From positions 2,239 through 66,238 of the forward strand of contig CAZLCG010000003.1 of NCBI GenBank assembly GCA_964557975.1: a stretch of 64,000 nt of DNA, given 5' to 3'. The notes under the pieces are model-generated. The model was not told the DNA's origin and made no database searches. It saw only the letters and a program-made list of their open reading frames with translations. The DNA is from an uncultured Eubacteriales bacterium. GTDB lineage: Bacteria > Bacillota > Clostridia > Oscillospirales > Acutalibacteraceae. Position numbers and translations under genes: made by a program. Positions 1 to 64,000 of the stretch are shown here, one piece after another. The first letter of the stretch is position 1, and each line of letters opens with the position of its first letter.

Positions 1-2650
1 TGTTATAGTTGCTCATAATATCTTCAGCAGTATTTACAACAGCATTAGCATAGGCAACATCACTCAGATAAGAAGAATATTGTGACAATTGACTCATTTT
101 ACCGGTATCACTGGTTTCACCTTCATTTGGAAGTCCATCAGCCATTACAACAATATTTTTAATATTGTCGGCTTTTCCTTGAGTGTCAAGCATATTACCT
201 GCAGTCGCCAGAGCTTCCTGCATATTTGTTGTGCCACCGGATGATATGCCTTCAATATAATCAATCAGTACATCTAAATCATTTGTCAGATCAACGCTGT
301 CAATATAATCATCATATAAAACTAAGCCAACACGGTTGTTATATTCATCTGCTAATAATTCGTTACAGAAATTAATCGCCGATTTTTTCATTTCATCAAT
401 AGGAGTACCTGACATACTTCCAGACACATCAAGCACAAGAACAGTATCTCTGCCCTGAGATGCAACACGAACATTTGTTGATTTAGTGATTGTTTTTCCA
501 TTAGAAACAAGTTCGCCCGTAATCGTGGTTGTTCCCTTACCTTTTGATGTAACAATGCATTCCTCGCCTGTAGGTGTAACAGTTGCTACCGATTCATCTG
601 ATGATGTCCATTTGATTGAATATCCTGTAGCATCTGCCGGTACTGTTTCAGGCTCAATAACATCAACTTCACCCAAAGTCAATGTCATATCTTTTGGGAT
701 AGTGAAATCATCAATTTTAACACTTCCAAAATTTGTGTAAATTGAAACAGGTTTCTCATATTGCTTGTATTTACTATCCCATATAGTTAATATTAAATAA
801 TACTCATCGCCACTTGTATTAATATCATTATCTTTAACCTTTAATCTATATCGTCCTTCATTGAGATTCAAAACATAACTGTCAGTTTCAACATCTTCAT
901 CTATAATTGTTTTCGGATTTCTTAAATCTGTCATATCACTTATAGTCAAATGATAATTTGAATAATTATTCAGATTTGTATCTTTTACATATAACTTTGA
1001 ACCTTTAAATGTAATTGATGAATTAACTGTGCTGACATCTATTCCGACCATTTCAAAAGCTTCAATAATACAATTTAATTGCTCATCTGTAATGCCTTTA
1101 AGAGTTTTTGCAGATTTATAAACACTATCTGCACACTGATTAAAAGTTGCATCGGAATGGAGAAAGTTTAACGCACGATACCAAATTTTTGCTAAAGTAT
1201 CGGTATCAATTTTTTTATTGTCTGTTCCATCAATACCATTCCACATTAAATAGCCCGCATGAGAAATAACCGTTGAATATGCATGAACATAATCTTCACC
1301 ACTTTTATTTTTGTCTGATACATTTTCAGGATATTTAGTGGATTTTGGCGAAGCTATATTTCTTTTAACGCTTATATTATCTCCTTGCATTATCCAATCA
1401 GGTTCTTTGTTATTAATCTGTCCCTCTATAATTTCTCCAAATAAATCAGAATATCCTTCATTTATTGCACCAGTTTCATTACTACCATTCCAATTCACAA
1501 TGCTTCTTGTTACAATATGAGTATATTCATGAGCCATAACATCGATATCTTCTATACCTGTTTTATATCCCATACTCATATATCCAACAGTATTTTTATT
1601 TGCTGAACCACCAACAGCATTCTGCCCATTACAATACCCATCATTGTAATATATATAAAATTCTTCATAAGGAATTTCATCATATTTGCTTTTATAAAAA
1701 TCATATATTTTTGAAAAATTATTTATATATGTAACACCTTTTGAATATTCCTCATTGATTTCATTCTGATTATTTCCAAAAACATTATCAGTACTTGTTA
1801 AAAATTCTATTTCTTTGCTTTTTTTATGTGAATTAGTTTTTTTGTATGTTGAGACATATGTATTTCTTTCATCATTATATGCCACATATTCATTATCCTT
1901 AGAATAAAAATACCCATCAAACTTTTCCGATTTATCACTATTGTAACAAGTAGCAGCATAATCGTCTTGAACCACATCAATACAATCAATAACTCTACAA
2001 GTTTTAACATCTATTACAAAATCATAGAATCCCACAGGAACTAACGCAACTAAACAATTAACAAATTCTGAATTTTGGTAAATATATAATTGACATTCAG
2101 CAATATTAGGAATATCTATATACACTTCATCAGAATCCTCAAAATTTGAATTAATATAATCTAAAATTTCATTACTAACATCCTGTTGACTCATATCATT
2201 ATGCTTGACATCAAAAGTATCACTAATATTAATCATATTAGATGTCAAGTCTGTAGCATTTCCATTTTCATCTGCAGCCACAACTACAGTCTTTCCATAA
2301 ACAGGAATGTCATTATAGTATTGTTGAAAACGATAAAAACTATCACCGTCAACTGTGTTGACGTCACAAATTTTTAATTCCTTGTCAACATCTTCAATTC
2401 CTAATGTATCTGCTACTGATGCTATTGCTTCCAAAGCTGATTTTTCATCTTTAACTGCAACATCAGTAAAGCCTTCATTCAATGATACATAATTTAAATC
2501 CGATAAATTTTCAGATGAAGTTGTACCTGAGTTTTGACCGCTGACAGCAACAGATGAATCGCTACACCCTGCAAATAACGATGAAAACACCAGCAATACG
2601 GATATAAGCACAGGTATTGTTCTTTTTAAATGATTATTTTTATTCTTCAT
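1..2650 (-). CDS. Lipoprotein (5' complete, 3' end beyond window): PepSY/FTP-like propeptide + thermolysin-like M4 metalloprotease + Big_2 Ig-like domain + vWA domain
   Basis: Not in the ORF track because its stop lies off-window. My own translation from ATG at 2650 gives MKNKNNHLKRTIPVLISVLLVFSSLFAGC (lipobox). It shows VMAHEYTHIV (HExxH) and NEGYSDLFGE (M4 Glu motif) near 1440-1540. It shows SIKWTSSDESVATVT (Big_2-like) and LVLDVSGSMSGTP (vWA MIDAS DxSxS) near 400-430. The three checkpoints are in the same frame. Confidence 0.8.
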   Translation of the reverse strand, partial: MKNKNNHLKRTIPVLISVLLVFSSLFAGCSDSSVAVSGQNSGTTSSENLSDLNYVSLNEGFTDVAVKDEKSALEAIASVADTLGIEDVDKELKICDVNTVDGDSFYRFQQYYNDIPVYGKTVVVAADENGNATDLTSNMINISDTFDVKHNDMSQQDVSNEILDYINSNFEDSDEVYIDIPNIAECQLYIYQNSEFVNCLVALVPVGFYDFVIDVKTCRVIDCIDVVQDDYAATCYNSDKSEKFDGYFYSKDNEYVAYNDERNTYVSTYKKTNSHKKSKEIEFLTSTDNVFGNNQNEINEEYSKGVTYINNFSKIYDFYKSKYDEIPYEEFYIYYNDGYCNGQNAVGGSANKNTVGYMSMGYKTGIEDIDVMAHEYTHIVTRSIVNWNGSNETGAINEGYSDLFGEIIEGQINNKEPDWIMQGDNISVKRNIASPKSTKYPENVSDKNKSGEDYVHAYSTVISHAGYLMWNGIDGTDNKKIDTDTLAKIWYRALNFLHSDATFNQCADSVYKSAKTLKGITDEQLNCIIEAFEMVGIDVSTVNSSITFKGSKLYVKDTNLNNYSNYHLTISDMTDLRNPKTIIDEDVETDSYVLNLNEGRYRLKVKDNDINTSGDEYYLILTIWDSKYKQYEKPVSIYTNFGSVKIDDFTIPKDMTLTLGEVDVIEPETVPADATGYSIKWTSSDESVATVTPTGEECIVTSKGKGTTTITGELVSNGKTITKSTNVRVASQGRDTVLVLDVSGSMSGTPIDEMKKSAINFCNELLADEYNNRVGLVLYDDYIDSVDLTNDLDVLIDYIEGISSGGTTNMQEALATAGNMLDTQGKADNIKNIVVMADGLPNEGETSDTGKMSQLSQYSSYLSDVAYANAVVNTAEDIMSNYN

Positions 2651-2673
2651 AAAACAATCCTTTCATTAAAAAT

Positions 2674-2703
2674 GCCGATTGTGTGAAAAGTCGCACAATC
2701 GGC
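2674..2703 (-). terminator. Perfect 10-bp stem hairpin (GCCGATTGTG/CACAATCGGC) with a short U-run, between the FHA-membrane gene and the M4-vWA gene; attenuator or RNA-stability element
   Basis: Inverted repeat read directly. On the minus strand it is followed by CATTTTTA. Only about 23 nt remain before the next start codon. Confidence 0.4.
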
Positions 2704-2753
2704 AATATTCAGTCAAATACAAACCAACTGTTTGCAAATAAGTATTTGTGCAA

Positions 2754-3896
2754 TTACTCCAATCGGAAAGTATTTTTATCGTTGGCAAGCTTTAATACCG
2801 TTCCCTTTGGGAAGTAGGCAATCTCACCTCTGCTGAGCTTAATATCGTTTGCCCATGTCCCGTTTGATGAATAATCGATAACGGCAAAGTTATCCGTTGC
2901 GGAACTGTATGTAACCCCACAGTGCTTTCGGCTTATTTCCTTATAGGATGGGTCTATTACAATGCTTGCCATTTTCGCGTCTTTGCCTATGATAAATTCT
3001 TCATTTGGATTAAGCTCAAAATTGTATCCACCGCAGGAACCCCTTAATCCTACAATAGTGCCTTTAAAAACCGGCAGAGTTTCTTTCATCTCGTTATTGT
3101 TTGAATTTAAAGGCTGTAAAGCAACATTTCCGATAATACTTTCATTTGAGGGATAATACTTGTATGCCATTTTATCATACGGTTTGGCTCCGTTTGAAGC
3201 AACATCCGCAAATCGGTTTAAGTTTTTAAAGACAAAATATGTTGCAAAATTCGCACCTGTTGTAAGCTCCATGCCGAAAAGCATAAGTGGAATGGAGAAA
3301 ACGAACACAAGAATAGCTGCGAAAACATATGCTCCTTCGCTGTCAGCAAGCGTAATAAGCCAAACAAGAAGCGCAGGAATAATAATTGACGAAACAATAA
3401 GAACAACCGTAACAGGTAATGTGAAAATTTCTGCAACAGTGCGGAATAAAACATTATCAGTTCCCGATTCTTTAACCTCAATATCATATCTGCCCGCATT
3501 AACCTTTAAGCGATTTGCCTGCTTATACCACCAATATTTGTGATAAATGCCGCTGATTATTGATCCCACTGCTGTAAAAATCAATCCGAATACTGCCATT
3601 GAAATAAATACACCCGCCGCTTTTATCTCTCCGTATATGTCAAAGAAATCCAAATAGCCTCCGATTCCGTCAAATGCAACAAGTCCGGCAACAAGCCCGA
3701 AAACAATACCGATAAACGAAGCTATTCCTCTGAGCATAACAGCTCCGACATAGTTAAACCTCGGCTCCTCATTATCACCGCTGCAAACGGCATCTATTTC
3801 GTCATTCACCATCATCATTTCAGCAAAGCCGTAAATACCTATTGTAATACAATTAAGGAAAATATAAAGCGGCATGCTTCTCTTTTTTATCTGCAT
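2754..3896 (-). CDS. Polytopic membrane protein with two DUF4234-like segments and a C-terminal FHA domain
   Basis: ITIGIYGF and SGIYHKYWWYKQANRL motifs (DUF4234-like), multiple hydrophobic helices. C-terminus IIGKD...EISRKHCGVTY...DYSSNGTWAN is FHA-like. Its start overlaps the upstream stop (TAATG). Confidence 0.7.
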   Translation of the reverse strand: MQIKKRSMPLYIFLNCITIGIYGFAEMMMVNDEIDAVCSGDNEEPRFNYVGAVMLRGIASFIGIVFGLVAGLVAFDGIGGYLDFFDIYGEIKAAGVFISMAVFGLIFTAVGSIISGIYHKYWWYKQANRLKVNAGRYDIEVKESGTDNVLFRTVAEIFTLPVTVVLIVSSIIIPALLVWLITLADSEGAYVFAAILVFVFSIPLMLFGMELTTGANFATYFVFKNLNRFADVASNGAKPYDKMAYKYYPSNESIIGNVALQPLNSNNNEMKETLPVFKGTIVGLRGSCGGYNFELNPNEEFIIGKDAKMASIVIDPSYKEISRKHCGVTYSSATDNFAVIDYSSNGTWANDIKLSRGEIAYFPKGTVLKLANDKNTFRLE

Positions 3897-4429
3897 TACA
3901 GAACACCTCCTTCACTTAAATCCGCAAGACCGTTTTTATTGTAAACCTCAGCTGCTTCATTGGTATTCTTGATAAGTTCATACGCCGAAATAAATCCAAA
4001 GCAAACTATTTCAAGCGCGGCAATTTCCTTACCCGTGGTTTCCATTTTAAAGCCGTAACGCGGAGCGTTTGCCCTGAGACGCTTTGCAAGCTTGTAGGTC
4101 CAATAAATACGATACATACCGAAAGTGAACAGACTGAGTAAGAAAGCAGTCAAAAAGCTTTCCGACTCCTCGCCGTCACCCTCGCACATAGTATTGATGT
4201 CGAGAGATAAACGGTAATTAAAATAAATTTTATACAGATTTCTTGTAAATAAGGTTACAAACGCAGCCGAAGCAAGCGTAACAAAAAGCATGGTTGCCTG
4301 CGCGGCGATTCCCTGAGTGATGATTGTAGCGACAATTCCCACTACAAGTCCGAAGCACAAGCCGATGCCGAGATTTATAAAGGATGACAAAATGAATTTT
4401 GTCATGCTTCTCTCTTCGATTTTTTCCAT
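3896..4429 (-). CDS. DUF4234-like membrane protein, paralogue of the N-terminal part of 2754..3896
   Basis: FTFGMYRIYWTYKLAKRLRANAPRYG motif and TM helices. It shares the loop motif C-x-GD-x-EE with the neighbouring gene. Confidence 0.6.
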   Translation of the reverse strand: MEKIEERSMTKFILSSFINLGIGLCFGLVVGIVATIITQGIAAQATMLFVTLASAAFVTLFTRNLYKIYFNYRLSLDINTMCEGDGEESESFLTAFLLSLFTFGMYRIYWTYKLAKRLRANAPRYGFKMETTGKEIAALEIVCFGFISAYELIKNTNEAAEVYNKNGLADLSEGGVL

Positions 4430-4445
4430 AATTTTTCTCCCTTTA

Positions 4446-5051
4446 TTATTCGTCTTTATCAGTTTCTTTTTTTACGCTGTCCCAGTTAAACTTCGCGGAA
4501 CAGCAGGGAATAAACAGTAAATTAGTTTCACCGAGCGATAAAACATCATAAGAAGAAATTTTTGTCGCCTCTAAAACAACTTTTTCGTTCAAATAAAACA
4601 ACTGCTTTGCTTCACCGGGCTGAACCAAAAACATATTACTTTTCGGCTCATAAAGTATTATTGCATGCTTTTCTCTTGAAATTGAATTATCCTTTTCCAA
4701 GGCAACATCCATTTCCGAGGAACGACCGATAAAGTTTCTTCCCGCTTTAAGTTTAAAATCTTGTCCCAAATGCTTTCCCGAAATTGCTACAAGCCAACCT
4801 ACAACAGGTTCCACATCTTCGGCACCGAGATCATCGTAAATACCGACAGTTTTTGAAAACTCTTCAACATCGGGTTCGGGAATAGGTTCGGTTATTTCGG
4901 GCTCAGGAGGCGTTAAAGGCTGCGTATAGAGATTATCTTCTCCATTTTCGCCCTCAACAACGGTACTGATCCTTGTCTGATTGCAAAACGGACATTCCGA
5001 GAACCGTTCCGCATCATAAAAATGACCGCTTTCACATCTGATTAAATTCAT
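4446..5051 (-). CDS. Zinc-ribbon + (degenerate) FHA domain protein
   Basis: N-terminus MNLIRCESGHFYDAERFSECPFCN, acidic/Pro linker, C-terminus FIGRSSEMDVAL...SISREKHAIILY. Start chosen at ATG 5051, preceded by AGGAGAAGG. The ORF track extends to 5123. Confidence 0.65.
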   Translation of the reverse strand: MNLIRCESGHFYDAERFSECPFCNQTRISTVVEGENGEDNLYTQPLTPPEPEITEPIPEPDVEEFSKTVGIYDDLGAEDVEPVVGWLVAISGKHLGQDFKLKAGRNFIGRSSEMDVALEKDNSISREKHAIILYEPKSNMFLVQPGEAKQLFYLNEKVVLEATKISSYDVLSLGETNLLFIPCCSAKFNWDSVKKETDKDE

Positions 5052-5109
5052 TTTTTCCTTCTCCTTTTTTATATTTTTATAAAAACAGTATTTGACTCCA
5101 ATACTGTAA

Positions 5110-5967
5110 TTAACTGAAATCATTAAACTTGATAATTATTACAGATGTATTATCCTGACCGCGCAAATCCTTGCTTAATACGCAATCGGTAAGAGCAGCC
5201 GCACATTGCTTCATATCTTCGCTCACGGAAGACACTACTGCCAACATTTCATCCATGTCTAATGCACGGTACAGACCGTCGCTGCACAATAAAATACAGT
5301 CACCGTCAAACAGCGGAAAAGGCTTGGTATTTATATCAATATACTTTACTCCACCCATTCCGATATAACTTACAAGTGCGTCCTTTTGGGGATTTTTATC
5401 AGCCTCATCCCGTGTTATTTCACCTTTAATAACCTTATCATTCAGTATCATTGAATAATTATGGTCATGTGTTATACATCTTATTTTATTGTTGCGAATA
5501 ATATAAATCCTGCTGTCCCCTACAGATAACCAGTTCAATTTACCGGAATCAACAGCAATGCTCACCAATGTTGTTCCCGAATTTAACAAACTGCCGTCAT
5601 CGCTTTTCAAGCACCTCACCGACAAATCGAGATCTTGAACAATTCTTCTGTAAAATGTTGAAATATCATCATTCTTTCTTATTTTATGAAAGGAATCATT
5701 AAGCAAAGACGCACAGGTGAAGCTTGCTTTTCTTCCACCGTTAAGTCCGCCCATACCGTCACACAGAGTAGCTATAGCACGTCCGTTTTCGTAATACATA
5801 TACTCATCATCAGCTATAACGGTATCCTGCTGTTCTTTTCTTTTTCCTATAACAGATGAAAGACCAATATCCAGACTGTTCGCAACACCCGCAAGCTCAA
5901 TTGTTTTTAACCCGTCGAAATCCTCAAAGTCGTTATTAACTTCTGTCAATAAAACATCTCCAATCAA
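5110..5967 (-). CDS. PP2C-family Ser/Thr phosphatase (paralogue 3)
   Basis: ATLCDGMGGLNGGRKAS, LLCSDGLY and DNTSVIIIK motifs. TTG start overlaps the kinase stop by 4 nt. Confidence 0.85.
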   Translation of the reverse strand: MIGDVLLTEVNNDFEDFDGLKTIELAGVANSLDIGLSSVIGKRKEQQDTVIADDEYMYYENGRAIATLCDGMGGLNGGRKASFTCASLLNDSFHKIRKNDDISTFYRRIVQDLDLSVRCLKSDDGSLLNSGTTLVSIAVDSGKLNWLSVGDSRIYIIRNNKIRCITHDHNYSMILNDKVIKGEITRDEADKNPQKDALVSYIGMGGVKYIDINTKPFPLFDGDCILLCSDGLYRALDMDEMLAVVSSVSEDMKQCAAALTDCVLSKDLRGQDNTSVIIIKFNDFS

Positions 5968-7394
5968 TCAAAATCAACAACAAACATATACTGTTTTACC
6001 GCTGTATAAAACTTAGTGCCCGGAGTGATTTTATACTCAACATTTTTTTTGAGCCTTGTTCCGTCCTCAAAATAAGTTCCGTTTGAGGACGTATCGCATA
6101 AAAACAAATCGTTTCCGCTGAATCTTATGTAACAATGATTCCTTCCCGTTACATTCTTAGAGTCGTTAATAACATAACTGCACCCCATGGGAACCCGCCC
6201 TATAATAAATTTGTTCTTTCGACCAATCATTGTTTTGTTGTATCTTTTATTACCTTTTATTTCTGCAAGATACGGATATTTTGTAATTTTAAACTCCGGC
6301 GTGGATTTAGGAAGCTTGACCGGCTGCAACAACGGCTTTGAGAGAGCAGGCGGCTTGGGAGACGTCGGCGGAATTGGGGGCATTGACGGTTTAGAATGAG
6401 CCGACGGCTTGGAAGGCGTAGCAGATTTAATATTTATACCGCTCAAATCGTTAAGCAATGAAACAAAATCCTGATACCTTTTTTTATAATCCAAGGAAAG
6501 CCCTTTATCTATTACATCAGATATCTTCGTTGAAACATTGCATCCCATGCTTTTAAGCGTGGGTTGTGGAGTCCCCCTGTATCTGTACAGAGCGTCAACC
6601 AAAGGTTGACCTGAAACTATGTTATAAAAAGTAGCGCACAGAGCATAAACATCACTCCAGGGACCTTGATTTCCATTTGTGCTGTATTGTTCCGGAGGAG
6701 CAAATCCGGGCTTGAGCAATATAGACATACCTTTATTCTGTAGACTTACATAATTCCTCGCAGCACCGAAATCAATCAGCTTTATTCCTCCGTTACTCGT
6801 AACAATGATATTTTCCGGGCTTATATCTCTATGTAATATGTTCTTTTTATGAATTTCCATAAGAGAACTGGCAACGGTTACAAACACCTCATATGCAAAA
6901 TCGGGATCAAGCTTTCCTCCATTTAAACGTGCCCTTCTTCTTAAATCCATCCCGTCAAGATATTCCATTACCAAATATGCTGTATTATTCTGTGAAAAAT
7001 ATGCGTATATATTAACAACTGTCGGATTACCCTGCAGATTTAACAAGGTTCTTGCCTCATCCATAAATTTTTCGCGCCCGTGTGCAAAAACGTTTCGTGA
7101 TTTTGTATCGGAAAAAGGCTCAATATTGAATGTATTATCGCATCTTTTTGAATACTCGGACGGCATATATTCCTTAATCGCACATAATTTACCGTATTGG
7201 TTATCCAATGCAATATAAGTAATACCGAATCCGCCTCTGCCGAGGACACGTCCAATTAAGTATCTATTATTAAGCAGAGTAAATTCAGGTAATACTCCCG
7301 AAAACTTTTTTCGATTAATCAAATCGTATCCGCAGTGTGAGCATCTTGATTCATTTGTTAACTTTTGAAAACAATTAGGGCACAATTTTTCCAT
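5964..7394 (-). CDS. Hanks-type Ser/Thr kinase with N-terminal zinc ribbon, Pro-rich linker and C-terminal FHA domain; no TM segment seen
   Basis: CPNCFQ...CSHCGY; GRGGFGITY...CAIKEY; HRDISPENI; DFGAAR; GFAPPEQ; linker SKPSMPPIPPTSPKPPALSKP. C-terminus IIGR...GRNHCYIRF...DTSSNGTYFEDG. ATG 7394 has GGGAG 8 nt upstream. The ORF track starts at GTG 7403. Confidence 0.85.
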   Translation of the reverse strand: MEKLCPNCFQKLTNESRCSHCGYDLINRKKFSGVLPEFTLLNNRYLIGRVLGRGGFGITYIALDNQYGKLCAIKEYMPSEYSKRCDNTFNIEPFSDTKSRNVFAHGREKFMDEARTLLNLQGNPTVVNIYAYFSQNNTAYLVMEYLDGMDLRRRARLNGGKLDPDFAYEVFVTVASSLMEIHKKNILHRDISPENIIVTSNGGIKLIDFGAARNYVSLQNKGMSILLKPGFAPPEQYSTNGNQGPWSDVYALCATFYNIVSGQPLVDALYRYRGTPQPTLKSMGCNVSTKISDVIDKGLSLDYKKRYQDFVSLLNDLSGINIKSATPSKPSAHSKPSMPPIPPTSPKPPALSKPLLQPVKLPKSTPEFKITKYPYLAEIKGNKRYNKTMIGRKNKFIIGRVPMGCSYVINDSKNVTGRNHCYIRFSGNDLFLCDTSSNGTYFEDGTRLKKNVEYKITPGTKFYTAVKQYMFVVDFD

Positions 7395-7418
7395 AATAAA
7401 CACTCCCTTAAAGCAACG

Positions 7419-8153
7419 TCATTTTATGTTAACAAGAATCGCCGAATAATTATCCATTCCGTTACCGAGTCCTTTCCCTTTGACTATATCAATCATTTCA
7501 TTCAGAGCGTCGTAAGTGCTTAAATCTTTTTTTAGAATCGACAGCATATTCTTTTCGTCTATCCAATCCCAAAAGCCATCGGAACAAAGTAAAAAAGAAT
7601 CTCCTTTTACTGTTTTAAAATTCACAGAATCCACATCATAATTAACTGTATCATCGTCCATACCCAACGCGCTGAGCAATTTATTTCTGTCAGGGTGACG
7701 TCTAATCTCCGATTCCTTAATTTCACCGCTGTCCGCCAACATCTGCACAACACTGTGATCCTTAGTTCTGGAAATCATCTTACCTTTTCTGAAATGATAC
7801 AAACGAGAATCTCCTATATGACCCCAAGTTGCATTTTTCCCTTTAAGGATTAAAGCAACCATGGTTGTCTTAATTGAAGGCAGACCTTTAAGCTCCTTTT
7901 CTTCAGTAAGCATAGAATTGGCAATTTTAAAACAATCGTCCAAAAAGTTTTCCGAAATTTCTTCAGAGTTCTCAATAACCGCTCCAAAACAATCCGTAAC
8001 AAGATTTGAAGCAATATCTCCGTTTCCATGCCCTCCCAACCCGTCTGCCAAAACGAAGCCATAGGTAAATTCATGAGGATTAACGAAAACTTTTACTGCA
8101 TCCTCATTTTTTTCTTTTTCACCAATATCCGAAAAAGTTGCATATTCAATCAC
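7419..8153 (-). CDS. PP2C-family Ser/Thr phosphatase (paralogue 2)
   Basis: FVLADGLGGHGNGDIAS, LLCSDGFWD and DNYSAILV motifs. GTG start with GGAGG 7 nt upstream. Confidence 0.85.
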   Translation of the reverse strand: MIEYATFSDIGEKEKNEDAVKVFVNPHEFTYGFVLADGLGGHGNGDIASNLVTDCFGAVIENSEEISENFLDDCFKIANSMLTEEKELKGLPSIKTTMVALILKGKNATWGHIGDSRLYHFRKGKMISRTKDHSVVQMLADSGEIKESEIRRHPDRNKLLSALGMDDDTVNYDVDSVNFKTVKGDSFLLCSDGFWDWIDEKNMLSILKKDLSTYDALNEMIDIVKGKGLGNGMDNYSAILVNIK

Positions 8154-8215
8154 AGCAAAACCTCCGTTAAATATTGCTCCCGAGGCTGCATTTCAGCAGC
8201 CCCGTTTTATTTTGA

Positions 8216-11200
8216 TTACGCTTCTTCCTCGTCTTTATCTTTTTTTCTCTTAAACACAATCAGCAAAATCAAAAATGCAAGAGCTAAAATTCCCGCAACG
8301 ATTGCCCAGAAAACTACGGTGTATGAATAGTAGAAAAGAACAAGAGGTGATGTTGAAACTGTGATTCCGCTTATTTCATACTGTTCGGAAGGATTACCCG
8401 CCAGGTCTTTTGAAGTTATGCTTATGCTTTGCTTATTGCCTTCGGACATTTCAACATTGTAGATATTTCCGCTTATATTTATAACGGACTCGCTCGGAAC
8501 AACTTCGCCGTTAATTGAAACTTCAACCGTATTAACATCGGGATTCGCATCGTTAATTTCAAATTCAACAGTATGACTTTCCGCTTCAACAATTTGATCT
8601 TCGTAAATATTTGATGTAATTACGGGATTTGTTCTGTCAACAGTAAATTTAATAACGCCCGAATCGCTTTTTGTGTTAAGGTTGCTGTTGCCTGCACGGT
8701 CAAAGCTCAATATACTGAATGAATAAACGCCGTCATCGTTAAAATTACCGTTTTCATTGTTCAGAGTATAGAGAGTTTCGTACCATCCTCCCGCTCCTCT
8801 AAGCGTGTTCTTGACATAATTGTCAGCCGAACCTGTTCCCTCCGAAAGCGTAATATAATCTGTTTCAGCGCCGTTATACATAGCAAAAACAGTTTGCTCG
8901 TCAATGTTATCTGATATATCAACCGGATCGACATTTAACTCATGAACAATAATTTCCACCTTGTCATTGGCATATGCGTTATCCAATTCATTCAAAAATA
9001 CATTATCGGTATATTTATCGTTGTAAGTTGTTTCTATCCAGAATGTTGAACCTTCACGGTTGACCGAGAAATTTAATGTTTCTTCGGAAGACGTTGTACC
9101 GTTATCCTGCCCGGAGTTTATGATATTTATGCTGTGATTTGAATAGTCAACAGCACTGCAAATCAACGAATAGAAGCCGTCGACGGACAGGTTTTGTATT
9201 GTGTAAGTGTAAACGGTTTCGCCCTTGTCGTTAATACTGATCGAGGGATCGCCCAAACTGATTTTTATAGTTTCAAGCTCGCCGGCGGCATTTCTTATAA
9301 CCGCCGATAATTCCGGTTTAAACGCGTTCACATCAATATTTTTGTCGGTTACTGAAACATTGAAGCCTATTGTTTCATCATTATTTGCAGATTGATGGTT
9401 AATGCCCGATACGGTGATGACCGGATCCACTGTGTCAATTGTCAGTTGATTTGATTCATATGTCACCATATCGTTTCCTGATCTGTCAGAATAAGCGATT
9501 TTAACAATATAGTCGCCGTCCCCCGTAATTCTGAATGTGCCCGTATGCCGGTCGACGCTGTTGTCAACCCAATTAACCGAAACAGGATAAATTGATCCGT
9601 TATTGGTAACTGTAACTTCAACATCCTGAGAATAAAAGTTAGCCTCATTAATTGAAACGGTCGCATTTATATCCCCTGCATAATATGATATATTATTGAC
9701 GTTTTGAACAGGTTCGTTGAATGTTATCGAGGCAGTCGGTGAGATATTATCAACAATCACTCTCTTGGTATCAGCCTCATAAGTATTATTTTCAGCATAG
9801 TCATACGCTGTAAATTCTACCGTACCGTTAAACTGACTGTTTCGCTCAAGACTGCTTTTAGGAATGGAAAATACCGCTGTAGAGGTTCTTCCGTCTCTCG
9901 TAATTTCGGCTTTGCTGATTGCATCGTTTACCAACTGTGCGTTAACGTCGCTTACACCTGTTGCAGTCAGATAACTGTACATAATGTGATACACACCCGT
10001 AGTGTCATCATCAGCTGAAACTGTAACTTTCATTATGCTGTCATAATAGCCGAATGTTATAGCGTTTATTACGGTTTCAAAAACATTTGAGCTGTATGAA
10101 ACGCTTAAATTTTTCGGTGATGTTTTATCAACCGTAAACAGGTATGCAGGATAGTCGTTAAGGCTGTTGTTTAAATCATCCGTAAATACAAAATTATTTT
10201 TAGCTAAATCCACAAAATCAAAGTCAAATGTATAATTTGCGTCTGATTTAAAGTCAACTTCGATAGTGTGTGTATTTCCTGTGGGATCTGTTGTATCTGT
10301 TTCCCAGTTGTCTTCCTTTTTAAAGTATTCATTATAATTTGTTACATTGTTTCCGAGAATATCCAGAGCTTTTAAAATATCTTCTGTATCAAAATATTCA
10401 GGGGAGAAATTATGCTCTGTTACTTTAATGATAGCTGAACGGTTGGTGTCGTAATATTCACGACCGTCAATCGTATGAACAGGACTGATTGAATCAAACT
10501 CAACACTTACAACAGGCGCGGTTTTGTCGATTGTAATAGGATAGTCTGAATTTGAATAACTAACTTCATTTCCCGATTTGTCGGCATAAGAAATCGAAAG
10601 TGTATAATCGCCCTCTGTTGACAGAGTAAAGCTGCCTACCCACTGATTGGTATCATCTCTTGTCCAATTTTCAACCACATATGATTCCTGTGTTTCAGTT
10701 TCATCATCGCCAAGTATATCAGCAGTGATATTCATATCTATGACATCTTCAGGATACTCGCCGTCCATAAAGTTTTCTTCATTGACTGTTACTGTAACGG
10801 TTACATCATCGGAAAAATAATTTATGCCCTTTGAATTATCTTTTGCCGCATTTGCAGGATCTGAATAGTTTACTGAAATTTCAGGTGCTTCACTATCAAC
10901 AATTATTGTTTTTTCACTTTCCGTTTCTTTTGCTGTTGTATTTCCTGCATTATCGGTTGCACTCGCGGTTACTTTCCCTCTGAACTGCGCAGGAATTTCA
11001 AAACTGTATGTGAACTCGGAAGGATTACTATCGTTTACCTCAAAGCCTTTTTCCTTTGCAACATTTTTATCTTCTATATTCTCTGTCTGAATATCTATAT
11101 CTGTATAATTTCCGTTATACGAATATGTGAAATATTGAAGTCCTGAAGTCATATCAGTTGTTGTGAGTGTAACTGTACATTTCCCTAAGTTTTCCTCATC

Positions 11201-14200
11201 TTTTGAAGGATTAAAGAACCAGAATACTATATTTCTTATTGTTTCAAGAACTGTATGATTTTCTGAATAATCAATAACCACATCACTTGGAGCTTCCGTA
11301 TCTACAACAAAGCTTTCGGGTGAAACTGTGCCGTCTGCATAAATCACCTTGTTTTCGTTGTCGGGATTCATCTCATTTTTGGCATAATCCTTAAAACTGA
11401 TTAAAGCAAAGTCATAAATTGCATCATCCGTATAATCAATTTTATATGTATACGTATTATTTTCTTCTTCCTTATTCCAATTATTTATATCAGTAATTTC
11501 CGCAAGTTTCTCGGTTGCTTTTGTGCTTATCTGTTCGTTTTCATCATTCTCGGTTAAAATACTGTTTGCAATTATGCTGATATTATCTTCCAAATACTCA
11601 GGTGCAAAGTTATGTTCTACTACTGTGATTGTTGCAGTTCTGTTTGCATTAAAGTATGTTTCATTCAATGCTTTTTCCGATACATTATTGTTATCATACT
11701 CAACACTTACAACAGGCGCGGTTTTGTCGATTGTAATAGGATAATCTGAATTTGAATAACTAACTTCATTTCCCGATTTGTCGGCATAAGAAATCGAAAG
11801 TGTATAATCGCCCTCTGTTGACAGAGTAAAGCTGCCTACCCACTGATTGGTATCATCTCTTGTCCAATTTTCAACCACATATGATTCCTGTGTTTCAGTT
11901 TCATCATCGCCAAGTATATCAGCAGTGATATTCATATCTATGACATCTTCAGGATACTCGCCGTCCATAAAGTTTTCTTCATTGACTGTTACTGTAACGG
12001 TTACATCATCGGAAAAATAATTTATGCCCTTTGAATTATCTTCTGCCGCATTTGCAGGCTTTGAATAGCTTACTGAAATTTCAGGTGCTTCACTATCAAC
12101 AACAATGGTCTTATCATCAATTGTGTCATTTGATTTATTGCCTGCATTATCGGTTGCACTAGCGGTTACCTTCCCTCTGAACTGCGCAGGAATTTCAAAA
12201 ATGTATGTGAACTCGGAAGGATTACTATCGTTTACCTTAAAGCCTTTTTCCTTTGCAACATTTTCATCTTCTATATTCTCTGTATGAATATCTGTATAAT
12301 TTCCGTTATACGAATATGTGAAATATTGAAGTCCTGAAGTCATATCAGTTGTTGTGAGTGTAACTGTACATTTCCCTAAGTTTTCCTCATCTTTTGAAGG
12401 ATTAAAGAACCAGAATACTATATTTCTTATTGTTTCAAGAACTGTATGATTTTCTGAATAATCAATAACCACATCACTTGGAGCTTCCTTATCTACAACA
12501 AAGCTATCCGGTGTTTCTGCATCTTTATCATAAATACTGCCTTCATTTTTTTCATTGGTTAAATAATTATTCCCTGCAAAATCCTCAAGCCCATTGAGAG
12601 CAAATGTATAGTTCGCATCATCTGTATACGAAATTACAAGTGTATGCGTATCACCATCGTCACGCCATTGATTTGCTTCTAAATCTTTTTTTGCAGCAGT
12701 ATCACTAATAGTAGTATTTCCTGCAATATCTTTTGCTGTTATCTCTGCACTGAAAGCAGACTTATCAAAATTGTGTTCCTCAACGGTGATGGTTGCAGTT
12801 CTGTTTAAGAAATAGCCTTCGCCTACTCTGTCATCACTTTTTTCATCTCCATAAGTGATTTCTATTTCCGGCGCGGTTGTATCAACAGTAATAAGTTTGG
12901 ATTTATAATCAGCATTATTTCCCGAATAGTCTGTGTATTCAACAATAAGCTTATAATCTGCGTCGTCATTAAATTCTAGTTCAGTAGTATATGAGGTTTT
13001 GTTTGAACTCCATTCAACATAGTCAACTTCATATTCATCACTGTATTTTCTTTCTGCCTGCTGTGCTCCTTCTTCATTTTTCGGCAAATATTCAATATAA
13101 GTTATTTTATCACCTATTGTTTTTTCAACAAGAATACCAACTTCGTGAACCGTTCTATTTTCAACAACATTTCCGTCTTTATCTTTTACGGTCTCAACCT
13201 GACCTTCAAAGAAATTCTCTTCTTCTATTATTATAGTTGCTGATACGGAATTGTTATAATACACCCGCTCGGCAGATGCTAAATCTTCAACTGATTTATT
13301 ATCCTTATCAACATAATTTGCATTGCCTGCCTGAGAGGTATACTCAACTGTTATTTCAGGTACTTTACTATCAACAACAATGGTCTTATCATCAATTGTG
13401 TCATTTGATTTATTGCCTGCTTTATCGGTTGCACTAGCGATTACTTTCTCTCTGAACTGAGGGTCAATTGAGAATGAGGCTTCTGCTGATTTTTCTGATT
13501 CAATAAACTTATATGAGTTACCATCTGATTCTTTATCAATAGTAGTAAAAGTCTTTCCGCCGTCGAGGCTGTACTCAAAGGATTTGATGCCTGACAAATT
13601 ATCGGTTGAAGATAAGGTAACCTTACAAGACGTCTGGTAGAACCAGAATAAATTACTGAGTATTTCTTCAATTACACTGATATTATCACCATCATAATTG
13701 ATTTTTACATCGTTCGGAGCAGTAATATCCATTTTAACAGCAACTGTTTTTTCTTCTGAAATATTACCCGCCTTGTCAACTGCATATATTACATAATTTC
13801 CTTCATAATTATCTTCATTTTTAATTGTAAATTCGTATGTATTTTCAGTCTCATTAAAATTCGCCTTCGAACATTTTGCTTCTAAATATTCTAAAGTTAA
13901 TTCATCAATAGTTAATTCATCAATGCTGTTTTCTTCCGCATAGTAAACAGCCTTAATATCCGAAAGATTGTCTGTAACAGTTCCGCTTACGGTTACATCT
14001 TCGTTTGTCCATTTTACATCCTCTTCAACAGGATCACTAACGCTGACAGTAGGGATTTCATTATCCATATACAAATCTATTGACAGACTACTAATACCTT
14101 CGGCGGCTTTAGCTCCGTTACCCGCATTATCATAAGCGTTTACCGTTAATTGGCCTTCATAACTCCGTGCGAATACGGTAATTTTAAAATTGCCGTTCTC

Positions 14201-16123
14201 ATCAATTTTAAAATTGCCGTTCTCATCAACATCGCTATTTATCGTGCTACCATCTTCAAGAACAGCCTCTACTCTTTCTACGCCCGAATGCTCATCTATC
14301 ACCCTGCCTTCCACAATTACATCTTTATTCGTAAATTCATTTTCATTACAATTACTGCTGAGCGACATAATAACACAATTTGTATTATCCATTTTAACGC
14401 AAAAGCTTGTTTCCGTTTCATTACCTGCTTTATCTGCACAAACGAGATAAATATTACCTTCATATGTCTGCGCATTAATAGAAAGGGTGTATTTACTGTC
14501 ATCTTCATCATATTCTAATGTCGCACCATCAACTGTCGCACCATCAACAGCTTCTTTAATTTCAACGCTTTTAATTCCCGAAAGATTATCGGAAACATAT
14601 CCTTCAATTTTTATACCTTTATTGGTCCAATCCGTAATTTTAAATTCAGCACCATCACTGTCCTTAATCGTTAAACTTTCCTCATTAAATTCAGGCCCGG
14701 TTTTGTCAACAAGAATTTTAACTTTATCTTCTGCAATATTTCCCGAGAAATCAACAGCATAGATATAATAATAATTCGTTTCATTATTCGTTTCATTGCT
14801 TACAATAATTTTATATTTACCGTTTTCGTCCACTTTTGCCGATTCAAGTTTAGAAATGTTTTCTATGGTTACATTTTCAATCTCTTTAACGGAGTAATAC
14901 ACACCGCTGATGCCGGAGATATATTTAACGCCGTTACTTTCCGTACCTTCGTCAATCACAGAAAACTCGACCGTAACATCACTATTTGTATATTCCTCAT
15001 TATCTGTAAGTTCGCTGATTATGGGCGCAGCATTATCCATAGCATATAGATTTGTTTTATCTAAAGTAATGTTTTCTGTATTAAGAGAAAAACCTATAAA
15101 CTGCTCGTAAACTCCGTCAGCATTCCAGTCAAACATATAGTAATTATTAACAGAAGAATAATTATTAAGAACGTCCTCATTAATAAAAGCCCACATGGTT
15201 ATGTAGCGTTCAATGTCTTCCTCTGAATTTATGTCAGAGTCCTGCGCGTTCCAAAAACTCTTTTCATCAGACCACTCATCATAACCGTTATACAGAGTCT
15301 CGTACTTTACAGCTTTAAGTTCATCAACAGACATACCTTCGGGCGCGGTTACCTTAATACCTGCCCACCAGCCGTCCGATGTCCTGCCGATTGAGGCGTC
15401 AGCCTGTGACCATTGAAGGGTCAACTCACCGTTATTTGTAACAGTAACAACATTTCCGGCCGAACCTTCAACTTCCATAACATCTGCGCCTGTAATTGCT
15501 TCAACATTACCGAGGGAACTTGAAGAGTATACCTGCTCGCCGTCCTTATTCAGCGCTACACAATTAGCGTCAATGCTAAAGGAAATTTCTTGCTCATAGA
15601 TTCCGTCATTATCCCAATCGAATTTATAGCAATTATCAATATATTTGTCGTTATATATAGCATAATTAAGCACTTTTTCATTTATAAAAGCCCACATAGT
15701 TATATAGCGTTCAATTTCTTCCTCTGAATTTATGTCAGAGTCCTGCGCATTCCAAAAGCTCTTCTCATCAGACCACTCATCATAACCGTTATACAGAGTC
15801 TCGTACTTTACGGATTTAAGTTCATCAACAGACATACCTTCGGGCGCGGTAATTTTAATTCCTACCCACCAACCATCGGACGATCTGCCGATCGAGGCAT
15901 CAGCGGCCGTCCAGTCAAGGACAATACTGTCGTTATATATAACAGTAATATTACTCTTATCCTCATCATTAACCACCGCGCAGGACGGTTCGGTTATTGC
16001 AGAGACTTGTCCTAAATTAACATCTTCCGCAGCATATGTATTTACAACAGGAAATGATGTAAACAACATAAGTAACGCTAAAGAAACCGTTAAAATCTTA
16101 TGACCTAATTTAAAGTTTTTCAT
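8216..16123 (-). CDS. Giant (2,635 aa) secreted, C-terminally membrane-anchored repeat protein with many Ig-like/adhesin-type modules
   Basis: Signal peptide MKNFKLGHKILTVSLALLMLFTSFPVVNTYA. Recurrent D(K/N)AGN and TAPxxxV module boundaries. C-terminal TM helix followed by KRKKDKDEEEA, with no LPXTG. Large internal DNA repeats. Confidence 0.85.
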   Translation of the reverse strand: MKNFKLGHKILTVSLALLMLFTSFPVVNTYAAEDVNLGQVSAITEPSCAVVNDEDKSNITVIYNDSIVLDWTAADASIGRSSDGWWVGIKITAPEGMSVDELKSVKYETLYNGYDEWSDEKSFWNAQDSDINSEEEIERYITMWAFINEKVLNYAIYNDKYIDNCYKFDWDNDGIYEQEISFSIDANCVALNKDGEQVYSSSSLGNVEAITGADVMEVEGSAGNVVTVTNNGELTLQWSQADASIGRTSDGWWAGIKVTAPEGMSVDELKAVKYETLYNGYDEWSDEKSFWNAQDSDINSEEDIERYITMWAFINEDVLNNYSSVNNYYMFDWNADGVYEQFIGFSLNTENITLDKTNLYAMDNAAPIISELTDNEEYTNSDVTVEFSVIDEGTESNGVKYISGISGVYYSVKEIENVTIENISKLESAKVDENGKYKIIVSNETNNETNYYYIYAVDFSGNIAEDKVKILVDKTGPEFNEESLTIKDSDGAEFKITDWTNKGIKIEGYVSDNLSGIKSVEIKEAVDGATVDGATLEYDEDDSKYTLSINAQTYEGNIYLVCADKAGNETETSFCVKMDNTNCVIMSLSSNCNENEFTNKDVIVEGRVIDEHSGVERVEAVLEDGSTINSDVDENGNFKIDENGNFKITVFARSYEGQLTVNAYDNAGNGAKAAEGISSLSIDLYMDNEIPTVSVSDPVEEDVKWTNEDVTVSGTVTDNLSDIKAVYYAEENSIDELTIDELTLEYLEAKCSKANFNETENTYEFTIKNEDNYEGNYVIYAVDKAGNISEEKTVAVKMDITAPNDVKINYDGDNISVIEEILSNLFWFYQTSCKVTLSSTDNLSGIKSFEYSLDGGKTFTTIDKESDGNSYKFIESEKSAEASFSIDPQFREKVIASATDKAGNKSNDTIDDKTIVVDSKVPEITVEYTSQAGNANYVDKDNKSVEDLASAERVYYNNSVSATIIIEEENFFEGQVETVKDKDGNVVENRTVHEVGILVEKTIGDKITYIEYLPKNEEGAQQAERKYSDEYEVDYVEWSSNKTSYTTELEFNDDADYKLIVEYTDYSGNNADYKSKLITVDTTAPEIEITYGDEKSDDRVGEGYFLNRTATITVEEHNFDKSAFSAEITAKDIAGNTTISDTAAKKDLEANQWRDDGDTHTLVISYTDDANYTFALNGLEDFAGNNYLTNEKNEGSIYDKDAETPDSFVVDKEAPSDVVIDYSENHTVLETIRNIVFWFFNPSKDEENLGKCTVTLTTTDMTSGLQYFTYSYNGNYTDIHTENIEDENVAKEKGFKVNDSNPSEFTYIFEIPAQFRGKVTASATDNAGNKSNDTIDDKTIVVDSEAPEISVSYSKPANAAEDNSKGINYFSDDVTVTVTVNEENFMDGEYPEDVIDMNITADILGDDETETQESYVVENWTRDDTNQWVGSFTLSTEGDYTLSISYADKSGNEVSYSNSDYPITIDKTAPVVSVEYDNNNVSEKALNETYFNANRTATITVVEHNFAPEYLEDNISIIANSILTENDENEQISTKATEKLAEITDINNWNKEEENNTYTYKIDYTDDAIYDFALISFKDYAKNEMNPDNENKVIYADGTVSPESFVVDTEAPSDVVIDYSENHTVLETIRNIVFWFFNPSKDEENLGKCTVTLTTTDMTSGLQYFTYSYNGNYTDIDIQTENIEDKNVAKEKGFEVNDSNPSEFTYSFEIPAQFRGKVTASATDNAGNTTAKETESEKTIIVDSEAPEISVNYSDPANAAKDNSKGINYFSDDVTVTVTVNEENFMDGEYPEDVIDMNITADILGDDETETQESYVVENWTRDDTNQWVGSFTLSTEGDYTLSISYADKSGNEVSYSNSDYPITIDKTAPVVSVEFDSISPVHTIDGREYYDTNRSAIIKVTEHNFSPEYFDTEDILKALDILGNNVTNYNEYFKKEDNWETDTTDPTGNTHTIEVDFKSDANYTFDFDFVDLAKNNFVFTDDLNNSLNDYPAYLFTVDKTSPKNLSVSYSSNVFETVINAITFGYYDSIMKVTVSADDDTTGVYHIMYSYLTATGVSDVNAQLVNDAISKAEITRDGRTSTAVFSIPKSSLERNSQFNGTVEFTAYDYAENNTYEADTKRVIVDNISPTASITFNEPVQNVNNISYYAGDINATVSINEANFYSQDVEVTVTNNGSIYPVSVNWVDNSVDRHTGTFRITGDGDYIVKIAYSDRSGNDMVTYESNQLTIDTVDPVITVSGINHQSANNDETIGFNVSVTDKNIDVNAFKPELSAVIRNAAGELETIKISLGDPSISINDKGETVYTYTIQNLSVDGFYSLICSAVDYSNHSINIINSGQDNGTTSSEETLNFSVNREGSTFWIETTYNDKYTDNVFLNELDNAYANDKVEIIVHELNVDPVDISDNIDEQTVFAMYNGAETDYITLSEGTGSADNYVKNTLRGAGGWYETLYTLNNENGNFNDDGVYSFSILSFDRAGNSNLNTKSDSGVIKFTVDRTNPVITSNIYEDQIVEAESHTVEFEINDANPDVNTVEVSINGEVVPSESVINISGNIYNVEMSEGNKQSISITSKDLAGNPSEQYEISGITVSTSPLVLFYYSYTVVFWAIVAGILALAFLILLIVFKRKKDKDEEEA
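10498..11315. repeat. Copy 1 of a near-identical ~0.8-kb intragenic direct repeat (partner 11698..12506, period ~1.2 kb)
   Basis: Line-by-line comparison shows long identical runs with a few substitutions and one 9-nt indel. Both copies encode ...APSDVVIDYSENHTVLETIRNIVFWFFNPSKDEENLGKCTVTLTTTDMTSGLQYFTYSYNGNYTDI... Confidence 0.85.
11698..12506. repeat. Copy 2 of the ~0.8-kb intragenic direct repeat
   Basis: See copy 1. Confidence 0.85.
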
Positions 16124-16480
16124 TTTTTTCCTCCGTTAAGTTATTATATATATTTGCTATATTTTTTAGCTGTGTTTGAAACAGAATACCTATCTCTGAT
16201 TTGATTCGGCTCCGGTGCTTAATTGATTTGTACCCCATCTCGAAAATACAACAAGAACAGATTGTTTTTTGCCGCATTTATGACAAAACATAATTATGTT
16301 CTAAATTGAGGGAATTAAACAATGCGGCTCTTTCTGATTGAGAATCTGCATCGCCTTTGATTCAACGTTATTATTAACATTTTTCTTCTTTTGGCAACTG
16401 TTATGATGTTTAAACAGTAATAATATTCACATTGATGTTTTGTAAAACTGAAACCAATATATCAAAAGCAACAATAAAAA

Positions 16481-16936
16481 TTATTTACTGTTTTTATAAA
16501 ATGAACTGTTATACATTTTTCCGTTTAAAATACAGTGCATACAAAATGAAAATGAAAATAATGAAATCAAAACATAACAAAAATATCCCGTCGCATCCGT
16601 AAATATAAGCATAATTATGAATAAAACCAAACTAATAACAAAAATCAAATCAAAAATTGCGGCAAGCTTGTTTTTAAAAAAAGATATCGCACCAAAAAAT
16701 TTACAATCAGTTAATTTTCTGTTATTTGATTTTTTTTTGTAAAATGAATACAATATTATTTGCAAAACGCATCCCGAAATTAACGGAAGCCAAAATAAAG
16801 TACCCGTTAACACTTTAAACAAACTCATATTCTTTTCAATATTGTTTCCTATCGGCATTATTAAAAAATCACACGCCATTAAAAGAAAACATATAACGGA
16901 AATCAATAAAATAATTCTCTTTTTTTGTGCAGTCAT
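16481..16936 (-). CDS. Small polytopic membrane protein (about 4 TM), unknown family
   Basis: Hydrophobic segments throughout. The start directly abuts the upstream stop. Confidence 0.5.
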   Translation of the reverse strand: MTAQKKRIILLISVICFLLMACDFLIMPIGNNIEKNMSLFKVLTGTLFWLPLISGCVLQIILYSFYKKKSNNRKLTDCKFFGAISFFKNKLAAIFDLIFVISLVLFIIMLIFTDATGYFCYVLISLFSFSFCMHCILNGKMYNSSFYKNSK

Positions 16937-17341
16937 CTATATCACCTCGTTGGTACAAACAAAAGTAATATCTTTTTCAATAATAAAATCCGAATTAATT
17001 GCTTTCGCTTTATTTTTTAAAACAACAGTCTCTGATTTGTTTACGCTTGTTTGATTACCGCCGTTTTCGTCCGTCAATGTCTTTATCCTGATGCTCTGTG
17101 AAGGTGTTTTTCTCGGCTTTGCTTTTCTTTCCAAATCTTCAAAAACATTAATTTTATTCCTGCTGTCAGCATTATTTCTTCGCATAGCACGAATTTCATC
17201 AATCTGCTTTTGCTCCAAGGTGCCGTGAGAATCTTTCCATAATGTAGGTATTTTATAAGCAATAAACATCGTTACCGATGTAATAAAAAAGCAAACCGCA
17301 AGAATAACACTTACTATACCCAATGTCAATAAATTTTGCAT
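16937..17341 (-). CDS. Single-pass membrane protein (N-terminal TM, basic/polar tail), unknown family
   Basis: LTLGIVSVILAVCFFITSVTMFIAY followed by a charged tail. It lies 10 nt downstream of the kinase gene. Confidence 0.5.
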   Translation of the reverse strand: MQNLLTLGIVSVILAVCFFITSVTMFIAYKIPTLWKDSHGTLEQKQIDEIRAMRRNNADSRNKINVFEDLERKAKPRKTPSQSIRIKTLTDENGGNQTSVNKSETVVLKNKAKAINSDFIIEKDITFVCTNEVI

Positions 17342-17351
17342 TTATATACCT

Positions 17352-19178
17352 CTATATTTTCTCAATGTTGCATCCGTAAGAGCTGTTGACCATTTTTATT
17401 GTGTTGTTAAGGCTATTCCTTATCCCATCAATCTCTTGCAGCTTCGATTCGTCATTTTCAAAATTTTTTTCCGCGTTGCTTAAAGCCAACGAAAACTCTT
17501 TGAAATATTCTGACATTTCATTTTCGTCAATCTTATTTGTTTTGATTTGGAAGTCAGCGCGATTTTCTTCTAAGATATAAGCCAACCTTTTAAGTGTTTG
17601 TATCGTTACGCTGTCGTACATTTCCGCATCGCTGGTGACAAGTGATAATAAATTTTTGTTGGTAACCCAAAATGAATAATACGGATCTTCAATGGTGTTA
17701 TCATCAAGTATCCCGTACGCTCCCGCATACCTTGCAGCTTCATCAAACTGAAATTCATCGCTGTCATCATTGTTAAATTTATCCTTATGATTTTGAAAAT
17801 ATGATAACAGATAATATGACTTGACTAGGTTATATTTTTTTTCGGATAAGCCTCCGTATTCAACATCGCTTTCTTCAGCAGACAGAATTATGTTTCTAAA
17901 ATACTCCTCCGCCTTTTTTTCACCGATGTACGATTGGTCTGACGCATCCTTAAAATCATTCCAATAAGCTCTTCCGACTTCATACAAGACCGAAATATAT
18001 GTTTCGAGCGAACTTTCTTTTAATTCGCTCAGATTTTCGGTTTCTATACATTTTTTTATACTGCTTTCAACTATTGCGCCCGCAGGGAGGGTTTCGGCAT
18101 CATAACCCTCAGGCATAGATGAATATATAACCGAAACATCTTTTTTCAGCTTGTTTGCAAATCCGATATATGCATCTGTTTTACTGTTATCTATTTCTAT
18201 TGCAGACTGATAGCCCTCAAAAGTATTAAGGTCAACATATGCTTGATAGTTGTTATTTTTTACAGAATTTGCTCCTGTCAAAAAGCCAACAGATAAAACA
18301 GTAAAAACGAAAGTAAGGACCGTAACAGCCAAGAACTGATTTATACGTGATTTTAATTTTTTCTTATATGCGCCTTCAAATTTTTCCAAATTCTCAAGGA
18401 CATATGTTACTTCCGCAAACGACTGATACCTGTCTTTCGGATTCAGCTGCGTACACTTTTGTATAAGCCATTCCAAACCACTTGACAATGAAGGGTCCCA
18501 ATGCCTTATCGGATAAATCTCATACGGCGGCTCTGACGGGTTTTTTCCTGTAACAAGATGATAAAGCGTAACTCCGAAGCTGTAAATATCCGTTCTTGCG
18601 TCAGTCTGCCCCTTTCCTCCGAACTGTTCCGGCGCCGCATAACCCCTTGTGCCAATCCACTCGGTATCGCCCTCCTGCCCCTCCTTATATTCGCGTGCAA
18701 TACCGAAATCAAAGAGTCGTATTGTTCCATCCGGTTTGAGCATTATGTTGGCAGGCTTCATATCGCGATAGATTACAGGCGGATTTTGAGTGTGTAAATA
18801 GTCAAGCACCTCGCTGAGTTGTTTTGCCCATTCTATAACGGCATCCTGCGGTTGAGCGCCATATGCGGAAAGCACCTTGTTTAGCGGTTCGCCTTCTATA
18901 TAGTCCATTACAATGTATACGCTTTTATTTTCCTCAATAATATCAACTATTCTGGGTAATGTCGGATGATCGAGCTTTTTCATTATATTTGCTTCGTGCA
19001 GTAATGCTTCCAAATTCATCTTATTAACGGCATCGTGCTCATCCTTACGGAACTCTTTTATTGCCCATTGTCTGTTAAGGCGCTTATCCATTGCCAAATA
19101 AACAACAGACATACCGCCTCTTCCGATTTCACGGATGATTTCGTATTTACCATCAATAACATCATTAATATGAGCCAA
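17352..19178 (-). CDS. Transmembrane Hanks-type Ser/Thr kinase with an unassigned ~300-aa extracytoplasmic helical domain
   Basis: GRGGMSVVY...WAIKE; YRDMKPANIML; DFGIA; GTRGYAAPEQ; TM FLAVTVLTFVFTVLSVGFLTGA. TTG start with GGGAGA upstream. Confidence 0.85.
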   Translation of the reverse strand: MAHINDVIDGKYEIIREIGRGGMSVVYLAMDKRLNRQWAIKEFRKDEHDAVNKMNLEALLHEANIMKKLDHPTLPRIVDIIEENKSVYIVMDYIEGEPLNKVLSAYGAQPQDAVIEWAKQLSEVLDYLHTQNPPVIYRDMKPANIMLKPDGTIRLFDFGIAREYKEGQEGDTEWIGTRGYAAPEQFGGKGQTDARTDIYSFGVTLYHLVTGKNPSEPPYEIYPIRHWDPSLSSGLEWLIQKCTQLNPKDRYQSFAEVTYVLENLEKFEGAYKKKLKSRINQFLAVTVLTFVFTVLSVGFLTGANSVKNNNYQAYVDLNTFEGYQSAIEIDNSKTDAYIGFANKLKKDVSVIYSSMPEGYDAETLPAGAIVESSIKKCIETENLSELKESSLETYISVLYEVGRAYWNDFKDASDQSYIGEKKAEEYFRNIILSAEESDVEYGGLSEKKYNLVKSYYLLSYFQNHKDKFNNDDSDEFQFDEAARYAGAYGILDDNTIEDPYYSFWVTNKNLLSLVTSDAEMYDSVTIQTLKRLAYILEENRADFQIKTNKIDENEMSEYFKEFSLALSNAEKNFENDESKLQEIDGIRNSLNNTIKMVNSSYGCNIEKI

Positions 19179-19196
19179 AATAATTTCTCCCTACAA

Positions 19197-19967
19197 TCAG
19201 TAAATTGTTTTAATCAATATTGCCGTTATGTTATCTTTCTCGTTTCTCTTCTTGTTAAGATTTACTAAATCAACAAGACTTTTTCTCATTATTCTCTCAC
19301 TTGACATAAGCTCAGGCGCTAAAACGCCGAATATCTCTTCGCTCGAGATCTCATGTCTAAATCCGTCACAACACAATAAAAACTCATCATTTTCTCTTAT
19401 ATCACCTGTTTTAAATTCACAGTCTATATTTTTTGACGCGCCTATACATTGAAGCAATATATTCTTTCTTTTATCTGTCTTAGCTTGATCCGCAGTCATT
19501 CTGTTATGAACCACCTCATTAGCTACAAAGGTGTGATCGGTTGTTATTTGTTCAATGCTATTGTTTAACCTATATATTCTTGTATCACCGATGTGAATTA
19601 AAATAAATTTATTATTAACGCACAAAATTGCGGAAAGGGTCGTTCCTAAGGAAATACCTCTTGCGTTTCCGTATTCCGATATTTTTTCACTCTGTGAAAT
19701 CGCTATACTGTTCCATTGCTTCTTTATCACTTCAAAATCCAAGCCTGTTTTTAATGCTTCTGGGAACACCTGTTCAAACCAATTTGAAAAAGCGTTAACA
19801 ACAAACGCACTCGCAAGTTCCCCGTTTTTAAGGCCTCCCATCCCGTCGCACAAAACAACAAACGCAATATTATACCTTGATGTTTTTGCAATCTTCAATG
19901 TAAATGAATCCTGATTTATTTTTTTTACTAACCCTATATCTGTATGGGCGGCAGATAAATATCTCAT
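19197..19967 (-). CDS. PP2C-family Ser/Thr phosphatase (paralogue 1)
   Basis: VVLCDGMGGLKNGELAS, LLCCDGF and DNITAILIK motifs. Confidence 0.85.
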   Translation of the reverse strand: MRYLSAAHTDIGLVKKINQDSFTLKIAKTSRYNIAFVVLCDGMGGLKNGELASAFVVNAFSNWFEQVFPEALKTGLDFEVIKKQWNSIAISQSEKISEYGNARGISLGTTLSAILCVNNKFILIHIGDTRIYRLNNSIEQITTDHTFVANEVVHNRMTADQAKTDKRKNILLQCIGASKNIDCEFKTGDIRENDEFLLCCDGFRHEISSEEIFGVLAPELMSSERIMRKSLVDLVNLNKKRNEKDNITAILIKTIY

Positions 19968-19981
19968 TATACAGTCCTCAC

Positions 19982-20524
19982 TTATTCTTCAATATAAAAT
20001 TGATACAGCTCATCTCCGAAAGCAATTAAATCACCGTTATCAATTGAAATCATTTTCATAGGTTCAATCGTTGCGCCTTCAACTTGAGTTCCGTTTGTCG
20101 ACCCATTATCAGTAATATAAAATTCATCGGGTCCTTTTATAAAAATCGAAGCGTGGTTATTACTTATGCTTGATTTGCAAATTCTGAAATCCGCATTGTT
20201 TCCGCTGCCTACAGTAAAAATTTGCTTATAAATTCTAACTTTTTCTCCTGATAACGGATTTATAATAAATATATTGCTTGAAGATTTTGCAGCATTTTTT
20301 TCGATTGCTTTTGTTTCAATATTATTAAGCAAAACCGTTTCGTCAGAATTACTCAAATCATTACCGTTAAGCAGAACAGTTTCTCCGAAATTCTCACTTA
20401 CAAAACCGTTTAATTTGACAGTATCGTCAAAATTGTTATTATAATAAGAGGAAACATTTTCAGAATTATGATCAGCGCCCGAATTTTTTTGTTTTTTTGA
20501 AAATAAGTTCTTAAACATATTCAT
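19982..20524 (-). CDS. FHA domain protein (disordered N-terminus, C-terminal FHA)
   Basis: FTVGSGNNADFRI...ISNNHASIF...DNGSTNGTQVEG. Confidence 0.8.
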   Translation of the reverse strand: MNMFKNLFSKKQKNSGADHNSENVSSYYNNNFDDTVKLNGFVSENFGETVLLNGNDLSNSDETVLLNNIETKAIEKNAAKSSSNIFIINPLSGEKVRIYKQIFTVGSGNNADFRICKSSISNNHASIFIKGPDEFYITDNGSTNGTQVEGATIEPMKMISIDNGDLIAFGDELYQFYIEE

Positions 20525-20565
20525 ATTTCACTCTTAAACACAAAAAATTAAGATACAGACAAGGA

Positions 20566-20594
20566 AAATACATTTCGTAGAACTGCAAGTTCTG
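20566..20594. repeat. Left 29-bp inverted repeat (IRL) bracketing the recombinase segment
   Basis: AAATACATTTCGTAGAACTGCAAGTTCTG. Its reverse complement matches 21966..21994 at 28/29 positions. Confidence 0.9.
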
Positions 20595-20595
20595 T

Positions 20596-20637
20596 AATAA
20601 AAAAACGAAGATGCCGAAAATAACAACATCCTCGTTT
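20596..20637 (-). terminator. Rho-independent terminator directly after the recombinase gene and just inside IRL
   Basis: Minus-strand RNA AAACGAGGAUG-13 nt loop-CAUCUUCGUUU, followed by UUUUAUUA. The stem is 11 bp with one G-U pair. Confidence 0.75.
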
Positions 20638-20642
20638 ACCTT

Positions 20643-20662
20643 GACCATATTTTTGACCATAA
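20643..20662 (+). promoter_or_regulatory. Paired GACCAT motifs 12 nt apart (possible arm-type recombinase binding sites), left set
   Basis: GACCATATTTTTGACCATAA. The same arrangement recurs at 21806..21825. Confidence 0.35.
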
Positions 20663-20672
20663 ATATACTAAA

Positions 20673-21764
20673 TTACGCTATAAGATTATTCAACTTTTCG
20701 ATTTGTGACTTTTTTAATTTTATTGATGAATGAACATAGGTATTCAATGTAATCGAAACATTAGAGTGCCCCAAAATTTCACTGAGTGATTTTATGTCAA
20801 CTCCGCATTCAATACATCTGGTTGCAAAAGAATGTCTTAAAGCGTGGTAATTGATATCCTTTATTCCCGCTCTTTTTAAAATCTTATGATACCTGTATTC
20901 ATAAGTCCTTTTCTTTACAAATTCATTTTTTGTTGAAATTACATATGGCGATTCGCTTGTCTTTTTCATCTCGGAAAGTTTAACAAACAGCTTATTTATT
21001 ATTGGTACAAGCCTTACTGAGGCATCTGTTTTTGCCGCACTGATTTCATCATGACTCTTACCGTTTTTGTCATTAACTCTGATTACCGTTGATTTAACTT
21101 TTATAACTTGATTTTCAAAGTCGATATCGCTCCACTTCAGCGCGCAAATTTCTCCTATGCGCAGACCCGTATAAAGTGAGATATATATGCCAAGCGCCGT
21201 ATAATCAAAATTACTCAGTAAGTATTTTTCCAATAAAGCATACTCTGTTGTTGATAATATACGCAATTCCTGCTTTTGCTGTTTAGGCAGATGAATGTCA
21301 AAATTAGAAATAAAAATGAAGTTTTCTTTAATACCGAGCTCCAAAGCGGATTTGATAATAATTGCCATTGTCCGAACATAAGAGTTTGAAAGATAATTGG
21401 TTTTTTCGTCTATAAATTTATTAATCATTACTGATGAAATTCTGCTTATCTTTACTTTTCCCAGATCCGGCTTAATATGCTTATTTATAAGAAAAGCATA
21501 TTTATCCTGTGTTGTTTGCCTGTTTTTTGAACAATTAAATTCGAGCCAATAGTAAAGCAAATCTTCAAAAGTATTGATTATATTTTGACTTTTGACTTTG
21601 GAACATCTCGTTTTTTCTATGTCAAGCTTTCTTTTGGTTTCAGAATAAGTCTTGCTGTAAACTGATTTATACAACGCTTTACCGGTTTCGCTGTAGGAAT
21701 ATATATATCTGCCTTCCCATCTTCCGTCGTTTCTTTTATAAATGTTTTCACCATGTCTGGGCAT
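20673..21764 (-). CDS. Tyrosine recombinase / site-specific integrase with an N-terminal arm-type DNA-binding domain
   Basis: N-terminus IYKRNDGRWEGRY. Catalytic region LYTGLRIGEICALKWSDIDF ... HALRHSFATRCIE ... LGHSNVSITLNTYVH (R..HxxR..H..Y). ATG 21764 has GGGAG upstream. The ORF track starts at GTG 21773. Confidence 0.85.
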   Translation of the reverse strand: MPRHGENIYKRNDGRWEGRYIYSYSETGKALYKSVYSKTYSETKRKLDIEKTRCSKVKSQNIINTFEDLLYYWLEFNCSKNRQTTQDKYAFLINKHIKPDLGKVKISRISSVMINKFIDEKTNYLSNSYVRTMAIIIKSALELGIKENFIFISNFDIHLPKQQKQELRILSTTEYALLEKYLLSNFDYTALGIYISLYTGLRIGEICALKWSDIDFENQVIKVKSTVIRVNDKNGKSHDEISAAKTDASVRLVPIINKLFVKLSEMKKTSESPYVISTKNEFVKKRTYEYRYHKILKRAGIKDINYHALRHSFATRCIECGVDIKSLSEILGHSNVSITLNTYVHSSIKLKKSQIEKLNNLIA

Positions 21765-21805
21765 ATACCTCACACTCCCATTTATTTAATAACCGTTTAT
21801 AAAGC

Positions 21806-21825
21806 GACCATAAAAATGACCAAGA
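21806..21825 (+). promoter_or_regulatory. Paired GACCA(T/A) motifs 12 nt apart, right set
   Basis: GACCATAAAAATGACCAAGA, in the same orientation and spacing as the left set. Confidence 0.35.
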
Positions 21826-21905
21826 ATATGATAAAATCGTTAATTTAAAAACGGCTTACATTGATTTTATTTGATTTTGCCGACCGATAAATTATTAAAT
21901 ATATA

Positions 21906-21935
21906 TTGACATATAATAAAAACATATGATAAAAT
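21906..21935 (+). promoter_or_regulatory. Sigma-A-like promoter facing outward across IRR: TTGACA, 18-nt spacer, extended -10 TGATAAAAT
   Basis: Read directly. It lies about 30 nt inside IRR and points away from the recombinase gene. The region is AT-rich, so a chance match is possible. Confidence 0.45.
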
Positions 21936-21965
21936 ATGACAAAATAATACAGATTTATATGCGTT

Positions 21966-21994
21966 CAGAACTTGCAGTTCTACGAAATATATTT
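21966..21994. repeat. Right 29-bp inverted repeat (IRR)
   Basis: CAGAACTTGCAGTTCTACGAAATATATTT. Confidence 0.9.
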
Positions 21995-22102
21995 ATGTTT
22001 TCAACGTAAGCGTGAATGTCACTGAAGCGGTTATAAATTATGCGATTATACCCCTCGTAATTACAGTATATTCAGCGGTGAATTTTTCAAAAATTTTACT
22101 GA

Positions 22103-22140
22103 CCTCCCGAAAGATGTAAAATAAAACAGCTTTCGGGAGG
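22103..22140 (-). terminator. Hairpin terminator after the LRR protein gene (11-bp stem CCTCCCGAAAG/CTTTCGGGAGG)
   Basis: Perfect inverted repeat with U-rich sequence on both sides. Confidence 0.6.
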
Positions 22141-22218
22141 CTAATTTTATGTCCGATATAAATAAATAAGTTTAATAAAAATATGACATACCTTTTATAT
22201 GAAAATAACGATGACCGA

Positions 22219-25200
22219 TTACGCCACGCCGTACCAGCCGATGCCTTCATATCTCCAGCCGTAGGAAACAAGGCGGTCGTTTTCTGTCTTGCTTGCCGTG
22301 TAGTTGTGGTTGTTCGCAAAAGCGTTCGGGTTATACTGTCTGTAAATCGGAACGCCCTGCGCGTCATCCGAATTCCAGCCGATACCCTCATAATTCCAGC
22401 CGAGCGAAACGAGCCTGTCTCTTTCGGTTACGCTTGCAGTGTAATGATGCTCGCCGCCGTTCTTGTTGTACAGTCTGTAAACGGGAGTTGCAGACTTCGA
22501 GGGCGCGTACCAGCCTATACCTTCATAATTCCAGCCGAGCGAAACAAGATTGTCTTTCTCGCCTACGTTCGACGTATAGAAATGCTCGCCCGAATTGGGA
22601 TTGTAAAGGCGGTACATCGCGATCCTTTTAACAAGCGAATTAAGCGCGTCGGTTATCGCTTCGGTCTGCGCGTCGATTTCCTCCTGCGAAGCGCTGCTTA
22701 CATCGACCGCCAAAGCGCTGTCGAGAGCCGCAAGGCTTTCAGCCGTATATTGGCTCCTGTCTATCGCGTTCGCCTGTTTGACTGCCTTGTCATATTCAGC
22801 AAAATAAACAGTATCTTCGCAAATCACAAATGTTCCGAGCTTACTGACGCTGAAGCATATCTTTCCGTCGTTAAGACTGCATTCAACCGTTTCCCATGAG
22901 CCCGATTCGTTAAGCGCTGCAACCGTAGCTTTTTCAAGGTCACAATCGATTTGAACCTCGACCATACCCGTCGGCTGTATTTCTTCGCCGTCGCTGTATA
23001 GGGTAATTTCATATTGCTCATAGCTGACCATAGTGCTTCCGTCGTCAAGCAATATTGACTGAGCATTGCCGTTAACAACCTTATGACTTTCCATTACCGC
23101 ATTTGCGGGAGCTTTGCTCAGCGTGTCGAGAGTTACAAATTCATTTTTTAAAACAGTATTTGAGGAATATTTCACAGGAGTATAGCATCCGAATTTGACG
23201 CCGCCCGTCATTCTTTCCCTAATATCGTTTATATCATTTATGAAATCCTGAACCTCCTGAACAAGGAAAATAGATTTTAACACCAGCCCTACCGGTCCCG
23301 CCGCTTTTTCAAACAAGCCTTCGGCAATCCCCGCACCCGATCCGAATACCGTTTTAAGCAGACCGTCCAAATCCAAATCCATTTCCTCAAAAACATCCTC
23401 TAAATCCAGCAAAACTCCGGTTGTGAGTGTGTTTATGCTTGCTTCGGTCATGTTTTCGTATAATTTTTTCGTATACTTTTCCTGTATTTTATCGCCTATT
23501 TTAATATATTCTTCACTTGCCAGCCATTTAGCGAAAACGGCGGCTTTGATCTCCCCTATACTGTCCTCGTTAAAGCTGTCCACGCCTTTTACAAAGCTTT
23601 TTATATCATCGCTTAAAGATAATCCCGTAAACAATAGATCGATCATATTATCAATAAGACAGCTCTTTGAAGAGGTTATGTCGGCGGTTATTTTAATCAT
23701 ACCGTCCTGCGGCACATAAAGATCCTTTATTTCCGTGCATTTTGAGGTTGCTTCGCTCCTGAATGAAAACGTATCGCCCTCCACAGCGTCCTTAATAATC
23801 GTATAACCTGCCTCAAAGGTCTCGTATATGCCCTTTGTAAGAGACTCAAACTTTTGAATGTCTTTAACATTTATAAGCTTTCCGTCCGCATCGTATACCT
23901 CAACTACGCCGTTGCAATAATTTTCGTTATAAAGGTTCATCGAGAAGTTGTAGCCGCCCGAAACCTCTTTATATTCAAAGTCCGCGATATATATGCCGTC
24001 GACATATCCGTTATATGTATCCGTTTCCCATGCACACTTATATGTTTTTACAGGGACATTGTCAGCTCGCAATCCCGCCTTTGAATCCTCCGCGACGCTT
24101 ATCGGTATTTTTCTGACCTCTCCCGTTTCGGTATTATTTATCGTTACCGTTGCCGCTCCCGCCGAAACAGCCTCAAAAATAATGTATTTACATTTTTTCA
24201 TTGCTTCGAACGTTTGCCGTAAAAGCGGAAGATCCGAAAAATCGTACATATCTTTATATTTCAGAACAGTCGAGTCCGATGAATATACCACAAGCCCCTC
24301 GGGCAAAAATTCCTCACCGTCTTGAAAATCCGAAACGCAAACGGCAACGGCGTCTCCGACATAATACGAAAGGCTGCTGTTGTTTATTATAATTCTCATT
24401 CCGTCCGATTGTTCGGAAAACGAATTATAATGTATCTCAGCGTTTATCAGGCACTCGTTATTACTGCCAATAGATATATTGTTCCATTGTGTTTCTGTTC
24501 CGGCATAATAAACATCCGTTAGCGAGGTGCAACCGAGGAAAGCCTCATCTCCTATACTCGTCACGCTGTCGGGTATTGTTACGCTTTTAAGTGAGGAGCA
24601 ATTGCCGAAAGCCCACGAGCCTATACTCGTCACGCTGTCGGGTATCGTTACGCTTTTAAGCGAGGTACAATTCTCAAAAGCACACCATCCTATACTCGTA
24701 ACGCTATCGGGTATTGTTACGCTTGTAAGCGATGTGCAACCGGAGAAAGTTCGACTCCCTATACTCGTAACGCTGTCGGGGATAGTTACGCTTGCAAGCG
24801 AGGTGCAAGAAGCAAAAGCCCAATCTCCTATACTTGTAACGCTGTCAGGTATTGTTGCGCTTGTAAGTGATTTGCAATAATAGAAAGCCCAATCGGCAAT
24901 TGTAAGTGTTCCCTCTTTAATTTCGCAGCTGCCCGATATATCTGTATAATTTGTTTCAATTAAATAATTACCAATGTACAGTACGCCGTTTTCCCAATTA
25001 TCACTGTTGTTATAGTACGCGGTATTATCGAAAGCATAACTTCCTATGCTCATTACGTTGTCGGGTATTGTTATGCTTTCAAGAGAGGTGCAATACCAGA
25101 AAGCAAAACTTTCTATGTTCGTTACACTGTCAGGTATCGTTACGCTTGTAAGCGATGTGCAATGAGAGAAAGCATATTCTCCTATACTTGTCACGCTGTC

Positions 25201-25866
25201 GGGTATTACATAAGATGTATCCGTTTTGCCCGCAGGATATTGTATAAGCTCTGTTTTATCCTCATTAAATAATACTCCGTTATCACTGCTATAATATTTA
25301 TTATTAACATCAACATTTGTGCTTTTAAGCGAACTGCAATCACAGAAAGCGCTGTCTCCTATCCTCGTTACGCTGTCGGGGATAGTTACGCTTTTAAGTG
25401 ATTTGCAGCCATAGAAAGCCTCATCGGCGATTGTAAGTGTTCCCTCTTTAATTTCGTAACTGCCCGATATATTTGTCTTTGCTTCAATTAAATGATTGCC
25501 TATGTACAGTACGCCGTTTTCCCAATTATCCTCATTGTTATAGTAAGCGGTATCATAGAAAGCACCGATTCCTATACTCGTTACGCTGTTGGGTATCATT
25601 ATGCTTTTAAGCGAGGTGCATCCGGAGAAAGCACCATATGCTATACTCGTAACGGTATATCCGTCTATCGCCGACGGGATAGTCAGTTCCGTTGCCGAGC
25701 CTGTGTAATCAGTGATTCCGCAGGTCTTATCGTCCTCCGACAAAACGGAATACTCATAATCTCCGCTTGTCGCGGCAAACGAAACAACGCCCGCCGTCGG
25801 CACGATTGACAGTACCATAATCACCGCCAAAAGAACCGACAAAATTTTTCTTGATGTTTTTTGCAT
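22219..25866 (-). CDS. Secreted BspA-type leucine-rich-repeat surface protein with a FIVAR-like segment and three C-terminal YRLYNPNxGEHxYT repeats (putative cell-wall anchor)
   Basis: Signal peptide. Many [23 protein letters not shown] units. Also [30 protein letters not shown], and three [14 protein letters not shown]...GWNYEGIGW repeats. ATG 25866 has GGGAGG upstream. Confidence 0.8.
24541..24880. repeat. Tandem 69-nt (23-aa) LRR units conserved at the DNA level
   Basis: Repeated CCTATACTCGT(C/A)ACGCTGTCGGGTAT(T/C)GTTACGCTT... blocks. Confidence 0.8.
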
Positions 25867-26306
25867 AAATTTTCCTCCCAACTGATTTTTATGTTATTCT
25901 ACAGTTTGAAATTTAAAAAAACAATTGCTACCGTTGTTGTTTATTTTTTGACAAGTTCGGTAGCAGGGGTAAAAATGCCCGTAAACGTGGATTTCTTCGA
26001 TAAAAATTGTTACATTTATTCACACAGCTTTTAAGTGTTATAAAGAAAAAAAACTGTCTTTTCCTCATATACAGCTTTTAAACACGCAACACATACCGAA
26101 CCCGCAAAATTTTTATTTTTTTTGCATAAATATACCTTTTTTCATTGATTAACATATTTTATGTTAGAAATAACAACATACTGATAAGACTATACCAAAT
26201 TCGTAATATATTTTACATAGGAGATATAGATAATAAAAAATTCCCTTATTTCGGCTCATAAGAGCAAAAACAAGGGAAATAAATTATGTCATAGCGCAAA
26301 ACATAC

Positions 26307-26332
26307 GAAACGCCTTGAAAATACAGCGTTTC
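26307..26332 (-). terminator. Hairpin (GAAACGC/GCGTTTC) after the adhE and APH-like kinase genes
   Basis: 7-bp stem and 12-nt loop, with a weak U-run on the minus strand. Confidence 0.35.
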
Positions 26333-26384
26333 CCGAGAGATTGAAAGATTTGAAATGCCGACGGGCGGGCGCATAGGTTATTTT

Positions 26385-27134
26385 TTATTCATAATCCACA
26401 ACATCCACCCAGCGAAGCAGAAATTCTCTCTCGTCAGGGTTACCCTTAACCGTCTGCGAAGCGGCAACAATCGGAAGCCATTTTTGAACATACTGCTTCG
26501 CTGTATCGCTCTTTTTGCAGAACAGGTCAAGATATTTTTCAGCAAGCTCGTTATCGCCCCTGAGCATTAAAACAAGGTAGGTTCTTGCCGCGTCCGCGGA
26601 AGCGTTGCCCCTTGTGGCATGAGCCCAGTCAATAACGAAATAGTTGCCGTCCTTATCAATAATAACGTTACTGGGTCTGAAATCGCCGTGGCAAACCTTA
26701 TCGTGCTTCGGCATACCCTCAAGCCTTGTATGCAGATCATACCTTGTGGTAGCGTCAAAATCCGTCTGAGAAATCTTTCTGTTCATCTTATCCTTCAGCT
26801 TGTTAAGCATAGGCATCTTTTGGTTATGGATATTAAGCTGAATGTCAACGAAAAGGTCAAGATACCCGTCGATTTTATCGGGATTTTCGTCCATAAGCTG
26901 CTGTAAGGTTTTGCCCTCGATAAACTCCGAAACAATAGCCCACTTGCCGTCGATTTTATTGACCTCAAGCAGCTTAGGAACGGGAAGCCCCGTTTCCTCA
27001 ATTCTCGCGTGATTAAGCGCTTCGTTGAGTATGTCGGACTTCTTATAAGCCTCGTCAAAGACCTTAATTGCCTTATCGCCGTCTCTGTAAACGGTTTTTG
27101 AAGCTCTGACCGCTATAACTTTTTTAAGTTCCAT
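26385..27134 (-). CDS. APH/choline-kinase-family phosphotransferase
   Basis: HGDFRPSNVIIDKDGNYFVIDWAHATRGNASADAARTY (Brenner/APH motifs). Confidence 0.75.
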   Translation of the reverse strand: MELKKVIAVRASKTVYRDGDKAIKVFDEAYKKSDILNEALNHARIEETGLPVPKLLEVNKIDGKWAIVSEFIEGKTLQQLMDENPDKIDGYLDLFVDIQLNIHNQKMPMLNKLKDKMNRKISQTDFDATTRYDLHTRLEGMPKHDKVCHGDFRPSNVIIDKDGNYFVIDWAHATRGNASADAARTYLVLMLRGDNELAEKYLDLFCKKSDTAKQYVQKWLPIVAASQTVKGNPDEREFLLRWVDVVDYE

Positions 27135-27148
27135 TATTATATCCTCCC

Positions 27149-29764
27149 TTATTTACCGTAATATGCTTTAAGATACATGTCTTTAATTTCGCTCATAAGC
27201 GGATATCTCGGGTTAGCGCCCGTGCATTGGTCGTTGAACGCCTGCTCAACCATATCGTCAAGAGTTTCAAGGAAGTATTTTTCGTCAACACCGTAGTCCT
27301 TAATCGTCTTTTTAATTCCGATATGCTCTTTAAGCTCGTCAAGCTTTTTAATAAGGTTTTCAAGCTTTGCCTCGTTTGTTTCGCCCGATACGCCGAGAGC
27401 GTCCGCAACCTCGCAGTATCTTTCAAGCGTATGAGGATGGTCATACTGTGAGAATGTACCCATTTTTGCCGGAACCTCGGCGGCATTGAAGCGAAGAACG
27501 TTATCAATCAACAGAGCGTTAGCAATTCCGTGGGGAAGATGATGGAAAGCGCCGAGCTTGTGAGCCATAGAATGGCATACGCCCAAAAAAGCATTTGCAA
27601 ACGCCATACCTGCAAGAGTAGCGGCGTTAGCCATTTTCTCTCTTGCAACGGGGTCGTTGGGTCCGTTGTCATATGCTCTCGGGAGATACCGGAATATCAT
27701 CTGAAGCGCACGGATCGCAAGACCGTCGGTGTAATCGGTAGCCATAATTGAAGCATACGCCTCAAGCGCGTGAGTAACAGCGTCAATACCGGAAGCGGAG
27801 GTTAAGCCCTTCGGAGCGTTCATCATCATATCAGCGTCGACGATTGCCATATTGGGCATAAGCTCATAATCCGCAAGAGGCCATTTTACGCCCGTATCGG
27901 CGTCTGTTATAATTGCGAACGGCGTCACCTCGGAGCCTGTTCCCGCAGAGGTCGGAACAGCAATAAAATATGCTTTTTCGCCCATCTTGGGGAAGGTGTA
28001 AACTCTCTTGCGGATATCCATAAAGTCCATAGCCATATCCGAGAAGTCAACGTCGGGATGCTCGTAAAGAACCCACATAATCTTTGCCGCGTCCATCGCG
28101 GAACCGCCGCCGACAGCAATTATCGTATCGGGTGCGAAGGCCGCCATCTGCTCAGTACCCTTTCTCGCGCACTGAAGCGTCGGGTCGGGAGCGACCTCAT
28201 AGAAGCAAGCGTGCCGAATACCCATTTCGTCGAGCTTATCCTCAATCGGTTTTGTGTAACCGTTATTGTAAAGGAACGAATCGGTAACTATAAAAGCCTT
28301 TTTCTTGCCCATAACGCTTTTAAGCTCGTCAAAAGCAACAGGCAGGCAGCCTTTTTTGAAATAAACCTTTTCGGGCGTTCTGAACCAAAGCATATTCTCT
28401 CTCCTCTCGGCAACAGTTTTAATATTCAAAAGATGTTTGACGCCAACGTTTTCCGAAACGGAGTTACCTCCCCATGAGCCGCAGCCGAGAGTAAGCGACG
28501 GAGCAAGCTTAAAGTTGTAAAGGTCGCCTATACCGCCGTGCGACGACGGGGTGTTGATAAGAATACGGCAGGTTTTCATTCTCTCACCGAACTCGTCAAG
28601 CTTATCCTTTTCGGTCACGGCATTGACATACAGCGATGAAGTATGACCGTAACCGCCGTCGGCAATAAGATGCTCAGCCTTTGAAAGCGCGTCCTCAAAA
28701 TTCTTCGCCTTATACATGGCAAGAACGGGTGAAAGCTTTTCATGCGCAAACTCCTCGGACAATTCAACGCTTTCAACTTCACCGATAAGAATTTTTGTAT
28801 TTTCGGGAACTTTAACGCCCGAAAGCTCGGCAATCTTGAAAGCCGACTGACCTACGATTTTAGCGTTAAGCGCGCCGTTGATGATAATGGTCTTTCTGAC
28901 CTTTTCAAGCTCTGCGTCTTTAAGGAAATAACAGCCCCTCGCCTCAAATTCCTTTTTAACTGCCTTATATACCTTATCAAGAACTATAACCGACTGCTCT
29001 GAGGCGCAAATCATACCGTTATCAAAGGTCTTTGAATGAATAATTGAGTTAACCGCCAAAGGTATATCCGCCGTGTCGTCAATAATCGCAGGGGTATTGC
29101 CCGCACCGACGCCGAGCGCGGGTTTACCCGAGGAATAGGCTGCTTTAACCATTCCCGGACCTCCCGTTGCAAGAATAATGTCGGCTTCCTTCATAATAAG
29201 GTTGGTAAGCTCAAGCGAGGGAACGTCAATCCAACCGATTATGCCCTCGGGAGCGCCTGCCTTAACAGCGGCTTCAAGAACTGTCTTTGCGGCGGCAATA
29301 GTCGAACTCTTTGCCCTCGGGTGCGGGCTTATAATAATACCGTTTCTTGTTTTAAGCGAAATGAGAGTTTTGAATATTGCGGTGGAGGTCGGGTTAGTTG
29401 TGGGAATGACAGCCGCAACAATGCCTAAAGGCTCGGCAATCTTTTTTATGCCGAATGCCGAATCCTGCTCTATCACACCGCAGGTTTTGGTGTTTTTGTA
29501 TGCGTTGTAAATATATTCGGCGGCATAGTGGTTTTTAATAACCTTATCCTCAACTACGCCCATACCCGTTTCGGCAACAGCCGTTTTGGCAAGCGGAATA
29601 CGAGCCTTATTAGCCGCAACAGCGGCGGCTTTGAAGATTTCGTCGACCTTCTGCTGAGAATAGGTTGAAAAAATCCTTTGGGCGTCTCTTACTCTTGAAA
29701 GCAGCTTTTCAAGAGCTTCAACCGAATCAACAACTTCATAATCGTTTGAGTTTTCCATTGTCAT
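27149..29764 (-). CDS. adhE: Bifunctional acetaldehyde-CoA/alcohol dehydrogenase
   Basis: 871 aa. N-terminal ALDH part and C-terminal iron-ADH part (GGGSAMDAAK, HxxxH region). This is the typical AdhE length and layout. Confidence 0.95.
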   Translation of the reverse strand: MTMENSNDYEVVDSVEALEKLLSRVRDAQRIFSTYSQQKVDEIFKAAAVAANKARIPLAKTAVAETGMGVVEDKVIKNHYAAEYIYNAYKNTKTCGVIEQDSAFGIKKIAEPLGIVAAVIPTTNPTSTAIFKTLISLKTRNGIIISPHPRAKSSTIAAAKTVLEAAVKAGAPEGIIGWIDVPSLELTNLIMKEADIILATGGPGMVKAAYSSGKPALGVGAGNTPAIIDDTADIPLAVNSIIHSKTFDNGMICASEQSVIVLDKVYKAVKKEFEARGCYFLKDAELEKVRKTIIINGALNAKIVGQSAFKIAELSGVKVPENTKILIGEVESVELSEEFAHEKLSPVLAMYKAKNFEDALSKAEHLIADGGYGHTSSLYVNAVTEKDKLDEFGERMKTCRILINTPSSHGGIGDLYNFKLAPSLTLGCGSWGGNSVSENVGVKHLLNIKTVAERRENMLWFRTPEKVYFKKGCLPVAFDELKSVMGKKKAFIVTDSFLYNNGYTKPIEDKLDEMGIRHACFYEVAPDPTLQCARKGTEQMAAFAPDTIIAVGGGSAMDAAKIMWVLYEHPDVDFSDMAMDFMDIRKRVYTFPKMGEKAYFIAVPTSAGTGSEVTPFAIITDADTGVKWPLADYELMPNMAIVDADMMMNAPKGLTSASGIDAVTHALEAYASIMATDYTDGLAIRALQMIFRYLPRAYDNGPNDPVAREKMANAATLAGMAFANAFLGVCHSMAHKLGAFHHLPHGIANALLIDNVLRFNAAEVPAKMGTFSQYDHPHTLERYCEVADALGVSGETNEAKLENLIKKLDELKEHIGIKKTIKDYGVDEKYFLETLDDMVEQAFNDQCTGANPRYPLMSEIKDMYLKAYYGK

Positions 29765-30100
29765 ATATCTCCTTGTCTGATAATACGGTTTTACAAAAGC
29801 CGCGCTCGGATAACTTCGGCGCTTAACCGATAAAAAACATTTCAGCCCGTTTTTTATAGATTGTTAAACTTTTGTCATTGATATATTATTACTCCGCTTC
29901 CGAAAAGTCAACAGCAAATTGTTAAAAAATTAACATTCGTATATATATACAAAAAATCACTTCGGTTCATTCTGCTTTTATTAAAAAAAGCAACCTATAA
30001 TTAGATGTTTTGTTCATATATACGATTAAGAAAAAGGGTTATTTTTATGAGATGAATATAAAAAATCCGAATAGGCGCAGACGCTTATTTTATCTTTTCG

Positions 30101-30145
30101 ATGATAAAAAGCCAAGCCGCGTCTGCTTAGCAAGCAAACGCGGCT
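30101..30145 (-). terminator. Hairpin + U-run after the tannase-like lipoprotein gene
   Basis: AGCCGCGT...ACGCGGCT stem, followed on the minus strand by TGGCTTTTTA. Confidence 0.5.
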
Positions 30146-30318
30146 AAAAGACCTTCGGTATTCGGCGCGCCAGAGCGATACAAATATGCCCTTGCGCCGT
30201 TTTTATTATGCACAGCCGATAAAAGCAGAACATAATTGCTAAAAATCAAACCGTAAGCGTTTCCGAACAGCTCTGTAATAAAAAATTCATTACAGGAATG
30301 TTTTGACGGCGGCTTTCA

Positions 30319-32568
30319 TTATTCGCCCGCGGATTTGTTAAACAGCGGTTCAAGCACATCCGCGTGCTCTTGGAATATTTCAAGCAGATATTTGTTCCAA
30401 TGGCGCGCGTCTTTTTCGCTGCTGCCGAACACATAATCCTCCTGACCGTAATCAATAACATCAAAGCCCGGCATTGCCTTGCTTGCGCCCGCTGTTCTGT
30501 ATGCCGCTATGTCGGCAAGGCTGAATGATACTGCGGAGTTACCGTCAAGACTTACCCAACTGCTGATGTCCTTGCCTGAGGCTTCTTCGGAATCGCCGTT
30601 TTCGGTTTGCCTGACGGCTTCCGCCTTAGTAACGCTTACCGCGCCGTCCACGTATTCTCCGTACATCCTATCGAGGTAAAGCGAGAAGGATTCGCCGAGT
30701 ACCTCGGACGGGACGTGACCGCCGTCCCACTGCCATTCAATTTCAGCGTCTACGCCGGCGTTAAGCCAGGCAATCTGCAAATTCAATGAAGTGAACATGG
30801 ACATATCGCCCTCGGACGCGCCCATGATAATTCTTGTCCAAACAGGATTATTCGTACCCTCAGCGCCGATATAGTTCAAGGGGTTATAAAGCTCGACAAT
30901 GTTGTTGCCGTATTTATCCCCGTCATAAACCTCTTCAATATCAGCCTCATACGCGGCAACCATATCCTCGTAGGTTTCGTAGTTGTCGGAGTCGCCGCTG
31001 CCGCTTGCGGACTGGGTAGTTCCGCTGTCGGGCGTTCCTACGGCATTTTTATCGAAAGTTTCGCCGTCGGGAAGTCCGCCTTTCTTAACCGCCCCATCGG
31101 GAATTTCTCCATCGGGAGCTGCTCCGTCGGGAAGTCCGTCCGCGGCTTCAAGGTCATCTTCCGGCAGCTCACCGTTCAATAAGCCGCCGTCAGGACGCCC
31201 TCCCATACCGCCGTCTGTTTTGTCCGCCATGCCGCCGATACCGCCGCTGCTGCTCTTGGTATAACGACCCTCTGTAAACGCCTGCGCCTTTTCGGCGCTT
31301 GTCATAGCGGCAACCGCGTCGTCTCTCAGCGCGTTTCCGTCCTCATCAAACCAAGTCCAGCCCTGCGCATAGTCAAGGTTATCAATATACCATTGCAGGT
31401 TTTGAGTAAATTCCGCCATATACAAGTCAAGATAAGTTCCGTAATATCCGTTTGTTTCGGGATACGCTTCGGGATCGTATTCAATAGTAAGAGCAACTGT
31501 AGAATTTAATTCCCCGTCGCCGTCAAGATCAAAGCCTACGTCACTTTCCTTGACGGAAAGGTTCTTTGAGTTAATATATTCCGCATAGCTTTCGGACAGA
31601 TATTCCGCAAGCTTTGCCTGAAAGTCGGTTTTGAAGGAATATTCGGTATCAAGATTATACTCAAAGGCTAACGCCATATCCGCTTCATACAGCGAGGTAA
31701 TGGCGGAATATGCAATACAGCCCCACGCTCCGTCGGAAATTTCGTAATCCTTACCGTCGATAGTAACGGTTGTGGAATAAGAGCCGTCGCTGTTTTTATA
31801 CACGCCTACCGCACCCGCTTCGATCTGATAATCATAGTAATCCGAATTATCGGAGGTAGCGGCAAACATAGTCGCGTGAGCGCCGCCGCCCGAACCGCCG
31901 GTGGATACAAAATAATCCACGCTGCCGGGCAAATTGCCGAGAAGAATGTTATACTTCACATAACGTGCCGCCGCCTTCTGGTCGACAAGGCAAGATGGAG
32001 CGTCACCGGTGTAAACGGTATTTCCGTCCTCGTCGGTAACCGTATCCTGCTTACCGCGGTTGCCGCAGGAAACATTGATATAACCGTCCGACGCATATTC
32101 CGCAGACGCGGCGGAATTGCTCTGCGAGCTGTAGCCTGCCGCGCCTGTGTTTAAAACAACGGGAGCTGTCGCGGCAGTGTATACCTGACCGTTGGCGCTT
32201 GTGACTGCCGCGTCATAATCTATAACGAGCGAACCGTTAACGGCTTGTGTTACTGTATCGGATGTTATATCAGCCTTGCCGTCGGAATTTGTGTCAATAC
32301 CGATTACATACGCGCCGGGGACGCATACGGAAACGCCCTGCTGATCGGGAAGCTCGGGATACGCTACGGCGGAAACGACGGAAAGCACCCAAGCGTCCGC
32401 GTCCGAAGAATAAGTCCATTCCTGATTTTCATTGTTTGCCAGATTCAATGTTTTCTCAATGTAGTCTTTTGTTGAGCCTGCGTCGCTTGATTTCAGCGAG
32501 CAGGAGCAAAGACCCGCCAACATTGTAAAAGACAGAATCAGAGCGTTGATTATCTTGTATTTTTTCAT
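30319..32568 (-). CDS. Secreted lipoprotein, alpha/beta-hydrolase (tannase/esterase-like) with an inserted low-complexity G/D/P-rich region
   Basis: Lipobox LAGLCSC. VDQKAAARYVKYN...PGSVDYFVSTGGSGGGAHATMFAATS resembles the tannase-type GxSxG context. The family assignment is from memory of the motif only. Confidence 0.5.
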   Translation of the reverse strand: MKKYKIINALILSFTMLAGLCSCSLKSSDAGSTKDYIEKTLNLANNENQEWTYSSDADAWVLSVVSAVAYPELPDQQGVSVCVPGAYVIGIDTNSDGKADITSDTVTQAVNGSLVIDYDAAVTSANGQVYTAATAPVVLNTGAAGYSSQSNSAASAEYASDGYINVSCGNRGKQDTVTDEDGNTVYTGDAPSCLVDQKAAARYVKYNILLGNLPGSVDYFVSTGGSGGGAHATMFAATSDNSDYYDYQIEAGAVGVYKNSDGSYSTTVTIDGKDYEISDGAWGCIAYSAITSLYEADMALAFEYNLDTEYSFKTDFQAKLAEYLSESYAEYINSKNLSVKESDVGFDLDGDGELNSTVALTIEYDPEAYPETNGYYGTYLDLYMAEFTQNLQWYIDNLDYAQGWTWFDEDGNALRDDAVAAMTSAEKAQAFTEGRYTKSSSGGIGGMADKTDGGMGGRPDGGLLNGELPEDDLEAADGLPDGAAPDGEIPDGAVKKGGLPDGETFDKNAVGTPDSGTTQSASGSGDSDNYETYEDMVAAYEADIEEVYDGDKYGNNIVELYNPLNYIGAEGTNNPVWTRIIMGASEGDMSMFTSLNLQIAWLNAGVDAEIEWQWDGGHVPSEVLGESFSLYLDRMYGEYVDGAVSVTKAEAVRQTENGDSEEASGKDISSWVSLDGNSAVSFSLADIAAYRTAGASKAMPGFDVIDYGQEDYVFGSSEKDARHWNKYLLEIFQEHADVLEPLFNKSAGE

Positions 32569-32677
32569 AAAATCCCCCTGTATTTTATTTAGATTTATTA
32601 TACAGGAGAAACATTAAAATTACTTTAAATGTTTTCAAATTATTTAAAAAATATCCTTGCTCCGATTTAAAAGGCGG

Positions 32678-34204
32678 CTAAACCGTAGGAATCAGAAGCT
32701 TGCATTTTTCCTGTAAAATATTATCGGTAAGCTTGTTTTCAGCCCTCACGGCTTCAACTGTGGTGTTATATTTTCTTGCGATGTTCCATATGTTTTCGCC
32801 CTGTTCGGCAAAATAGATTGTAAGCGAAGCCGTTTTTCTCTTTTTAGGCTTGGTCAAATCAGGCTCGATATCGCAGATAAGCGTTTTGTCGGCTACGGTG
32901 AAAATCACCGCGTTTATATCAATTTCAACCCTTGCGTCCACCCTGTTTTCAGCTCCCAAAAGGAAGCTTGCGCCCGTGACCGTAATATCCGGAACACATT
33001 TTTTATTGCCGTTTGACTGAGATACCGTTCTCTTATATTCGTAATCAAACTGCCTTTCAAGTGAAAGAGGTTGGTTTTCTGCGTCGCAAAGCAGCAGATT
33101 AACCGTTACCGTACCGTTAATTTTAAGCTCATTTTCAACAATTTCGCACTCTGACGTAATTCCCGTGCAATACATATCAAGAACAGACGATATACTGCCG
33201 CCCTTAAAGTCGATACTGCCCCTGCAAAGGTATGTATCATAGAATTTCTCGGAAACCGACTGCAACAGAACCGTTGATTTTTTACTGTCAAGCTCAAATT
33301 CGGTGGAATAGCAGTCGCTCGCGCATTCTATTTCGTCATCATCGTAAATTTCGATGTCCGCTCTTATTACCGCCGTCATATCAATAAGCCGTAAAGCTCC
33401 CGAGGAATCCGTTTTTGCAAAAACTTCAAGACTTGAAACGCCGAGATTAAGCATCGCGCGGCTGTTTTCGTCCGTATCCGCCTCGACAATCTGACTGATA
33501 GGCATTGAGGATTCAATATGCTGTAATTCAAGCTCGTTTTCGGTTAAATAGACAGTTTTTATCTTAAATTCGCCTTTAATTAAAATCTTACCCGAAACAA
33601 TTTTTGTATCCTCGATTATTGCTGCGGCTTCGTTTCTTACTATCTGACCGATTGAGCCTTGAGAAGCGCCGATTTCAAGCGTTTCGCTTATTGTAAAGCA
33701 TTTCTCGCAGCAATCCCTCAAATTACAGATTGAATATTTTTCTTTCTGCATCTGAACCGTTGCGTCCTCGCACGAGCAGATAACCTCAGTCGATTTTTTA
33801 CAGAACGCCTTAAAGTTAATTGAAATACTGCCGTGAATATCGAGCCTTCTCTGGCTTACTGCCCGACAGTTCACATATTCCGTTTTAGCCGAGGCGCATA
33901 CGGCGCAGCCCTCCACCGCCTTTGACTCAACAAATTTTGAATAGGAAATCCTTTGCTCAAAGCAATGCATTTTACCGTCGTCGCTTAAATAGAGTACGGA
34001 TAATACCGCGTTTCCCTCCGCCGTTATTCTGTCGCCTGTCGAATTAACCGACGATACGTTCGGCAAAAGCGAGCATTTAAGCAGCTTTACGATGTCGGGA
34101 AAATAATCCGGCAATGTTATATCGCTTTCAACGGTCTGCTCAACCGATCCGTCAAAAGCAGTATCTTTTATAACGATATTATTTATATGCTTGTTAAGCT
34201 CCAT
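32678..34204 (-). CDS. DUF3794 (SPOCS)-type protein with C-terminal LysM domain, SipL-like sporulation protein
   Basis: C-terminus TIYFAEQGENIWNIARKYNTTVEAVRAENKL (LysM). The ~500-aa length and architecture are typical of clostridial SipL-like proteins. Confidence 0.55.
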   Translation of the reverse strand: MELNKHINNIVIKDTAFDGSVEQTVESDITLPDYFPDIVKLLKCSLLPNVSSVNSTGDRITAEGNAVLSVLYLSDDGKMHCFEQRISYSKFVESKAVEGCAVCASAKTEYVNCRAVSQRRLDIHGSISINFKAFCKKSTEVICSCEDATVQMQKEKYSICNLRDCCEKCFTISETLEIGASQGSIGQIVRNEAAAIIEDTKIVSGKILIKGEFKIKTVYLTENELELQHIESSMPISQIVEADTDENSRAMLNLGVSSLEVFAKTDSSGALRLIDMTAVIRADIEIYDDDEIECASDCYSTEFELDSKKSTVLLQSVSEKFYDTYLCRGSIDFKGGSISSVLDMYCTGITSECEIVENELKINGTVTVNLLLCDAENQPLSLERQFDYEYKRTVSQSNGNKKCVPDITVTGASFLLGAENRVDARVEIDINAVIFTVADKTLICDIEPDLTKPKKRKTASLTIYFAEQGENIWNIARKYNTTVEAVRAENKLTDNILQEKCKLLIPTV

Positions 34205-34325
34205 TTACTGCTTCCTCCCTGTGTTTTTATTGCCTACAAATATCTATTCCGAAACAGCCTTTCATATTCATAAAAAAATATCAAAAAATATGAAAATGAC
34301 TTGATTTTTTAAAAGTATGTGATAT

Positions 34326-34350
34326 AATAACAGTAATGATTACTGTTATT
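34326..34350. promoter_or_regulatory. Perfect 25-bp palindrome (AATAACAGTAAT-G-ATTACTGTTATT) overlapping the -10 region of the Fur/PerR gene; candidate auto-operator
   Basis: Read directly. It lies immediately after GATATAAT. Confidence 0.55.
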
Positions 34351-34765
34351 GTTATTGTGTGGGGAGATGGAAGAAATAAAGACGGTCAGAAAAAGCAAAC
34401 AGCGTCAGGCAATACTTGACAATTTAAAAAGCAGATACGACCATCCTACCGCCGCAGAAATATATGAGTCGGTTAAAAAAAGCATTCCGTCTATAAGCCT
34501 AGGAACTTTATACAGAAATCTTAATTTTCTTTGTGAAAGCGGCGAAGTTAACAGGCTCTCTACGGGCGCGGAAGAGCATTACGACGCGGTCACATCATTA
34601 CATTATCATTTAAAATGCGGCTGCTGCGGAAGGTTCTTTGACTTGCCTATGTCCCCTATTTATGAGCTTGAAAAATTCACCCTTCCCGAATATAAAGGAA
34701 AAATCGACAGCTACAGCTTGGTTTTTTACGGTGTTTGCGAGGATTGCTTCTCAAAACGCCGTTGA
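34349..34765 (+). CDS. Fur-family (PerR-like) metalloregulator
   Basis: [10 protein letters not shown]...HPTAAEIY...[10 protein letters not shown] (wHTH), with CGCCG...CEDC metal-site cysteines. The start is uncertain (TTG 34349 or ATG 34367). Confidence 0.8.
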
Positions 34766-34808
34766 AAATAATCTATTTAATATTTTTTATGAATCGGAGG
34801 AATTTATT

Positions 34809-35357
34809 ATGAAAAAATGGGTTTGTCCCGTATGCGGTTATGTTTACGAGGGTGACACCCCTCCCGAAAAATGCCCGCAGTGCGGTGTTCCCGGCTCAAA
34901 GTTCACAGAGGTTAAGTCTGAGGAATTATCTTGGGCGGCCGAGCATGTTGTAGGTATCGCCAAAGACGTTCCCGAGGATATTCTCGAGGGTCTTCGCGCA
35001 AACTTCAACGGCGAATGCACCGAGGTCGGCATGTACCTTGCAATGGCAAGAGTAGCGCACAGAGAGGGTTACCCCGAAATCGGTCTTTATTGGGAAAAGG
35101 CGGCTTATGAGGAGGCGGAGCATGCGGCTAAATTCGCAGAGCTTCTCGGCGAGGTAGTAACCGACAGCACCAAAAAGAATCTTGAAATGAGAATTGAAGC
35201 CGAAAACGGCGCAACACTCGGCAAATTTGAGCTTGCAAAGCGCGCTAAGGCGGAAAACCTTGACGCTATCCACGATACCGTTCACGAAATGGCGCGTGAT
35301 GAGGCAAGACACGGCAGAGCCTTCGCGGGTCTTCTTGAAAGATATTTCGGCAAATAA
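34809..35357 (+). CDS. Reverse rubrerythrin (N-terminal rubredoxin-like CxxC...CxxC, C-terminal ferritin-like diiron domain)
   Basis: [26 protein letters not shown], then [10 protein letters not shown]...[11 protein letters not shown]...[14 protein letters not shown] lies 8 nt upstream of ATG 34809. The longer track ORF (34638) is an artefact. Confidence 0.9.
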
Positions 35358-35375
35358 TTTAAAATTTATCTGTAA

Positions 35376-35412
35376 ATAAAGCGGTGCCGAAAGCGCATCG
35401 CTTTATTTTTTT
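35376..35412 (+). terminator. Terminator after the rubrerythrin gene
   Basis: AAAGCG...CGCTTT hairpin followed by ATTTTTTTAT. Confidence 0.6.
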
Positions 35413-35517
35413 ATCAAAAGAAAACAATGCCTTTGCTTCTTCCGCTTTTCCCCTGCCGCGGTTGATTTTTTTCGTTTTTTATGTCATAATCATATCTGAA
35501 CAAGGGGTGTGCAAATA

Positions 35518-36213
35518 ATGGATGAATTTTTTGAAAGAACCGAGCTTATTTTCGGCAAAGAAAACATTGAAAAGATAAAAAACGCCCATATAGCCGTGTT
35601 CGGCGTCGGGGGCGTAGGCTCGTTTGCCTGCGAAGCGCTTGCAAGGTGCGGCGCAGGCAAGCTTGATCTTGTCGATTTCGACACTGTTTCAAAAAGCAAT
35701 ATAAACCGTCAGCTTACAGCTCTTAACAGCACTGTCGGGAAATATAAAGCCGATGTTATGGCGGAACGTATTCGCGATATAAATGAAAATGCCGAAATAA
35801 ACGTTTATAAAATAAGGTTTTCACCCGAAACCTCGTCGCGGTTCGATTTTTCAAGATATGATTATGTAATAGACGCAATAGACTCTGTCACGGGCAAAAT
35901 CGAGCTTGTTATGTGCTGCGAAAAAGCGGGAGTACCGATTATTTCGTCAATGGGAGCGGGCAATAAGGTTCACCCTGAAATGTTTGAATTAGCCGATATT
36001 TACAAAACCTCGGTCTGCCCGCTTGCAAAGGTAATGAGAACGGAGCTTAGAAAGAGAAATGTAAAAAAACTAAAGGTAGTTTATTCAAAAGAACCGCCGA
36101 TAAAAAATGAAAGCGGTACAAAAACAACGGGCAGTAACGCATTTACGCCGTCTGCGGCAGGTCTTATAATTGCAGGCGCGGTTATAAGGGATATTACAGG
36201 TTTTGGGGATTGA
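35518..36213 (+). CDS. tcdA: ThiF/E1-like tRNA threonylcarbamoyladenosine dehydratase
   Basis: VFGVGGVGSFACEALARCGAGKLDLVDFDTVSKSNINRQ. Size about 230 aa. Confidence 0.75.
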   Translation: MDEFFERTELIFGKENIEKIKNAHIAVFGVGGVGSFACEALARCGAGKLDLVDFDTVSKSNINRQLTALNSTVGKYKADVMAERIRDINENAEINVYKIRFSPETSSRFDFSRYDYVIDAIDSVTGKIELVMCCEKAGVPIISSMGAGNKVHPEMFELADIYKTSVCPLAKVMRTELRKRNVKKLKVVYSKEPPIKNESGTKTTGSNAFTPSAAGLIIAGAVIRDITGFGD

Positions 36214-36293
36214 TTTTCCGCCTTCGCAGGCGAGGCTGTCCCGAAAAGATTTATTATAAAATCAACGTATTGTAAAAAATCATATTGTAAATA

Positions 36294-36326
36294 AAAAAGC
36301 AGGCGTATCTCAGCCTGCTCTTTTTG
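36294..36326. terminator. Bidirectional terminator between convergent tcdA and the autolysin gene
   Basis: AAAAAAGCAGGC-GTATCTCA-GCCTGCTCTTTTT. Confidence 0.65.
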
Positions 36327-36392
36327 ACGTTTAAATAATTTTCAAATTACCTTATACCTGCTTTATTGCCGAATAAACCCAACATACGAAAT

Positions 36393-38309
36393 CTAACTCG
36401 CAGCGCCGTACCAGCCGACGCCTTCATATCTCCATCCGTAGGAAACAAGGCGGTCGTTCTCTGTTCTGCTTGCCGTGAAATTGTGGTTATTGGCAAAGGC
36501 GTTCGGGTTATACTGTCTGTAAATCGGAACGCCCTGCGCATCATCAGAATTAAAGCCCACTCCCTCATAATTCCAGCCAAGAGAAACAAGCCTGTCTCTT
36601 TCGGTCACGCTTGCCGTGTAATGATGCTCGCCGCCGTTTTTGTTATAAAGCCTGTAAACGGGCGTTGAGGATTCAAGCGGAGCATACCAGCCTATGCCTT
36701 CATAATTCCAGCCGAGCGAAACAAGATTGGTTTTCTCGCTGTAATTAGACGTATAGAAATGCTCGCCCGAATTGGGATTGTAAAGACGGTATATAATATT
36801 TCTGTCGCCCGTCTGTAATGAACTCATCGGATTGGCAACGACCGAACCCGGATTAACAGGGTCTGTGTCCGCCGCAAGGTTGGGGCTGCTTGACGCCGCC
36901 GGAAGCGAACAGACGTTAACGGGCATATTTCTGTAAACGGGGATTATAAAAACAAACGAAGAATCAAGAGCGTCGATGCTTTTATAATTGCTGTATATTT
37001 TTGAAGCCTCGCTTTTGGGAGCTTGGACATTCGACATATATTGATGGTTATACAAGCCGCCGTTCGGGATTATATCAAATTTCTGCGTATAAAGCGTATC
37101 CTGCCCGACGCTTATGTAATTATTCGCTATGTAAGCCGCGCCGTAGAATATCGACTTGTACGGGGTATCCCACGGTCTGCCGTAATTGTTTTTTTCGCTC
37201 GTACTGCTCGCCCAGGAAAGGCCGTCCCTTATTCCGGTATTCGCGCCGATATTGTAGAAATTGTATATTCCGACAAACTCACCGTTCAAGCCCGCGCCCG
37301 TAGCCGCGGCAGTCGGGGAGGTTTTGCCTACCTCCTGAATAATTCTCGATGCGATATGATATGGACTTATGCCGTTTTGCACTCCCGCCTCCGTAATAGC
37401 CTGCGCGTAAGTGACGGTTCTGCCGTCGGTCGACGTAATCGTCTGACCGTCCATAAACGAGCCCTTCAATATAGCCTCTACGCCCGCAAGAGTTTGGCTT
37501 GACGCGTCATAAGAAAGCTTTTCAAACTGAAATACGGAGTCCTCCGTCAGGAAATTTCTCGGGTCCATATAATACTGAATAACCTGCCCGTGAGCCTGAT
37601 ACCATGATGAACCCTCGATGGGCGTGTATCCAACAGAGCTTGAAACGATACCGCCGACATATGAATTGTATAAATATCCCTCGCCGTAACTGCAATTAAC
37701 ATGATACCAGTTGCCCGAAATGTCGTAAATTTCAACCGTAACTCCCGAGGGGATTTCGCAGGTAGGCGAACCATTTGTACTCGCGTCGGAGCGAAGATTA
37801 ACGTTACCCGTTGTAACCCCCGTAACGCCCGAAAGATATTCGGACTTAACATAGCCCGTACCCGAGCCGCAGGTAACATAATACCACTCGCCCGAAATAT
37901 CCAACAGCTTAACCTGCGTTCCGTATGAAAGCTTCGCTATGATGCCGGCGGACGTGCTCGGTGACGAACGAAGATTTAAATTGCTGTTTGACGTGTTAAC
38001 GGTTGCCCATTTTTCACTCGCCGAGGCGTTATAGTTATAAGACGTCGAGCGGTATGAAATAACGCTTGTCTGTATAGCGTTAAGTCCCGGCGCGGATTCG
38101 CCCGAAATAACGTCCGCCCAAGAAAGACCCGTATCGTAAAACTCAAAGGTCCAATTGGGATGCGCCGCTTTCAATGCGGTTATGTACTCATAATATATTT
38201 GAGGAATACCCTCCGTGTCCTTTAAATTAGCCGCGCTTGCCGAAACGGAGAATACCCCGAAAAGCATAATGCAAATAAGCGTCAGGCATAAAAATCTTTT
38301 AAACTTCAT
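36393..38309 (-). CDS. Cell-wall hydrolase: two SH3b domains + glucosaminidase (LytD-type) domain + three C-terminal YRLYNPNxGEHxYT repeats
   Basis: NLRSSPSTSAGIIAKLSYGTQVKLLDISGEWYYV and a second SH3b. YAQAITEAGVQNGISPYHIASRIIQEVG (glucosaminidase-like). The C-terminal module is about 85-90% identical in DNA to 22219..22620. Confidence 0.75.
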   Translation of the reverse strand: MKFKRFLCLTLICIMLFGVFSVSASAANLKDTEGIPQIYYEYITALKAAHPNWTFEFYDTGLSWADVISGESAPGLNAIQTSVISYRSTSYNYNASASEKWATVNTSNSNLNLRSSPSTSAGIIAKLSYGTQVKLLDISGEWYYVTCGSGTGYVKSEYLSGVTGVTTGNVNLRSDASTNGSPTCEIPSGVTVEIYDISGNWYHVNCSYGEGYLYNSYVGGIVSSSVGYTPIEGSSWYQAHGQVIQYYMDPRNFLTEDSVFQFEKLSYDASSQTLAGVEAILKGSFMDGQTITSTDGRTVTYAQAITEAGVQNGISPYHIASRIIQEVGKTSPTAAATGAGLNGEFVGIYNFYNIGANTGIRDGLSWASSTSEKNNYGRPWDTPYKSIFYGAAYIANNYISVGQDTLYTQKFDIIPNGGLYNHQYMSNVQAPKSEASKIYSNYKSIDALDSSFVFIIPVYRNMPVNVCSLPAASSSPNLAADTDPVNPGSVVANPMSSLQTGDRNIIYRLYNPNSGEHFYTSNYSEKTNLVSLGWNYEGIGWYAPLESSTPVYRLYNKNGGEHHYTASVTERDRLVSLGWNYEGVGFNSDDAQGVPIYRQYNPNAFANNHNFTASRTENDRLVSYGWRYEGVGWYGAAS

Positions 38310-38410
38310 AGCAACGCTCCTTAATCGGTTAAAAAAGAATCCTGTAACTGTTTACGACAAATTATAACATATTACGGTATTCAAGTCAAATTACAGTTAT
38401 TTCCGTCAGG

Positions 38411-40429
38411 CTAAAGGCTGTTAAAATAATCGGCTATGCCGTTTGAAATCGCGCTCGCCATGCTCGACTGAACGCCGCTGTTGCAAAGCATTGAACACTC
38501 GGTCGGATTTGAAAGATAACCGCACTCGACAAGAACCGCGGGACATTCTTCAAGCCTTGTTACCCTGAAAGGATAGAACCTTACGCCGCCGTCGGCTGCA
38601 ACAACGCTGCTTTGCATTGATGAATTACCCGAATATATATCTCTCCAAGCCGACGCGAGACGGGAATGAATGCTTGAAGCAAGGCTCTTTGACATAGCCC
38701 TGTAATAATAGACCTCGGTTCCGCTCAATTTTGACGAGGTAGAGGAATTACAGTGAATTGCAACGAAAATATCGCCCCCTGCCTTTCTTGCGGCGGTTCG
38801 TCTGTCGTCAAGGCTTATATAAACGTCGCTTGTCCTTAAAATAATTACATTGTACCCCGCCTGCTCAAGATTTTGCTTTACCTCAGCGGCTATTCTCAAA
38901 TTTATTGAGGACTCGTAAGTTCCGTTAACCGCGACGGCGCCGCAGTCCTGTCCGCCGTGACCGGGGTCGATAATCACCGTCGCGCCCGAAGCGCTCGGCT
39001 TTTCGTTAAACTGCAAAACAAGCCTGTTATCGTTTGAATAATAAGCGCGGTAGCCGTAGAACCTTCCGCCCGCGCGGAAATGAACGCGCAGAGTTGTCGT
39101 GCCTTCATCACCGATATTTACCCATTCCGCAGAGCTTACAACACTGCTTGATGAAAAATCAAAAGAGCCCTCGGCGGCATTAGTGTAATAAAAGGTGAAA
39201 TCTATGTAGGAAGCGGTAAATGAGGAAACATTAAACGCTCTGCCAGAATAACCCGTGTAATAAGACTGTTCCTTCATTTCCGAATAAAAAGGTACTTTCC
39301 AGTTCATTGTAAGAATAGCATTGGTATATCCGTCCGAGGTATAGGATTTATAAACCGATATGGTGTTGGTCGGCATAACAAAGCCGTTAAAGGCGGCGGC
39401 GTTTTCCTTTTTGACCTTAACACCCGAAAGAGTTACATAGTATTCGGTACCGTCGTAATTGACCTCGCTCTTGATATAGTCGATCGTTCCCTTTATCTCG
39501 GGAGTACAGCGAGGGTCGGATTTGTCGTCAGCCGTAGACGCGGGAACGGTTTCCGCATAATCGGAGGTTACACGCAGCATATAAGCCGTTCCCCTGCCAT
39601 GGTCTGTATCAGGCGACAAAACATTAACTGTGTCGTCGCCCGTAATCTCAGGCGCTACGACCTGACCCTGACCCTGCTCGATAATAATATCCTCCGTTTT
39701 ATACGCGTTAACGGTAATCTTTCCGCCCTGCTTTGAAGCCTTATATCCGTTATAGTCGGCATAGAATTTCACTCTGCCCAAGCTCACAGGCTCGCTTGAC
39801 GCAGCGGGAATTACATATGTTCCGTAATACTTTATAAACTGACCGCCCTCGTCGGAAGCGGAAAGCGAAACCGTGGTACCGTTGATGACAGCGTATGCGG
39901 ACGAGCCTGCAAGAATATCCGCCGAAATTTCAAGCACCATTCCGCCGTCAACGCTCATATTTTTAGACGGCGAAACCGCAGAGATCACCTGTAAATCATA
40001 TGTAACATTATAGACCGCTGTTTTAACGCTGTTTGCGACCGTTATTGTGTTTTCGCCGGGCGTAAGCTCGCAGTCGTATTCAAACGAACCGTCCTGCGTA
40101 ACGTTTACGGAGCTGCCGTTTACGGTAAGCGGATAATCGGTATTATATGTACCGCTGACCGTTATTACAGGTACGGTAACCGTGATCTGCGTCTCGGAGG
40201 GATAAACAACGGTGAAAGTACTGTTGTTAAATTCTTCAACAGAGGTTGTGCTTTCTTCCTCCCGATTTTCAGTCGTTTCGGGGACGGCCTCGGCAACAGG
40301 CTCGTCCGCCTGTTTTATATATGAGCCGATTTTAAAAATACCGTTAACTGTAAAGCACAGCAAGACGCTCAGCAGTAAAAGAACAATACACGGAAAAATT
40401 CTTCCGAAAAACTTTTTCATAAACAACAT
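38411..40429 (-). CDS. Membrane-anchored N-acetylmuramoyl-L-alanine amidase (Amidase_3 at the C-terminus)
   Basis: N-terminal TM. C-terminus VIIDPGHGGQDCGA...AIHCNS...VLVECGYLSNP. Confidence 0.8.
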   Translation of the reverse strand: MLFMKKFFGRIFPCIVLLLLSVLLCFTVNGIFKIGSYIKQADEPVAEAVPETTENREEESTTSVEEFNNSTFTVVYPSETQITVTVPVITVSGTYNTDYPLTVNGSSVNVTQDGSFEYDCELTPGENTITVANSVKTAVYNVTYDLQVISAVSPSKNMSVDGGMVLEISADILAGSSAYAVINGTTVSLSASDEGGQFIKYYGTYVIPAASSEPVSLGRVKFYADYNGYKASKQGGKITVNAYKTEDIIIEQGQGQVVAPEITGDDTVNVLSPDTDHGRGTAYMLRVTSDYAETVPASTADDKSDPRCTPEIKGTIDYIKSEVNYDGTEYYVTLSGVKVKKENAAAFNGFVMPTNTISVYKSYTSDGYTNAILTMNWKVPFYSEMKEQSYYTGYSGRAFNVSSFTASYIDFTFYYTNAAEGSFDFSSSSVVSSAEWVNIGDEGTTTLRVHFRAGGRFYGYRAYYSNDNRLVLQFNEKPSASGATVIIDPGHGGQDCGAVAVNGTYESSINLRIAAEVKQNLEQAGYNVIILRTSDVYISLDDRRTAARKAGGDIFVAIHCNSSTSSKLSGTEVYYYRAMSKSLASSIHSRLASAWRDIYSGNSSMQSSVVAADGGVRFYPFRVTRLEECPAVLVECGYLSNPTECSMLCNSGVQSSMASAISNGIADYFNSL

Positions 40430-40451
40430 ACCTCAAAGAAGCTATTTATGG

Positions 40452-41684
40452 CTATTGTATCATACTTTCGACAATTTGTAACTCCTTTTTTGCATTTTCC
40501 GTCATATTTTCGGAGAAACAGTAGGAATACGAGTAAAAAGAAAAACCGCCGTAATTTCGCAGACCTTTTACATATGAAAGCTGTCTTGAGATTATATCGG
40601 TACAGTTTATCCACTCGTCCGCTCCCGTGCCTGCGTAAGCGTCTGCCTTTCCGCTCTTATATACCGCAAGCCCGAAGCAAAGCTTAATATTATCATTCGT
40701 CACAATATCGGACCACTCGTCCGCCGTTTTTGAAAACGGCTTCCCGTCATTAAGAAAGCCGTAATAGAGCTGAGGCATAATTATGTCAATATACCCCTCC
40801 TGAGAGCACCACAGCTTTACATCGGCATAATAAAAGTTACGGTCCTTTTCAATATCTCCCGACGGGCTGACGCTGAACAGCGCTTCGGGGTTTACCGATT
40901 TAATGACGCAATAGAGATTTGATATAAGGGAATTTACGTTTTCACGCCGCCAGTCATCCAAACTCAGTTTACCGCCCGAGCCGAGATAAGCGTCATATTC
41001 CGTTTTATCGAAGCTTTCATCTGCTGTCGGATAAAAATAGTCGTCCATATGTATTCCGTCAATATCATAGTTTTCGAGTATTTCCCGAACGCCGTCGGCA
41101 ATAAGCTTTTTGACCTCGTCACGGGCGGGGTTATAAAAAATCCCGCTCTCCGTTATAATTACATTGCGTGTTTCGCCGTTTTCGTCTATCCACATTTTTG
41201 CGGGATTATCCTGCGAAAGCTGTGATATATCCGTGCTGTAAGACACTCTGTACGGATTTATCCATGCGTCCGCCGAAAGCGAATATTTCTTCGCGTATTC
41301 AAGCAAAATATCAAGCGCGTCGTAACTGACGCTCACGCCTTGTGTTCCGCTTAAATATTTTGTCGCGGGAAAAAGAGCGGAGCTGTAAAACGCGTCGGAA
41401 AACGCCCTAACCTGAATAATGACCCTGTTACAGCCGAAGGAGCTGATATTTTTCATAATTTCTTCGGCCTTCGCGCGAAAGGTCTGTTCATCCCCGCCGT
41501 TCAAATCCTTCATTGAAAGCTCGTTATAATTTAACCATACCGCGCGGATTTCCGTGCTTTCGGATGTTTGCGAATCGTCCGAGCCGTTATCGTTTATTAA
41601 ATTTTTTTTAATGTCGGTTCCGCCGCAGGAGGTAAAAAGCAAGACGACCGATAACATAACCGATAATATTTTCAGCATTTTCAT
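40452..41684 (-). CDS. Lipoprotein, glycoside-hydrolase-like family 10 (YngK/DUF187-type)
   Basis: Lipobox LFTSCGG, RAVWLNYNEL..., and TIM-barrel-like pattern IDGIHMDDYFYP. Confidence 0.65.
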   Translation of the reverse strand: MKMLKILSVMLSVVLLFTSCGGTDIKKNLINDNGSDDSQTSESTEIRAVWLNYNELSMKDLNGGDEQTFRAKAEEIMKNISSFGCNRVIIQVRAFSDAFYSSALFPATKYLSGTQGVSVSYDALDILLEYAKKYSLSADAWINPYRVSYSTDISQLSQDNPAKMWIDENGETRNVIITESGIFYNPARDEVKKLIADGVREILENYDIDGIHMDDYFYPTADESFDKTEYDAYLGSGGKLSLDDWRRENVNSLISNLYCVIKSVNPEALFSVSPSGDIEKDRNFYYADVKLWCSQEGYIDIIMPQLYYGFLNDGKPFSKTADEWSDIVTNDNIKLCFGLAVYKSGKADAYAGTGADEWINCTDIISRQLSYVKGLRNYGGFSFYSYSYCFSENMTENAKKELQIVESMIQ

Positions 41685-41743
41685 TTCATCATCCCTCGTT
41701 TGACAATATTTGTTTATTACCGTAAAATATATGCGGTGATGAA

Positions 41744-42028
41744 ATGTATTATATTATCGGATATATTATTTTAATTTCTTCGGTTGCCGTTATTATGACG
41801 GTAACAGATAAGAAAGCCGCCGAAAAAGGCAAACGCAGAATAAGCGAAAACGCTCTTATTCTGACAGCCCTTCTCGGCGGATCGGCGGCTATGTTTTACA
41901 CCATGAAAGCAATAAGGCACAAAACTCTTCACAAAAAATTTATGATAGGTCTGCCCTTGATAACGGTTTTGCATATTATTGCAGGCGTTACTCTGTATAT
42001 GTATTTTTTTGGAATTATGCCTATATAA
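41744..42028 (+). CDS. DUF1294 small membrane protein
   Basis: DKKAAEKGKRRISENALILTALLGGSAAMFYTMKAIRHKTLHKKF. Confidence 0.65.
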   Translation: MYYIIGYIILISSVAVIMTVTDKKAAEKGKRRISENALILTALLGGSAAMFYTMKAIRHKTLHKKFMIGLPLITVLHIIAGVTLYMYFFGIMPI

Positions 42029-42101
42029 AACAAGCGAAGTCCGAGCGTTTCCGCAATAAAAAACCGTTTCATTTTTGATGAAGCGGTTTTTTATTGCAGG
42101 C

Positions 42102-42413
42102 TTATTTCTTATTATAATCGGGCTGTTCTTCGTCAACTATTATTTCAAGTATGCCCTCTTTTTTCGGCTTCGGCGGCTGCGTTTTTTCAAAAAGCTCTTT
42201 ATTTGCGGGGTCAAGAAACTCCTTGAAAACATCAGGTCTTAAAACGCTGCTGTAAATTATACTGCCGCACTCCCGACAGATAATATGCTGTATGGGAGAG
42301 CCGAAAACGCCGCCTCTTACATCCGTATATGCGGCGGCATTATCGCATTGATAGCCGTAAACAAGAAACCTTGAACCGCAGTACGGGCACTGCTCAAATA
42401 CGATTTTTTTCAT
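42102..42413 (-). CDS. Small zinc-ribbon protein, unknown function
   Basis: CPYCGS...CRECGS pairs. Confidence 0.45.
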   Translation of the reverse strand: MKKIVFEQCPYCGSRFLVYGYQCDNAAAYTDVRGGVFGSPIQHIICRECGSIIYSSVLRPDVFKEFLDPANKELFEKTQPPKPKKEGILEIIVDEEQPDYNKK

Positions 42414-42415
42414 AA

Positions 42416-43153
42416 TCAGTCCACCTCCGACATTCCTCGCTTTTTTACTAAAACCGCAACGGCAATGGCGACTAAAAGAATACCGCTGACGCCGAAAACA
42501 ATACCGAGCTTTATATATTTGTTAAGACCTGCGTCCTCGCCCGGAACGGCAGCCTGCTCCTCAATCGGCACTGTTGCCGCCGCCTCGGTGACAGGCTGTG
42601 TTTCAATTGCAGTTTCGGGAACGGTTGTCTGCTCCTCGGCAGCAGTCTCAGCCTGCTCTGCTCTTTGCGTATTTATTTGATATGTTCTTCTTACGCCGTT
42701 TTCGGCAGTTACATAAACAAAGGATTTATTTGCGCCGACGTCAAGCGTAAGGTAGCCCTCGGGAATGTTTATTTTAGCCTTTGAATCAGCCGCGGAGACA
42801 GTGATTTCAAGCCTTACGACTTCAAACGGAACGGACGCCGTATAGGTTCTCGTACCCGATTTGAACTCGGGTGACAATGTAACGCTTACACTCTCGCCCG
42901 TCTCGGTTTTACCGACAACGTCAAGAGAGGAAAGATTTGCGTTCGACGAGCGATTATCCGCCTGAACGCTCGTCTGATCAGCGTCAGACTGCTGTGTTTC
43001 GGACGGGGAAGCGTCTGACTGCGTATTTTGAGCGTCGGTCTGAACTTCCTGCTGTTGAGTCTCGCTCTCACCGTCGTTAACCGCCGAAGCTATAACGGAA
43101 AAGCACATAAGCATTATCATTAGCAGCGTAATTATTTTAAAGGCTTTTTTCAT
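42416..43153 (-). CDS. Secreted, C-terminally anchored protein with a cadherin-like beta-sandwich domain
   Basis: Signal peptide. NANLSSLDVVG...YTASVPFEVVRLEITV...RTYQI pattern. C-terminal TM followed by KKRG. Confidence 0.5.
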   Translation of the reverse strand: MKKAFKIITLLMIMLMCFSVIASAVNDGESETQQQEVQTDAQNTQSDASPSETQQSDADQTSVQADNRSSNANLSSLDVVGKTETGESVSVTLSPEFKSGTRTYTASVPFEVVRLEITVSAADSKAKINIPEGYLTLDVGANKSFVYVTAENGVRRTYQINTQRAEQAETAAEEQTTVPETAIETQPVTEAAATVPIEEQAAVPGEDAGLNKYIKLGIVFGVSGILLVAIAVAVLVKKRGMSEVD

Positions 43154-43250
43154 ATTTTACCTCCGAAATTTTCTTTACAAATAATAACATATGGAGAAAA
43201 TTATTGCAACATAAAAAACCGCCTTTAACCATCATAAATTTCATACGATT

Positions 43251-43290
43251 TAAAAAATCCGAAATCCGCGTTTTTTGCGAATTTCGGATT
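43251..43290 (-). terminator. Terminator after the amino-acid ABC operon
   Basis: ATCCGAAAT/ATTTCGGAT 9-bp stem followed by U6 on the minus strand. Confidence 0.7.
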
Positions 43291-43317
43291 AAATTTGCCT
43301 TTAGCATTATTTAACGG

Positions 43318-44115
43318 CTACATTCTCAAGGTTGAATTTAAGAAGCTTTTAAGCCTTTCGGATTTCGGATCGTCAAAAATATCCGAGGGCGTACCCTCCT
43401 CGGCAATTATGCCGTTATCCATAAATATGACCTTATCCGAAACCTCTTTGGCGAAGCCCATCTCGTGGGTTACTATAAGCATGGTTCTGCCCTCTTTGGC
43501 AAGGCGGGATATAACGTTTAATACCTCTCCTGTAATTTCAGGGTCAAGCGCCGAGGTAGGCTCGTCGAAGCAAAGGATCTTCGGCGATAAAATCAACGCT
43601 CTCGCAATGGCAACTCTCTGCTGCTGACCGCCCGAAAGCTCACAGGGATAATTCCCGAGTTTATCGCTCAAACCGACGCTTTCAATGATTTTTTCAGCCT
43701 CTTTTTCAATTTCGTCATAGGCCTTACGGCGTTCATCCTTTGAAGCCTTTTTCTTTTTTAATTCATCCTTTTTCAGAAGCTCCTTGGCAAGCGTGACATT
43801 TTTAAGCACCGAATATTGAGGAAAGAGATTAAAATTCTGAAAAACAAGCCCCGTCGATAGCTGATTTTCTCTCTTTTCCTCTTTTGAAAGCTTTTCCTTC
43901 CTTTCGCTGTCAAAAATTTTGCGTCCGTCAACCGTTACAGTCCCCCTGTCAGCGGTTTCAAGCCCCGTAATACAGCGCAGGAGAGTGGTTTTACCGCTTC
44001 CCGACGAGCCGATTATCGACAGCACGCCGCCCTGCTCAAGCGAAAAATCTATTCCCTTGAGGACCTCGGTTTTTGCAAAGGATTTATAAATACCTTTTAC
44101 TTCAAGTAAACTCAT
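43318..44115 (-). CDS. Polar amino-acid ABC transporter ATP-binding protein
   Basis: GSSGSGKTT (Walker A), [27 protein letters not shown]. Confidence 0.9.
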
Positions 44116-44126
44116 AACGCACCTCC

Positions 44127-44813
44127 TCAGCTCTTAAAATAGCTTAATTTTTTCTCGATAAAGCTAAAGAAAACCGTTAAAATTCCGCTGAAAACCAGAT
44201 AGTAAACACCCGTGAAGAACAGCGGCCAGATCTGACCCGAGATGCCGTAAGAGCCTTTCATAAACGCCTGTCCCGCCCAAATAACCTCTTGAAGGGCGAT
44301 TATTCTCGCAAGAGAGGTATCCTTGACAAGAGTTATAATTTCATTTGACATCGGCGGAATTATACGCTTAATCATTTGCAGTAGGGTGACCTTAAAGAAA
44401 ATACGGCTCTTTGACATACCCAACACCTGCCCCGCCTCCTGCTGACCATGCGGCACGCTTTGGATTCCGCCTCTGTATATTTCGGAAAAATAGCAGGCGT
44501 AATTTATTATAAACGCAACCGAGGCGGCAAAAAACCTGCCGTCCTCGCCGCTTCCCCAAATAGGATTGTGCAGTACAAGACCGGGAAAATAATAAATTAT
44601 CAAAAGCTGAATCATCAAGGGCGTTCCTCTGACAATCCAAACGACTGTTTTGGTCAGAGCGCTGAGCGGCTTAAAGCCTGACATTGAGCCGAAGGAAATT
44701 ATAAGTCCGAGAGGCAGCGCTCCCGCAAGAGTCAGAACAAAAAGCTTGAGCGTCTGTAAAAATCCGACGTTAAGCGCCTGAAAGACAATCGGAAACTGTT
44801 CCGAAAAGGACAT
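44127..44813 (-). CDS. Amino-acid ABC transporter permease (His/Glu/Gln/Arg family)
   Basis: Polytopic, with the EAA-like region [26 protein letters not shown]. Confidence 0.85.
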
Positions 44814-44893
44814 ATTTACACCTTCTTTAACACTAAAAGCAGAGAGTACCCCAAAAAAGCACTCTCTGTCTTTTAAGATGAAATAATATTTAA

Positions 44894-45682
44894 TTATTTG
44901 ATAAGAGAATCCTGAATGCCGTATTTTTCGGCAGTTTCCTGCATCTCGCCGTTTTCGGCGCTCTCGGCAAGGAATTTATTAAGCTCCGCCGCAAGATCCG
45001 AGCCCTTACGGAAACCTACGCCGTATTCTTCGCTGTTAAGAGAAGCGGTATGCGTAAGCTGCGCGTATCCCGTACCCTCGCCCGTCATGGCAACAGCCAT
45101 AAGGAAGTCGATGATTGCGGCATCGCTCGTACCCGAAGCAACCTCCTGCAAGGCAGTTGCCTGATCCTTAACCTCGGTATATGTAAAGCCGTAAGCCTCA
45201 GCCTGCTTCATTCCTGCGGAACCCACTTCAACAGCGAAATTAAGCTCCTTGCATGCTTCTGCGGTTGCATAGCTTTCAGCCTTGTCGGCGGGAACGATAA
45301 CGACCTGCGCGTTATTGAAATACGGATTTGAACATTCCATAGAGGATTTAACCTCGTCAACAAGCGTCATTCCGTTCCATACGCAGTCGATGCTCTTGCC
45401 GTCAAGCTCCATAACCTTGTTATCCCAATCAATTTCAATGAACTGAACCTCAACGCCCAAATACTTTGCAAACGCAGTTGCCATATCGGCGTCAAAGCCG
45501 ATCCAATTGCCGTCGGCATCCTTATAATCCATAGGCTCAAAGTCGGTGATTCCGACAATAAGAGTACCTTTTTCCTTAACATACTCCATATCGGTCTGTT
45601 CCTTGGTTTCTCCGCAAGCAGAGAAGCAAAGAGCAATCATAAGCACCGCCATAATGACGGCGACAACCTTTTTAATTTTCAT
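44894..45682 (-). CDS. Amino-acid ABC substrate-binding lipoprotein (family 3)
   Basis: Lipobox FSACG. GFDADMA...IDCVWNGMT pattern. Confidence 0.8.
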   Translation of the reverse strand: MKIKKVVAVIMAVLMIALCFSACGETKEQTDMEYVKEKGTLIVGITDFEPMDYKDADGNWIGFDADMATAFAKYLGVEVQFIEIDWDNKVMELDGKSIDCVWNGMTLVDEVKSSMECSNPYFNNAQVVIVPADKAESYATAEACKELNFAVEVGSAGMKQAEAYGFTYTEVKDQATALQEVASGTSDAAIIDFLMAVAMTGEGTGYAQLTHTASLNSEEYGVGFRKGSDLAAELNKFLAESAENGEMQETAEKYGIQDSLIK

Positions 45683-45750
45683 TTTAAAATCTCCTTTTAG
45701 TTTATTAAAGTGTTAATACGGTATTATATTACTATAATAAATCTTTTTTG

Positions 45751-45936
45751 TCAATAAAAATCGAAATTAAACGTCATATTATTGACTTCCATCCCGCTCA
45801 TAACAACGGTTTCGGTCTCGGCGGCGTCCTTATCCTCATTCATTCCGAAAATACCGTAAAGCAAAAAAATAATACCTAATACGACAAGAGAAAAGCCGAG
45901 AACAGCGGAAATTGCCCTTCTTAAATTTATAATCAT
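45751..45936 (-). CDS. Small single-TM hypothetical protein
   Basis: MIINLRRAISAVLGFSLVVLGIIFLLYGIF... Start chosen at an internal ATG with AGAGG upstream. Confidence 0.3.
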   Translation of the reverse strand: MIINLRRAISAVLGFSLVVLGIIFLLYGIFGMNEDKDAAETETVVMSGMEVNNMTFNFDFY

Positions 45937-46031
45937 ATTACAAAACGCCTCTTTTAAAGCTTTTGGTAATATATATTTAATAACCCGAACATAAATAACC
46001 GCCTGCAATGCATGGGACGGCTGATTTTTTA

Positions 46032-46193
46032 TTATTTATCGGATTTTGAGCAATTCATTTGACATTCGGCGCAGCATCCGCTGCAGCCCGAACAGCAAGA
46101 GCCTCCGTTTTTCTTCTGACGGCGGATGCTTATAAGTGCGGCAGCGATAAGGACTGCAATTACCGCTATAAGAATATAATCGGCGGTTTTCAT
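46032..46193 (-). CDS. FeoB-associated Cys-rich membrane protein
   Basis: MKTADYILIAVIAVLIAAALISIRRQKKNGGSCCSGCSGCCAEC. Its ATG overlaps the feoB stop (ATGA). Confidence 0.75.
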   Translation of the reverse strand: MKTADYILIAVIAVLIAAALISIRRQKKNGGSCCSGCSGCCAECQMNCSKSDK

Positions 46194-48199
46194 AATATCA
46201 CGCTCCCTACCGTATAAACAAGACAAGCCGCAATCCACGCGACCAGACACTGCATAAACACAACCCCAGCGGTAGCCCACCTTGATTTAAGCTCCCTTTT
46301 AATCGTCGCGACAGCCGCAACGCAGGGCGTGTAGAGCAAGGTAAACACAAGAAAGCTTACAGCGGCAAGCGGAGTAAACATATTTGAAAGTACCGAGCCT
46401 AAATCGGACGTACCCGTATTCATAAGCACACAGAGCGTTGAAACGACCGCCTCTTTTGCGGAAAAGCCCGAAATAAGCGCAGTAGCCGCGCGCCAATCGT
46501 TAAAGCCCAAGGGCGCGAATATCGGGGCAATCAGCTTGCCTATCAGTGCCAAAAGGCTGTTTTCGCTGTCCGAAACCACATTTAATCTTGTGTCAAAGGT
46601 CTGTAAGAACCAAATAATTATCGTAGCGACAAAAATGACAGTAAACGCCCTTTGCAAAAAGTCCTTCGCCTTTTCCCAAAGCAGCAGAGCAACGCTTTTT
46701 GCCGACGGCAAGCGGTAATTCGGAAGCTCCATAACGAACGGCACGGGACTGCCCGTAAATACCGTTTTTTTAAGAATAAGAGCAATAATTATTCCGAGTA
46801 TAATTCCGAGCGCATACAATCCGATCATAACAAACGCCGCGCAGTCGGGGAAGAACGCCGCCGAAAAGACCGCGTAAATCGGTATTTTTGCCGAACAGCT
46901 CATATAAGGGGTTAAAAGAATTGTCATTTTGCGGTCACGGTCGGAGGATACCGTTCTTGTAGCCATAATTGCGGGAACGGTACAGCCGAAGCCTATCAGC
47001 ATAGGCACAAAGCTCCTGCCCGAAAGACCGATTTTACGAAGAAGTCTGTCCATAACAAAGGCAACGCGAGCCATATAACCCGTATCCTCGAGAATTGAAA
47101 GGAAGAAAAACAGCGTTACGATAATAGGCAAAAACGACAGAACACTGCCGACGCCCGCAAAAATACCGTCAATTATCAGGCTATGTACGACAGGGTTTAT
47201 TCCGTACGCGGTAAGCCCCATATCGCAAAGCTCTGTGAGCCTGTCTATTCCGAGGCTTAAAAGATCTGAAAGCGCCGTTCCGATTACGCCGAAGGTAAGC
47301 CAAAACACAAGGAACATTATTATAAAGAAAAAAGGTATTGCCGTGTATTTGCCCGTAAGTATCTTATCTATTTTAATACTGCGGCGATGCTCCCTGCTCT
47401 CACGGCACTTAACTACAGACGAAGCAACAACGCCCTCTATAAACGTATAACGCATATCGGCAAGAGCGGCGTTGCGGTCAAGCCCCGATTCATTTTCAAG
47501 CTCAACTATACAATGCTCCAAAAGCTCCTTTTCGTTGTCGTCAAGCTGTAATTTATCAGCAAGCTCTGCGTCGCCCTCAATAAGCTTTGTCGTGCAAAAT
47601 CTTGCGGGAAGTCCGAGTCTTTGCGCGTGGTCATCAATAAGATGCACAACAGCGTGAATACACCGATGAACGGGAGAACTGTTTTTGCAAAAATCCCAAA
47701 CCTTTGGGTATGTCCTGCTCCTTGCCGTTTGAACCGCTTGGTTTATAAGCTCCGAAACGCCGTCGCCCTTTGAAGCGCTGATAGGAACAACGGGAATACC
47801 CAATTCCTCGCTCATCTTTTTAATGTCTACCGTTCCGCCGTTTGAGGCAACCTCGTCCATCATATTAAGAGCGAGCACCATAGGCACTCTAAGCTCCAAA
47901 AGCTGTAAGGTTAAATATAAGTTTCTTTCAATATTGGTCGCGTCGACAATATTTATTATGCCGTCGGGCTTTTCGTTTATTATAAAATCACGGGTTACCG
48001 TTTCCTCCTGAGTATACGGCCTTAATGAATAAATACCCGGCAAATCTACAATCGAACATTCTTTTTCGCCTTTTATTTCACCGATTTTCCGGTCAACGGT
48101 AACTCCGGGAAAATTACCGACGTGCTGATTAGAGCCGGTAAGAGCGTTAAAAAGCGTCGTTTTACCGCAGTTCTGATTTCCTGCAAGCGCAAAAATCAT
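46190..48199 (-). CDS. feoB: Ferrous iron transporter FeoB
   Basis: N-terminal G-domain ALAGNQNCGKTTLFNALTG and DLPGIYSL, followed by polytopic permease domains. Confidence 0.95.
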   Translation of the reverse strand: MIFALAGNQNCGKTTLFNALTGSNQHVGNFPGVTVDRKIGEIKGEKECSIVDLPGIYSLRPYTQEETVTRDFIINEKPDGIINIVDATNIERNLYLTLQLLELRVPMVLALNMMDEVASNGGTVDIKKMSEELGIPVVPISASKGDGVSELINQAVQTARSRTYPKVWDFCKNSSPVHRCIHAVVHLIDDHAQRLGLPARFCTTKLIEGDAELADKLQLDDNEKELLEHCIVELENESGLDRNAALADMRYTFIEGVVASSVVKCRESREHRRSIKIDKILTGKYTAIPFFFIIMFLVFWLTFGVIGTALSDLLSLGIDRLTELCDMGLTAYGINPVVHSLIIDGIFAGVGSVLSFLPIIVTLFFFLSILEDTGYMARVAFVMDRLLRKIGLSGRSFVPMLIGFGCTVPAIMATRTVSSDRDRKMTILLTPYMSCSAKIPIYAVFSAAFFPDCAAFVMIGLYALGIILGIIIALILKKTVFTGSPVPFVMELPNYRLPSAKSVALLLWEKAKDFLQRAFTVIFVATIIIWFLQTFDTRLNVVSDSENSLLALIGKLIAPIFAPLGFNDWRAATALISGFSAKEAVVSTLCVLMNTGTSDLGSVLSNMFTPLAAVSFLVFTLLYTPCVAAVATIKRELKSRWATAGVVFMQCLVAWIAACLVYTVGSVIL

Positions 48200-48201
48200 T
48201 T

Positions 48202-48432
48202 TTAATTCTCCTCTTGCTTTACTTCAATTTTTTTAGCGTCCTCAATTCTTAACGTAAGCTCGTATCCCCTTACATGAATTTCAATAGGATCGCCCATTGG
48301 GGCAATCTTTCGGAGCGTTACCTCAGTGTGCGGAATAAGCCCCATATCGAGAAGCCTGCACCTGAGTGCCCCCTCTCCGTTCACAGCGGTAATGGTTGCC
48401 GTACTACCTATTTTTATTTCATTAAGTGTCAC
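48202..48432 (-). CDS. feoA: FeoA family protein
   Basis: 76 aa, SH3-like FeoA pattern (RLLDMGLIPHTEVTL...GDPIEI). It lies immediately upstream of feoB. Confidence 0.9.
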   Translation of the reverse strand: MTLNEIKIGSTATITAVNGEGALRCRLLDMGLIPHTEVTLRKIAPMGDPIEIHVRGYELTLRIEDAKKIEVKQEEN

Positions 48433-48449
48433 AATATTACCTCCAAAAA

Positions 48450-48483
48450 GTTAGTATACGCTAACAATTTAAAATATGTTAGC
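48450..48483. promoter_or_regulatory. Operator-like inverted GCTAACA/TGTTAGC half-sites in the feoA promoter and leader
   Basis: GCTAACA (48460-66) and TGTTAGC (48477-83), plus an extra GTTAG at 48450. They lie downstream of a minus-strand TTGACA. Confidence 0.35.
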
Positions 48484-48552
48484 ACTATCAAACTTTTTTT
48501 GTCAAGATTTTTCGGCAAAATACAATTTTTTTCATTCAAATATTTTAATCAA

Positions 48553-48648
48553 AGCAACGCTGCGGAAAGCTTGATTGAAACATTGCCTGCGAACGGCTGC
48601 AGCCCGCCGCCTTGGCGCAGGTGGGTTTTATGTCAACATAAATAAACC
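48553..48648 (+). repeat. Intergenic repeat family, copy A
   Basis: AGCAACGCTGCGGAAAGCT...GCCTGCGAACGGCTGCAGCCCGCC...GGTGGG...ACATAAATAAACC aligns with 52533..52631. Confidence 0.75.
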
Positions 48649-48718
48649 AATATCATTATATGCCGGGTCAGACGTCAAAAAACAAAGGACGGTCATTTTG
48701 CCCATAACCGCCCTTTTG

Positions 48719-49387
48719 TTATTTTTTACTTTTACTTTCTCTTTTCTTCTCGCGGAAGCTTTTTCCGTAGTATTTTTTTAACAGTCTTTGGGTTTGCCTC
48801 TCGCACAGACCTATTTTGCGGGATAACTCCGTCAAGGTTATATCGGGCGTATATAAAAGCGCCTGCTCGATAATAACAAAGCGTCTGTCGTACAGTCCCG
48901 TATAAGCCGCGTTTTCAACAAAGCCGCTCGGCATAAAATGTCTTGTAATATCAGTCAACAGTTTCATTGAAAGTCCGCATACAACGCTTTCGTAATCCAC
49001 ATTTTTTTGTCTGTATTCCTGTAAAATCTGCTGCGCTGTCGACACGTCAAAATCCTCAAAAAAGCAAAAGCAGTTTTCTAAAAATACCGATGAAACCGCA
49101 TTAGCTTTATCGGTGCGGACAGCCTGATACATAATAAAAATATCATTTACGGGATTGCTCTTATCGGCAATTTGCTCGTGATAAACATTAGGTCCTGTAA
49201 TGAAAAAGTTAGGCTTTGTAAGCTCGTATTTGTTTGTATCGGTAATCAAAATTCCCTTGCCGCCGGTAATAAAATGCAGCTCATAGCTGTTTATTGAGTG
49301 GGCGTGCCTCGGTATATCCTTTCCGAGCGTACCGCCGCCTATATCCGTCATATTAAACAAAACGTCATTCCAATAAAATTCAATCAT
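48719..49387 (-). CDS. AraC-family regulator (cupin sensor + short C-terminal HTH region)
   Basis: Cupin-like N-terminus (HAHSINSYELHFITGG). C-terminus LTELSRKIGLCERQTQRLLKKYYGKSF. Only one HTH repeat is evident. Confidence 0.65.
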   Translation of the reverse strand: MIEFYWNDVLFNMTDIGGGTLGKDIPRHAHSINSYELHFITGGKGILITDTNKYELTKPNFFITGPNVYHEQIADKSNPVNDIFIMYQAVRTDKANAVSSVFLENCFCFFEDFDVSTAQQILQEYRQKNVDYESVVCGLSMKLLTDITRHFMPSGFVENAAYTGLYDRRFVIIEQALLYTPDITLTELSRKIGLCERQTQRLLKKYYGKSFREKKRESKSKK

Positions 49388-49500
49388 TTTTTCCCTCTTT
49401 ATTTCAGTAAAATTATTTTACCGCAAACACGACATTTTTTCAATCATTATGTCGTATTCATCCGAAATTTATATGCTATAATTTTTTTGAGGTGACAATT

Positions 49501-52185
49501 ATGAAAAAAACTTTAAAAAGGACTTTGAGTATAATGCTTTGCGGTTCGGTTATTCTCTCCGCGTCGGCATGCGGCGGCAGTAAAGCCGACAGCGCTGATA
49601 TTGAAAAAATTTTTACCGATTTAAGCAAAATTTCGTACAGCGAAAGTTACACCGAACTGTCAGCGTCAGAAAAAAATAAAACGGACGATTGGCGGCAGGG
49701 TATGGTATCGGGCAACGGCTTGCAGGGCTTTATAGAAAGCGGTTCGCCGTATTCCGATACGTTTATTTTTCAAAATATGCATTTTATTATGCCGAACGAT
49801 AATGTCAGATACTGCCCCGAAACCTTTGATGAGCTTGAAAGCGTTAAACAGCACATTGTTAACGGCGAGGATATAACGGACAACGCGAGCTACGACGACG
49901 TTTACCGTTTCCATCCGGGCGGTCAGCTGAGGCTCAGTATTGACGGTGCAAGCGCTGCAAATTATTTAAGATATACCGATTACGAATCCTCTCAGGTCGG
50001 TGTGCATTATACCGACAAAAACGGTACATGGGACAGAAAATCATTTACCTCCATGGCGGACGGTGTTGTAATTACACAGCTTGCCTCCTCCGATACGGGC
50101 ACAAAGGTGAATGCTGTTCTATCCTTTGACGATATATCCACACTTGCCAATTTCGGCGACAGCGACGAGGTAAATATTGAATACAAAAAGCTTGTGTCGG
50201 ATAATGCGGATTCAATAGCCTTTGTCGCTCATTACCCCGATTATGATAACAGCGAACTGAAAAACGGCGGCTATGCAACGCTTACATATGTCGTGACGGT
50301 AGGCGGCAAAAAAGAAAAAACCGTTCTTAATAAAAATACGGAAGAAAAGCAATTCTGCGGCGAGAACAGCGGCATCAGAATAACCGATGCGGACGCCGTT
50401 TATCTTATCACGGTTTCAGACCGTACATATGATATAGGCGCATTTGCCGAATTTGAAAATCGGCAAAGCTTTGCCCTTGTCGATGAGCTTTACTCCAAAA
50501 CAAAGGCAGTTGCCGACAAATATTCAAACGGCACAGGCTTTGATTACGAAGCAGCGCTTAATAATCATCTTGAAATTTACTCTCCTCAGTTTGACGCAGT
50601 AACATTAACTCTCGGCGAAAACAGCACGGAATCAAACGAAAGTCTTATCAATTCGCAAAAAAATAAAAATAAAATAAACTCCGCGCTTGCGCAAAGGGCT
50701 TACTATTCGGGCAGATACGCCTATCTTTGCTGCAGCGGTTACTCAACGACCCGACTTTACGGTATGTGGACGGGCGAATGGAATACAGGCTGGGGAAGCA
50801 AATACACAATGGATGCAAACGTCAATCTGCAAACCTCGTCAATGAACACGGGAAATATCAGCTCAACACCCGTCGGGTATGCATATTTTATACTGCGGCA
50901 GCTCCCCGACTGGGAAGAAAACGCTTATGCAACGCACGGCTTTACGGACGCTATTCAGGCTCCCGTAAACAGCGACGGCGACAAGGCGGTAATAACCGAA
51001 ACCTGTTATTCGTACCCGTTCAGGTATTGGAATGCAGGCGCATCGTGGATGCTTCAGCCCTTGTATGAAACATTACTGTGCTACGGTAATATAAATATTC
51101 CGTTAAGCGATGAATTTGACCTTGAAGAGCTTAAATCCGTCCTTTCCCCCACCGCTGATGATTTGACGCAGGACGATATAAAAGAAATTACCGACAGAGG
51201 TTATTTAAGACTTCAGGAGGATATTCTGCTTCCGCTGCTTACAAAATCCGCAAACTATTGGGCACAGCTTGTTTCGACCGAATATTATACGGACAGTGAC
51301 GGTGCAATACATTACGAAGCAGGGAAAACCAATTTAAAGGAGGGCGAAAGCTATTGTATACTGCCAAGCTACTCGCCCGAAAACAACCCCTCGAACTATC
51401 CCAGCCCCTCGGATGCAAACTGTGCAATCGACATAGCCGCTTGCAGAGACAACCTGAATATGCTCATAGATATAATCAACAGAACCGAGCCTGATAAAGA
51501 CACGTCAAAATGGCAGGAACTGCTTAACAATCTCCCTCCCTATCTTTATGATGAAACAGGCGCGTTAAAGGAATGGGCAACCACATCGTTCACCGAAAAC
51601 AACGAGCATAGGCATTTAAGCCACCTATACTGCGCATGGCCGTTATTTGAAACGCAGAATAATAATGAGCTTACAAATGCGTGTAATCAGGCAATCGCAA
51701 ACCGTGAAAGTGAAAACGAGGCAAGCCATGCGCTTGTTCACAGGTCTTTGATTTGCGCAAGGTTAAAGGATAGGGACGGTCTTACCGACGCGTTGACGGA
51801 TCTGATGTCCTCAAAGATTTATTATGATTCGCTGATGACAAATCACCATATGAATGCAAGCAGCGCTTACTGCACAGACTTCACAATAGGTTATCTCGGA
51901 ATAATTAACGAGAGCCTTGTTTATTCAAACATAGGTGAAATAGAGATTTTGCCTGCTCTGTTAAACAGCGGATTTGAGAAAGGCGCGTTAACGGGAATCA
52001 GGGCGCGCACACAGGCAACCGTCGAAAAGCTCGAATGGGATATTGAAAACGGCACTGCGACCGTAACGGTAAAATCAGATATTGCGCAAGAGATTAAAAT
52101 CACCTGCGGTCTTTCAAGTGATGAACAGACAGTAGGCTTTAACGCAAACGAAGCAAAAACAATAACCTTTGAATTAAACAAATAA
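49501..52185 (+). CDS. Lipoprotein, glycoside hydrolase family 95-like (alpha-L-fucosidase-type)
   Basis: Lipobox SASACGG. WRQGMVSGNGLQG N-terminal motif. GWGSKYTMDANVNLQ is like the GH95 N-I-N-x-Q region. About 890 aa. Confidence 0.55.
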   Translation: MKKTLKRTLSIMLCGSVILSASACGGSKADSADIEKIFTDLSKISYSESYTELSASEKNKTDDWRQGMVSGNGLQGFIESGSPYSDTFIFQNMHFIMPNDNVRYCPETFDELESVKQHIVNGEDITDNASYDDVYRFHPGGQLRLSIDGASAANYLRYTDYESSQVGVHYTDKNGTWDRKSFTSMADGVVITQLASSDTGTKVNAVLSFDDISTLANFGDSDEVNIEYKKLVSDNADSIAFVAHYPDYDNSELKNGGYATLTYVVTVGGKKEKTVLNKNTEEKQFCGENSGIRITDADAVYLITVSDRTYDIGAFAEFENRQSFALVDELYSKTKAVADKYSNGTGFDYEAALNNHLEIYSPQFDAVTLTLGENSTESNESLINSQKNKNKINSALAQRAYYSGRYAYLCCSGYSTTRLYGMWTGEWNTGWGSKYTMDANVNLQTSSMNTGNISSTPVGYAYFILRQLPDWEENAYATHGFTDAIQAPVNSDGDKAVITETCYSYPFRYWNAGASWMLQPLYETLLCYGNINIPLSDEFDLEELKSVLSPTADDLTQDDIKEITDRGYLRLQEDILLPLLTKSANYWAQLVSTEYYTDSDGAIHYEAGKTNLKEGESYCILPSYSPENNPSNYPSPSDANCAIDIAACRDNLNMLIDIINRTEPDKDTSKWQELLNNLPPYLYDETGALKEWATTSFTENNEHRHLSHLYCAWPLFETQNNNELTNACNQAIANRESENEASHALVHRSLICARLKDRDGLTDALTDLMSSKIYYDSLMTNHHMNASSAYCTDFTIGYLGIINESLVYSNIGEIEILPALLNSGFEKGALTGIRARTQATVEKLEWDIENGTATVTVKSDIAQEIKITCGLSSDEQTVGFNANEAKTITFELNK

Positions 52186-52200
52186 AGCGTTTCGTCAAAA

Positions 52201-52247
52201 GAAGCGGCAGGATTCATATGAAATCTGCCGCTTCTCTGTTAATTTTT
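52201..52247 (+). terminator. Terminator after the GH95-like gene
   Basis: GAAGCGGCAG-14 nt-CTGCCGCTTC, then TCTGTTAATTTTT. Confidence 0.7.
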
Positions 52248-52306
52248 AAATTAAAGAATTCTTATTTTCATAATTTTATACTCACCTCACCGAAATTACG
52301 AAATTT

Positions 52307-52330
52307 CCCCCGCCGCTAAAGCGGCGGGGG
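52307..52330. terminator. GC-rich perfect hairpin (CCCCCGCCGC-TAAA-GCGGCGGGGG) downstream of tRNA-Leu
   Basis: 10-bp stem. The flanking U-runs are weak. Confidence 0.45.
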
Positions 52331-52367
52331 ACGTCTGCATTTTGGTTATGTTTTGGTTATATTGCCT

Positions 52368-52454
52368 TGGTGCCGCTGACCGGACTTGAACCGGTACGGT
52401 GTTGCCACCGAGGGATTTTAAGTCCCTTGCGTCTGCCGATTTCGCCACAGCGGC
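52368..52454 (-). tRNA. tRNA-Leu (anticodon UAA), long variable arm, encoded CCA
   Basis: Hand-folded cloverleaf. Acceptor GCCGCTG/CAGCGGC. Anticodon stem AGGGA/TCCCT with loop CTTAAAA. T-arm ACCGG-TTCAAGT-CCGGT. 3' ACCA. Confidence 0.9.
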
Positions 52455-52532
52455 ATATTTTTAATGCTTTGATATTATATAAAATTTCAATCCCAAAGTC
52501 AATACCGAGAATAAACAAATTTTTTAAATCGG

Positions 52533-52631
52533 AGCAACGCTACGGCAAGCTCGCTCGAACCGGCGCCTGCGAACGATTGCAGCCCGCCCTCAGAGGCGGT
52601 GGGACATCCGCGCTTAGGTTACATAAAAACC
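52533..52631 (+). repeat. Intergenic repeat family, copy B
   Basis: AGCAACGCTACGGCAAGCT...GCCTGCGAACGATTGCAGCCCGCC...GGTGGG...ACATAAAAACC. Confidence 0.75.
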
Positions 52632-52676
52632 GTAACAGAGTATGTTTAAGGCTTGAAAATTAAAACCAATTTCCGA

Positions 52677-52718
52677 TTAAAAAACGGGCTGCCAAAGCAA
52701 ATCACAGACAGCCCGTTT
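52677..52718 (-). terminator. Terminator after the GPH symporter gene
   Basis: AAACGGGCTG/CAGCCCGTTT stem followed by U-run on the minus strand. Confidence 0.7.
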
Positions 52719-52749
52719 GTTTATCCTGTTAGGTCTTTAAATTTCCTGC

Positions 52750-54327
52750 TTATTCTTCGGAGGCTTTGCCGTCGGCAGAGGATGACTTACGCCTTTCAAT
52801 AAGCTCGTCAAGTATTCTTTCATGCTCATCGTCCGTAAGCGGATATTTAAGAGTGGGAATAACCGAAAGAATCATTCCTATTGCGGGAGGAATTGAGATA
52901 AGGAAGAACATAGCCATCGCATATTTGCCGTCGTTCGCCTCATAGAAATGATATTTGCCCTCGGCAAGGTCAAGGTTGAGCGTTTCAATATATTCCTCCG
53001 AGTAATGAACGATACTGTAAACAATACCCGAAATAAGCGAAGCAACGCCCGCTGAAAGCTTTGTAATAAAAGACTGACCCGAGAAGAACACTCCGTCGGT
53101 ACGAACGCCGTTGGTATATTCCTCATAGTCAACGCAGTCCGCAATCATAATAGACTGGAGAATGTTAATCGAACCCATAGCCCATGATGAAGCGAACATC
53201 ATAACAGCCATGAGAATAACATAGAGCCAGCTCTTTTCAAGATTTCCGCCCGAAAGCATGAATACAACGAAAATCAGAGCGTACGGTACAGCGCCGCCGA
53301 GAGAATAGAAATTATAAAGCTTCTTCTTGCCGAACTTCGGAACAAGCGACGGCGTAACGGCAGTGCCGATGATAAGACCGCCGAGAATACCGATCGCCAT
53401 AAGAACCAGCTTGATAATTTTGTCTATCTGAAGCTGCCCGTCAACAATTATATTCGCAATATTGTTGTCAAGGAAATAATATATAACAAGAGTAAGACCG
53501 ACTATTGAAAGAAGCTGGATAGGGCTTCTTAAAACGCCCGAAACAAGAATTTTTCTGAACGGGACGTTGCGGAACATTGTCTGAAAATTCTCTTTAAGAG
53601 TATAGTGCTTTTCGGACTGTTTAACTCTTTCTTTAACGGAAAGACCCGAAAACTGGAACAATATTGTCGCAAAAACGGTAAGTATAACAGCAATAATCAA
53701 ATATGATTTTCTGTCAGCGTGGATAAGATCCATACCCTGACTTTGGAATGTGGGAGAAAGCGCCTTGCCCGCAAAGGTGATAAGCATACCGATAGCGCCG
53801 ACATTGGCGACGATACGGGCAAGAGAAAGAGCCTTGGATCTGTCTTTTTCACTGTCTGTCATAAGAGAGGTTACGCCCCAAAGCGGAATATCGCCGATAG
53901 TGTAGGTCATACCCCAAAGAATATACGAAACCGCCGCCCAAGCGATGATAAGCGCATGCGCCGCAGTAGAATCGTAATCGGTGTAAACGGCGTTGCAGAA
54001 GGTCAGAACGGTTATAATTCCGATCGGTATTGGTACAAACATAAGATAAGGCTTACATTTGCCCCATTTTGTTCTTGTTCTGTCAACAATAGAACCCATC
54101 ATAGGGTCGTTGACGGCGTCCCATACTCTTGCAATAAAGAATATGACCGAAATCGCCATCGCAGGCATAAATATAATTGACTGCCAGAAATACTGAAGTC
54201 CGCCGGAAATGATGTTGTAAATGATGTTCTGACCGGCAAGACCGACAAGATAGCCTGCAAGCTCTTTGCCCGTGTAAGTGCTGTGAACGACAGCGCCGGC
54301 GGGAGCCTGCGATTTGTTTTTGCTCAT
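52750..54327 (-). CDS. Glycoside-pentoside-hexuronide (GPH):cation symporter, MFS-type
   Basis: 12-TM-like profile. N-terminal region RVWDAVNDPMMGSIVDRTRTKWGKCKPY is typical of MelB/GPH. Confidence 0.8.
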   Translation of the reverse strand: MSKNKSQAPAGAVVHSTYTGKELAGYLVGLAGQNIIYNIISGGLQYFWQSIIFMPAMAISVIFFIARVWDAVNDPMMGSIVDRTRTKWGKCKPYLMFVPIPIGIITVLTFCNAVYTDYDSTAAHALIIAWAAVSYILWGMTYTIGDIPLWGVTSLMTDSEKDRSKALSLARIVANVGAIGMLITFAGKALSPTFQSQGMDLIHADRKSYLIIAVILTVFATILFQFSGLSVKERVKQSEKHYTLKENFQTMFRNVPFRKILVSGVLRSPIQLLSIVGLTLVIYYFLDNNIANIIVDGQLQIDKIIKLVLMAIGILGGLIIGTAVTPSLVPKFGKKKLYNFYSLGGAVPYALIFVVFMLSGGNLEKSWLYVILMAVMMFASSWAMGSINILQSIMIADCVDYEEYTNGVRTDGVFFSGQSFITKLSAGVASLISGIVYSIVHYSEEYIETLNLDLAEGKYHFYEANDGKYAMAMFFLISIPPAIGMILSVIPTLKYPLTDDEHERILDELIERRKSSSADGKASEE

Positions 54328-54650
54328 CTAATCCTTCCTTTTTTCACGCCGTCTCGGCGCGGATTTTAATTGCAATAACCTCACGTATCTCTGAGAAATC
54401 GAAGATTTCGGGAGCTGCGGAGAACATTGTACCGTCAATTCGGGCTTACGCCGCCCATTGTGCATTAAGCACAATGAGATTATGATTTAATATATTATAC
54501 CATAATGCAAATAAATTATTCAAGTAATTATTTGATTTTAGGCAATATGCACAAACCGAATATTTATATTTTATTAACTTTACCGTCTGCTCACACCCTC
54601 GGGCAAAAGCAAATGCCGTTCGGCATAAGCAAAACGGCATAATCGGCACA

Positions 54651-55148
54651 TCAATATCCGAACTGTCCCGAAACAGAATCGTCGTTGTCGATCCATTTTT
54701 TTACGTTTATTATTCTGTATTCATCGGAGGTATCTCTTATAATTATATGCTCGATACCCGCGTTGATTATAAGCCTTTTGCACATTGAACAGCTGTTTGC
54801 GTTTTCAACGTAATTTCCCGTTGCGCAGTCAACGCCGACAAGATACATAGTGCTTCCGAGCATTTCATTCCTCGAGGCGCTTATAATTGCGTTAGCCTCG
54901 GCGTGAACGCTTCTGCAAAGCTCATAGCGCTCACCTCTCGGGATATTAAGGTCGTCGCGGATGCAGGAATTAAGGTCGCAGCAGTTTTTTCTGCCGCGCG
55001 GCGCGCCGACATAGCCCGTTGAAATTACCTGATCGTTTTGAACTATTACAGCGCCGTAATGTTTGCGAAGACATGTGCTTCTCTGCGAAACCGCCTCAGC
55101 CAAATCAAGATAGTAGTTAATTTTATCCCGTCTTTCCAACGACAACAC
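54651..55148 (-). CDS. dCMP deaminase (ComEB-type)
   Basis: VHAEANAI and CSMCKRLIINAGI zinc motifs. 165 aa. Confidence 0.85.
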   Translation of the reverse strand: MLSLERRDKINYYLDLAEAVSQRSTCLRKHYGAVIVQNDQVISTGYVGAPRGRKNCCDLNSCIRDDLNIPRGERYELCRSVHAEANAIISASRNEMLGSTMYLVGVDCATGNYVENANSCSMCKRLIINAGIEHIIIRDTSDEYRIINVKKWIDNDDSVSGQFGY

Positions 55149-55261
55149 CTCTTTATTTCAGATATATTAAATATAACATTTAATACGGTATTATTCAATA
55201 TGGTATTTTTTACAAAAATTATCTTTTAATTTGTAAAACTGTTCTCAGCGACGGTATTTTG

Positions 55262-56671
55262 TTATTTGTCAGCCTTTTCTTTGTCAGAGTCGGAGTTAGG
55301 CTCAAGAGAGGTGAAAAATTCAAATTCCTCGCCCTTTTTAAACGCCTCCGTGCTGTCGGAAGCCTTGAAAAATACCGTAAGCGTGCGAAACATAAGCTTT
55401 ATATCGAGCCATATGCTGTATTTTTCAATATACATTAAATCCATAACGAGCTTGTCCTTGGGCGAGGTGTTATATTTGCCCGCAATCTGCGCATAGCCCG
55501 TCAGCCCAGCCTTTACGCGGAGTCTGTAGCTGAACTCGGGCAATTTATCGGTATATTCGTCGGCGTTTTCCACCATTTCGGGGCGCGGACCGACAACGCT
55601 CATTTCGCCTTTAAAGATATTGATAAGCTGCGGAAGCTCGTCAATTCTGAATTTTCTCAAAATTTTGCCGACCCTTGTTATTCTGTCGTCATCGCTCGTA
55701 ACGGATTTATTTATAGCGTTTTCCTCTTTCATGGTGCGGAATTTATAAACATAAAATATTCTGCCGCCGAGCGTAGCTCTCTTTTGCTTAAAAAAGACCT
55801 TGCCCGAGTCCTCCGCCTTAATTAAAGCAGCGCACAAAAGCATAATCGGGCTTAAAACGACAATGCCCAGTGTTGAAATAAGAAGATCCATAAAGCGCTT
55901 AAAAACCTTTTGCTCAAAGGTAAGACTTTTTACCTGCGAAGCAAAAAAAGGCTTATCGTCAAGAATTGAGGAATGACCGCGCAGGGCAACAATATCGCAC
56001 ATTTCAAAATTGTAGTAAACATTCTTATTGTTAGCGTAGCAGTATTCAATAAGTGTGGTTCTTGACGGAACGGGAACGTCGTAAACAAAGACCGTATCGC
56101 ACCTGTTGATAATATCAAGCACATCGGGCGATGTAAAAAGAACCGTGTCGGTTATCTCATACTGCTTACTATATTTCTTTATTTTAGGCATTACATTATT
56201 TAGCGCGTATTTTGAAGTCGTTATTATACAGCATTTTTCAGGAGAATTTATTGTAAAATAAACATAATTGCCAAAATAGGAAAATGCAACGATTATAATA
56301 AACTGAAGCACAAAAACAAGCGCTAAGAGATCCAAATTTTCAAGCTTAAACGTCTGGTTGTTAGCGTCGTTGGTGTTCATTATGCAAAGCATAATATAAG
56401 TTATAATATCTGTAAAAAAAACAGAAAGGGACATTGAGCTGATTATCGGCTTGCTTTTATAAATACCTATTCCGTAACCGCCGTATATTGACATTGAGGC
56501 AATACCCATAACAGCAAACGTCAGCATGGTTACAGCGGCGGTTCTTGAAAGATGCAAAAGCCATTCGTTTTCAATTCCGAAGGTAAGAAAAAAAATCGCA
56601 AACAAAATTACAAATAAAGTTAATTTCAAGAGCATAACTACCGTACTCTTAAACCTTTTTAAAGCTTTCAT
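55262..56671 (-). CDS. Polyprenyl-phosphate glycosyl-phosphotransferase (bacterial sugar transferase, WbaP/EpsL-like)
   Basis: N-terminal TMs. C-terminus DELPQLINIFKGEMSVVGPRPE...KAGLTGYAQI. Confidence 0.85.
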   Translation of the reverse strand: MKALKRFKSTVVMLLKLTLFVILFAIFFLTFGIENEWLLHLSRTAAVTMLTFAVMGIASMSIYGGYGIGIYKSKPIISSMSLSVFFTDIITYIMLCIMNTNDANNQTFKLENLDLLALVFVLQFIIIVAFSYFGNYVYFTINSPEKCCIITTSKYALNNVMPKIKKYSKQYEITDTVLFTSPDVLDIINRCDTVFVYDVPVPSRTTLIEYCYANNKNVYYNFEMCDIVALRGHSSILDDKPFFASQVKSLTFEQKVFKRFMDLLISTLGIVVLSPIMLLCAALIKAEDSGKVFFKQKRATLGGRIFYVYKFRTMKEENAINKSVTSDDDRITRVGKILRKFRIDELPQLINIFKGEMSVVGPRPEMVENADEYTDKLPEFSYRLRVKAGLTGYAQIAGKYNTSPKDKLVMDLMYIEKYSIWLDIKLMFRTLTVFFKASDSTEAFKKGEEFEFFTSLEPNSDSDKEKADK

Positions 56672-57018
56672 AAAGACCTCCGTAAAAGGCTTTTAATTTA
56701 AACGCCCCCTGCCCTGCTTGCAGGGAGCGGTGTCTGCGGCAAAATGCAGCCCGCGCTCGGTTTACAGAAAAAAATAAATACAGCTCACTTAAAAATCGTT
56801 TTAAATAATATAACCCTTTTTTCCAAAAATGTCAATAAAACGCGCGCAGTCATTCCGCAATTGCAAATTATGAACGAAAAAAGCGAGAAAAACAATATTA
56901 TTTGTAAAAGTGTTGATTTTCTTAAATAAAAAACATAATGATTTAATTTTATATTGAATTTTACAATTATTTTAGTATAATATCAGGTAGTAAATCTTGT
57001 GTGACTTTCGGAGGGAAT

Positions 57019-58377
57019 ATGGATATTGTTATTGTAGGCGCGGGAAAGCTCGGAACGGGGCTTGCCAAAAGGCTGTCCGAAGAAGAACATAACGTAACCA
57101 TTGTTGAAATAGATTCAAGACGTACGGAGCGTCTTGTTGAAAAGCTTGACGTTCAGGGCGTCTGCGGAAGCGGAACTCATATCGAAGCGCTTAACGAAGC
57201 TGGCGTTCCCGACGCGGATCTGCTTATATCCGCCACCTCGTCCGACGAAAACAACATCCTCACCTGCCTTATTGCAAAAAAGCTCGGCGTAAAGCACACT
57301 ATCGCAAGGGTTCGCAATCCCGAATACAATGTGCAGTTCGACTTTATGCGCGATCAGCTCGGAATTTCAATGATGGTTAATCCCGACTTTGCGGCGGCGC
57401 TTGAAATCGGGCGTATTTTACAGTTCCCGTACGCCGTGGGCATTGAGTCGTTTGCAAACGGTTTTATTGACATTGTTGAATTTAAGGTATCCGAAGCCTC
57501 TCCGCTCGCCGGTAACGAAATAAGCGGCATTCTTTCAAGCCACAAAATAAAAATGCTTATCTGCGCGGTTGAACGCGGAGACGACGTATTTATCCCCAAC
57601 GGCGATTTCGTTTTGAAGCCTGACGACAAGGTTTACGTTACAGGCGAACACAAGGCGCTTTTCGGTATCGCAAAGGTCCTTGTCGGTACAAAAATACGTC
57701 CTCTTAAAAATATAATGATTATCGGTGCTTCGAGAGCGACCACCTATCTTTCGCAGATTTTGACGGATATGGGAAAAAACGTTATCGTGGTCGAAAAGAA
57801 CCGTGACGAATGTAAAGCGCTTTTAAGTATGGTACAAGGTATAACCGTAATCAACGGCGACGCAAACGATCACGATTTGCTCATTGAAAACAATATTGAA
57901 AACATGGACGCTGTTGTGACGCTTACAAACACCGACGAGATTAACTTTCTTGTTTCGCTTTACGCTAAGAAAATCGGCGTCGAGAAAACGATTACAAAAA
58001 TAAATAACCTTGACTTTCAAAAAATGCTTGACGATTTAGGCCTTGATTCAAGGGTTAACGTCAGCGAAATTACGGTTGATATGATAACTCAGTATGTCAG
58101 GGCGAAAAAGGACGCGAACTCGTCTTATATGAAAACGCTTTACAAGCTTGTTGACGGTAAGGTTGAAGCAATAGAGTTTGTCGCCGGTGAAAAAACCCGT
58201 TTCCTTAATAAGCCCCTTTCTCAGATTAAATTTAAAAAGAACGTTCTTATAGCGGCGATAAAAAGAAACAACACGACCCTGTTCCCGTCGGGCGGCGACT
58301 CGATACTCGCGGGCGATACGGTCATCGTTGTTTCAAAGGACAGAATAATCGAAAGCCTTAACGATATTATTCAGTAG
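57019..58377 (+). CDS. trkA: Trk potassium uptake NAD-binding subunit
   Basis: Two RCK units, MDIVIVGAGKLG and IMIIGASRAT. 453 aa from ATG 57019, with GGAGGG upstream. Confidence 0.9.
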   Translation: MDIVIVGAGKLGTGLAKRLSEEEHNVTIVEIDSRRTERLVEKLDVQGVCGSGTHIEALNEAGVPDADLLISATSSDENNILTCLIAKKLGVKHTIARVRNPEYNVQFDFMRDQLGISMMVNPDFAAALEIGRILQFPYAVGIESFANGFIDIVEFKVSEASPLAGNEISGILSSHKIKMLICAVERGDDVFIPNGDFVLKPDDKVYVTGEHKALFGIAKVLVGTKIRPLKNIMIIGASRATTYLSQILTDMGKNVIVVEKNRDECKALLSMVQGITVINGDANDHDLLIENNIENMDAVVTLTNTDEINFLVSLYAKKIGVEKTITKINNLDFQKMLDDLGLDSRVNVSEITVDMITQYVRAKKDANSSYMKTLYKLVDGKVEAIEFVAGEKTRFLNKPLSQIKFKKNVLIAAIKRNNTTLFPSGGDSILAGDTVIVVSKDRIIESLNDIIQ

Positions 58378-58393
58378 GAGTTAAGCGGTCATT

Positions 58394-59872
58394 ATGAATT
58401 ATAAAGCGGTCTTATATTATCTCGGCAAAATGTTCTTAATTCTCGGTATTTTGATGTTTCTTCCTCTGTTTGTCTGCGTTTACTACAAATTTCATTCAAA
58501 TCCCGAGACAAGCTGCCTGTCTTTTTTAATACCCATAATCGTATTGATGATTTTGGGCACGTCGTTCTCATTTGTCAAGCCCAAAAACGTAAACATTTTC
58601 GCAAGAGAGGGCTTTGTTATCTGCGGGCTTGCGTGGGTGCTTTTTTCCGTATTCGGCTCGCTTCCTTTTATTATAAGCGGTTCTATTCCCGATTTTATCG
58701 ACGCGTTCTTTGAAACGGCTTCGGGCTTTACGACAACGGGCGCTTCCGTTCTAACCGAAATCGAATCCCTGCCGAAATCCATTCTTTTTTGGAGAAGCTT
58801 TACGCACTGGATAGGCGGTATGGGCATACTCTCGTTTATGATTGCAATTTTACCCCGCGCAAAAGGCAACGCTATGTTCATAATGCGCGCCGAGGTTCCC
58901 GGTCCTACAACGGGCAAGGTCGTTTCCAAAATAGCGGACAGCGCGAGAATCCTTTATGTAATCTATTTTATAATGACGCTTGCCGAAATTTTTATACTTT
59001 TCTTCGGCACAAAACTCACAGGCGGCAATATGCGCTTTTACGACTGTGTTGTAAATTCCTTTGCAACAGCCGGCACGGGCGGATTTTCCGTGCTTAACAA
59101 CTCAATAGCAGGTTATAACAGCAGCTTCGCGGAAATTGTAATTACAGTATTTATGTTCCTTTTCGGCGTTAATTTTAACCTGTATTTCTTTGTCATTATG
59201 AGAAAGTTCGGTTCCGTATTCAAGGATGAGGAGCTGAAAGGTTATATTATAATAAACCTTACGAGTGTAGTTTTAATTATTATTAACATACTCCCTTTGT
59301 ATAGAAATGTTTTCGACGCTGTTAAGGACGCGTTTTTCAGCGTAAACAGCGTTATGAGCACAACGGGCTTTTGTACGGCGGACTTTAACACATGGCCGAC
59401 ATTCTCAAAGTGCGTGCTTTTAATTCTTATGTGCATAGGCTGTTCCGCGGGGTCTACGGGCGGCGGACTTAAAATTATAAGACTTGAGCTTTTGGCGAAG
59501 CAAATCACAAGGGATTTTAAACAGCTTTTGCGCCCTCACTCCGTTGTAAGCGTCAGAATCAACAACAAGACGGTTGACGGGCATATACTTAAAGGAGTCA
59601 ACTCCTATCTTAACGCGTATATTTTAACGATGGTTGTGTCCTTTCTGCTTTTGGCAATTGACAACTTTGACATAGTAACCTCTTTTTCTGCGGTTATCGC
59701 CTGCTTTAATAACATTGGTCCGGGGCTTGAACTGGTAGGTCCCGTCGGGAATTATTCCCGGTTTTCGGCATTCTCTAAGCTTGTCCTTATATTTGATATG
59801 CTCGCGGGCAGGCTTGAGCTTTTCCCGATGCTTTTGCTTGCAAGCAGAAGCACTTGGCGCAAGGCAAAATAA
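58394..59872 (+). CDS. trkH: TrkH/KtrB-family potassium transporter membrane subunit
   Basis: Polytopic, with repeated selectivity-type motifs (TTTGAS, TAGTGGFS, STTGF, STGGGLK). Confidence 0.9.
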   Translation: MNYKAVLYYLGKMFLILGILMFLPLFVCVYYKFHSNPETSCLSFLIPIIVLMILGTSFSFVKPKNVNIFAREGFVICGLAWVLFSVFGSLPFIISGSIPDFIDAFFETASGFTTTGASVLTEIESLPKSILFWRSFTHWIGGMGILSFMIAILPRAKGNAMFIMRAEVPGPTTGKVVSKIADSARILYVIYFIMTLAEIFILFFGTKLTGGNMRFYDCVVNSFATAGTGGFSVLNNSIAGYNSSFAEIVITVFMFLFGVNFNLYFFVIMRKFGSVFKDEELKGYIIINLTSVVLIIINILPLYRNVFDAVKDAFFSVNSVMSTTGFCTADFNTWPTFSKCVLLILMCIGCSAGSTGGGLKIIRLELLAKQITRDFKQLLRPHSVVSVRINNKTVDGHILKGVNSYLNAYILTMVVSFLLLAIDNFDIVTSFSAVIACFNNIGPGLELVGPVGNYSRFSAFSKLVLIFDMLAGRLELFPMLLLASRSTWRKAK

Positions 59873-59879
59873 AAAAGTG

Positions 59880-59908
59880 TTGACAAACAAGCCTTTAAGT
59901 GTTATTAT
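59880..59908 (+). promoter_or_regulatory. Near-consensus sigma-A promoter: TTGACA, 17 nt, TGtTATTAT
   Basis: Read directly, immediately after the trkH stop. Confidence 0.6.
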
Positions 59909-59930
59909 CGACAAAACGAGGTACAACAAT

Positions 59931-60020
59931 ATGCTTAATTTATCAAGAAAAATGAACAGAGCCGATATGTCCGTGCGCGATTACCGTATGGATTTTTTAC
60001 GCTGTGTTCATCTTTGGTAA
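59931..60020 (+). CDS. Candidate 29-aa leader/small ORF (MLNLSRKMNRADMSVRDYRMDFLRCVHLW)
   Basis: GAGG lies 10 nt upstream of the ATG. The ORF sits between a strong promoter and a strong terminator. Confidence 0.3.
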   Translation: MLNLSRKMNRADMSVRDYRMDFLRCVHLW

Positions 60021-60047
60021 ATATAAGATATTATATTTTAACCCTTA

Positions 60048-60085
60048 ACCGCTGATGAACCTTCATCGGCGGTATTTTTTATTTT
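60048..60085 (+). terminator. Strong hairpin + U-run between the leader ORF and the kinase-GNAT-S51 operon (terminator/attenuator)
   Basis: ACCGCTGATGAA-CC-TTCATCGGCGGT followed by ATTTTTTATTTTT. Confidence 0.7.
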
Positions 60086-60100
60086 TGGGAGGAAAAAGAA

Positions 60101-60652
60101 ATGAAATTCGTATTATTGTTCGGCAACGCGGCAGTCGGTAAAATGACAGTGGGTCAAGAGCTTACAAAAATTACCGACTTACGGTTATTTCATAACCATA
60201 TGAGCATTGAACCGATTCTTGAAATATTCGGTAAATTTAACGGGGAAGCAATCAGACGGTTCAGAGAGCTTGTGTTTGAGGAATTTGCCAAAAGCGACGG
60301 CTACGGTCTTATTTTTACATATATGTGGGCTTTCGACTGCAAAGAAGATTGGGAATATGTCGAGCATATAAAAGGTATATTTGAGCCGTATAACACAGAT
60401 TTTTACTATGTTGAGCTTGTCGCGCCGCAGGAGATACGGCTGAGACGTAACGTTACCGAAAACAGGCTTAAAAACAAGCCGTCCAAAAGAGATATTAAAT
60501 GGTCAAACGCCCGTTTGATTGCCGATGACAAAAGCCACAGGATTGTAAGTAATGACGGCGAAATACCTTATGACAACTACATAAAGATTGACAATTCAAG
60601 CCTTTCGGCAGAAGAAACAGCAAAAATAATTAAGGATAGGTTTAACCTATAA
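60101..60652 (+). CDS. P-loop NTPase / small-molecule kinase-like protein
   Basis: LLFGNAAVGKMTVGQEL (Walker A). 183 aa. Confidence 0.55.
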   Translation: MKFVLLFGNAAVGKMTVGQELTKITDLRLFHNHMSIEPILEIFGKFNGEAIRRFRELVFEEFAKSDGYGLIFTYMWAFDCKEDWEYVEHIKGIFEPYNTDFYYVELVAPQEIRLRRNVTENRLKNKPSKRDIKWSNARLIADDKSHRIVSNDGEIPYDNYIKIDNSSLSAEETAKIIKDRFNL

Positions 60653-60670
60653 GTAAAGGATTGATACTAA

Positions 60671-61114
60671 ATGGACTGTGTAATCGAGAAATTAAATATT
60701 GGAAATTACAGCAAAAGCAACAAGGTATGGAATATGAAAAGCTGTCCGTTCACAGACAAATTCAACGAACAGGTTGCAAACGGCAGCCGTGACGCATATT
60801 TAATGAAAAAGGATGATAAATACATTGCAAGCTGTGATTTGGTATATGATTACGGCGAATACACCGAAAAGAATGTAAAGGTTTATTTATCAAGGCTTAT
60901 TGTGAAAAAGGAATACCGAAACATCGGCATAGGTCAGGAATTATTAAAATATATGATTGGTTTGTGCAGGGAAAAAGGCTACAGGCAAATAACGGTCGGC
61001 GTTGATACCGATAACCTTAATGCCGTTCATATTTATAAAAAATTCGGCTTTGCTGTATATGAAACCGATACGGATGAATACGGCGAATACTATAAAATGA
61101 TAAAGGAGTTATAA
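60671..61114 (+). CDS. GNAT-family N-acetyltransferase
   Basis: LIVKKEYRNIGIGQELLKYM (motif A: R/Q-x-x-G-x-G/A). Confidence 0.8.
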   Translation: MDCVIEKLNIGNYSKSNKVWNMKSCPFTDKFNEQVANGSRDAYLMKKDDKYIASCDLVYDYGEYTEKNVKVYLSRLIVKKEYRNIGIGQELLKYMIGLCREKGYRQITVGVDTDNLNAVHIYKKFGFAVYETDTDEYGEYYKMIKEL

Positions 61115-61116
61115 AA

Positions 61117-61863
61117 ATGGGAAAGATAGTTGCAATCGGCGGCGGAGAAAACGGACACGGAAAAACAAAATACGAAACAGCGCCCTTTGACAAGGAAATA
61201 ATCAGTTTAACGGGCAAAGACAGCCCGAATTTTTTGTTCATCGGTTTGGCTAATGCCTATCCCGATTACTATTTTGAGGTAATGGACGGCATATACAACG
61301 GTATGTACGGCTGTAAAACCGATTACCTGCGATACGGTGAAATCAAAAATAAAGACTTAACAAGCCGCAAAATAAAAAACGCCGATATTATCTATGTCGG
61401 CGGCGGTAATACATATAAGCTTATGAGATTGTTAAAAATGTACGGGATCGATAAAATGCTTATAGAAGCATATAACGAAGATAAGGTGCTGTGCGGGGTC
61501 AGCGCAGGCGGAATCTGCTGGTGCGACTTCGGCAATTCCGACTCACGGGCAATATCATCAAATGGGAGTCAGATTATACGGGTGTCGGGTCTTGGGTTTA
61601 TTAACGTTTTATTTGCCCCTCATATGATTACAGAACCCGAAAGAGTTGAGTCTGTAAAACAAATGATGAAACGAACTTATAAAATTCCCGCCGTTCAGCT
61701 TGATAACGCCGCGCTCGAAATTGTTGAAGATAAATACAGAATACTTGCTCTTAAAGATAACGCGGTTGCTGAAAAGTGCTATTGGAAAAACGGAAAATAT
61801 ATTGTCGAAAACATAATGAGCAATAAATTCGGAAGCATAGAAGAGCTGTATGACAGAAAATAA
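61117..61863 (+). CDS. Peptidase S51 (dipeptidase E-like) / class I glutamine amidotransferase-like protein
   Basis: IYVGGGNTYKLMRLLK and GVSAGGICW (nucleophile-Ser context). Confidence 0.7.
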   Translation: MGKIVAIGGGENGHGKTKYETAPFDKEIISLTGKDSPNFLFIGLANAYPDYYFEVMDGIYNGMYGCKTDYLRYGEIKNKDLTSRKIKNADIIYVGGGNTYKLMRLLKMYGIDKMLIEAYNEDKVLCGVSAGGICWCDFGNSDSRAISSNGSQIIRVSGLGFINVLFAPHMITEPERVESVKQMMKRTYKIPAVQLDNAALEIVEDKYRILALKDNAVAEKCYWKNGKYIVENIMSNKFGSIEELYDRK

Positions 61864-62016
61864 ACAATAATATCATTTTATCTGTGCTTATAATAACGTC
61901 TTAAAAATCTCTCAGCCGCTTTGCGGCAGATTACAGCCGTCGCAGGCAGAAGCTCCGACATAAGCCGTCGAACGAGACAAACGCGCATAGGCACATTGTG
62001 TCGGGCTCCCCTCGCC

Positions 62017-63324
62017 TTAATCCGAATTAGCCAATATAATCTTTGTTACATATTGACCGTTTTGGGCGTTAAAGACGGACTTTCCGTTGTACTTCTTTAC
62101 TATATCCTTAATAATGCTCTTGCCGTTTCCTCTGTTTGTTTGTCTTTTTTTTATTTCCGACGAATCGTATTGGTTTTCCGTCATAACAGTTACCGTATCG
62201 ATGTCTGACAAAACCGAAAATTCAATCGTTTTTACTTCAGCATTTTTGACTCCTTCAATAGCATTATCAATCAAATTGCCTACAACTCGGCAAATATCGT
62301 AAATATCTGTTTTAATGGGAGCAATTTCCGAAATATCAATTTTCAGAGCAGCGCCGTTTTTTTCAGCTTGCTCTTTTTTTATGGACAGCAGAGCGTTAAG
62401 CGTAGAGTTTGAAGAAAGCATTATTCCGTCGACGGAAGAAAAATCGTTGACGGTCTTATTTAACATCTCTGTGGCTTCTTCATATTCACCCAAAGAAATA
62501 AGCGATTTTACGGTCAGCAGAATATTGCAAAGATCGTGGCGTATTCTTCGCAGTTTGGTTTTACTCTTGTCCGCTAAGACCGCTTCTTGATAATCAAGCT
62601 TGTTTTTTATTATATCTTCCTCGTATTGCTTATTTAATATTTCAACCTGCTCGATCTTATCCAAAAATAAAAAAATCGCGAAATTCATAACGCAGGTAAA
62701 TATAATAAAACCGCCAATTATGTAAGTCATCCAAGTCATATCGGTAAAGACCGGAAAGTAATAGGACAGAATAAAAATTATCAATATTGAAAACACCAAA
62801 TTAGATATAGGCGACCAAAGCAGAAGAATATATTTTTGCATGTTAATTTTTTTTAATTTTTTATTAAATATCTTTACAAGCGAGCTGAAAAAAAGCGCGC
62901 CTGTCGAAGATAACAGCGCAAGAATAATTAAAGAAAAGGAATAATCCTCATATACGCGTAATTGGCTGTAATAGGCATCATAATTGCTTCCCAAAACAGT
63001 CATTAGAGTAATTCCCCCTGCCACTGACATAAGCAACATCATCAACAGCGGACAAATCAGGCTTACCGTAAGTTTAAATCTGTTTTCTTTCTTTTCAAAA
63101 AAAATCATAACAGCGGCGGCGACAGGCACTGCTGCGACAATAAAAAAAGAAATGTCAAAAAACTTAACAAAATAACACAGCAAGAGCGCAAAGGAATCAA
63201 GCAAAGCTATTCTCAAATGGCGTTCGCGGTAAATTGACTTTGCCATTATATAGAAAAAAATAAAGCCTATCAAATTTAATATTATAAAATACAATGGGTT
63301 TTTTAATGAAATGACCTGCCACAT
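62017..63324 (-). CDS. AgrC/ComD-like (HPK10) membrane sensor histidine kinase
   Basis: 6-7 N-terminal TMs. RRIRHDLCN (H-box) and VVGNLIDNAIEG (N-box). Confidence 0.8.
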   Translation of the reverse strand: MWQVISLKNPLYFIILNLIGFIFFYIMAKSIYRERHLRIALLDSFALLLCYFVKFFDISFFIVAAVPVAAAVMIFFEKKENRFKLTVSLICPLLMMLLMSVAGGITLMTVLGSNYDAYYSQLRVYEDYSFSLIILALLSSTGALFFSSLVKIFNKKLKKINMQKYILLLWSPISNLVFSILIIFILSYYFPVFTDMTWMTYIIGGFIIFTCVMNFAIFLFLDKIEQVEILNKQYEEDIIKNKLDYQEAVLADKSKTKLRRIRHDLCNILLTVKSLISLGEYEEATEMLNKTVNDFSSVDGIMLSSNSTLNALLSIKKEQAEKNGAALKIDISEIAPIKTDIYDICRVVGNLIDNAIEGVKNAEVKTIEFSVLSDIDTVTVMTENQYDSSEIKKRQTNRGNGKSIIKDIVKKYNGKSVFNAQNGQYVTKIILANSD

Positions 63325-63351
63325 ATATGCTTCTCCTTTTCGACATTACAA

Positions 63352-64000
63352 TTATCCGATATATCTGTCGAATTTGTTTTTAAGCTCCGCATACTTTTTG
63401 GGATTTACAAAGATGCTTGTCCCGTTAATCATATCAAATTTATGCGGAGAGCATCTCGCAACACAGTCCATATTGACAATATAGCTTTTATGTATCCGCA
63501 GAAAGCAGTGCGGAAGCCGCTTATAAAATCCGCTGATTGTACCCCGCGTTTTTAAGGTTTTGTCTTTAAGGAATATCATCAGATAGTTGCCCAGAGATTC
63601 AATGTAAATAATATCCGCAGTCTTTATAATATAATCGACGCCGTCGGATCTAACATCAAGACGAACGGAAAAATCCGCGCGGCTTATAAGCTTTTCGAGA
63701 AGCTCCTTTAAATAATCCTTCTCGGTGCGTGATTTTACCATAAATAAAGCATTGTCGATTTTTGATATATTATAAGCTTCCTCGGGAAAGGACGTCATAA
63801 TAACAACCCTTTTCGGAGTATCAAGCTTGTTTCGCGTAAGAAAATCTATGGAGCTTTGTTCTCCAATCATTATATCCAAGAACAAAATATCAGGCTCATC
63901 GTTCTCAATTATTTTTTTCAGCTCGCCGAGTTCGTGAATCAGCAAAAAATCAGCCTCTAATTCCATCTCGCCGAGAACCTGCGCACATTGCTTTTGAAGA
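63352..64000 (-). CDS. LytTR-family response regulator (N-terminus runs off the window)
   Basis: C-terminus ...YIESLGNYLMIFL...FLRIHKSYIVNMD (LytTR). The frame stays open upstream of the listed ATG to position 64000. Confidence 0.8.
   Translation of the reverse strand, partial: LQKQCAQVLGEMELEADFLLIHELGELKKIIENDEPDILFLDIMIGEQSSIDFLTRNKLDTPKRVVIMTSFPEEAYNISKIDNALFMVKSRTEKDYLKELLEKLISRADFSVRLDVRSDGVDYIIKTADIIYIESLGNYLMIFLKDKTLKTRGTISGFYKRLPHCFLRIHKSYIVNMDCVARCSPHKFDMINGTSIFVNPKKYAELKNKFDRYIG

Follow-up and report, generated by a model that had tools for sequence, protein, structure and literature searches.

A candidate phase-variable, phosphothreonine-organised surface module downstream of an invertible cassette in gut Clostridia

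In the window analysed here, a stretch of 64,000 nucleotides from an uncultured Oscillospirales bacterium, 13 co-directional genes form an array that is most likely governed as a whole by an invertible cassette directly upstream. In uncultured gut Ruminococcus-like Clostridia the array is conserved as an operon of at least about 21 kb. It combines three PP2C phosphatases, two Hanks kinases and four FHA modules with DUF4234 membrane proteins, a giant surface protein and an M4-Big_2-vWA protein. We favour, with a confidence close to even, the reading that it is a phase-variable, phosphothreonine-organised surface module on one conserved, horizontally portable Oscillospirales operon, whose biochemical role we infer.

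Gene content of the array

All 13 genes in positions 1-20524 lie on the minus strand by ORF and translation reading; an earlier note on this DNA had described them as co-directional. Their intergenic spacing in transcription order is 14, 18, 10, 0, 357, 62, 15, -4, 58, 16, -1 and 103 nt; the description of gaps below 65 nt with one exception thus holds for the 357 nt before the giant gene, and misses a second gap of 103 nt before the M4 gene. The earlier assignments of FHA, PP2C, kinase, DUF4234, M4, Big_2 and vWA domains, and the number of PP2Cs, kinases and FHA modules within the window, were borne out by Pfam, which supported every domain call in the array, with E-values of 6e-16, 1.5e-5 and 3.5e-8 for FHA, 1e-14 to 8e-10 for the three PP2C_2 matches, 1e-53 and 1e-33 for Pkinase, and 4e-22 and 8.5e-10 for DUF4234. 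As read from the sequence, the catalytic motifs of PP2C and kinase, MIDAS and HExxH are intact. In agreement with the view that the system is undescribed, none of the array components reached a curated NCBIfam equivalog cut-off, and our literature search found no published description of the array. T6SS, EssC/WXG100, sortase and MoxR genes were not found in 1-22 kb, as had been remarked, and Pfam revealed no ATPase or other energy source among the 13 genes. The G+C content is 31-39% in 1-22000 versus 42-49% in the remainder of the window.

The upstream module begins with FHA180 (19982-20524; this and all following array genes are on the minus strand), in which a disordered N-terminus precedes the FHA domain (Pfam E = 6e-16). 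This N-terminus holds three (D/E)TV(K/L)LN motifs at residues 33, 47 and 61, with three to five such motifs in orthologues. Among the 13 array proteins, motifs of the (D/E)TV(L/I)LN type occur only in FHA180, where they are repeated, and in TM134, and orthologues keep them. Once phosphorylated, the motifs could dock FHA domains, which makes FHA180 a candidate multivalent pThr hub. Its own FHA domain has Gly-Ser at the site where Gly-Arg is normal for FHA domains. PP2C256 (256 aa, 19197-19967; PP2C_2 E = 5e-14) shows the DGMGG, GDTR, DG and DN motifs. It is followed by STK608 (17352-19178), a receptor-type Hanks kinase with a kinase domain, a TM helix at residues 282-300 and an ectodomain of about 300 aa that is predicted to be helical and gave no match in Pfam, PDB or Foldseek searches. 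The kinase domain resembles that of PASTA kinases (213 bits in NCBIfam, cut-off 450), and PASTA domains are absent. By topology prediction TM134 (16937-17341) crosses the membrane once; it has a conserved ETVVLKN motif and a 64% identical orthologue in L011. TM151 (16481-16936) is predicted to be a small polytopic membrane protein and has orthologues in L011 and L013.

For the giant protein of 2,635 aa (8216-16123), the proposed surface location agrees with the Sec signal peptide, Ig-like and OmpL47-type repeats and C-terminal TM helix that we found, and this anchor is kept in L004, L006, L019 and L020. Its cytoplasmic tail is short, K/R-rich and lacks Thr, so that it is tied to the signalling parts only by gene order.

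The downstream module starts with PP2C244 (244 aa, 7419-8153; Pfam PP2C_2), among the two best-conserved array genes (58-85% identity in relatives). Next comes a cytoplasmic kinase, ZnR-STK479-FHA (5964-7403), composed of a Zn-ribbon, a Hanks kinase domain, a Pro/Ser/Thr-rich linker and an FHA domain, for which topology prediction gave no TM helix; its C-terminal FHA was not listed in the whole-protein scan, and scored 34 bits (E = 4e-8) when scanned alone. PP2C285 (285 aa, 5110-5967; Pfam PP2C_2) is followed by a Pfam-supported ZnR-FHA protein (4446-5051), taken as 201 aa, as called in L001, where the mechanical ORF has 225 aa and starts at 5123; its FHA domain is without the Asn-Gly motif. 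Two DUF4234 genes come next, one encoding a membrane protein of 177 aa (3896-4429; Pfam E = 4e-22) and the other DUF4234-FHA380 (380 aa, 2754-3896; AF2 model with pLDDT 79), with a polytopic DUF4234 domain, a disordered linker and a cytoplasmic tail-type FHA. The DUF4234 membrane domain gave no structural match to known translocons. Between this gene and the protease gene lies a strong, GC-rich hairpin with a U-run after it (2673-2704, minus strand; z = -3.2), found at the equivalent position in L020, L019, L004 and L006, which is likely a terminator or attenuator.

The last gene (1-2650), cut by the window start, encodes a lipoprotein-type signal peptide followed by FTP, M4 (HEYTH), Big_2 and vWA domains (Pfam FTP, Peptidase_M4_C, Big_2 and VWA), with the MIDAS DxSxS intact. 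The earlier note had called the product a lipoprotein, and both the domains and the signal type stand. However, a relative in L020 that is 82% identical from Big_2 onward continues for a further 379 aa, in which a TM helix and an FHA domain are found. The protein is therefore unlikely to be a simple lipoprotein, and it probably contributes a fifth FHA to the array beyond the window. In relatives the protease-vWA protein is predicted to be bitopic with a cytoplasmic FHA tail, and its protease head is swapped non-homologously, M4 versus S8, between close relatives. The earlier note ended at position 20524, and the cassette of recombinase and inverted repeats, the FHA tail and the exchange of protease heads were not part of it.

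Conservation in other lineages

Neighbourhood comparison showed the same gene order in at least 10 species-level lineages (Ruminococcus, Faecousia, Oscillospiraceae and Eubacteriales, all metagenome-assembled genomes), with marker identity dropping to 40-50%. L002-L007 and L019-L028 share the order giant-PP2C-STK/FHA-PP2C-ZnR/FHA-DUF4234-DUF4234/FHA-Big_2/vWA, and colinearity extends to every relative with sufficient flank, which speaks for co-conservation rather than fortuitous adjacency. The giant gene is missing from one relative, L002, which keeps the signalling and DUF4234 genes. The upstream module (FHA-PP2C-STK-TM-TM-giant) recurs together with the recombinase in L011 (53% identity) and L013 (67% identity). 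The array of the window is a reduced variant, since in many relatives two further genes, one for an additional FHA protein and one for vWA-TM-FHA, separate PP2C244 from the kinase. Clustering at 90% identity gave at least 166 clusters for the DUF4234-FHA marker, reaching down to 42% identity; at 50% identity the full-length family has about a dozen among 1.84 billion proteins, which fits a lineage-specific dedicated system. The chromosomal context of the array varies with the species, its neighbours in relatives include relaxase, DUF6076 and integrase genes, and the locus is deleted in some strains.

By predicted topology, the vWA, protease and giant proteins are extracellular and the kinase, PP2C and FHA parts intracellular. 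Five kinds of protein are predicted to consist of a signal peptide, an ectodomain, a single TM helix and an FHA tail of about 150 aa; relatives add trypsin-TM-FHA, vWA-TM-FHA and X-TM-FHA proteins with a tail-type FHA. The FHA tails of the membrane proteins form one subfamily with the signature GKD...SRxHC...SSNG.

A recombinase cassette upstream of the array

Directly upstream of the array we identified a cassette of 1,429 bp (20566-21994) with 29-nt inverted repeats at its ends. The two arms, 28/29 complementary, enclose 1371 nt. Exact inverted repetition reaches 23 nt; in 200 Markov simulations the longest exact repeat averaged 13.1 nt and did not exceed 18. The outer repeat (21966-21994) has the core CGTAGAACT, with the internal palindrome AGAACT-TGC-AGTTCT, and this core has only two sites in the 64 kb, both at the cassette ends. 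The inner repeat (20566-20594) lies 41 nt upstream of the FHA180 start codon, and an independent promoter has no room between it and the ATG at 20524. Inside the cassette, a tyrosine recombinase of 363 aa is encoded on the minus strand (20673-21764, true start ATG 21764; Phage_integrase E = 2e-29, Phage_int_SAM_3). A record of exactly this 363-aa product exists, its sequence shows R...HxxR...H...Y motifs, and its NCBIfam matches are Xer-like and DNA-invertase-like, all under the curated cut-offs. Its stop is followed, still within the cassette, by an intrinsic-terminator-like hairpin (20603-20637, minus strand) with a 14-bp stem and a T-run. A similar hairpin follows the recombinase in L009, and none was detected in the L013 or L011 cassettes; in the co-directional state of L011 and L013 the array may be expressed by read-through from the recombinase promoter.

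Near the opposite end, also inside the cassette, a predicted outward-facing promoter, P_out (21906-21935, plus strand), reads TTGACA-18-TGaTAAAAT, a near-consensus extended -10 type with an 11/12 match and the TG present. It recurs at the equivalent place in five further cassettes (L009, L011, L013, L031 and L034), and TTGACA-17/18-TGnTAnAAT is common to all six. Since P_out, defined by its consensus match, faces away from the array, the window cassette is in the predicted OFF state.

Inversion was observed in orthologous cassettes; the window copy was seen in one orientation only, shared by L008, the only other assembly of the strain. L013, L015, L016 and L017 encode the identical recombinase protein, P0144, which runs in the direction of the array in the first three and is inverted in the fourth. 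When L013 and L017 were compared by blastn, a 1,411-bp segment kept its orientation (99.6% identity), the flanks on its two sides were exchanged and reversed (98.9-99.8%), and the breakpoints lay within the inverted repeats. Likewise, a cassette ahead of a Tad pilus operon has the co-directional state in L034 and the inverted one in L033 and L035, with a 100% identical segment of 1,486 bp and flanks at 99.1-99.6%. In the inverted states (L017, L031, L033 and L035) the promoter faces the cargo operon. Sister cassettes front T7SS operons (L009, L031) and the Tad pilus operon (L034). Contig ends give a similar picture: L012 is a contig of 1,445 nt running from repeat to repeat, L010 stops exactly at the repeat, and in many clusters of recombinase homologues the longest contig is 1.34-1.47 kb. 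Two metagenome scans gave no match for the window cassette repeat. That the recombinase flips the cassette between its repeats, as a phase-variation switch, is well supported.

Discussion

Part of this evidence could be read differently. It is improbable, in our view, that the recombinase serves as integrase for a mobile genomic island with the array as its cargo, rather than as a phase-variation invertase. Its phage-integrase family and 31-43% identity to integrases in phage records point that way, as do the low G+C, the species-dependent context and the mobile-element genes near relatives' arrays. However, the repeats are inverted, not direct, and bracket the recombinase gene only, inversion with intact flanks was observed directly in two orthologous cassettes, the outward promoter is conserved, and the same cassette precedes unrelated operons (T7SS, Tad). 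The two readings are not exclusive, as cassette and cargo may have moved horizontally as a unit. We also strongly doubt that the array is a new secretion or assembly machine for the giant protein, with DUF4234 as conduit and gating by FHA and kinase as in T6SS and T7SS. The 13 genes encode no energy source, the giant protein starts with a classical Sec signal peptide and is anchored by a C-terminal TM helix, L002 retains the signalling and DUF4234 genes without the giant gene, and the DUF4234 membrane domain gave no structural match among known translocons; on the other side stand two conserved polytopic DUF4234 proteins, sister switches that control true secretion and pilus machines, and T7SSb, in which EssC itself carries FHA domains. 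The membrane-anchored protease recalls the mycosin of ESX systems, as a lead only.

An anti-phage or inter-microbial conflict system, that is, a TerY-P-like kinase/PP2C/vWA cassette with protease effectors on a phase-varied mobile island, seems unlikely. Many defence loci are phase-varied, and both kinases and two PP2Cs match PADLOC models (PD-T4-6, mad6, PDC-M21C), but these matches cover generic kinase and PP2C folds only and the other components gave none. The TerY-type vWA is cytoplasmic, whereas here vWA and protease lie behind signal peptides, outside the cell, and a nuclease, NTPase or other intracellular effector is absent. Moreover, most lineages have the Sec-exported giant Ig-repeat protein as a colinear core component, and the sister switches control surface organelles (pili, T7SS). 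These points have to be set against the low-G+C island, the relaxase, DUF6076 and integrase genes beside relatives' arrays, the strain-level deletions, an M4/S8 head swap as in diversifying effectors, and the report of TerY-P-like modules as stand-alone defence systems (PMC11090510). Finally, the genes might have no joint function, ordinary envelope Ser/Thr signalling (PrkC/PrpC-like, FhaA/FhaB-like) simply lying beside adhesin and secreted protease genes, which we regard as very improbable indeed. Firmicutes and Actinobacteria commonly have kinase-PP2C-FHA clusters, the kinase domain of STK608 resembles that of PASTA kinases, and L013 has an FHA-FtsW-PBP cluster within a few kb of the array. 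Nevertheless, order and content kept in at least 10 lineages at 40-60% identity argue strongly against chance proximity. The tight spacing behind a single switchable promoter, the missing PASTA domains with a score far below cut-off, the FHA tails fused to the ectoproteins themselves, and the tiny DUF4234-FHA family speak against it too.

The phase-variable surface module remains our preferred reading. The earlier proposal of a Gram-positive envelope system stands as regards the predicted surface/cytoplasm split and the co-conserved unit, whereas its analogy with the Pseudomonas H1-T6SS switch holds at the domain level only. FHA domains are pThr binders that are selective for the +3 position, and the complex of ArnA (ZnR-FHA) with ArnB (vWA) depends on phosphorylation (PMC6509490, PMC12852372); the ZnR-FHA protein of the window has an ArnA-like architecture. 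The proposed module would comprise the receptor kinase, the cytoplasmic Zn-ribbon-kinase-FHA, three PP2Cs, FHA180 as soluble hub, TM134, the Zn-ribbon-FHA adaptor, DUF4234-FHA and protease-Big_2-vWA-TM-FHA proteins sharing one subfamily of cytoplasmic FHA tail, and a giant Ig-repeat fibre anchored via its C-terminal TM helix. Inversion of the 1,429-bp cassette by the 363-aa recombinase would place the promoter about 90 nt upstream of FHA180, driving the array as one long mRNA from FHA180 to DUF4234-FHA, and the conserved hairpin would attenuate read-through into the protease-vWA-FHA gene. The kinases would then phosphorylate the TxxL motifs of FHA180 (three to five) and TM134 (one), on which the FHA tails would dock, clustering the extracellular protease and MIDAS-vWA heads at the membrane beside the giant fibre. 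Clustered in this way, the heads may process the fibre, hold it, or act jointly with it on a ligand, until the PP2Cs dissolve the cluster.

Composition of the array

All 13 genes that an earlier note on this DNA had described as co-directional between 1 and 20524 were recovered in the ORF list and translations, on the minus strand, and a Pfam check confirmed every domain call made there (three PP2C, two kinases, FHA, DUF4234, M4, Big_2 and VWA). The three PP2C_2 proteins measure 256, 244 and 285 aa, and the two Hanks kinases 608 and 479 aa (the receptor-type STK608 and the cytoplasmic STK479). Whole-protein Pfam searches found FHA in a 180-aa protein (FHA180), in the Zn-ribbon protein and in the DUF4234 fusion, and DUF4234 in proteins of 177 and 380 aa. 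The last protein of the array, whose gene extends past the window edge, contains FTP, Peptidase_M4_C, Big_2 and VWA. A separate scan placed an FHA domain (34 bits) at the C-terminus of STK479, which also carries an N-terminal Zn ribbon; STK608 has no such ribbon. In the 201-aa Zn-ribbon protein, a CxxH...CPFC ribbon is followed by a region matching FHA / Yop-YscD_cpl in Pfam. Inspection of the translations showed intact PP2C metal-binding motifs, kinase Lys, [H/Y]RD and DFG motifs, a complete vWA MIDAS (DVSGS...T...D), and the M4 motifs HEYTH and NEGYSD.

Intergenic distances, in array order from FHA180, are 14, 18, 10, 0, 357, 62, 15, -4, 58, 16, -1 and 103 nt. Contrary to the earlier statement, the 357-nt gap is thus not the only one above 65 nt, since the 103-nt gap precedes the M4 gene. 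The longer gap (16124-16480, before the giant gene) is lineage-specific: among numbered homologous loci from other assemblies, it measures 39 nt in L011 and is replaced by an 8-nt overlap in L013. It contains no terminator, and its sole promoter-like site is weak (16397-16370). Rfam searches over 1-22.4 kb gave no match at E <= 0.1, so the gap contains neither a riboswitch nor a leader of known type.

The giant protein combines a Sec signal peptide with Ig-like and OmpL47-type repeats and a conserved C-terminal anchor, a TM helix followed by an 11-residue tail of K/R/D/E that lacks Thr. The OmpL47-type barrel domain was the only NCBIfam model to pass its curated cut-off, and a PDB sequence search with the giant protein returned no matches. 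Its gene contains a tandem duplication of about 1.2 kb with 94-99% nucleotide identity (10493-11344 and 11693-12535) and an N-terminal 501-nt duplication at 87% (15161-15419 and 15662-15920). Recombination between such copies could potentially vary the length of the fibre.

G+C content is 31-39% in 1-22000 and 42-49% across the remaining window, which encodes ordinary clostridial chromosome functions (AdhE, SipL, amidase, FeoB, GH95). The step is sharp, at about 22000, just beyond the outer of two inverted repeats upstream of the array; the segment that these repeats enclose and the array therefore have a common composition unlike that of the flanking chromosome. A Logan contig from the window's strain (L008) breaks near window position 22272. 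Two further window proteins share a C-terminal DUF5648, namely a 1,220-aa BspA-type LRR_5 protein (22219-25881, minus strand), whose gene abuts the outer side of the invertible cassette described below and converges on its outward promoter, and a 638-aa SH3_3 protein (36393-38309, minus strand).

Conservation and distribution

Conservation was assessed from distant members of the DUF4234-FHA family on long contigs, from a one-genome-per-species scan, and by tblastn of all window proteins against all loci. The DUF4234-FHA protein is represented by at least 166 clusters at 90% identity, reaching down to 42% identity. At 50% identity, a profile search of 1.84 billion representatives recovered about a dozen full-length clusters only; the system is a narrow, lineage-specific one. 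The contig scan gave 11 confirmed cases among the 599 pattern matches listed, so that the taxonomic census is a lower bound. Named carriers, all of them MAGs, are uncultured Ruminococcus sp., Faecousia sp., Oscillospiraceae, Eubacteriales, Family XIII and 'Clostridia'. One uncultured Ruminococcus MAG (CAYQXN01) has two diverged copies of the array, L020 and L025, whose DUF4234-FHA markers are 77% and 47% identical to that of the window.

Every locus with enough flank retained the same core order, namely the giant gene (2,900-3,200 aa), PP2C244, kinase-FHA, PP2C, Zn-ribbon-FHA, DUF4234 and DUF4234-FHA. The proposed check of the neighbourhood thus speaks for a conserved unit, and the earlier interpretation is partly supported; what had been overlooked is the predicted invertible switch upstream of FHA180. 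PP2C244 and Zn-ribbon-FHA are the best-conserved members (about 55-88% identity). Optional genes are an FHA gene and a vWA-TM-FHA gene between PP2C244 and kinase-FHA; trypsin-TM-FHA and X-TM-FHA after DUF4234-FHA; then an optional protease head on Big_2-vWA-TM-FHA. An additional kinase ends the order in L002-L005. L011 and L013 also keep the upstream module, FHA-PP2C-STK (~610-634 aa)-TM-TM-giant. Judged by gene content, the window is a reduced variant lacking the FHA and vWA-TM-FHA pair.

Comparison of L014:11523-13218 and L018 with L013 revealed deletions in some strains of that lineage. There, the kinase ends at residue 281, and what is left of the giant gene is an internal 248-aa fragment joined to unrelated DNA of the flank; the cassette is retained along with the FHA and PP2C genes, a presence/absence polymorphism inside the species. 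Mobile-element genes flank the array or cassette at L019:16238-21149, L011:5655-9603, L020:17613-20369 and L031:9475-16776, and include a 398-aa integrase, relaxase/MobC, DUF6076, DUF6809, a serine recombinase, a HEPN/NTase pair and Fic. Such flanks fit horizontal movement of the cassette with its cargo. By tblastn, no match to plasmids was found, and phages gave distant integrases only (<43% identity). PADLOC returned only generic kinase and PP2C fold matches, on which the array was not assigned to a defence system.

A recombinase-carrying cassette upstream of the array

The region directly upstream of FHA180 encodes a tyrosine recombinase (20673-21764, 363 aa, with the true start three codons downstream of that of the 366-aa mechanical ORF). 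Its gene is enclosed by inverted repeats at 20566-20594 and 21966-21994, each of 29 nt, 28/29 complementary and 1371 nt apart, with 41 nt separating the inner one from the start codon of FHA180. Exact inverted pairing extends over 23 nt at most, while 200 simulations never exceeded 18 nt, so that the repeats lie far beyond chance. Their core, CGTAGAACT, has no further copies in the 64 kb. Searches of metagenome contigs with the window's own repeat, with and without flank, gave no match; the core is also absent from L002, a locus that includes only the last 72 nt of its integrase gene.

Recombinase homologues 50-75% identical occur elsewhere in the same arrangement, between repeats with the same core and with 1,360-1,410 nt between the arms. 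The cassette precedes the equivalent FHA array in L011 and L013, T7SS operons with EssC and WXG100 in L009 and L010, a T7SS-type operon with EssC and LRR proteins (LRR_5) in L031, and a Tad/Flp pilus operon in L033-L035 (sister cassettes at L009:9775-11201, L031:7774-9196 and L033/L034:7748-9233). The LRR_5 family of the switched L031 operon is also that of the window protein abutting the cassette. This distribution suggests a portable module that confers phase variation on envelope machines in Clostridia.

Both orientations are found in nature for orthologous cassettes. The recombinase P0144, as an identical protein, reads in the direction of the array in L013, L015 and L016; in L017 it is flipped with respect to both flanks. 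In a blastn alignment of L013 with L017 the segment is 99.6% and the flanks 98.9-99.8% identical, with breakpoints within the repeats. The Tad cassette likewise occurs in both orientations (L034 versus L033/L035). Assembly signatures fit mixed orientation as well: the 1,445-nt contig L012 extends exactly from one repeat to the other, contig L010 stops at a repeat, and the longest contig is 1.34-1.47 kb in many clusters of recombinase homologues. With inverted repeats bounding a short segment beside an operon, and a site-specific recombinase in cis inside that segment, the predicted switch has the structure that defines an inverton.

A near-consensus promoter with an extended -10 element (ATTGACA-17/18-TGnTAnAAT) is present in 6/6 cassettes, about 20-30 nt inside the outer repeat and facing outward. 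This predicted promoter, P_out, is directed at the cargo when the cassette is inverted (L017, L031, L033, L035) and away from it in the co-directional state. In the window, a terminator with a 14-bp stem follows the recombinase stop codon within the cassette. Relying on the orthologues and the consensus promoter, we concluded that the window carries the presumptive OFF state of an invertible promoter.

Within the array, DUF4234-FHA is followed in five lineages by a strong GC-rich hairpin and a U-run (window 2673-2704, minus strand; L020:11384-11415; L019:11202-11237; L004:11229-11270; L006:11052-11097), with homologous sequence in three and different sequence in two. It is likely a terminator or attenuator within the array that sets how signalling and ectoenzyme genes are balanced, and probably attenuates transcription into the latter.

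FHA-tailed membrane proteins and candidate docking sites

A hydropathy scan of the relatives revealed five kinds of protein with one layout: first a signal peptide (or a polytopic domain), then an ectodomain and one TM helix, and last a cytoplasmic FHA tail of ~150 aa. These are protease-Big_2-vWA, trypsin and vWA proteins, a 788-aa lipoprotein and the DUF4234 protein. Their tails form an FHA subfamily of their own, with the signature GKD...SRxHC...SSNG. This tail-type FHA, often with ~90 residues upstream, has matches in over 1,000 representative proteins (E <= 1e-10), the majority of them 250-440 aa long and lacking DUF4234 (P0257-P0388 among those listed). Judged by these similarities, tail-type FHA proteins are a large uncharacterised family extending beyond the array.

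The window M4 protein (1-2650) is 82% identical to that of L020:11438-15157 from Big_2 onward and 41% identical in the signal peptide, and L020 has a subtilisin (S8) head with CarboxypepD_reg where the window has a thermolysin-type M4 head. The scaffold therefore accepts unrelated protease heads. The L020 protein runs on into a TM helix and an FHA domain. Elsewhere the head is S8 in L019, M4 in L006 and missing in L004.

Structure prediction for DUF4234-FHA (AF2, pLDDT 79) followed by Foldseek gave matches to the FHA domain alone, the helical membrane domain having no solved relative. For the STK608 ectodomain, we found no PDB sequence match, and a single-sequence AF2 model (pLDDT 62) resembled generic helical repeats, with no Foldseek match at E <= 0.001.

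A phosphorylated Thr with a hydrophobic residue at +3 is a classical FHA ligand. FHA180 has three (D/E)TV(K/L)LN motifs in its disordered N-terminus (three to five in orthologues), and the small membrane protein TM134 has ETVVLKN; none was found when this motif type was looked for in the other 11 array proteins. These motifs are candidate FHA docking sites. In GarA, OdhI and DgcB, the tails are bound, once phosphorylated, by an FHA domain. FHA180 is built like GarA/OdhI and Bdellovibrio DgcB (PDB 6hc1), with a disordered Thr-motif region followed by FHA. Its three to five repeated TxxL motifs suggest multivalent scaffolding, unlike a single autoinhibitory switch. Membership of the OdhI family was rejected (NCBIfam 24 bits against a cut-off of 200), and the FhaB/FipA model scored 39 bits against a cut-off of 125.

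Comparison with known systems

The systems compared here are the nearest characterised analogues of the array and its switch. The regulatory module of the Sulfolobus acidocaldarius archaellum, ArnA/ArnB/ArnC-ArnD/PP2A, likewise combines Zn-ribbon-FHA and vWA proteins, Hanks-type kinases and a Ser/Thr phosphatase, has a surface appendage as output, and forms a phosphorylation-dependent complex (PMC6509490, PMC7472852, PMC12852372). Only the 201-aa protein, however, matches it, and at the level of architecture, having the Zn ribbon and FHA of ArnA. ArnB has a cytoplasmic vWA and regulates gene expression, whereas the vWA of the array is predicted to be extracellular and is fused to a protease head, and in relatives also to a TM helix and FHA tail; no ArnB-like soluble vWA is encoded in the window, and the vWA-TM-FHA proteins of relatives have an exported vWA. 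Moreover, the Arn phosphatase is a PP2A where the array has PP2C, and Arn has no giant protein, DUF4234 proteins or inverton. The array thus shares with Arn only the Zn-ribbon-FHA architecture.

The TerY-P triad, too, links genes for vWA, PP2C and Hanks kinases, at times together with FHA, in a proposed phosphorylation switch; as Anantharaman et al. 2012 is summarised in PMC11090510, it consists of a TerY-like vWA, a PP2C and an STK with a C-terminal Zn ribbon; a related operon is Deinococcus DRA0331-0334 (bioRxiv 10.64898/2026.01.23.701218). TerY-P systems have three or four cytoplasmic or simple components, whereas the array has 13 or more genes, with FHA as the dominant repeated module and surface proteins as cargo. 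The only vWA of the array follows a lipoprotein-type signal peptide, M4 and Big_2 and is therefore predicted to be extracellular; no TerY-like cytoplasmic vWA lies beside its PP2C or kinase genes. Neither STK479 nor STK608 has the C-terminal Zn ribbon of the TerY-P kinase, the ribbon of the array being N-terminal to the kinase. PP2C linkage, through the three PP2C_2 genes, is the only defining TerY-P feature that the array has. The E. coli yegI/K/L genes are reportedly another operon related to this triad.

In the H1-T6SS of Pseudomonas aeruginosa, PpkA/PppA/Fha1 (a transmembrane Hanks kinase, a PP2C and an FHA scaffold) exerts post-translational control over an envelope machine. The array resembles it in having kinase, PP2C and FHA together and a vWA on the extracytoplasmic side, but the vWA of PpkA lies within the kinase itself, whereas here the host is Gram-positive and FHA forms tails on several ectoproteins. 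T6SS core genes (TssA-M, Hcp, VgrG) were found neither among the 13 genes nor among the scanned neighbours, and a TagH-type FHA scored 20.5 bits in NCBIfam against a cut-off of 120. The EssC FtsK/SpoIIIE ATPase and WXG100 of T7SSb are absent from the array by Pfam and are found behind the L009 and L031 sister cassettes. That the array has neither T6SS nor T7SS genes had already been noted, and Pfam agreed. Neither kinase has PASTA repeats: the STK608 ectodomain has no Pfam match, and the PknB_PASTA_kin model (213 bits against a cut-off of 450) aligned with the kinase domain alone. The array does not have the features of a T6SS threonine-phosphorylation, T7SSb or PASTA-kinase module.

As regards the switch, known invertible promoters include Salmonella hin-fljBA, E. 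coli fimS, the RecV-dependent cwpV/flgB/cmrRST of C. difficile, and gut invertons (PMC5903667, PMC11892184, PMC6837544). The cassette resembles them in its inverted repeats, predicted promoter-bearing segment, site-specific recombinase and surface-structure cargo; in known switches both orientations coexist in populations, a likeness that here draws on orthologous cassettes. The recombinase gene lies inside the invertible segment, a layout like that of Hin, but Hin is a serine recombinase. The cassette also differs in its size, ~1.4 kb being far above the ~200-650-bp example invertons in PMC11892184, and in its portability, as it fronts three unrelated machine types.

Discussion

We consider it highly probable that the array is a dedicated, conserved and phase-variable envelope operon. 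For its mode of action, we class the domains, conserved order, inversion in orthologues, predicted topology and motifs as observations, and infer every step of the following mechanism. A flip of the cassette would let P_out transcribe the array. STK608, with its helical ectodomain, and the cytoplasmic ZnR-kinase-FHA protein would then phosphorylate the TxxL motifs of FHA180 and TM134, and these would be bound by the ZnR-FHA adaptor and by the tails that the membrane proteins carry. Such docking would cluster protease and MIDAS-vWA heads beside the giant fibre, and the three PP2Cs would undo it. We put this docking hub forward tentatively, at somewhat less than even probability. A little less probable again, and on balance unlikely, is the full picture of an undescribed Gram-positive surface organelle, in which FHA-tailed exo-enzymes and adhesins would gather next to a giant Ig-repeat fibre on a hub with multiple phosphothreonines, be assembled and disassembled by two kinases and three PP2Cs, and be switched by a portable tyrosine-recombinase inverton that serves T7SS and Tad in relatives. 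The variable protease head and phase variation together point to a role at the interface with host, phage or competitors, possibly adhesion or aggregation with proteolytic maturation or shedding.

Kinase/PP2C/FHA/vWA signalling modules and invertible promoters are both of known kinds. The new features are the FHA-tailed ectoproteins, the swappable protease heads, the candidate multivalent TxxL hub and the portable, self-contained switch of ~1.4 kb. In the literature library searched, no paper was found on the array, or on a recombinase-carrying inverton before T7SS or Tad operons, which does not prove that there is none.

Linked vWA, FHA, PP2C and Hanks-kinase genes are widespread in bacteria and archaea, and to our knowledge their function has been established in very few cases. 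Here, such a module is linked to extracellular parts that can be identified (a giant fibre and the swappable protease and MIDAS-vWA heads), and a predicted natural ON/OFF switch would supply isogenic expressing and non-expressing cells, so that its function becomes testable. The 'ectodomain-TM-FHA' proteins suggest that Gram-positive surface enzymes may be positioned from the inside by phosphothreonine docking. Finally, an inverton of ~1.4 kb that carries its recombinase gene and fronts T7SS, Tad and the array in Oscillospirales of the gut would represent a phase-variation element of a new class, one that surveys may miss if tuned to shorter elements, with relevance to colonisation, immune recognition and phage susceptibility in abundant gut bacteria.

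Follow-up and report, generated by a model that had tools for sequence, protein, structure and literature searches.

DNA inversion systems occasionally carry the recombinase gene inside the invertible segment, Hin being an example (PMC5903667). Hin/hix of Salmonella and Gin/Cin/Pin of phages share with the locus described here a recombinase inside the segment and an outward promoter that drives the neighbouring operon in one orientation, but their enzymes are of the serine invertase class and require an enhancer occupied by Fis, whereas our locus encodes a tyrosine integrase (Holliday-junction pathway) and has core sites of ~27 nt, arranged 9-9-9, with candidate arm sites taking the place of an enhancer. 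In fimS of E. coli (FimB/FimE) and in the systems of MrpI and related invertases, a tyrosine recombinase flips a promoter segment between short inverted repeats and so phase-varies the adjacent operon, as we propose for this locus. fimS is ~314 bp, and its recombinases are encoded outside it, are ~200 aa long and lack an arm-binding domain. In contrast, the recombinase studied here is a 363-aa protein encoded within the segment, with an arm-binding domain predicted for it, and it reached only 32.2 and 20.5 bits with the NCBIfam invertase models NF007370 and NF007371, failing their cut-offs of 221 and 222 bits. Among Firmicutes, the RecV switches of C. difficile (cwpV, flgB, cmrRST, pdcB) are likewise tyrosine-recombinase inversions that control surface and signalling operons, a signal-transduction system among them (PMC5903667; bioRxiv 10.1101/690230); RecV acts in trans on several small scattered switches, whereas in the family described below every cassette brings a recombinase and a site sequence of its own. 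The pneumococcal SpnIII/ivr (CreX/PsrA) type I restriction-modification 'epigenetic invertons' also have a tyrosine recombinase inside the inverting locus (PMC7672463, PMC11868660), but their inversions shuffle hsdS coding segments through sites within genes and move no promoter. The best sequence and fold matches to our recombinase are the Tn916/Tn1549/lambda integrases, whose task is the integration and excision of cargo-carrying mobile elements through att sites in direct orientation; the cassette, in contrast, has inverted sites and a single gene in 1.4 kb without cargo, and the natural outcome observed in its relatives is in-place inversion.

The DNA that we analysed (the window, 64,000 nucleotides from an uncultured member of the Eubacteriales) contained a 1,429-bp unit at positions 20566-21994, made up of 29-nt inverted repeats around 1,371 bp (Table 1). 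We consider it likely that this unit is a self-contained invertible promoter cassette controlling the adjoining FHA operon. The repeat arms were complementary at 28/29 positions (97%), with the single mismatch in the repeat's outer part, and a 22-nt core (TTTCGTAGAACTGCAAGTTCTG) comprising the outer arm, the spacer and the start of the inner arm was perfect in both; this core occurred twice in the 64 kb, both times in the repeats, against 0.00 occurrences expected. Each repeat resembled a complete core site with a strong outer arm, a 9-nt spacer and a weak inner arm, a layout that we propose by inference from the family consensus TTTCGYARA-N9-TYTRCGAAA; only ~3/9 positions of the inner arms fit the ideal arm. 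The asymmetric spacer centre, GCA, was identical in both sites when read from outside to inside, and the sites are therefore in truly inverted orientation. By the rules of tyrosine recombinases, recombination between sites that are inverted including their asymmetric centre inverts the intervening DNA and does not excise it. No target-site duplications were found beside the repeats in the window sequence.

This anatomy was conserved. We examined ~58 homologous loci, out of at least 375 hits in genomes and, in a protein search, thousands of homologous proteins, and the ~58 homologs (33-80% identity) each had their own repeats around a segment of 1.3-1.65 kb (span 1.33-1.65 kb); repeats were kept around orthologous recombinases and nearly every family member examined. 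The spacer centre triplet varied among orthologs (GCA, GCG, GTG, ACG, ACA) and was equal in both arms wherever both arms were available.

Table 1. Features of the candidate cassette and its surroundings in the window.
Feature	Position	Strand	Remarks
Predicted target operon	16481..20524	-	FHA, PP2C, Ser/Thr kinase, two small ORFs
Small ORFs	16937-17341 and 16481-16936	-	in target operon
Ser/Thr kinase gene	17352-19178	-	in target operon
PP2C gene	19197-19967	-	in target operon
FHA gene	19982-20524	-	start 20524, 42 nt beyond left repeat
Left inverted repeat	20566..20594	no strand	taken as core recombination site
Left site (proposed layout)	20573-20581; 20582-20590; 20591-20599		outer arm TTTCGTAGA; spacer ACTGCAAGT; weak inner arm TCTGTAATA
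Intrinsic terminator after recombinase gene (predicted)	20596..20637	-	14-bp stem (20637-20603), then T/U-run
TGGTC-N7-TGGTC tandem	20643..20659	-	candidate arm-type site, segment 3' end; invariant in orthologs
Tyrosine recombinase gene	20673..21764	-	363 aa; arm-binding (predicted), core-binding and catalytic domains
TGGTC-N7-TGGTC tandem	21806..21822	-	candidate arm-type site, segment 5' end; same strand as the other
Outward promoter P_out (predicted)	21906..21935	+	TTGACA-18-TG-n-TAAAAT; 11/12 consensus matches plus upstream TG
Weak candidate recombinase promoter	21913..21942	-	TTGTCA-18-TATTAT, overlaps P_out; inference only
Right site (proposed layout)	21961-21969; 21970-21978; 21979-21987		inner arm; spacer; outer arm
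Right inverted repeat	21966..21994	no strand	taken as core recombination site
Strong hairpin	22103..22140	no strand	just outside right repeat; -22.3/-26.0 kcal/mol on the two strands

The recombinase was encoded by the single ORF of at least 60 aa inside the segment (20673-21773, minus strand, with a likely ATG at 21764), and an ORF scan found no further ORFs >54 aa and no cargo genes there. It matched Phage_integrase (PF00589, 1.7e-29) and Phage_int_SAM_3; tyrosine-recombinase domains were the only domains found, with no DDE transposase or serine recombinase domain. The ORF was intact and held the full catalytic set (R202, K245, H307, R310, H333 and Y343), invariant across 38 sequences. An AlphaFold model (pLDDT 86.7) placed strands at residues 8-10, 16-24 and 30-37 and a helix at 40-57 in an N-terminal domain, and strands 220-254 in an insertion within the catalytic domain; the best structural matches were Tn1549 Int (6EMY/6EMZ) and full-length lambda Int (1Z1B/1Z1G), the latter aligning over 349-374 columns. 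The predicted three strands plus helix and the catalytic-domain insertion fit the IntTn916 subgroup of PMC8138268. Pfam gave only a non-significant AP2 match for the arm-binding domain (E = 0.18), which rests on the predicted fold alone; Pfam commonly misses this domain in the IntTn916 subgroup (PMC8138268). We regard the enzyme as a heterobivalent integrase of the Tn916/Tn1549/lambda type, with an arm-binding domain predicted by the model, and not as Fim-like, so that its mechanism would be more lambda/Tn916-like than Fim-like. That it catalyses recombination is inferred.

At the 5' end of the recombinase gene, P_out reads outward through the right repeat. Its -35 and extended -10 elements were invariant in 8 orthologs, in which the neighbouring DNA varied. 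The best outward promoter score had a family mean of 11.3, compared with 9.3 for the sense strand and 9.0 for shuffled sequences, and scores of at least 11 were reached outward at 31/58 loci versus 2/58 on the recombinase strand; pRUMAL02 of Ruminococcus albus 7 had 12/12 outward promoters. A near-consensus outward promoter is, at the level of sequence, a family-wide trait, and its activity is inferred. No good promoter for the recombinase itself was seen family-wide, sense-strand promoters not being enriched across the 58 loci. The terminator that follows the recombinase gene folded at -19.1 kcal/mol (z = -3.7), and its hairpin was kept by compensatory changes among orthologs of the window's clade. 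We rejected the terminator as a family-wide part, a crude scan having returned 18/58 sense versus 17/58 antisense; it is a feature of the window's clade only, and its activity is a prediction from sequence. The two TGGTC-N7-TGGTC tandems were the only ones in the 64 kb, against 0.06 expected, and a related [G/C]GTCAA motif was present in other clades. Their role as arm sites of the recombinase is inferred.

Only 42 nt of fixed DNA separate the left repeat from the FHA gene, too few for a promoter on a reading of the sequence. The same FHA-PP2C-kinase array adjoined the cassette in relatives (L004, L084, L094, L111 and others). Beyond the right repeat, P_out now faces the 3' end of a 1220-aa LRR_5/DUF5648 (LRR/BspA adhesin) gene, with the strong hairpin probably serving as the terminator of that gene; by inference, transcripts from P_out would end there too as long as the segment lies as it does now. 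In our proposal, the recombinase would contact both the core sites and the TGGTC-N7-TGGTC repeats inside the segment, and strand exchange between the two inverted sites would flip the segment. As the segment now lies, P_out (near-consensus, sigma-70-type) would fire away from the FHA-PP2C-kinase operon into the hairpin and the recombinase terminator would block read-through into that operon, which is therefore predicted to be OFF. After inversion, the promoter would lie ~100 nt upstream of the FHA start codon (measured on the coordinates from the -10 element) and would turn the operon ON. Clear dependence on the switch applies to the first five genes only, and before the giant gene there is a gap of 357 nt in which a promoter-like site lies.

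An alternative, which we consider very unlikely, is that the cassette flips but that its main output is a toggle between antisense transcription into the LRR/BspA gene and the FHA operon, or self-regulation of the recombinase. In its favour, genes diverged from the cassette on both sides at 21/54 loci, so that the promoter always faces a gene there, and the window's promoter does now face the LRR gene. Against it, the hairpin between the two would stop most transcripts; at 23/54 loci a gene led away on the far (3') side only, as it does in the window; and the LRR gene was not a conserved neighbour, orthologs having feoB or a hydrolase in its place, whereas the FHA array was conserved.

Much of this anatomy had been claimed in the initial annotation, and it was confirmed: 29-bp inverted repeats matching at 28/29 positions around 1,371 bp with the recombinase gene only, a minus-strand terminator just inside the left repeat (confirmed by folding as a 14-bp stem with a T-run), a plus-strand TTGACA-18 promoter just inside the right repeat pointing outward (11/12 plus TG), an FHA start at 20524, 42 nt beyond the left repeat, and a promoter ~95 nt upstream of FHA after inversion (~100 nt from the -10 element). 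It had also read the unit as Hin/Gin-like logic with a tyrosine recombinase; the recombinase-inside layout held, and the enzyme is corrected to an integrase type with a predicted arm-binding domain. Its extension of phase variation to the whole signalling and adhesin locus was an overreach, given the gap and promoter-like site before the giant gene.

In nature, close relatives show the segment in both orientations, and the breakpoints fall in the repeats. Loci L113 and L111 encoded an identical recombinase protein (67% identical to the window's) beside the same FHA-PP2C-kinase target; their flanks were 99.3-99.7% identical but swapped, their segments were 99.6% identical, and the breakpoints lay inside 23-nt repeats, with overlaps equal to the repeats. 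In a more distant relative at a Tad-pilus operon (52% identical recombinase), five contigs had one orientation (L102, L104, L105, L106 and L109) and four the other (L101, L103, L107 and L108). Here the 1486-nt segment was 99.7-100% identical between orientations (100% in 3/4 comparisons), the flanks were >99% identical, and the breakpoints again fell in the repeats. Flips were also seen between species (L003 versus L002/L004; L020 versus L019/L021; L031 versus L042/51/57/67), and in L003, which is flipped, a stretch of ~110 nt held, in this order, the promoter, the repeat, a Shine-Dalgarno sequence and the start of FHA. The same locus was occupied by the cassette across several species.

Assembly signatures gave further indications. 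The Logan assembly k-mer is 31. L092, a segment-sized contig bounded by a 22-nt repeat, was counted as informative because its repeat is shorter than that k-mer. L093 (1429 bp) was discarded as a flip signal since its ~30-nt repeat is about the k-mer size and the assembly would break there anyway. L098 had the FHA-side flank on both contig ends, at 1.5x coverage, and is possibly an assembly artefact.

For the window's own copy, exact-protein look-ups with the recombinase and FHA sequences gave no second orientation; they returned one Logan contig (L001), from the same sample, identical to window positions 15821-22272 and in the same orientation. Switching of this copy is therefore inferred. 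It could be argued that the window holds a frozen relic of an active ancestor that no longer inverts, the operon being driven otherwise. The single orientation, known from a single identical assembly, the one repeat mismatch, and the fact that decay does occur (a family member in R. albus 7 had repeats decayed to 77%) would agree with this. We regard it as highly improbable, as the reading frame is unbroken and retains every catalytic residue, the two arms carry the 22-nt core without a mismatch, and the promoter, terminator and TGGTC repeats are intact like those of orthologs that flip.

The claim of an invertible switch, currently OFF, is thus supported by comparative evidence, with flipping of the window's copy inferred. 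Three observations had been named beforehand as able to refute it: loss of the repeats from orthologous loci, absence of the inverted orientation, and an array transcription start in fixed DNA outside the repeats. The first came out for the switch, repeats being retained around orthologs, and so did the second, in relatives (L113/L111, L003 and the Tad-pilus loci); for the third, the 42 nt leave no room for a promoter, as judged from sequence.

The main competing explanation is that the cassette is a small mobile element (insertion-sequence-like or a mini integrative element), and that differences in orientation reflect independent insertions at palindromic targets. Several observations favour this reading. 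The family adjoined very different genes in many taxa, including Ser/Thr-kinase signalling, Tad pili, EssC-like secretion ATPases, two-component regulators and TnpB-like genes; 89.5%-identical copies (L010 and L016) lay at different places in one MAG; and pRUMAL02 of R. albus 7 had 7 homologous places. A solitary, perfectly palindromic site without a recombinase was found in L090, exactly where relatives carry the cassette beside the feoB-side flank, and the cassette was more conserved than its flanks between L002 and L003 (92% versus 79%). Integrases with arm-binding domains are also typical of mobile elements (PMC8138268). We nevertheless consider this explanation unlikely. The sites are inverted including the spacer centre, which predicts inversion and not excision; the same two flanks were >99% identical in both forms with breakpoints in the repeats, which independent insertion would not yield; the same locus was occupied across species; and there were no target-site duplications, DDE transposase or cargo. 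Mobility over evolutionary time is not excluded, and it may coexist with switching.

Many homologs lay on contigs of 1.41-1.48 kb. This size prompted an insertion-sequence reading, which we put aside as the main explanation because of the shared flanks and inverted sites. The unit failed the criteria for an insertion sequence: no transposase domain was found (only DDE was checked), duplications were absent, and the window had one copy. Insertion sequences would also be expected as identical copies, and the 89.5% identity of the two paralogs in one MAG was counted against that criterion. A metagenome scan with the repeat pattern returned only 5 loci, none from the same species; one of them (L087) falls within the gene of a TonB-dependent receptor and probably matched by chance.

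Beyond the invertible cassette itself, a bolder reading, which is possible, is that such units are plug-in phase-variation cassettes spreading horizontally among gut Firmicutes. An arm-binding integrase of the mobile-element type would have become a 1.4-kb module of recombinase, flippable consensus promoter and two full sites, able to settle in palindromes that resemble a core site, for instance the lone one in L090; if so, an adjoining operon of any kind would gain stochastic ON/OFF or two-way control. In the literature that we searched, the invertons reported in Clostridia are ~250 bp, with the recombinase adjacent rather than inside (PMC11892184). PhaseFinder-type surveys cap segment size. 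Taken together, these points mean that a class of 1.4-kb segments encoding their own recombinase could be missed. Cassettes of this kind form a large family in gut Firmicutes, and we found no published description of a 1.4-kb recombinase-carrying class in the literature covered. With at least 375 genome hits and thousands of proteins, phase variation in gut Firmicutes may widely exceed what is on record, and next to the cassettes lie, among others, eukaryote-like kinase/phosphatase signalling modules, Tad pili and secretion genes. Arm-binding tyrosine recombinases have been taken as markers of mobile elements (PMC8138268), a use against which our finding argues, and metagenome assemblies break predictably where such cassettes lie. 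A cultured host, R. albus 7, carries a cassette on pRUMAL02, with its repeats at about 197850-197869 and 199127-199146 of NC_014825.1, which makes the model directly testable. Being compact, with one protein and two sites, the unit could also serve as an engineering part. Genes homologous to the recombinase carry the bare annotation 'site-specific integrase'.

The inverted repeats, recombinase gene, terminator and outward promoter that the initial annotation had described for this candidate cassette all held and were present in the sequence. The 22-nt core of the repeat, TTTCGTAGAACTGCAAGTTCTG, occurred twice in the 64-kb window, both times as the repeat arms (expected 0.00). The recombinase matched the Pfam families Phage_integrase (1.7e-29) and Phage_int_SAM_3, and no second ORF longer than 54 aa was present inside the segment.

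Features of the recombinase cassette and its immediate surroundings in the window
Feature	Position	Strand	Details
Inverted repeat arms	20566-20594 and 21966-21994		28/29 complementary; 1371 nt between
Recombinase ORF	20673-21773	minus	Sole sizeable ORF between arms; likely ATG at 21764, giving 363 aa
Terminator hairpin 3' of recombinase gene	20637-20603	minus	14-bp stem then U-run; -19.1 kcal/mol, z = -3.7
Outward promoter (P_out)	21906-21935	plus	TTGACA-18-TAAAAT with upstream TG; directed out through right repeat
TGGTC-N7-TGGTC tandem, two copies	Inside segment near both ends	recombinase strand	Only two in window against 0.06 expected
Genes left of cassette	FHA start at 20524	minus	FHA protein, PP2C phosphatase, Ser/Thr kinase, two small ORFs
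Second strong hairpin	22103-22140	both	Just beyond right repeat; -22 kcal/mol on one strand and -26 on the other

The decisive result was the natural occurrence of both orientations in relatives. Eight contigs encoding exactly P0024, a recombinase 67% identical to that of the window, carried hydrolase, recombinase, FHA, PP2C and kinase genes in that order on a single strand. On a ninth P0024 contig (L113, 128 kb) the FHA-PP2C-kinase array diverged from the recombinase 5' end, with the hydrolase on the opposite side. L113 flanks were 99.3-99.7% identical at the DNA level to those of the unflipped form, swapped and reverse-complemented; the 1411-nt segment was 99.6% identical between orientations, and alignment overlap was confined to the 23-nt repeats. 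This cassette possessed the same parts as that in the window: an outward promoter (TTGACA-18-TGATAAAAT), a terminator hairpin, and TGGTC-N7-TGGTC repeats at each of its ends. A more distant recombinase, P0054 (52% identical), adjoined a Tad-pilus operon (TadZ, T2SSE, T2SSF), and its cassette lay one way in five contigs and the other way in four. The 1486-nt P0054 segment was 99.7-100% identical in four comparisons (100% in three of the four), with flanks at 99.1-99.8%. Flips were also found between species (locus L003 against L002 and L004; L020 against L019 and L021; L031 against L042, L051, L057 and L067). For the copy in the window only one orientation was observed; it might be a frozen relic, but this is unlikely given that its parts are intact. 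Many homologs lay on contigs of 1.41-1.48 kb, and one 1413-bp Logan contig (L092) ended exactly at its 22-nt repeat; Logan assembly uses a k-mer of 31, longer than that repeat. Contig L098 (ENA ERZ1304656 NODE_7031, 1909 bp, coverage 1.5) had the FHA-side flank at both cassette ends, its first 68 nt (L098:1-68) being the exact reverse complement of its other junction, which could represent merged reads of both orientations or, given 1.5x coverage, an assembly artefact at the repeat. The short contigs, L092 and L098 are weaker signs that populations of mixed orientation may exist.

A genome scan with the recombinase showed the window element to be one member of a large family, recovering 80 loci (30-75% identity) in Oscillospiraceae/Ruminococcus, Lachnospiraceae, Enterococcus, Lacrimispora and others. 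Nearly all 80 had their own inverted repeat around the recombinase, identified by script (17-55 nt, span 1.33-1.65 kb), the upstream arm ~200-270 nt 5' of the start codon and the downstream arm ~80-250 nt past the stop. Aligned on their common motif, the arms gave the consensus TTTCGYARA, nine variable bases, TYTRCGAAA. From sequence alone, we infer an asymmetric spacer between two inverted binding arms, which is how complete core sites of tyrosine recombinases such as lox and FRT are built. Both ends of the window segment had a perfect outer arm TTTCGTAGA and a perfect spacer ACTGCAAGT, with weak inner arms. The sites are truly inverted, because the asymmetric centre GCA reads alike from outside to inside at each end. 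Under established rules for tyrosine recombinases, truly inverted sites lead to inversion, not excision, so recombination between the window sites is predicted to invert the segment. Among orthologs the spacer centre varied (GCA, GCG, GTG, ACG, ACA), and both arms shared one centre at every locus where both were available, the pattern expected for sites obliged to pair together. Cassettes of L002 and L003 were 92% identical and their adjoining conserved flanks only about 79%, which may reflect stronger constraint on the cassette than on its surroundings, or cassette exchange between lineages.

No NCBIfam model matched the window recombinase at cut-off, the Fim-type invertase models giving 32 and 20 bits where ~220 would be needed. 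The nearest solved structure by sequence was the Tn1549 integrase (6EMY, E = 4e-19), and catalytic R202, K245, H307, R310, H333 and Y343 were invariant across 38 homologs. An AlphaFold model (pLDDT 86.7) predicted three N-terminal strands and a helix (residues 8-57) ahead of the core-binding helices and of a catalytic domain that contains a strand insertion; Foldseek placed Tn1549 Int nearest and full-length lambda Int next, aligned over about 350 columns. On this modelling the recombinase is predicted to fit the 'complex', arm-binding IntTn916 subgroup, which has been tied to mobile elements (PMC8138268). The two TGGTC tandems inside the segment fit an arm-binding integrase; they were invariant in orthologs, and a related [G/C]GTCAA motif was common to both inner ends in many other clades. 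Both motifs are inferred to be arm-type sites, without binding data. Like Hin, the cassette holds its recombinase within the segment and carries a promoter along, but the enzyme belongs to the tyrosine integrases. The Fim and RecV switches use the same class of enzyme; the cassette stands apart from them by its protein architecture, by encoding the recombinase within the segment and by a site particular to each cassette. Full-text literature searches, incomplete in coverage, found no description of such recombinase-inside tyrosine-integrase promoter cassettes, the closest hint being a group of Clostridia invertons of ~250 bp that have been associated with tyrosine recombinases next to them (PMC11892184).

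Across eight aligned orthologs, the sequence from repeat to start codon was variable except for a few conserved blocks, two of which, TTGACA and TGATA(A/G)AAT, lay on the strand opposite the recombinase at a constant 18-nt spacing. Over 58 loci the best sigma-70 match had a mean score of 11.3 in the outward direction, compared with 9.3 for the recombinase strand and 9.0 for shuffled sequence; 31/58 loci scored at least 11 outward and 2/58 did so on the sense strand. The outward -10 mostly ended 40-100 nt from the repeat's outer edge. In flipped L003, promoter, repeat, Shine-Dalgarno sequence and FHA start followed in succession within about 110 nt. Only 42 nt of fixed DNA separate the left repeat from the FHA start in the window, which we infer to be insufficient for promoter and leader. 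Given this limit and the promoter evidence, the window orientation is predicted to be OFF and the flipped orientation ON, in the absence of transcription data. Plasmid pRUMAL02 of cultured Ruminococcus albus 7 carried two family members side by side (L100:5858-9200; NC_014825.1 about 195800-199150), each with a perfect 12/12 outward promoter. One had perfect 20-nt repeats and a promoter directed away from its likely target; in the other, which may be locked ON, the promoter faced a helicase/sugar-transferase cluster and the repeats had decayed to 77%.

Within the window clade the terminator was kept through compensatory changes (AAACGAGGATG... versus TAACGGAAGTCC..., a T-run after each). Terminators were not enriched across the family (sense 18/58, antisense 17/58); the hairpin is an elaboration confined to this clade and does not define the cassette. 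The hairpin beyond the right repeat probably ends the LRR gene, and we infer that transcripts from P_out would terminate there as well while the segment lies as it does in the window. A two-output toggle with the LRR gene as second output is unlikely, as this hairpin lies between P_out and that gene, which is not conserved as a cassette neighbour.

The gene past the 3'-side repeat was co-directional with the recombinase and started within 450 nt in 44/54 loci. In 21 of those 44 the promoter side also had an outward-leading gene, an arrangement that may suggest a two-way toggle. Seven of the 54 were read as currently ON because an outward-leading gene existed only on the promoter side. Neighbours were diverse, including winged-helix and LytTR regulators, response regulators, FHA proteins, LRR and WxL surface proteins, chemoreceptors, TnpB-like proteins and Tad pili. 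This diversity would suit an alternative reading of the cassette as a mobile element, as would paralogous copies within one MAG, seven homologous places on pRUMAL02, and a solitary perfectly palindromic core site without recombinase, TTGCGTAGA-ACTCGCAGT-TCTACGAAA (L090:3523-3549; JAAGKN010000352.1, a 281-kb contig). That site had a Tad-pilus operon (TadZ, T2SSE) on one side and, on the other, the same feoB flank that adjoins the cassette in relatives, flank homology beginning exactly inside it; it might be an empty, post-loss or docking site. Mobility does not account for flipped forms sharing both flanks at >99% identity, and site orientation predicts inversion. We therefore retain the invertible switch, with mobility possible over evolutionary time.

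The initial annotation had the switch controlling the whole signalling and adhesin locus, which was unjustified: the first five target genes (20524 down to 16481) were tightly packed, but the gene for a 2635-aa Ig-domain protein followed after a 357-nt gap containing a promoter-like site. Downstream of the Ig-domain gene, a second set (2754-8153, minus strand) encoded PP2C, Ser/Thr kinase, PP2C and FHA proteins together with a pair of DUF4234 proteins, of which one has an FHA domain as well, the entire 17.8-kb stretch being an FHA/PP2C/kinase cluster of unusual density. On the other side, the 1220-aa LRR_5/DUF5648 gene carried three direct repeats of ~135-141 nt (22234-22614, 68-75% identity) at its 3' end, as repeated units within the protein's C-terminal domain; the Logan contig L001 stopped inside them, at 22272. 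In the P0003 species, a 1532-aa FHA and FtsK/SpoIIIE protein lay downstream of the cassette (L082:5235-9092, L083:1456-5313), putatively an EssC-like secretion ATPase in place of the FHA-PP2C-kinase trio. Six Lachnospiraceae loci (L031, L042, L051, L057, L059, L067) had a cassette-adjacent gene of about 450 aa. In L031 the cassette is flipped with respect to the remaining five, and the homology established there concerns a conserved flank gene ~2 kb from the cassette and does not extend to the adjacent gene. In each of the five unflipped loci the adjacent gene, just past the downstream repeat, matched a Cas12f1-like TNB domain (TnpB-like), raising the possibility of a phase-variable TnpB or of a tyrosine recombinase-TnpB link.
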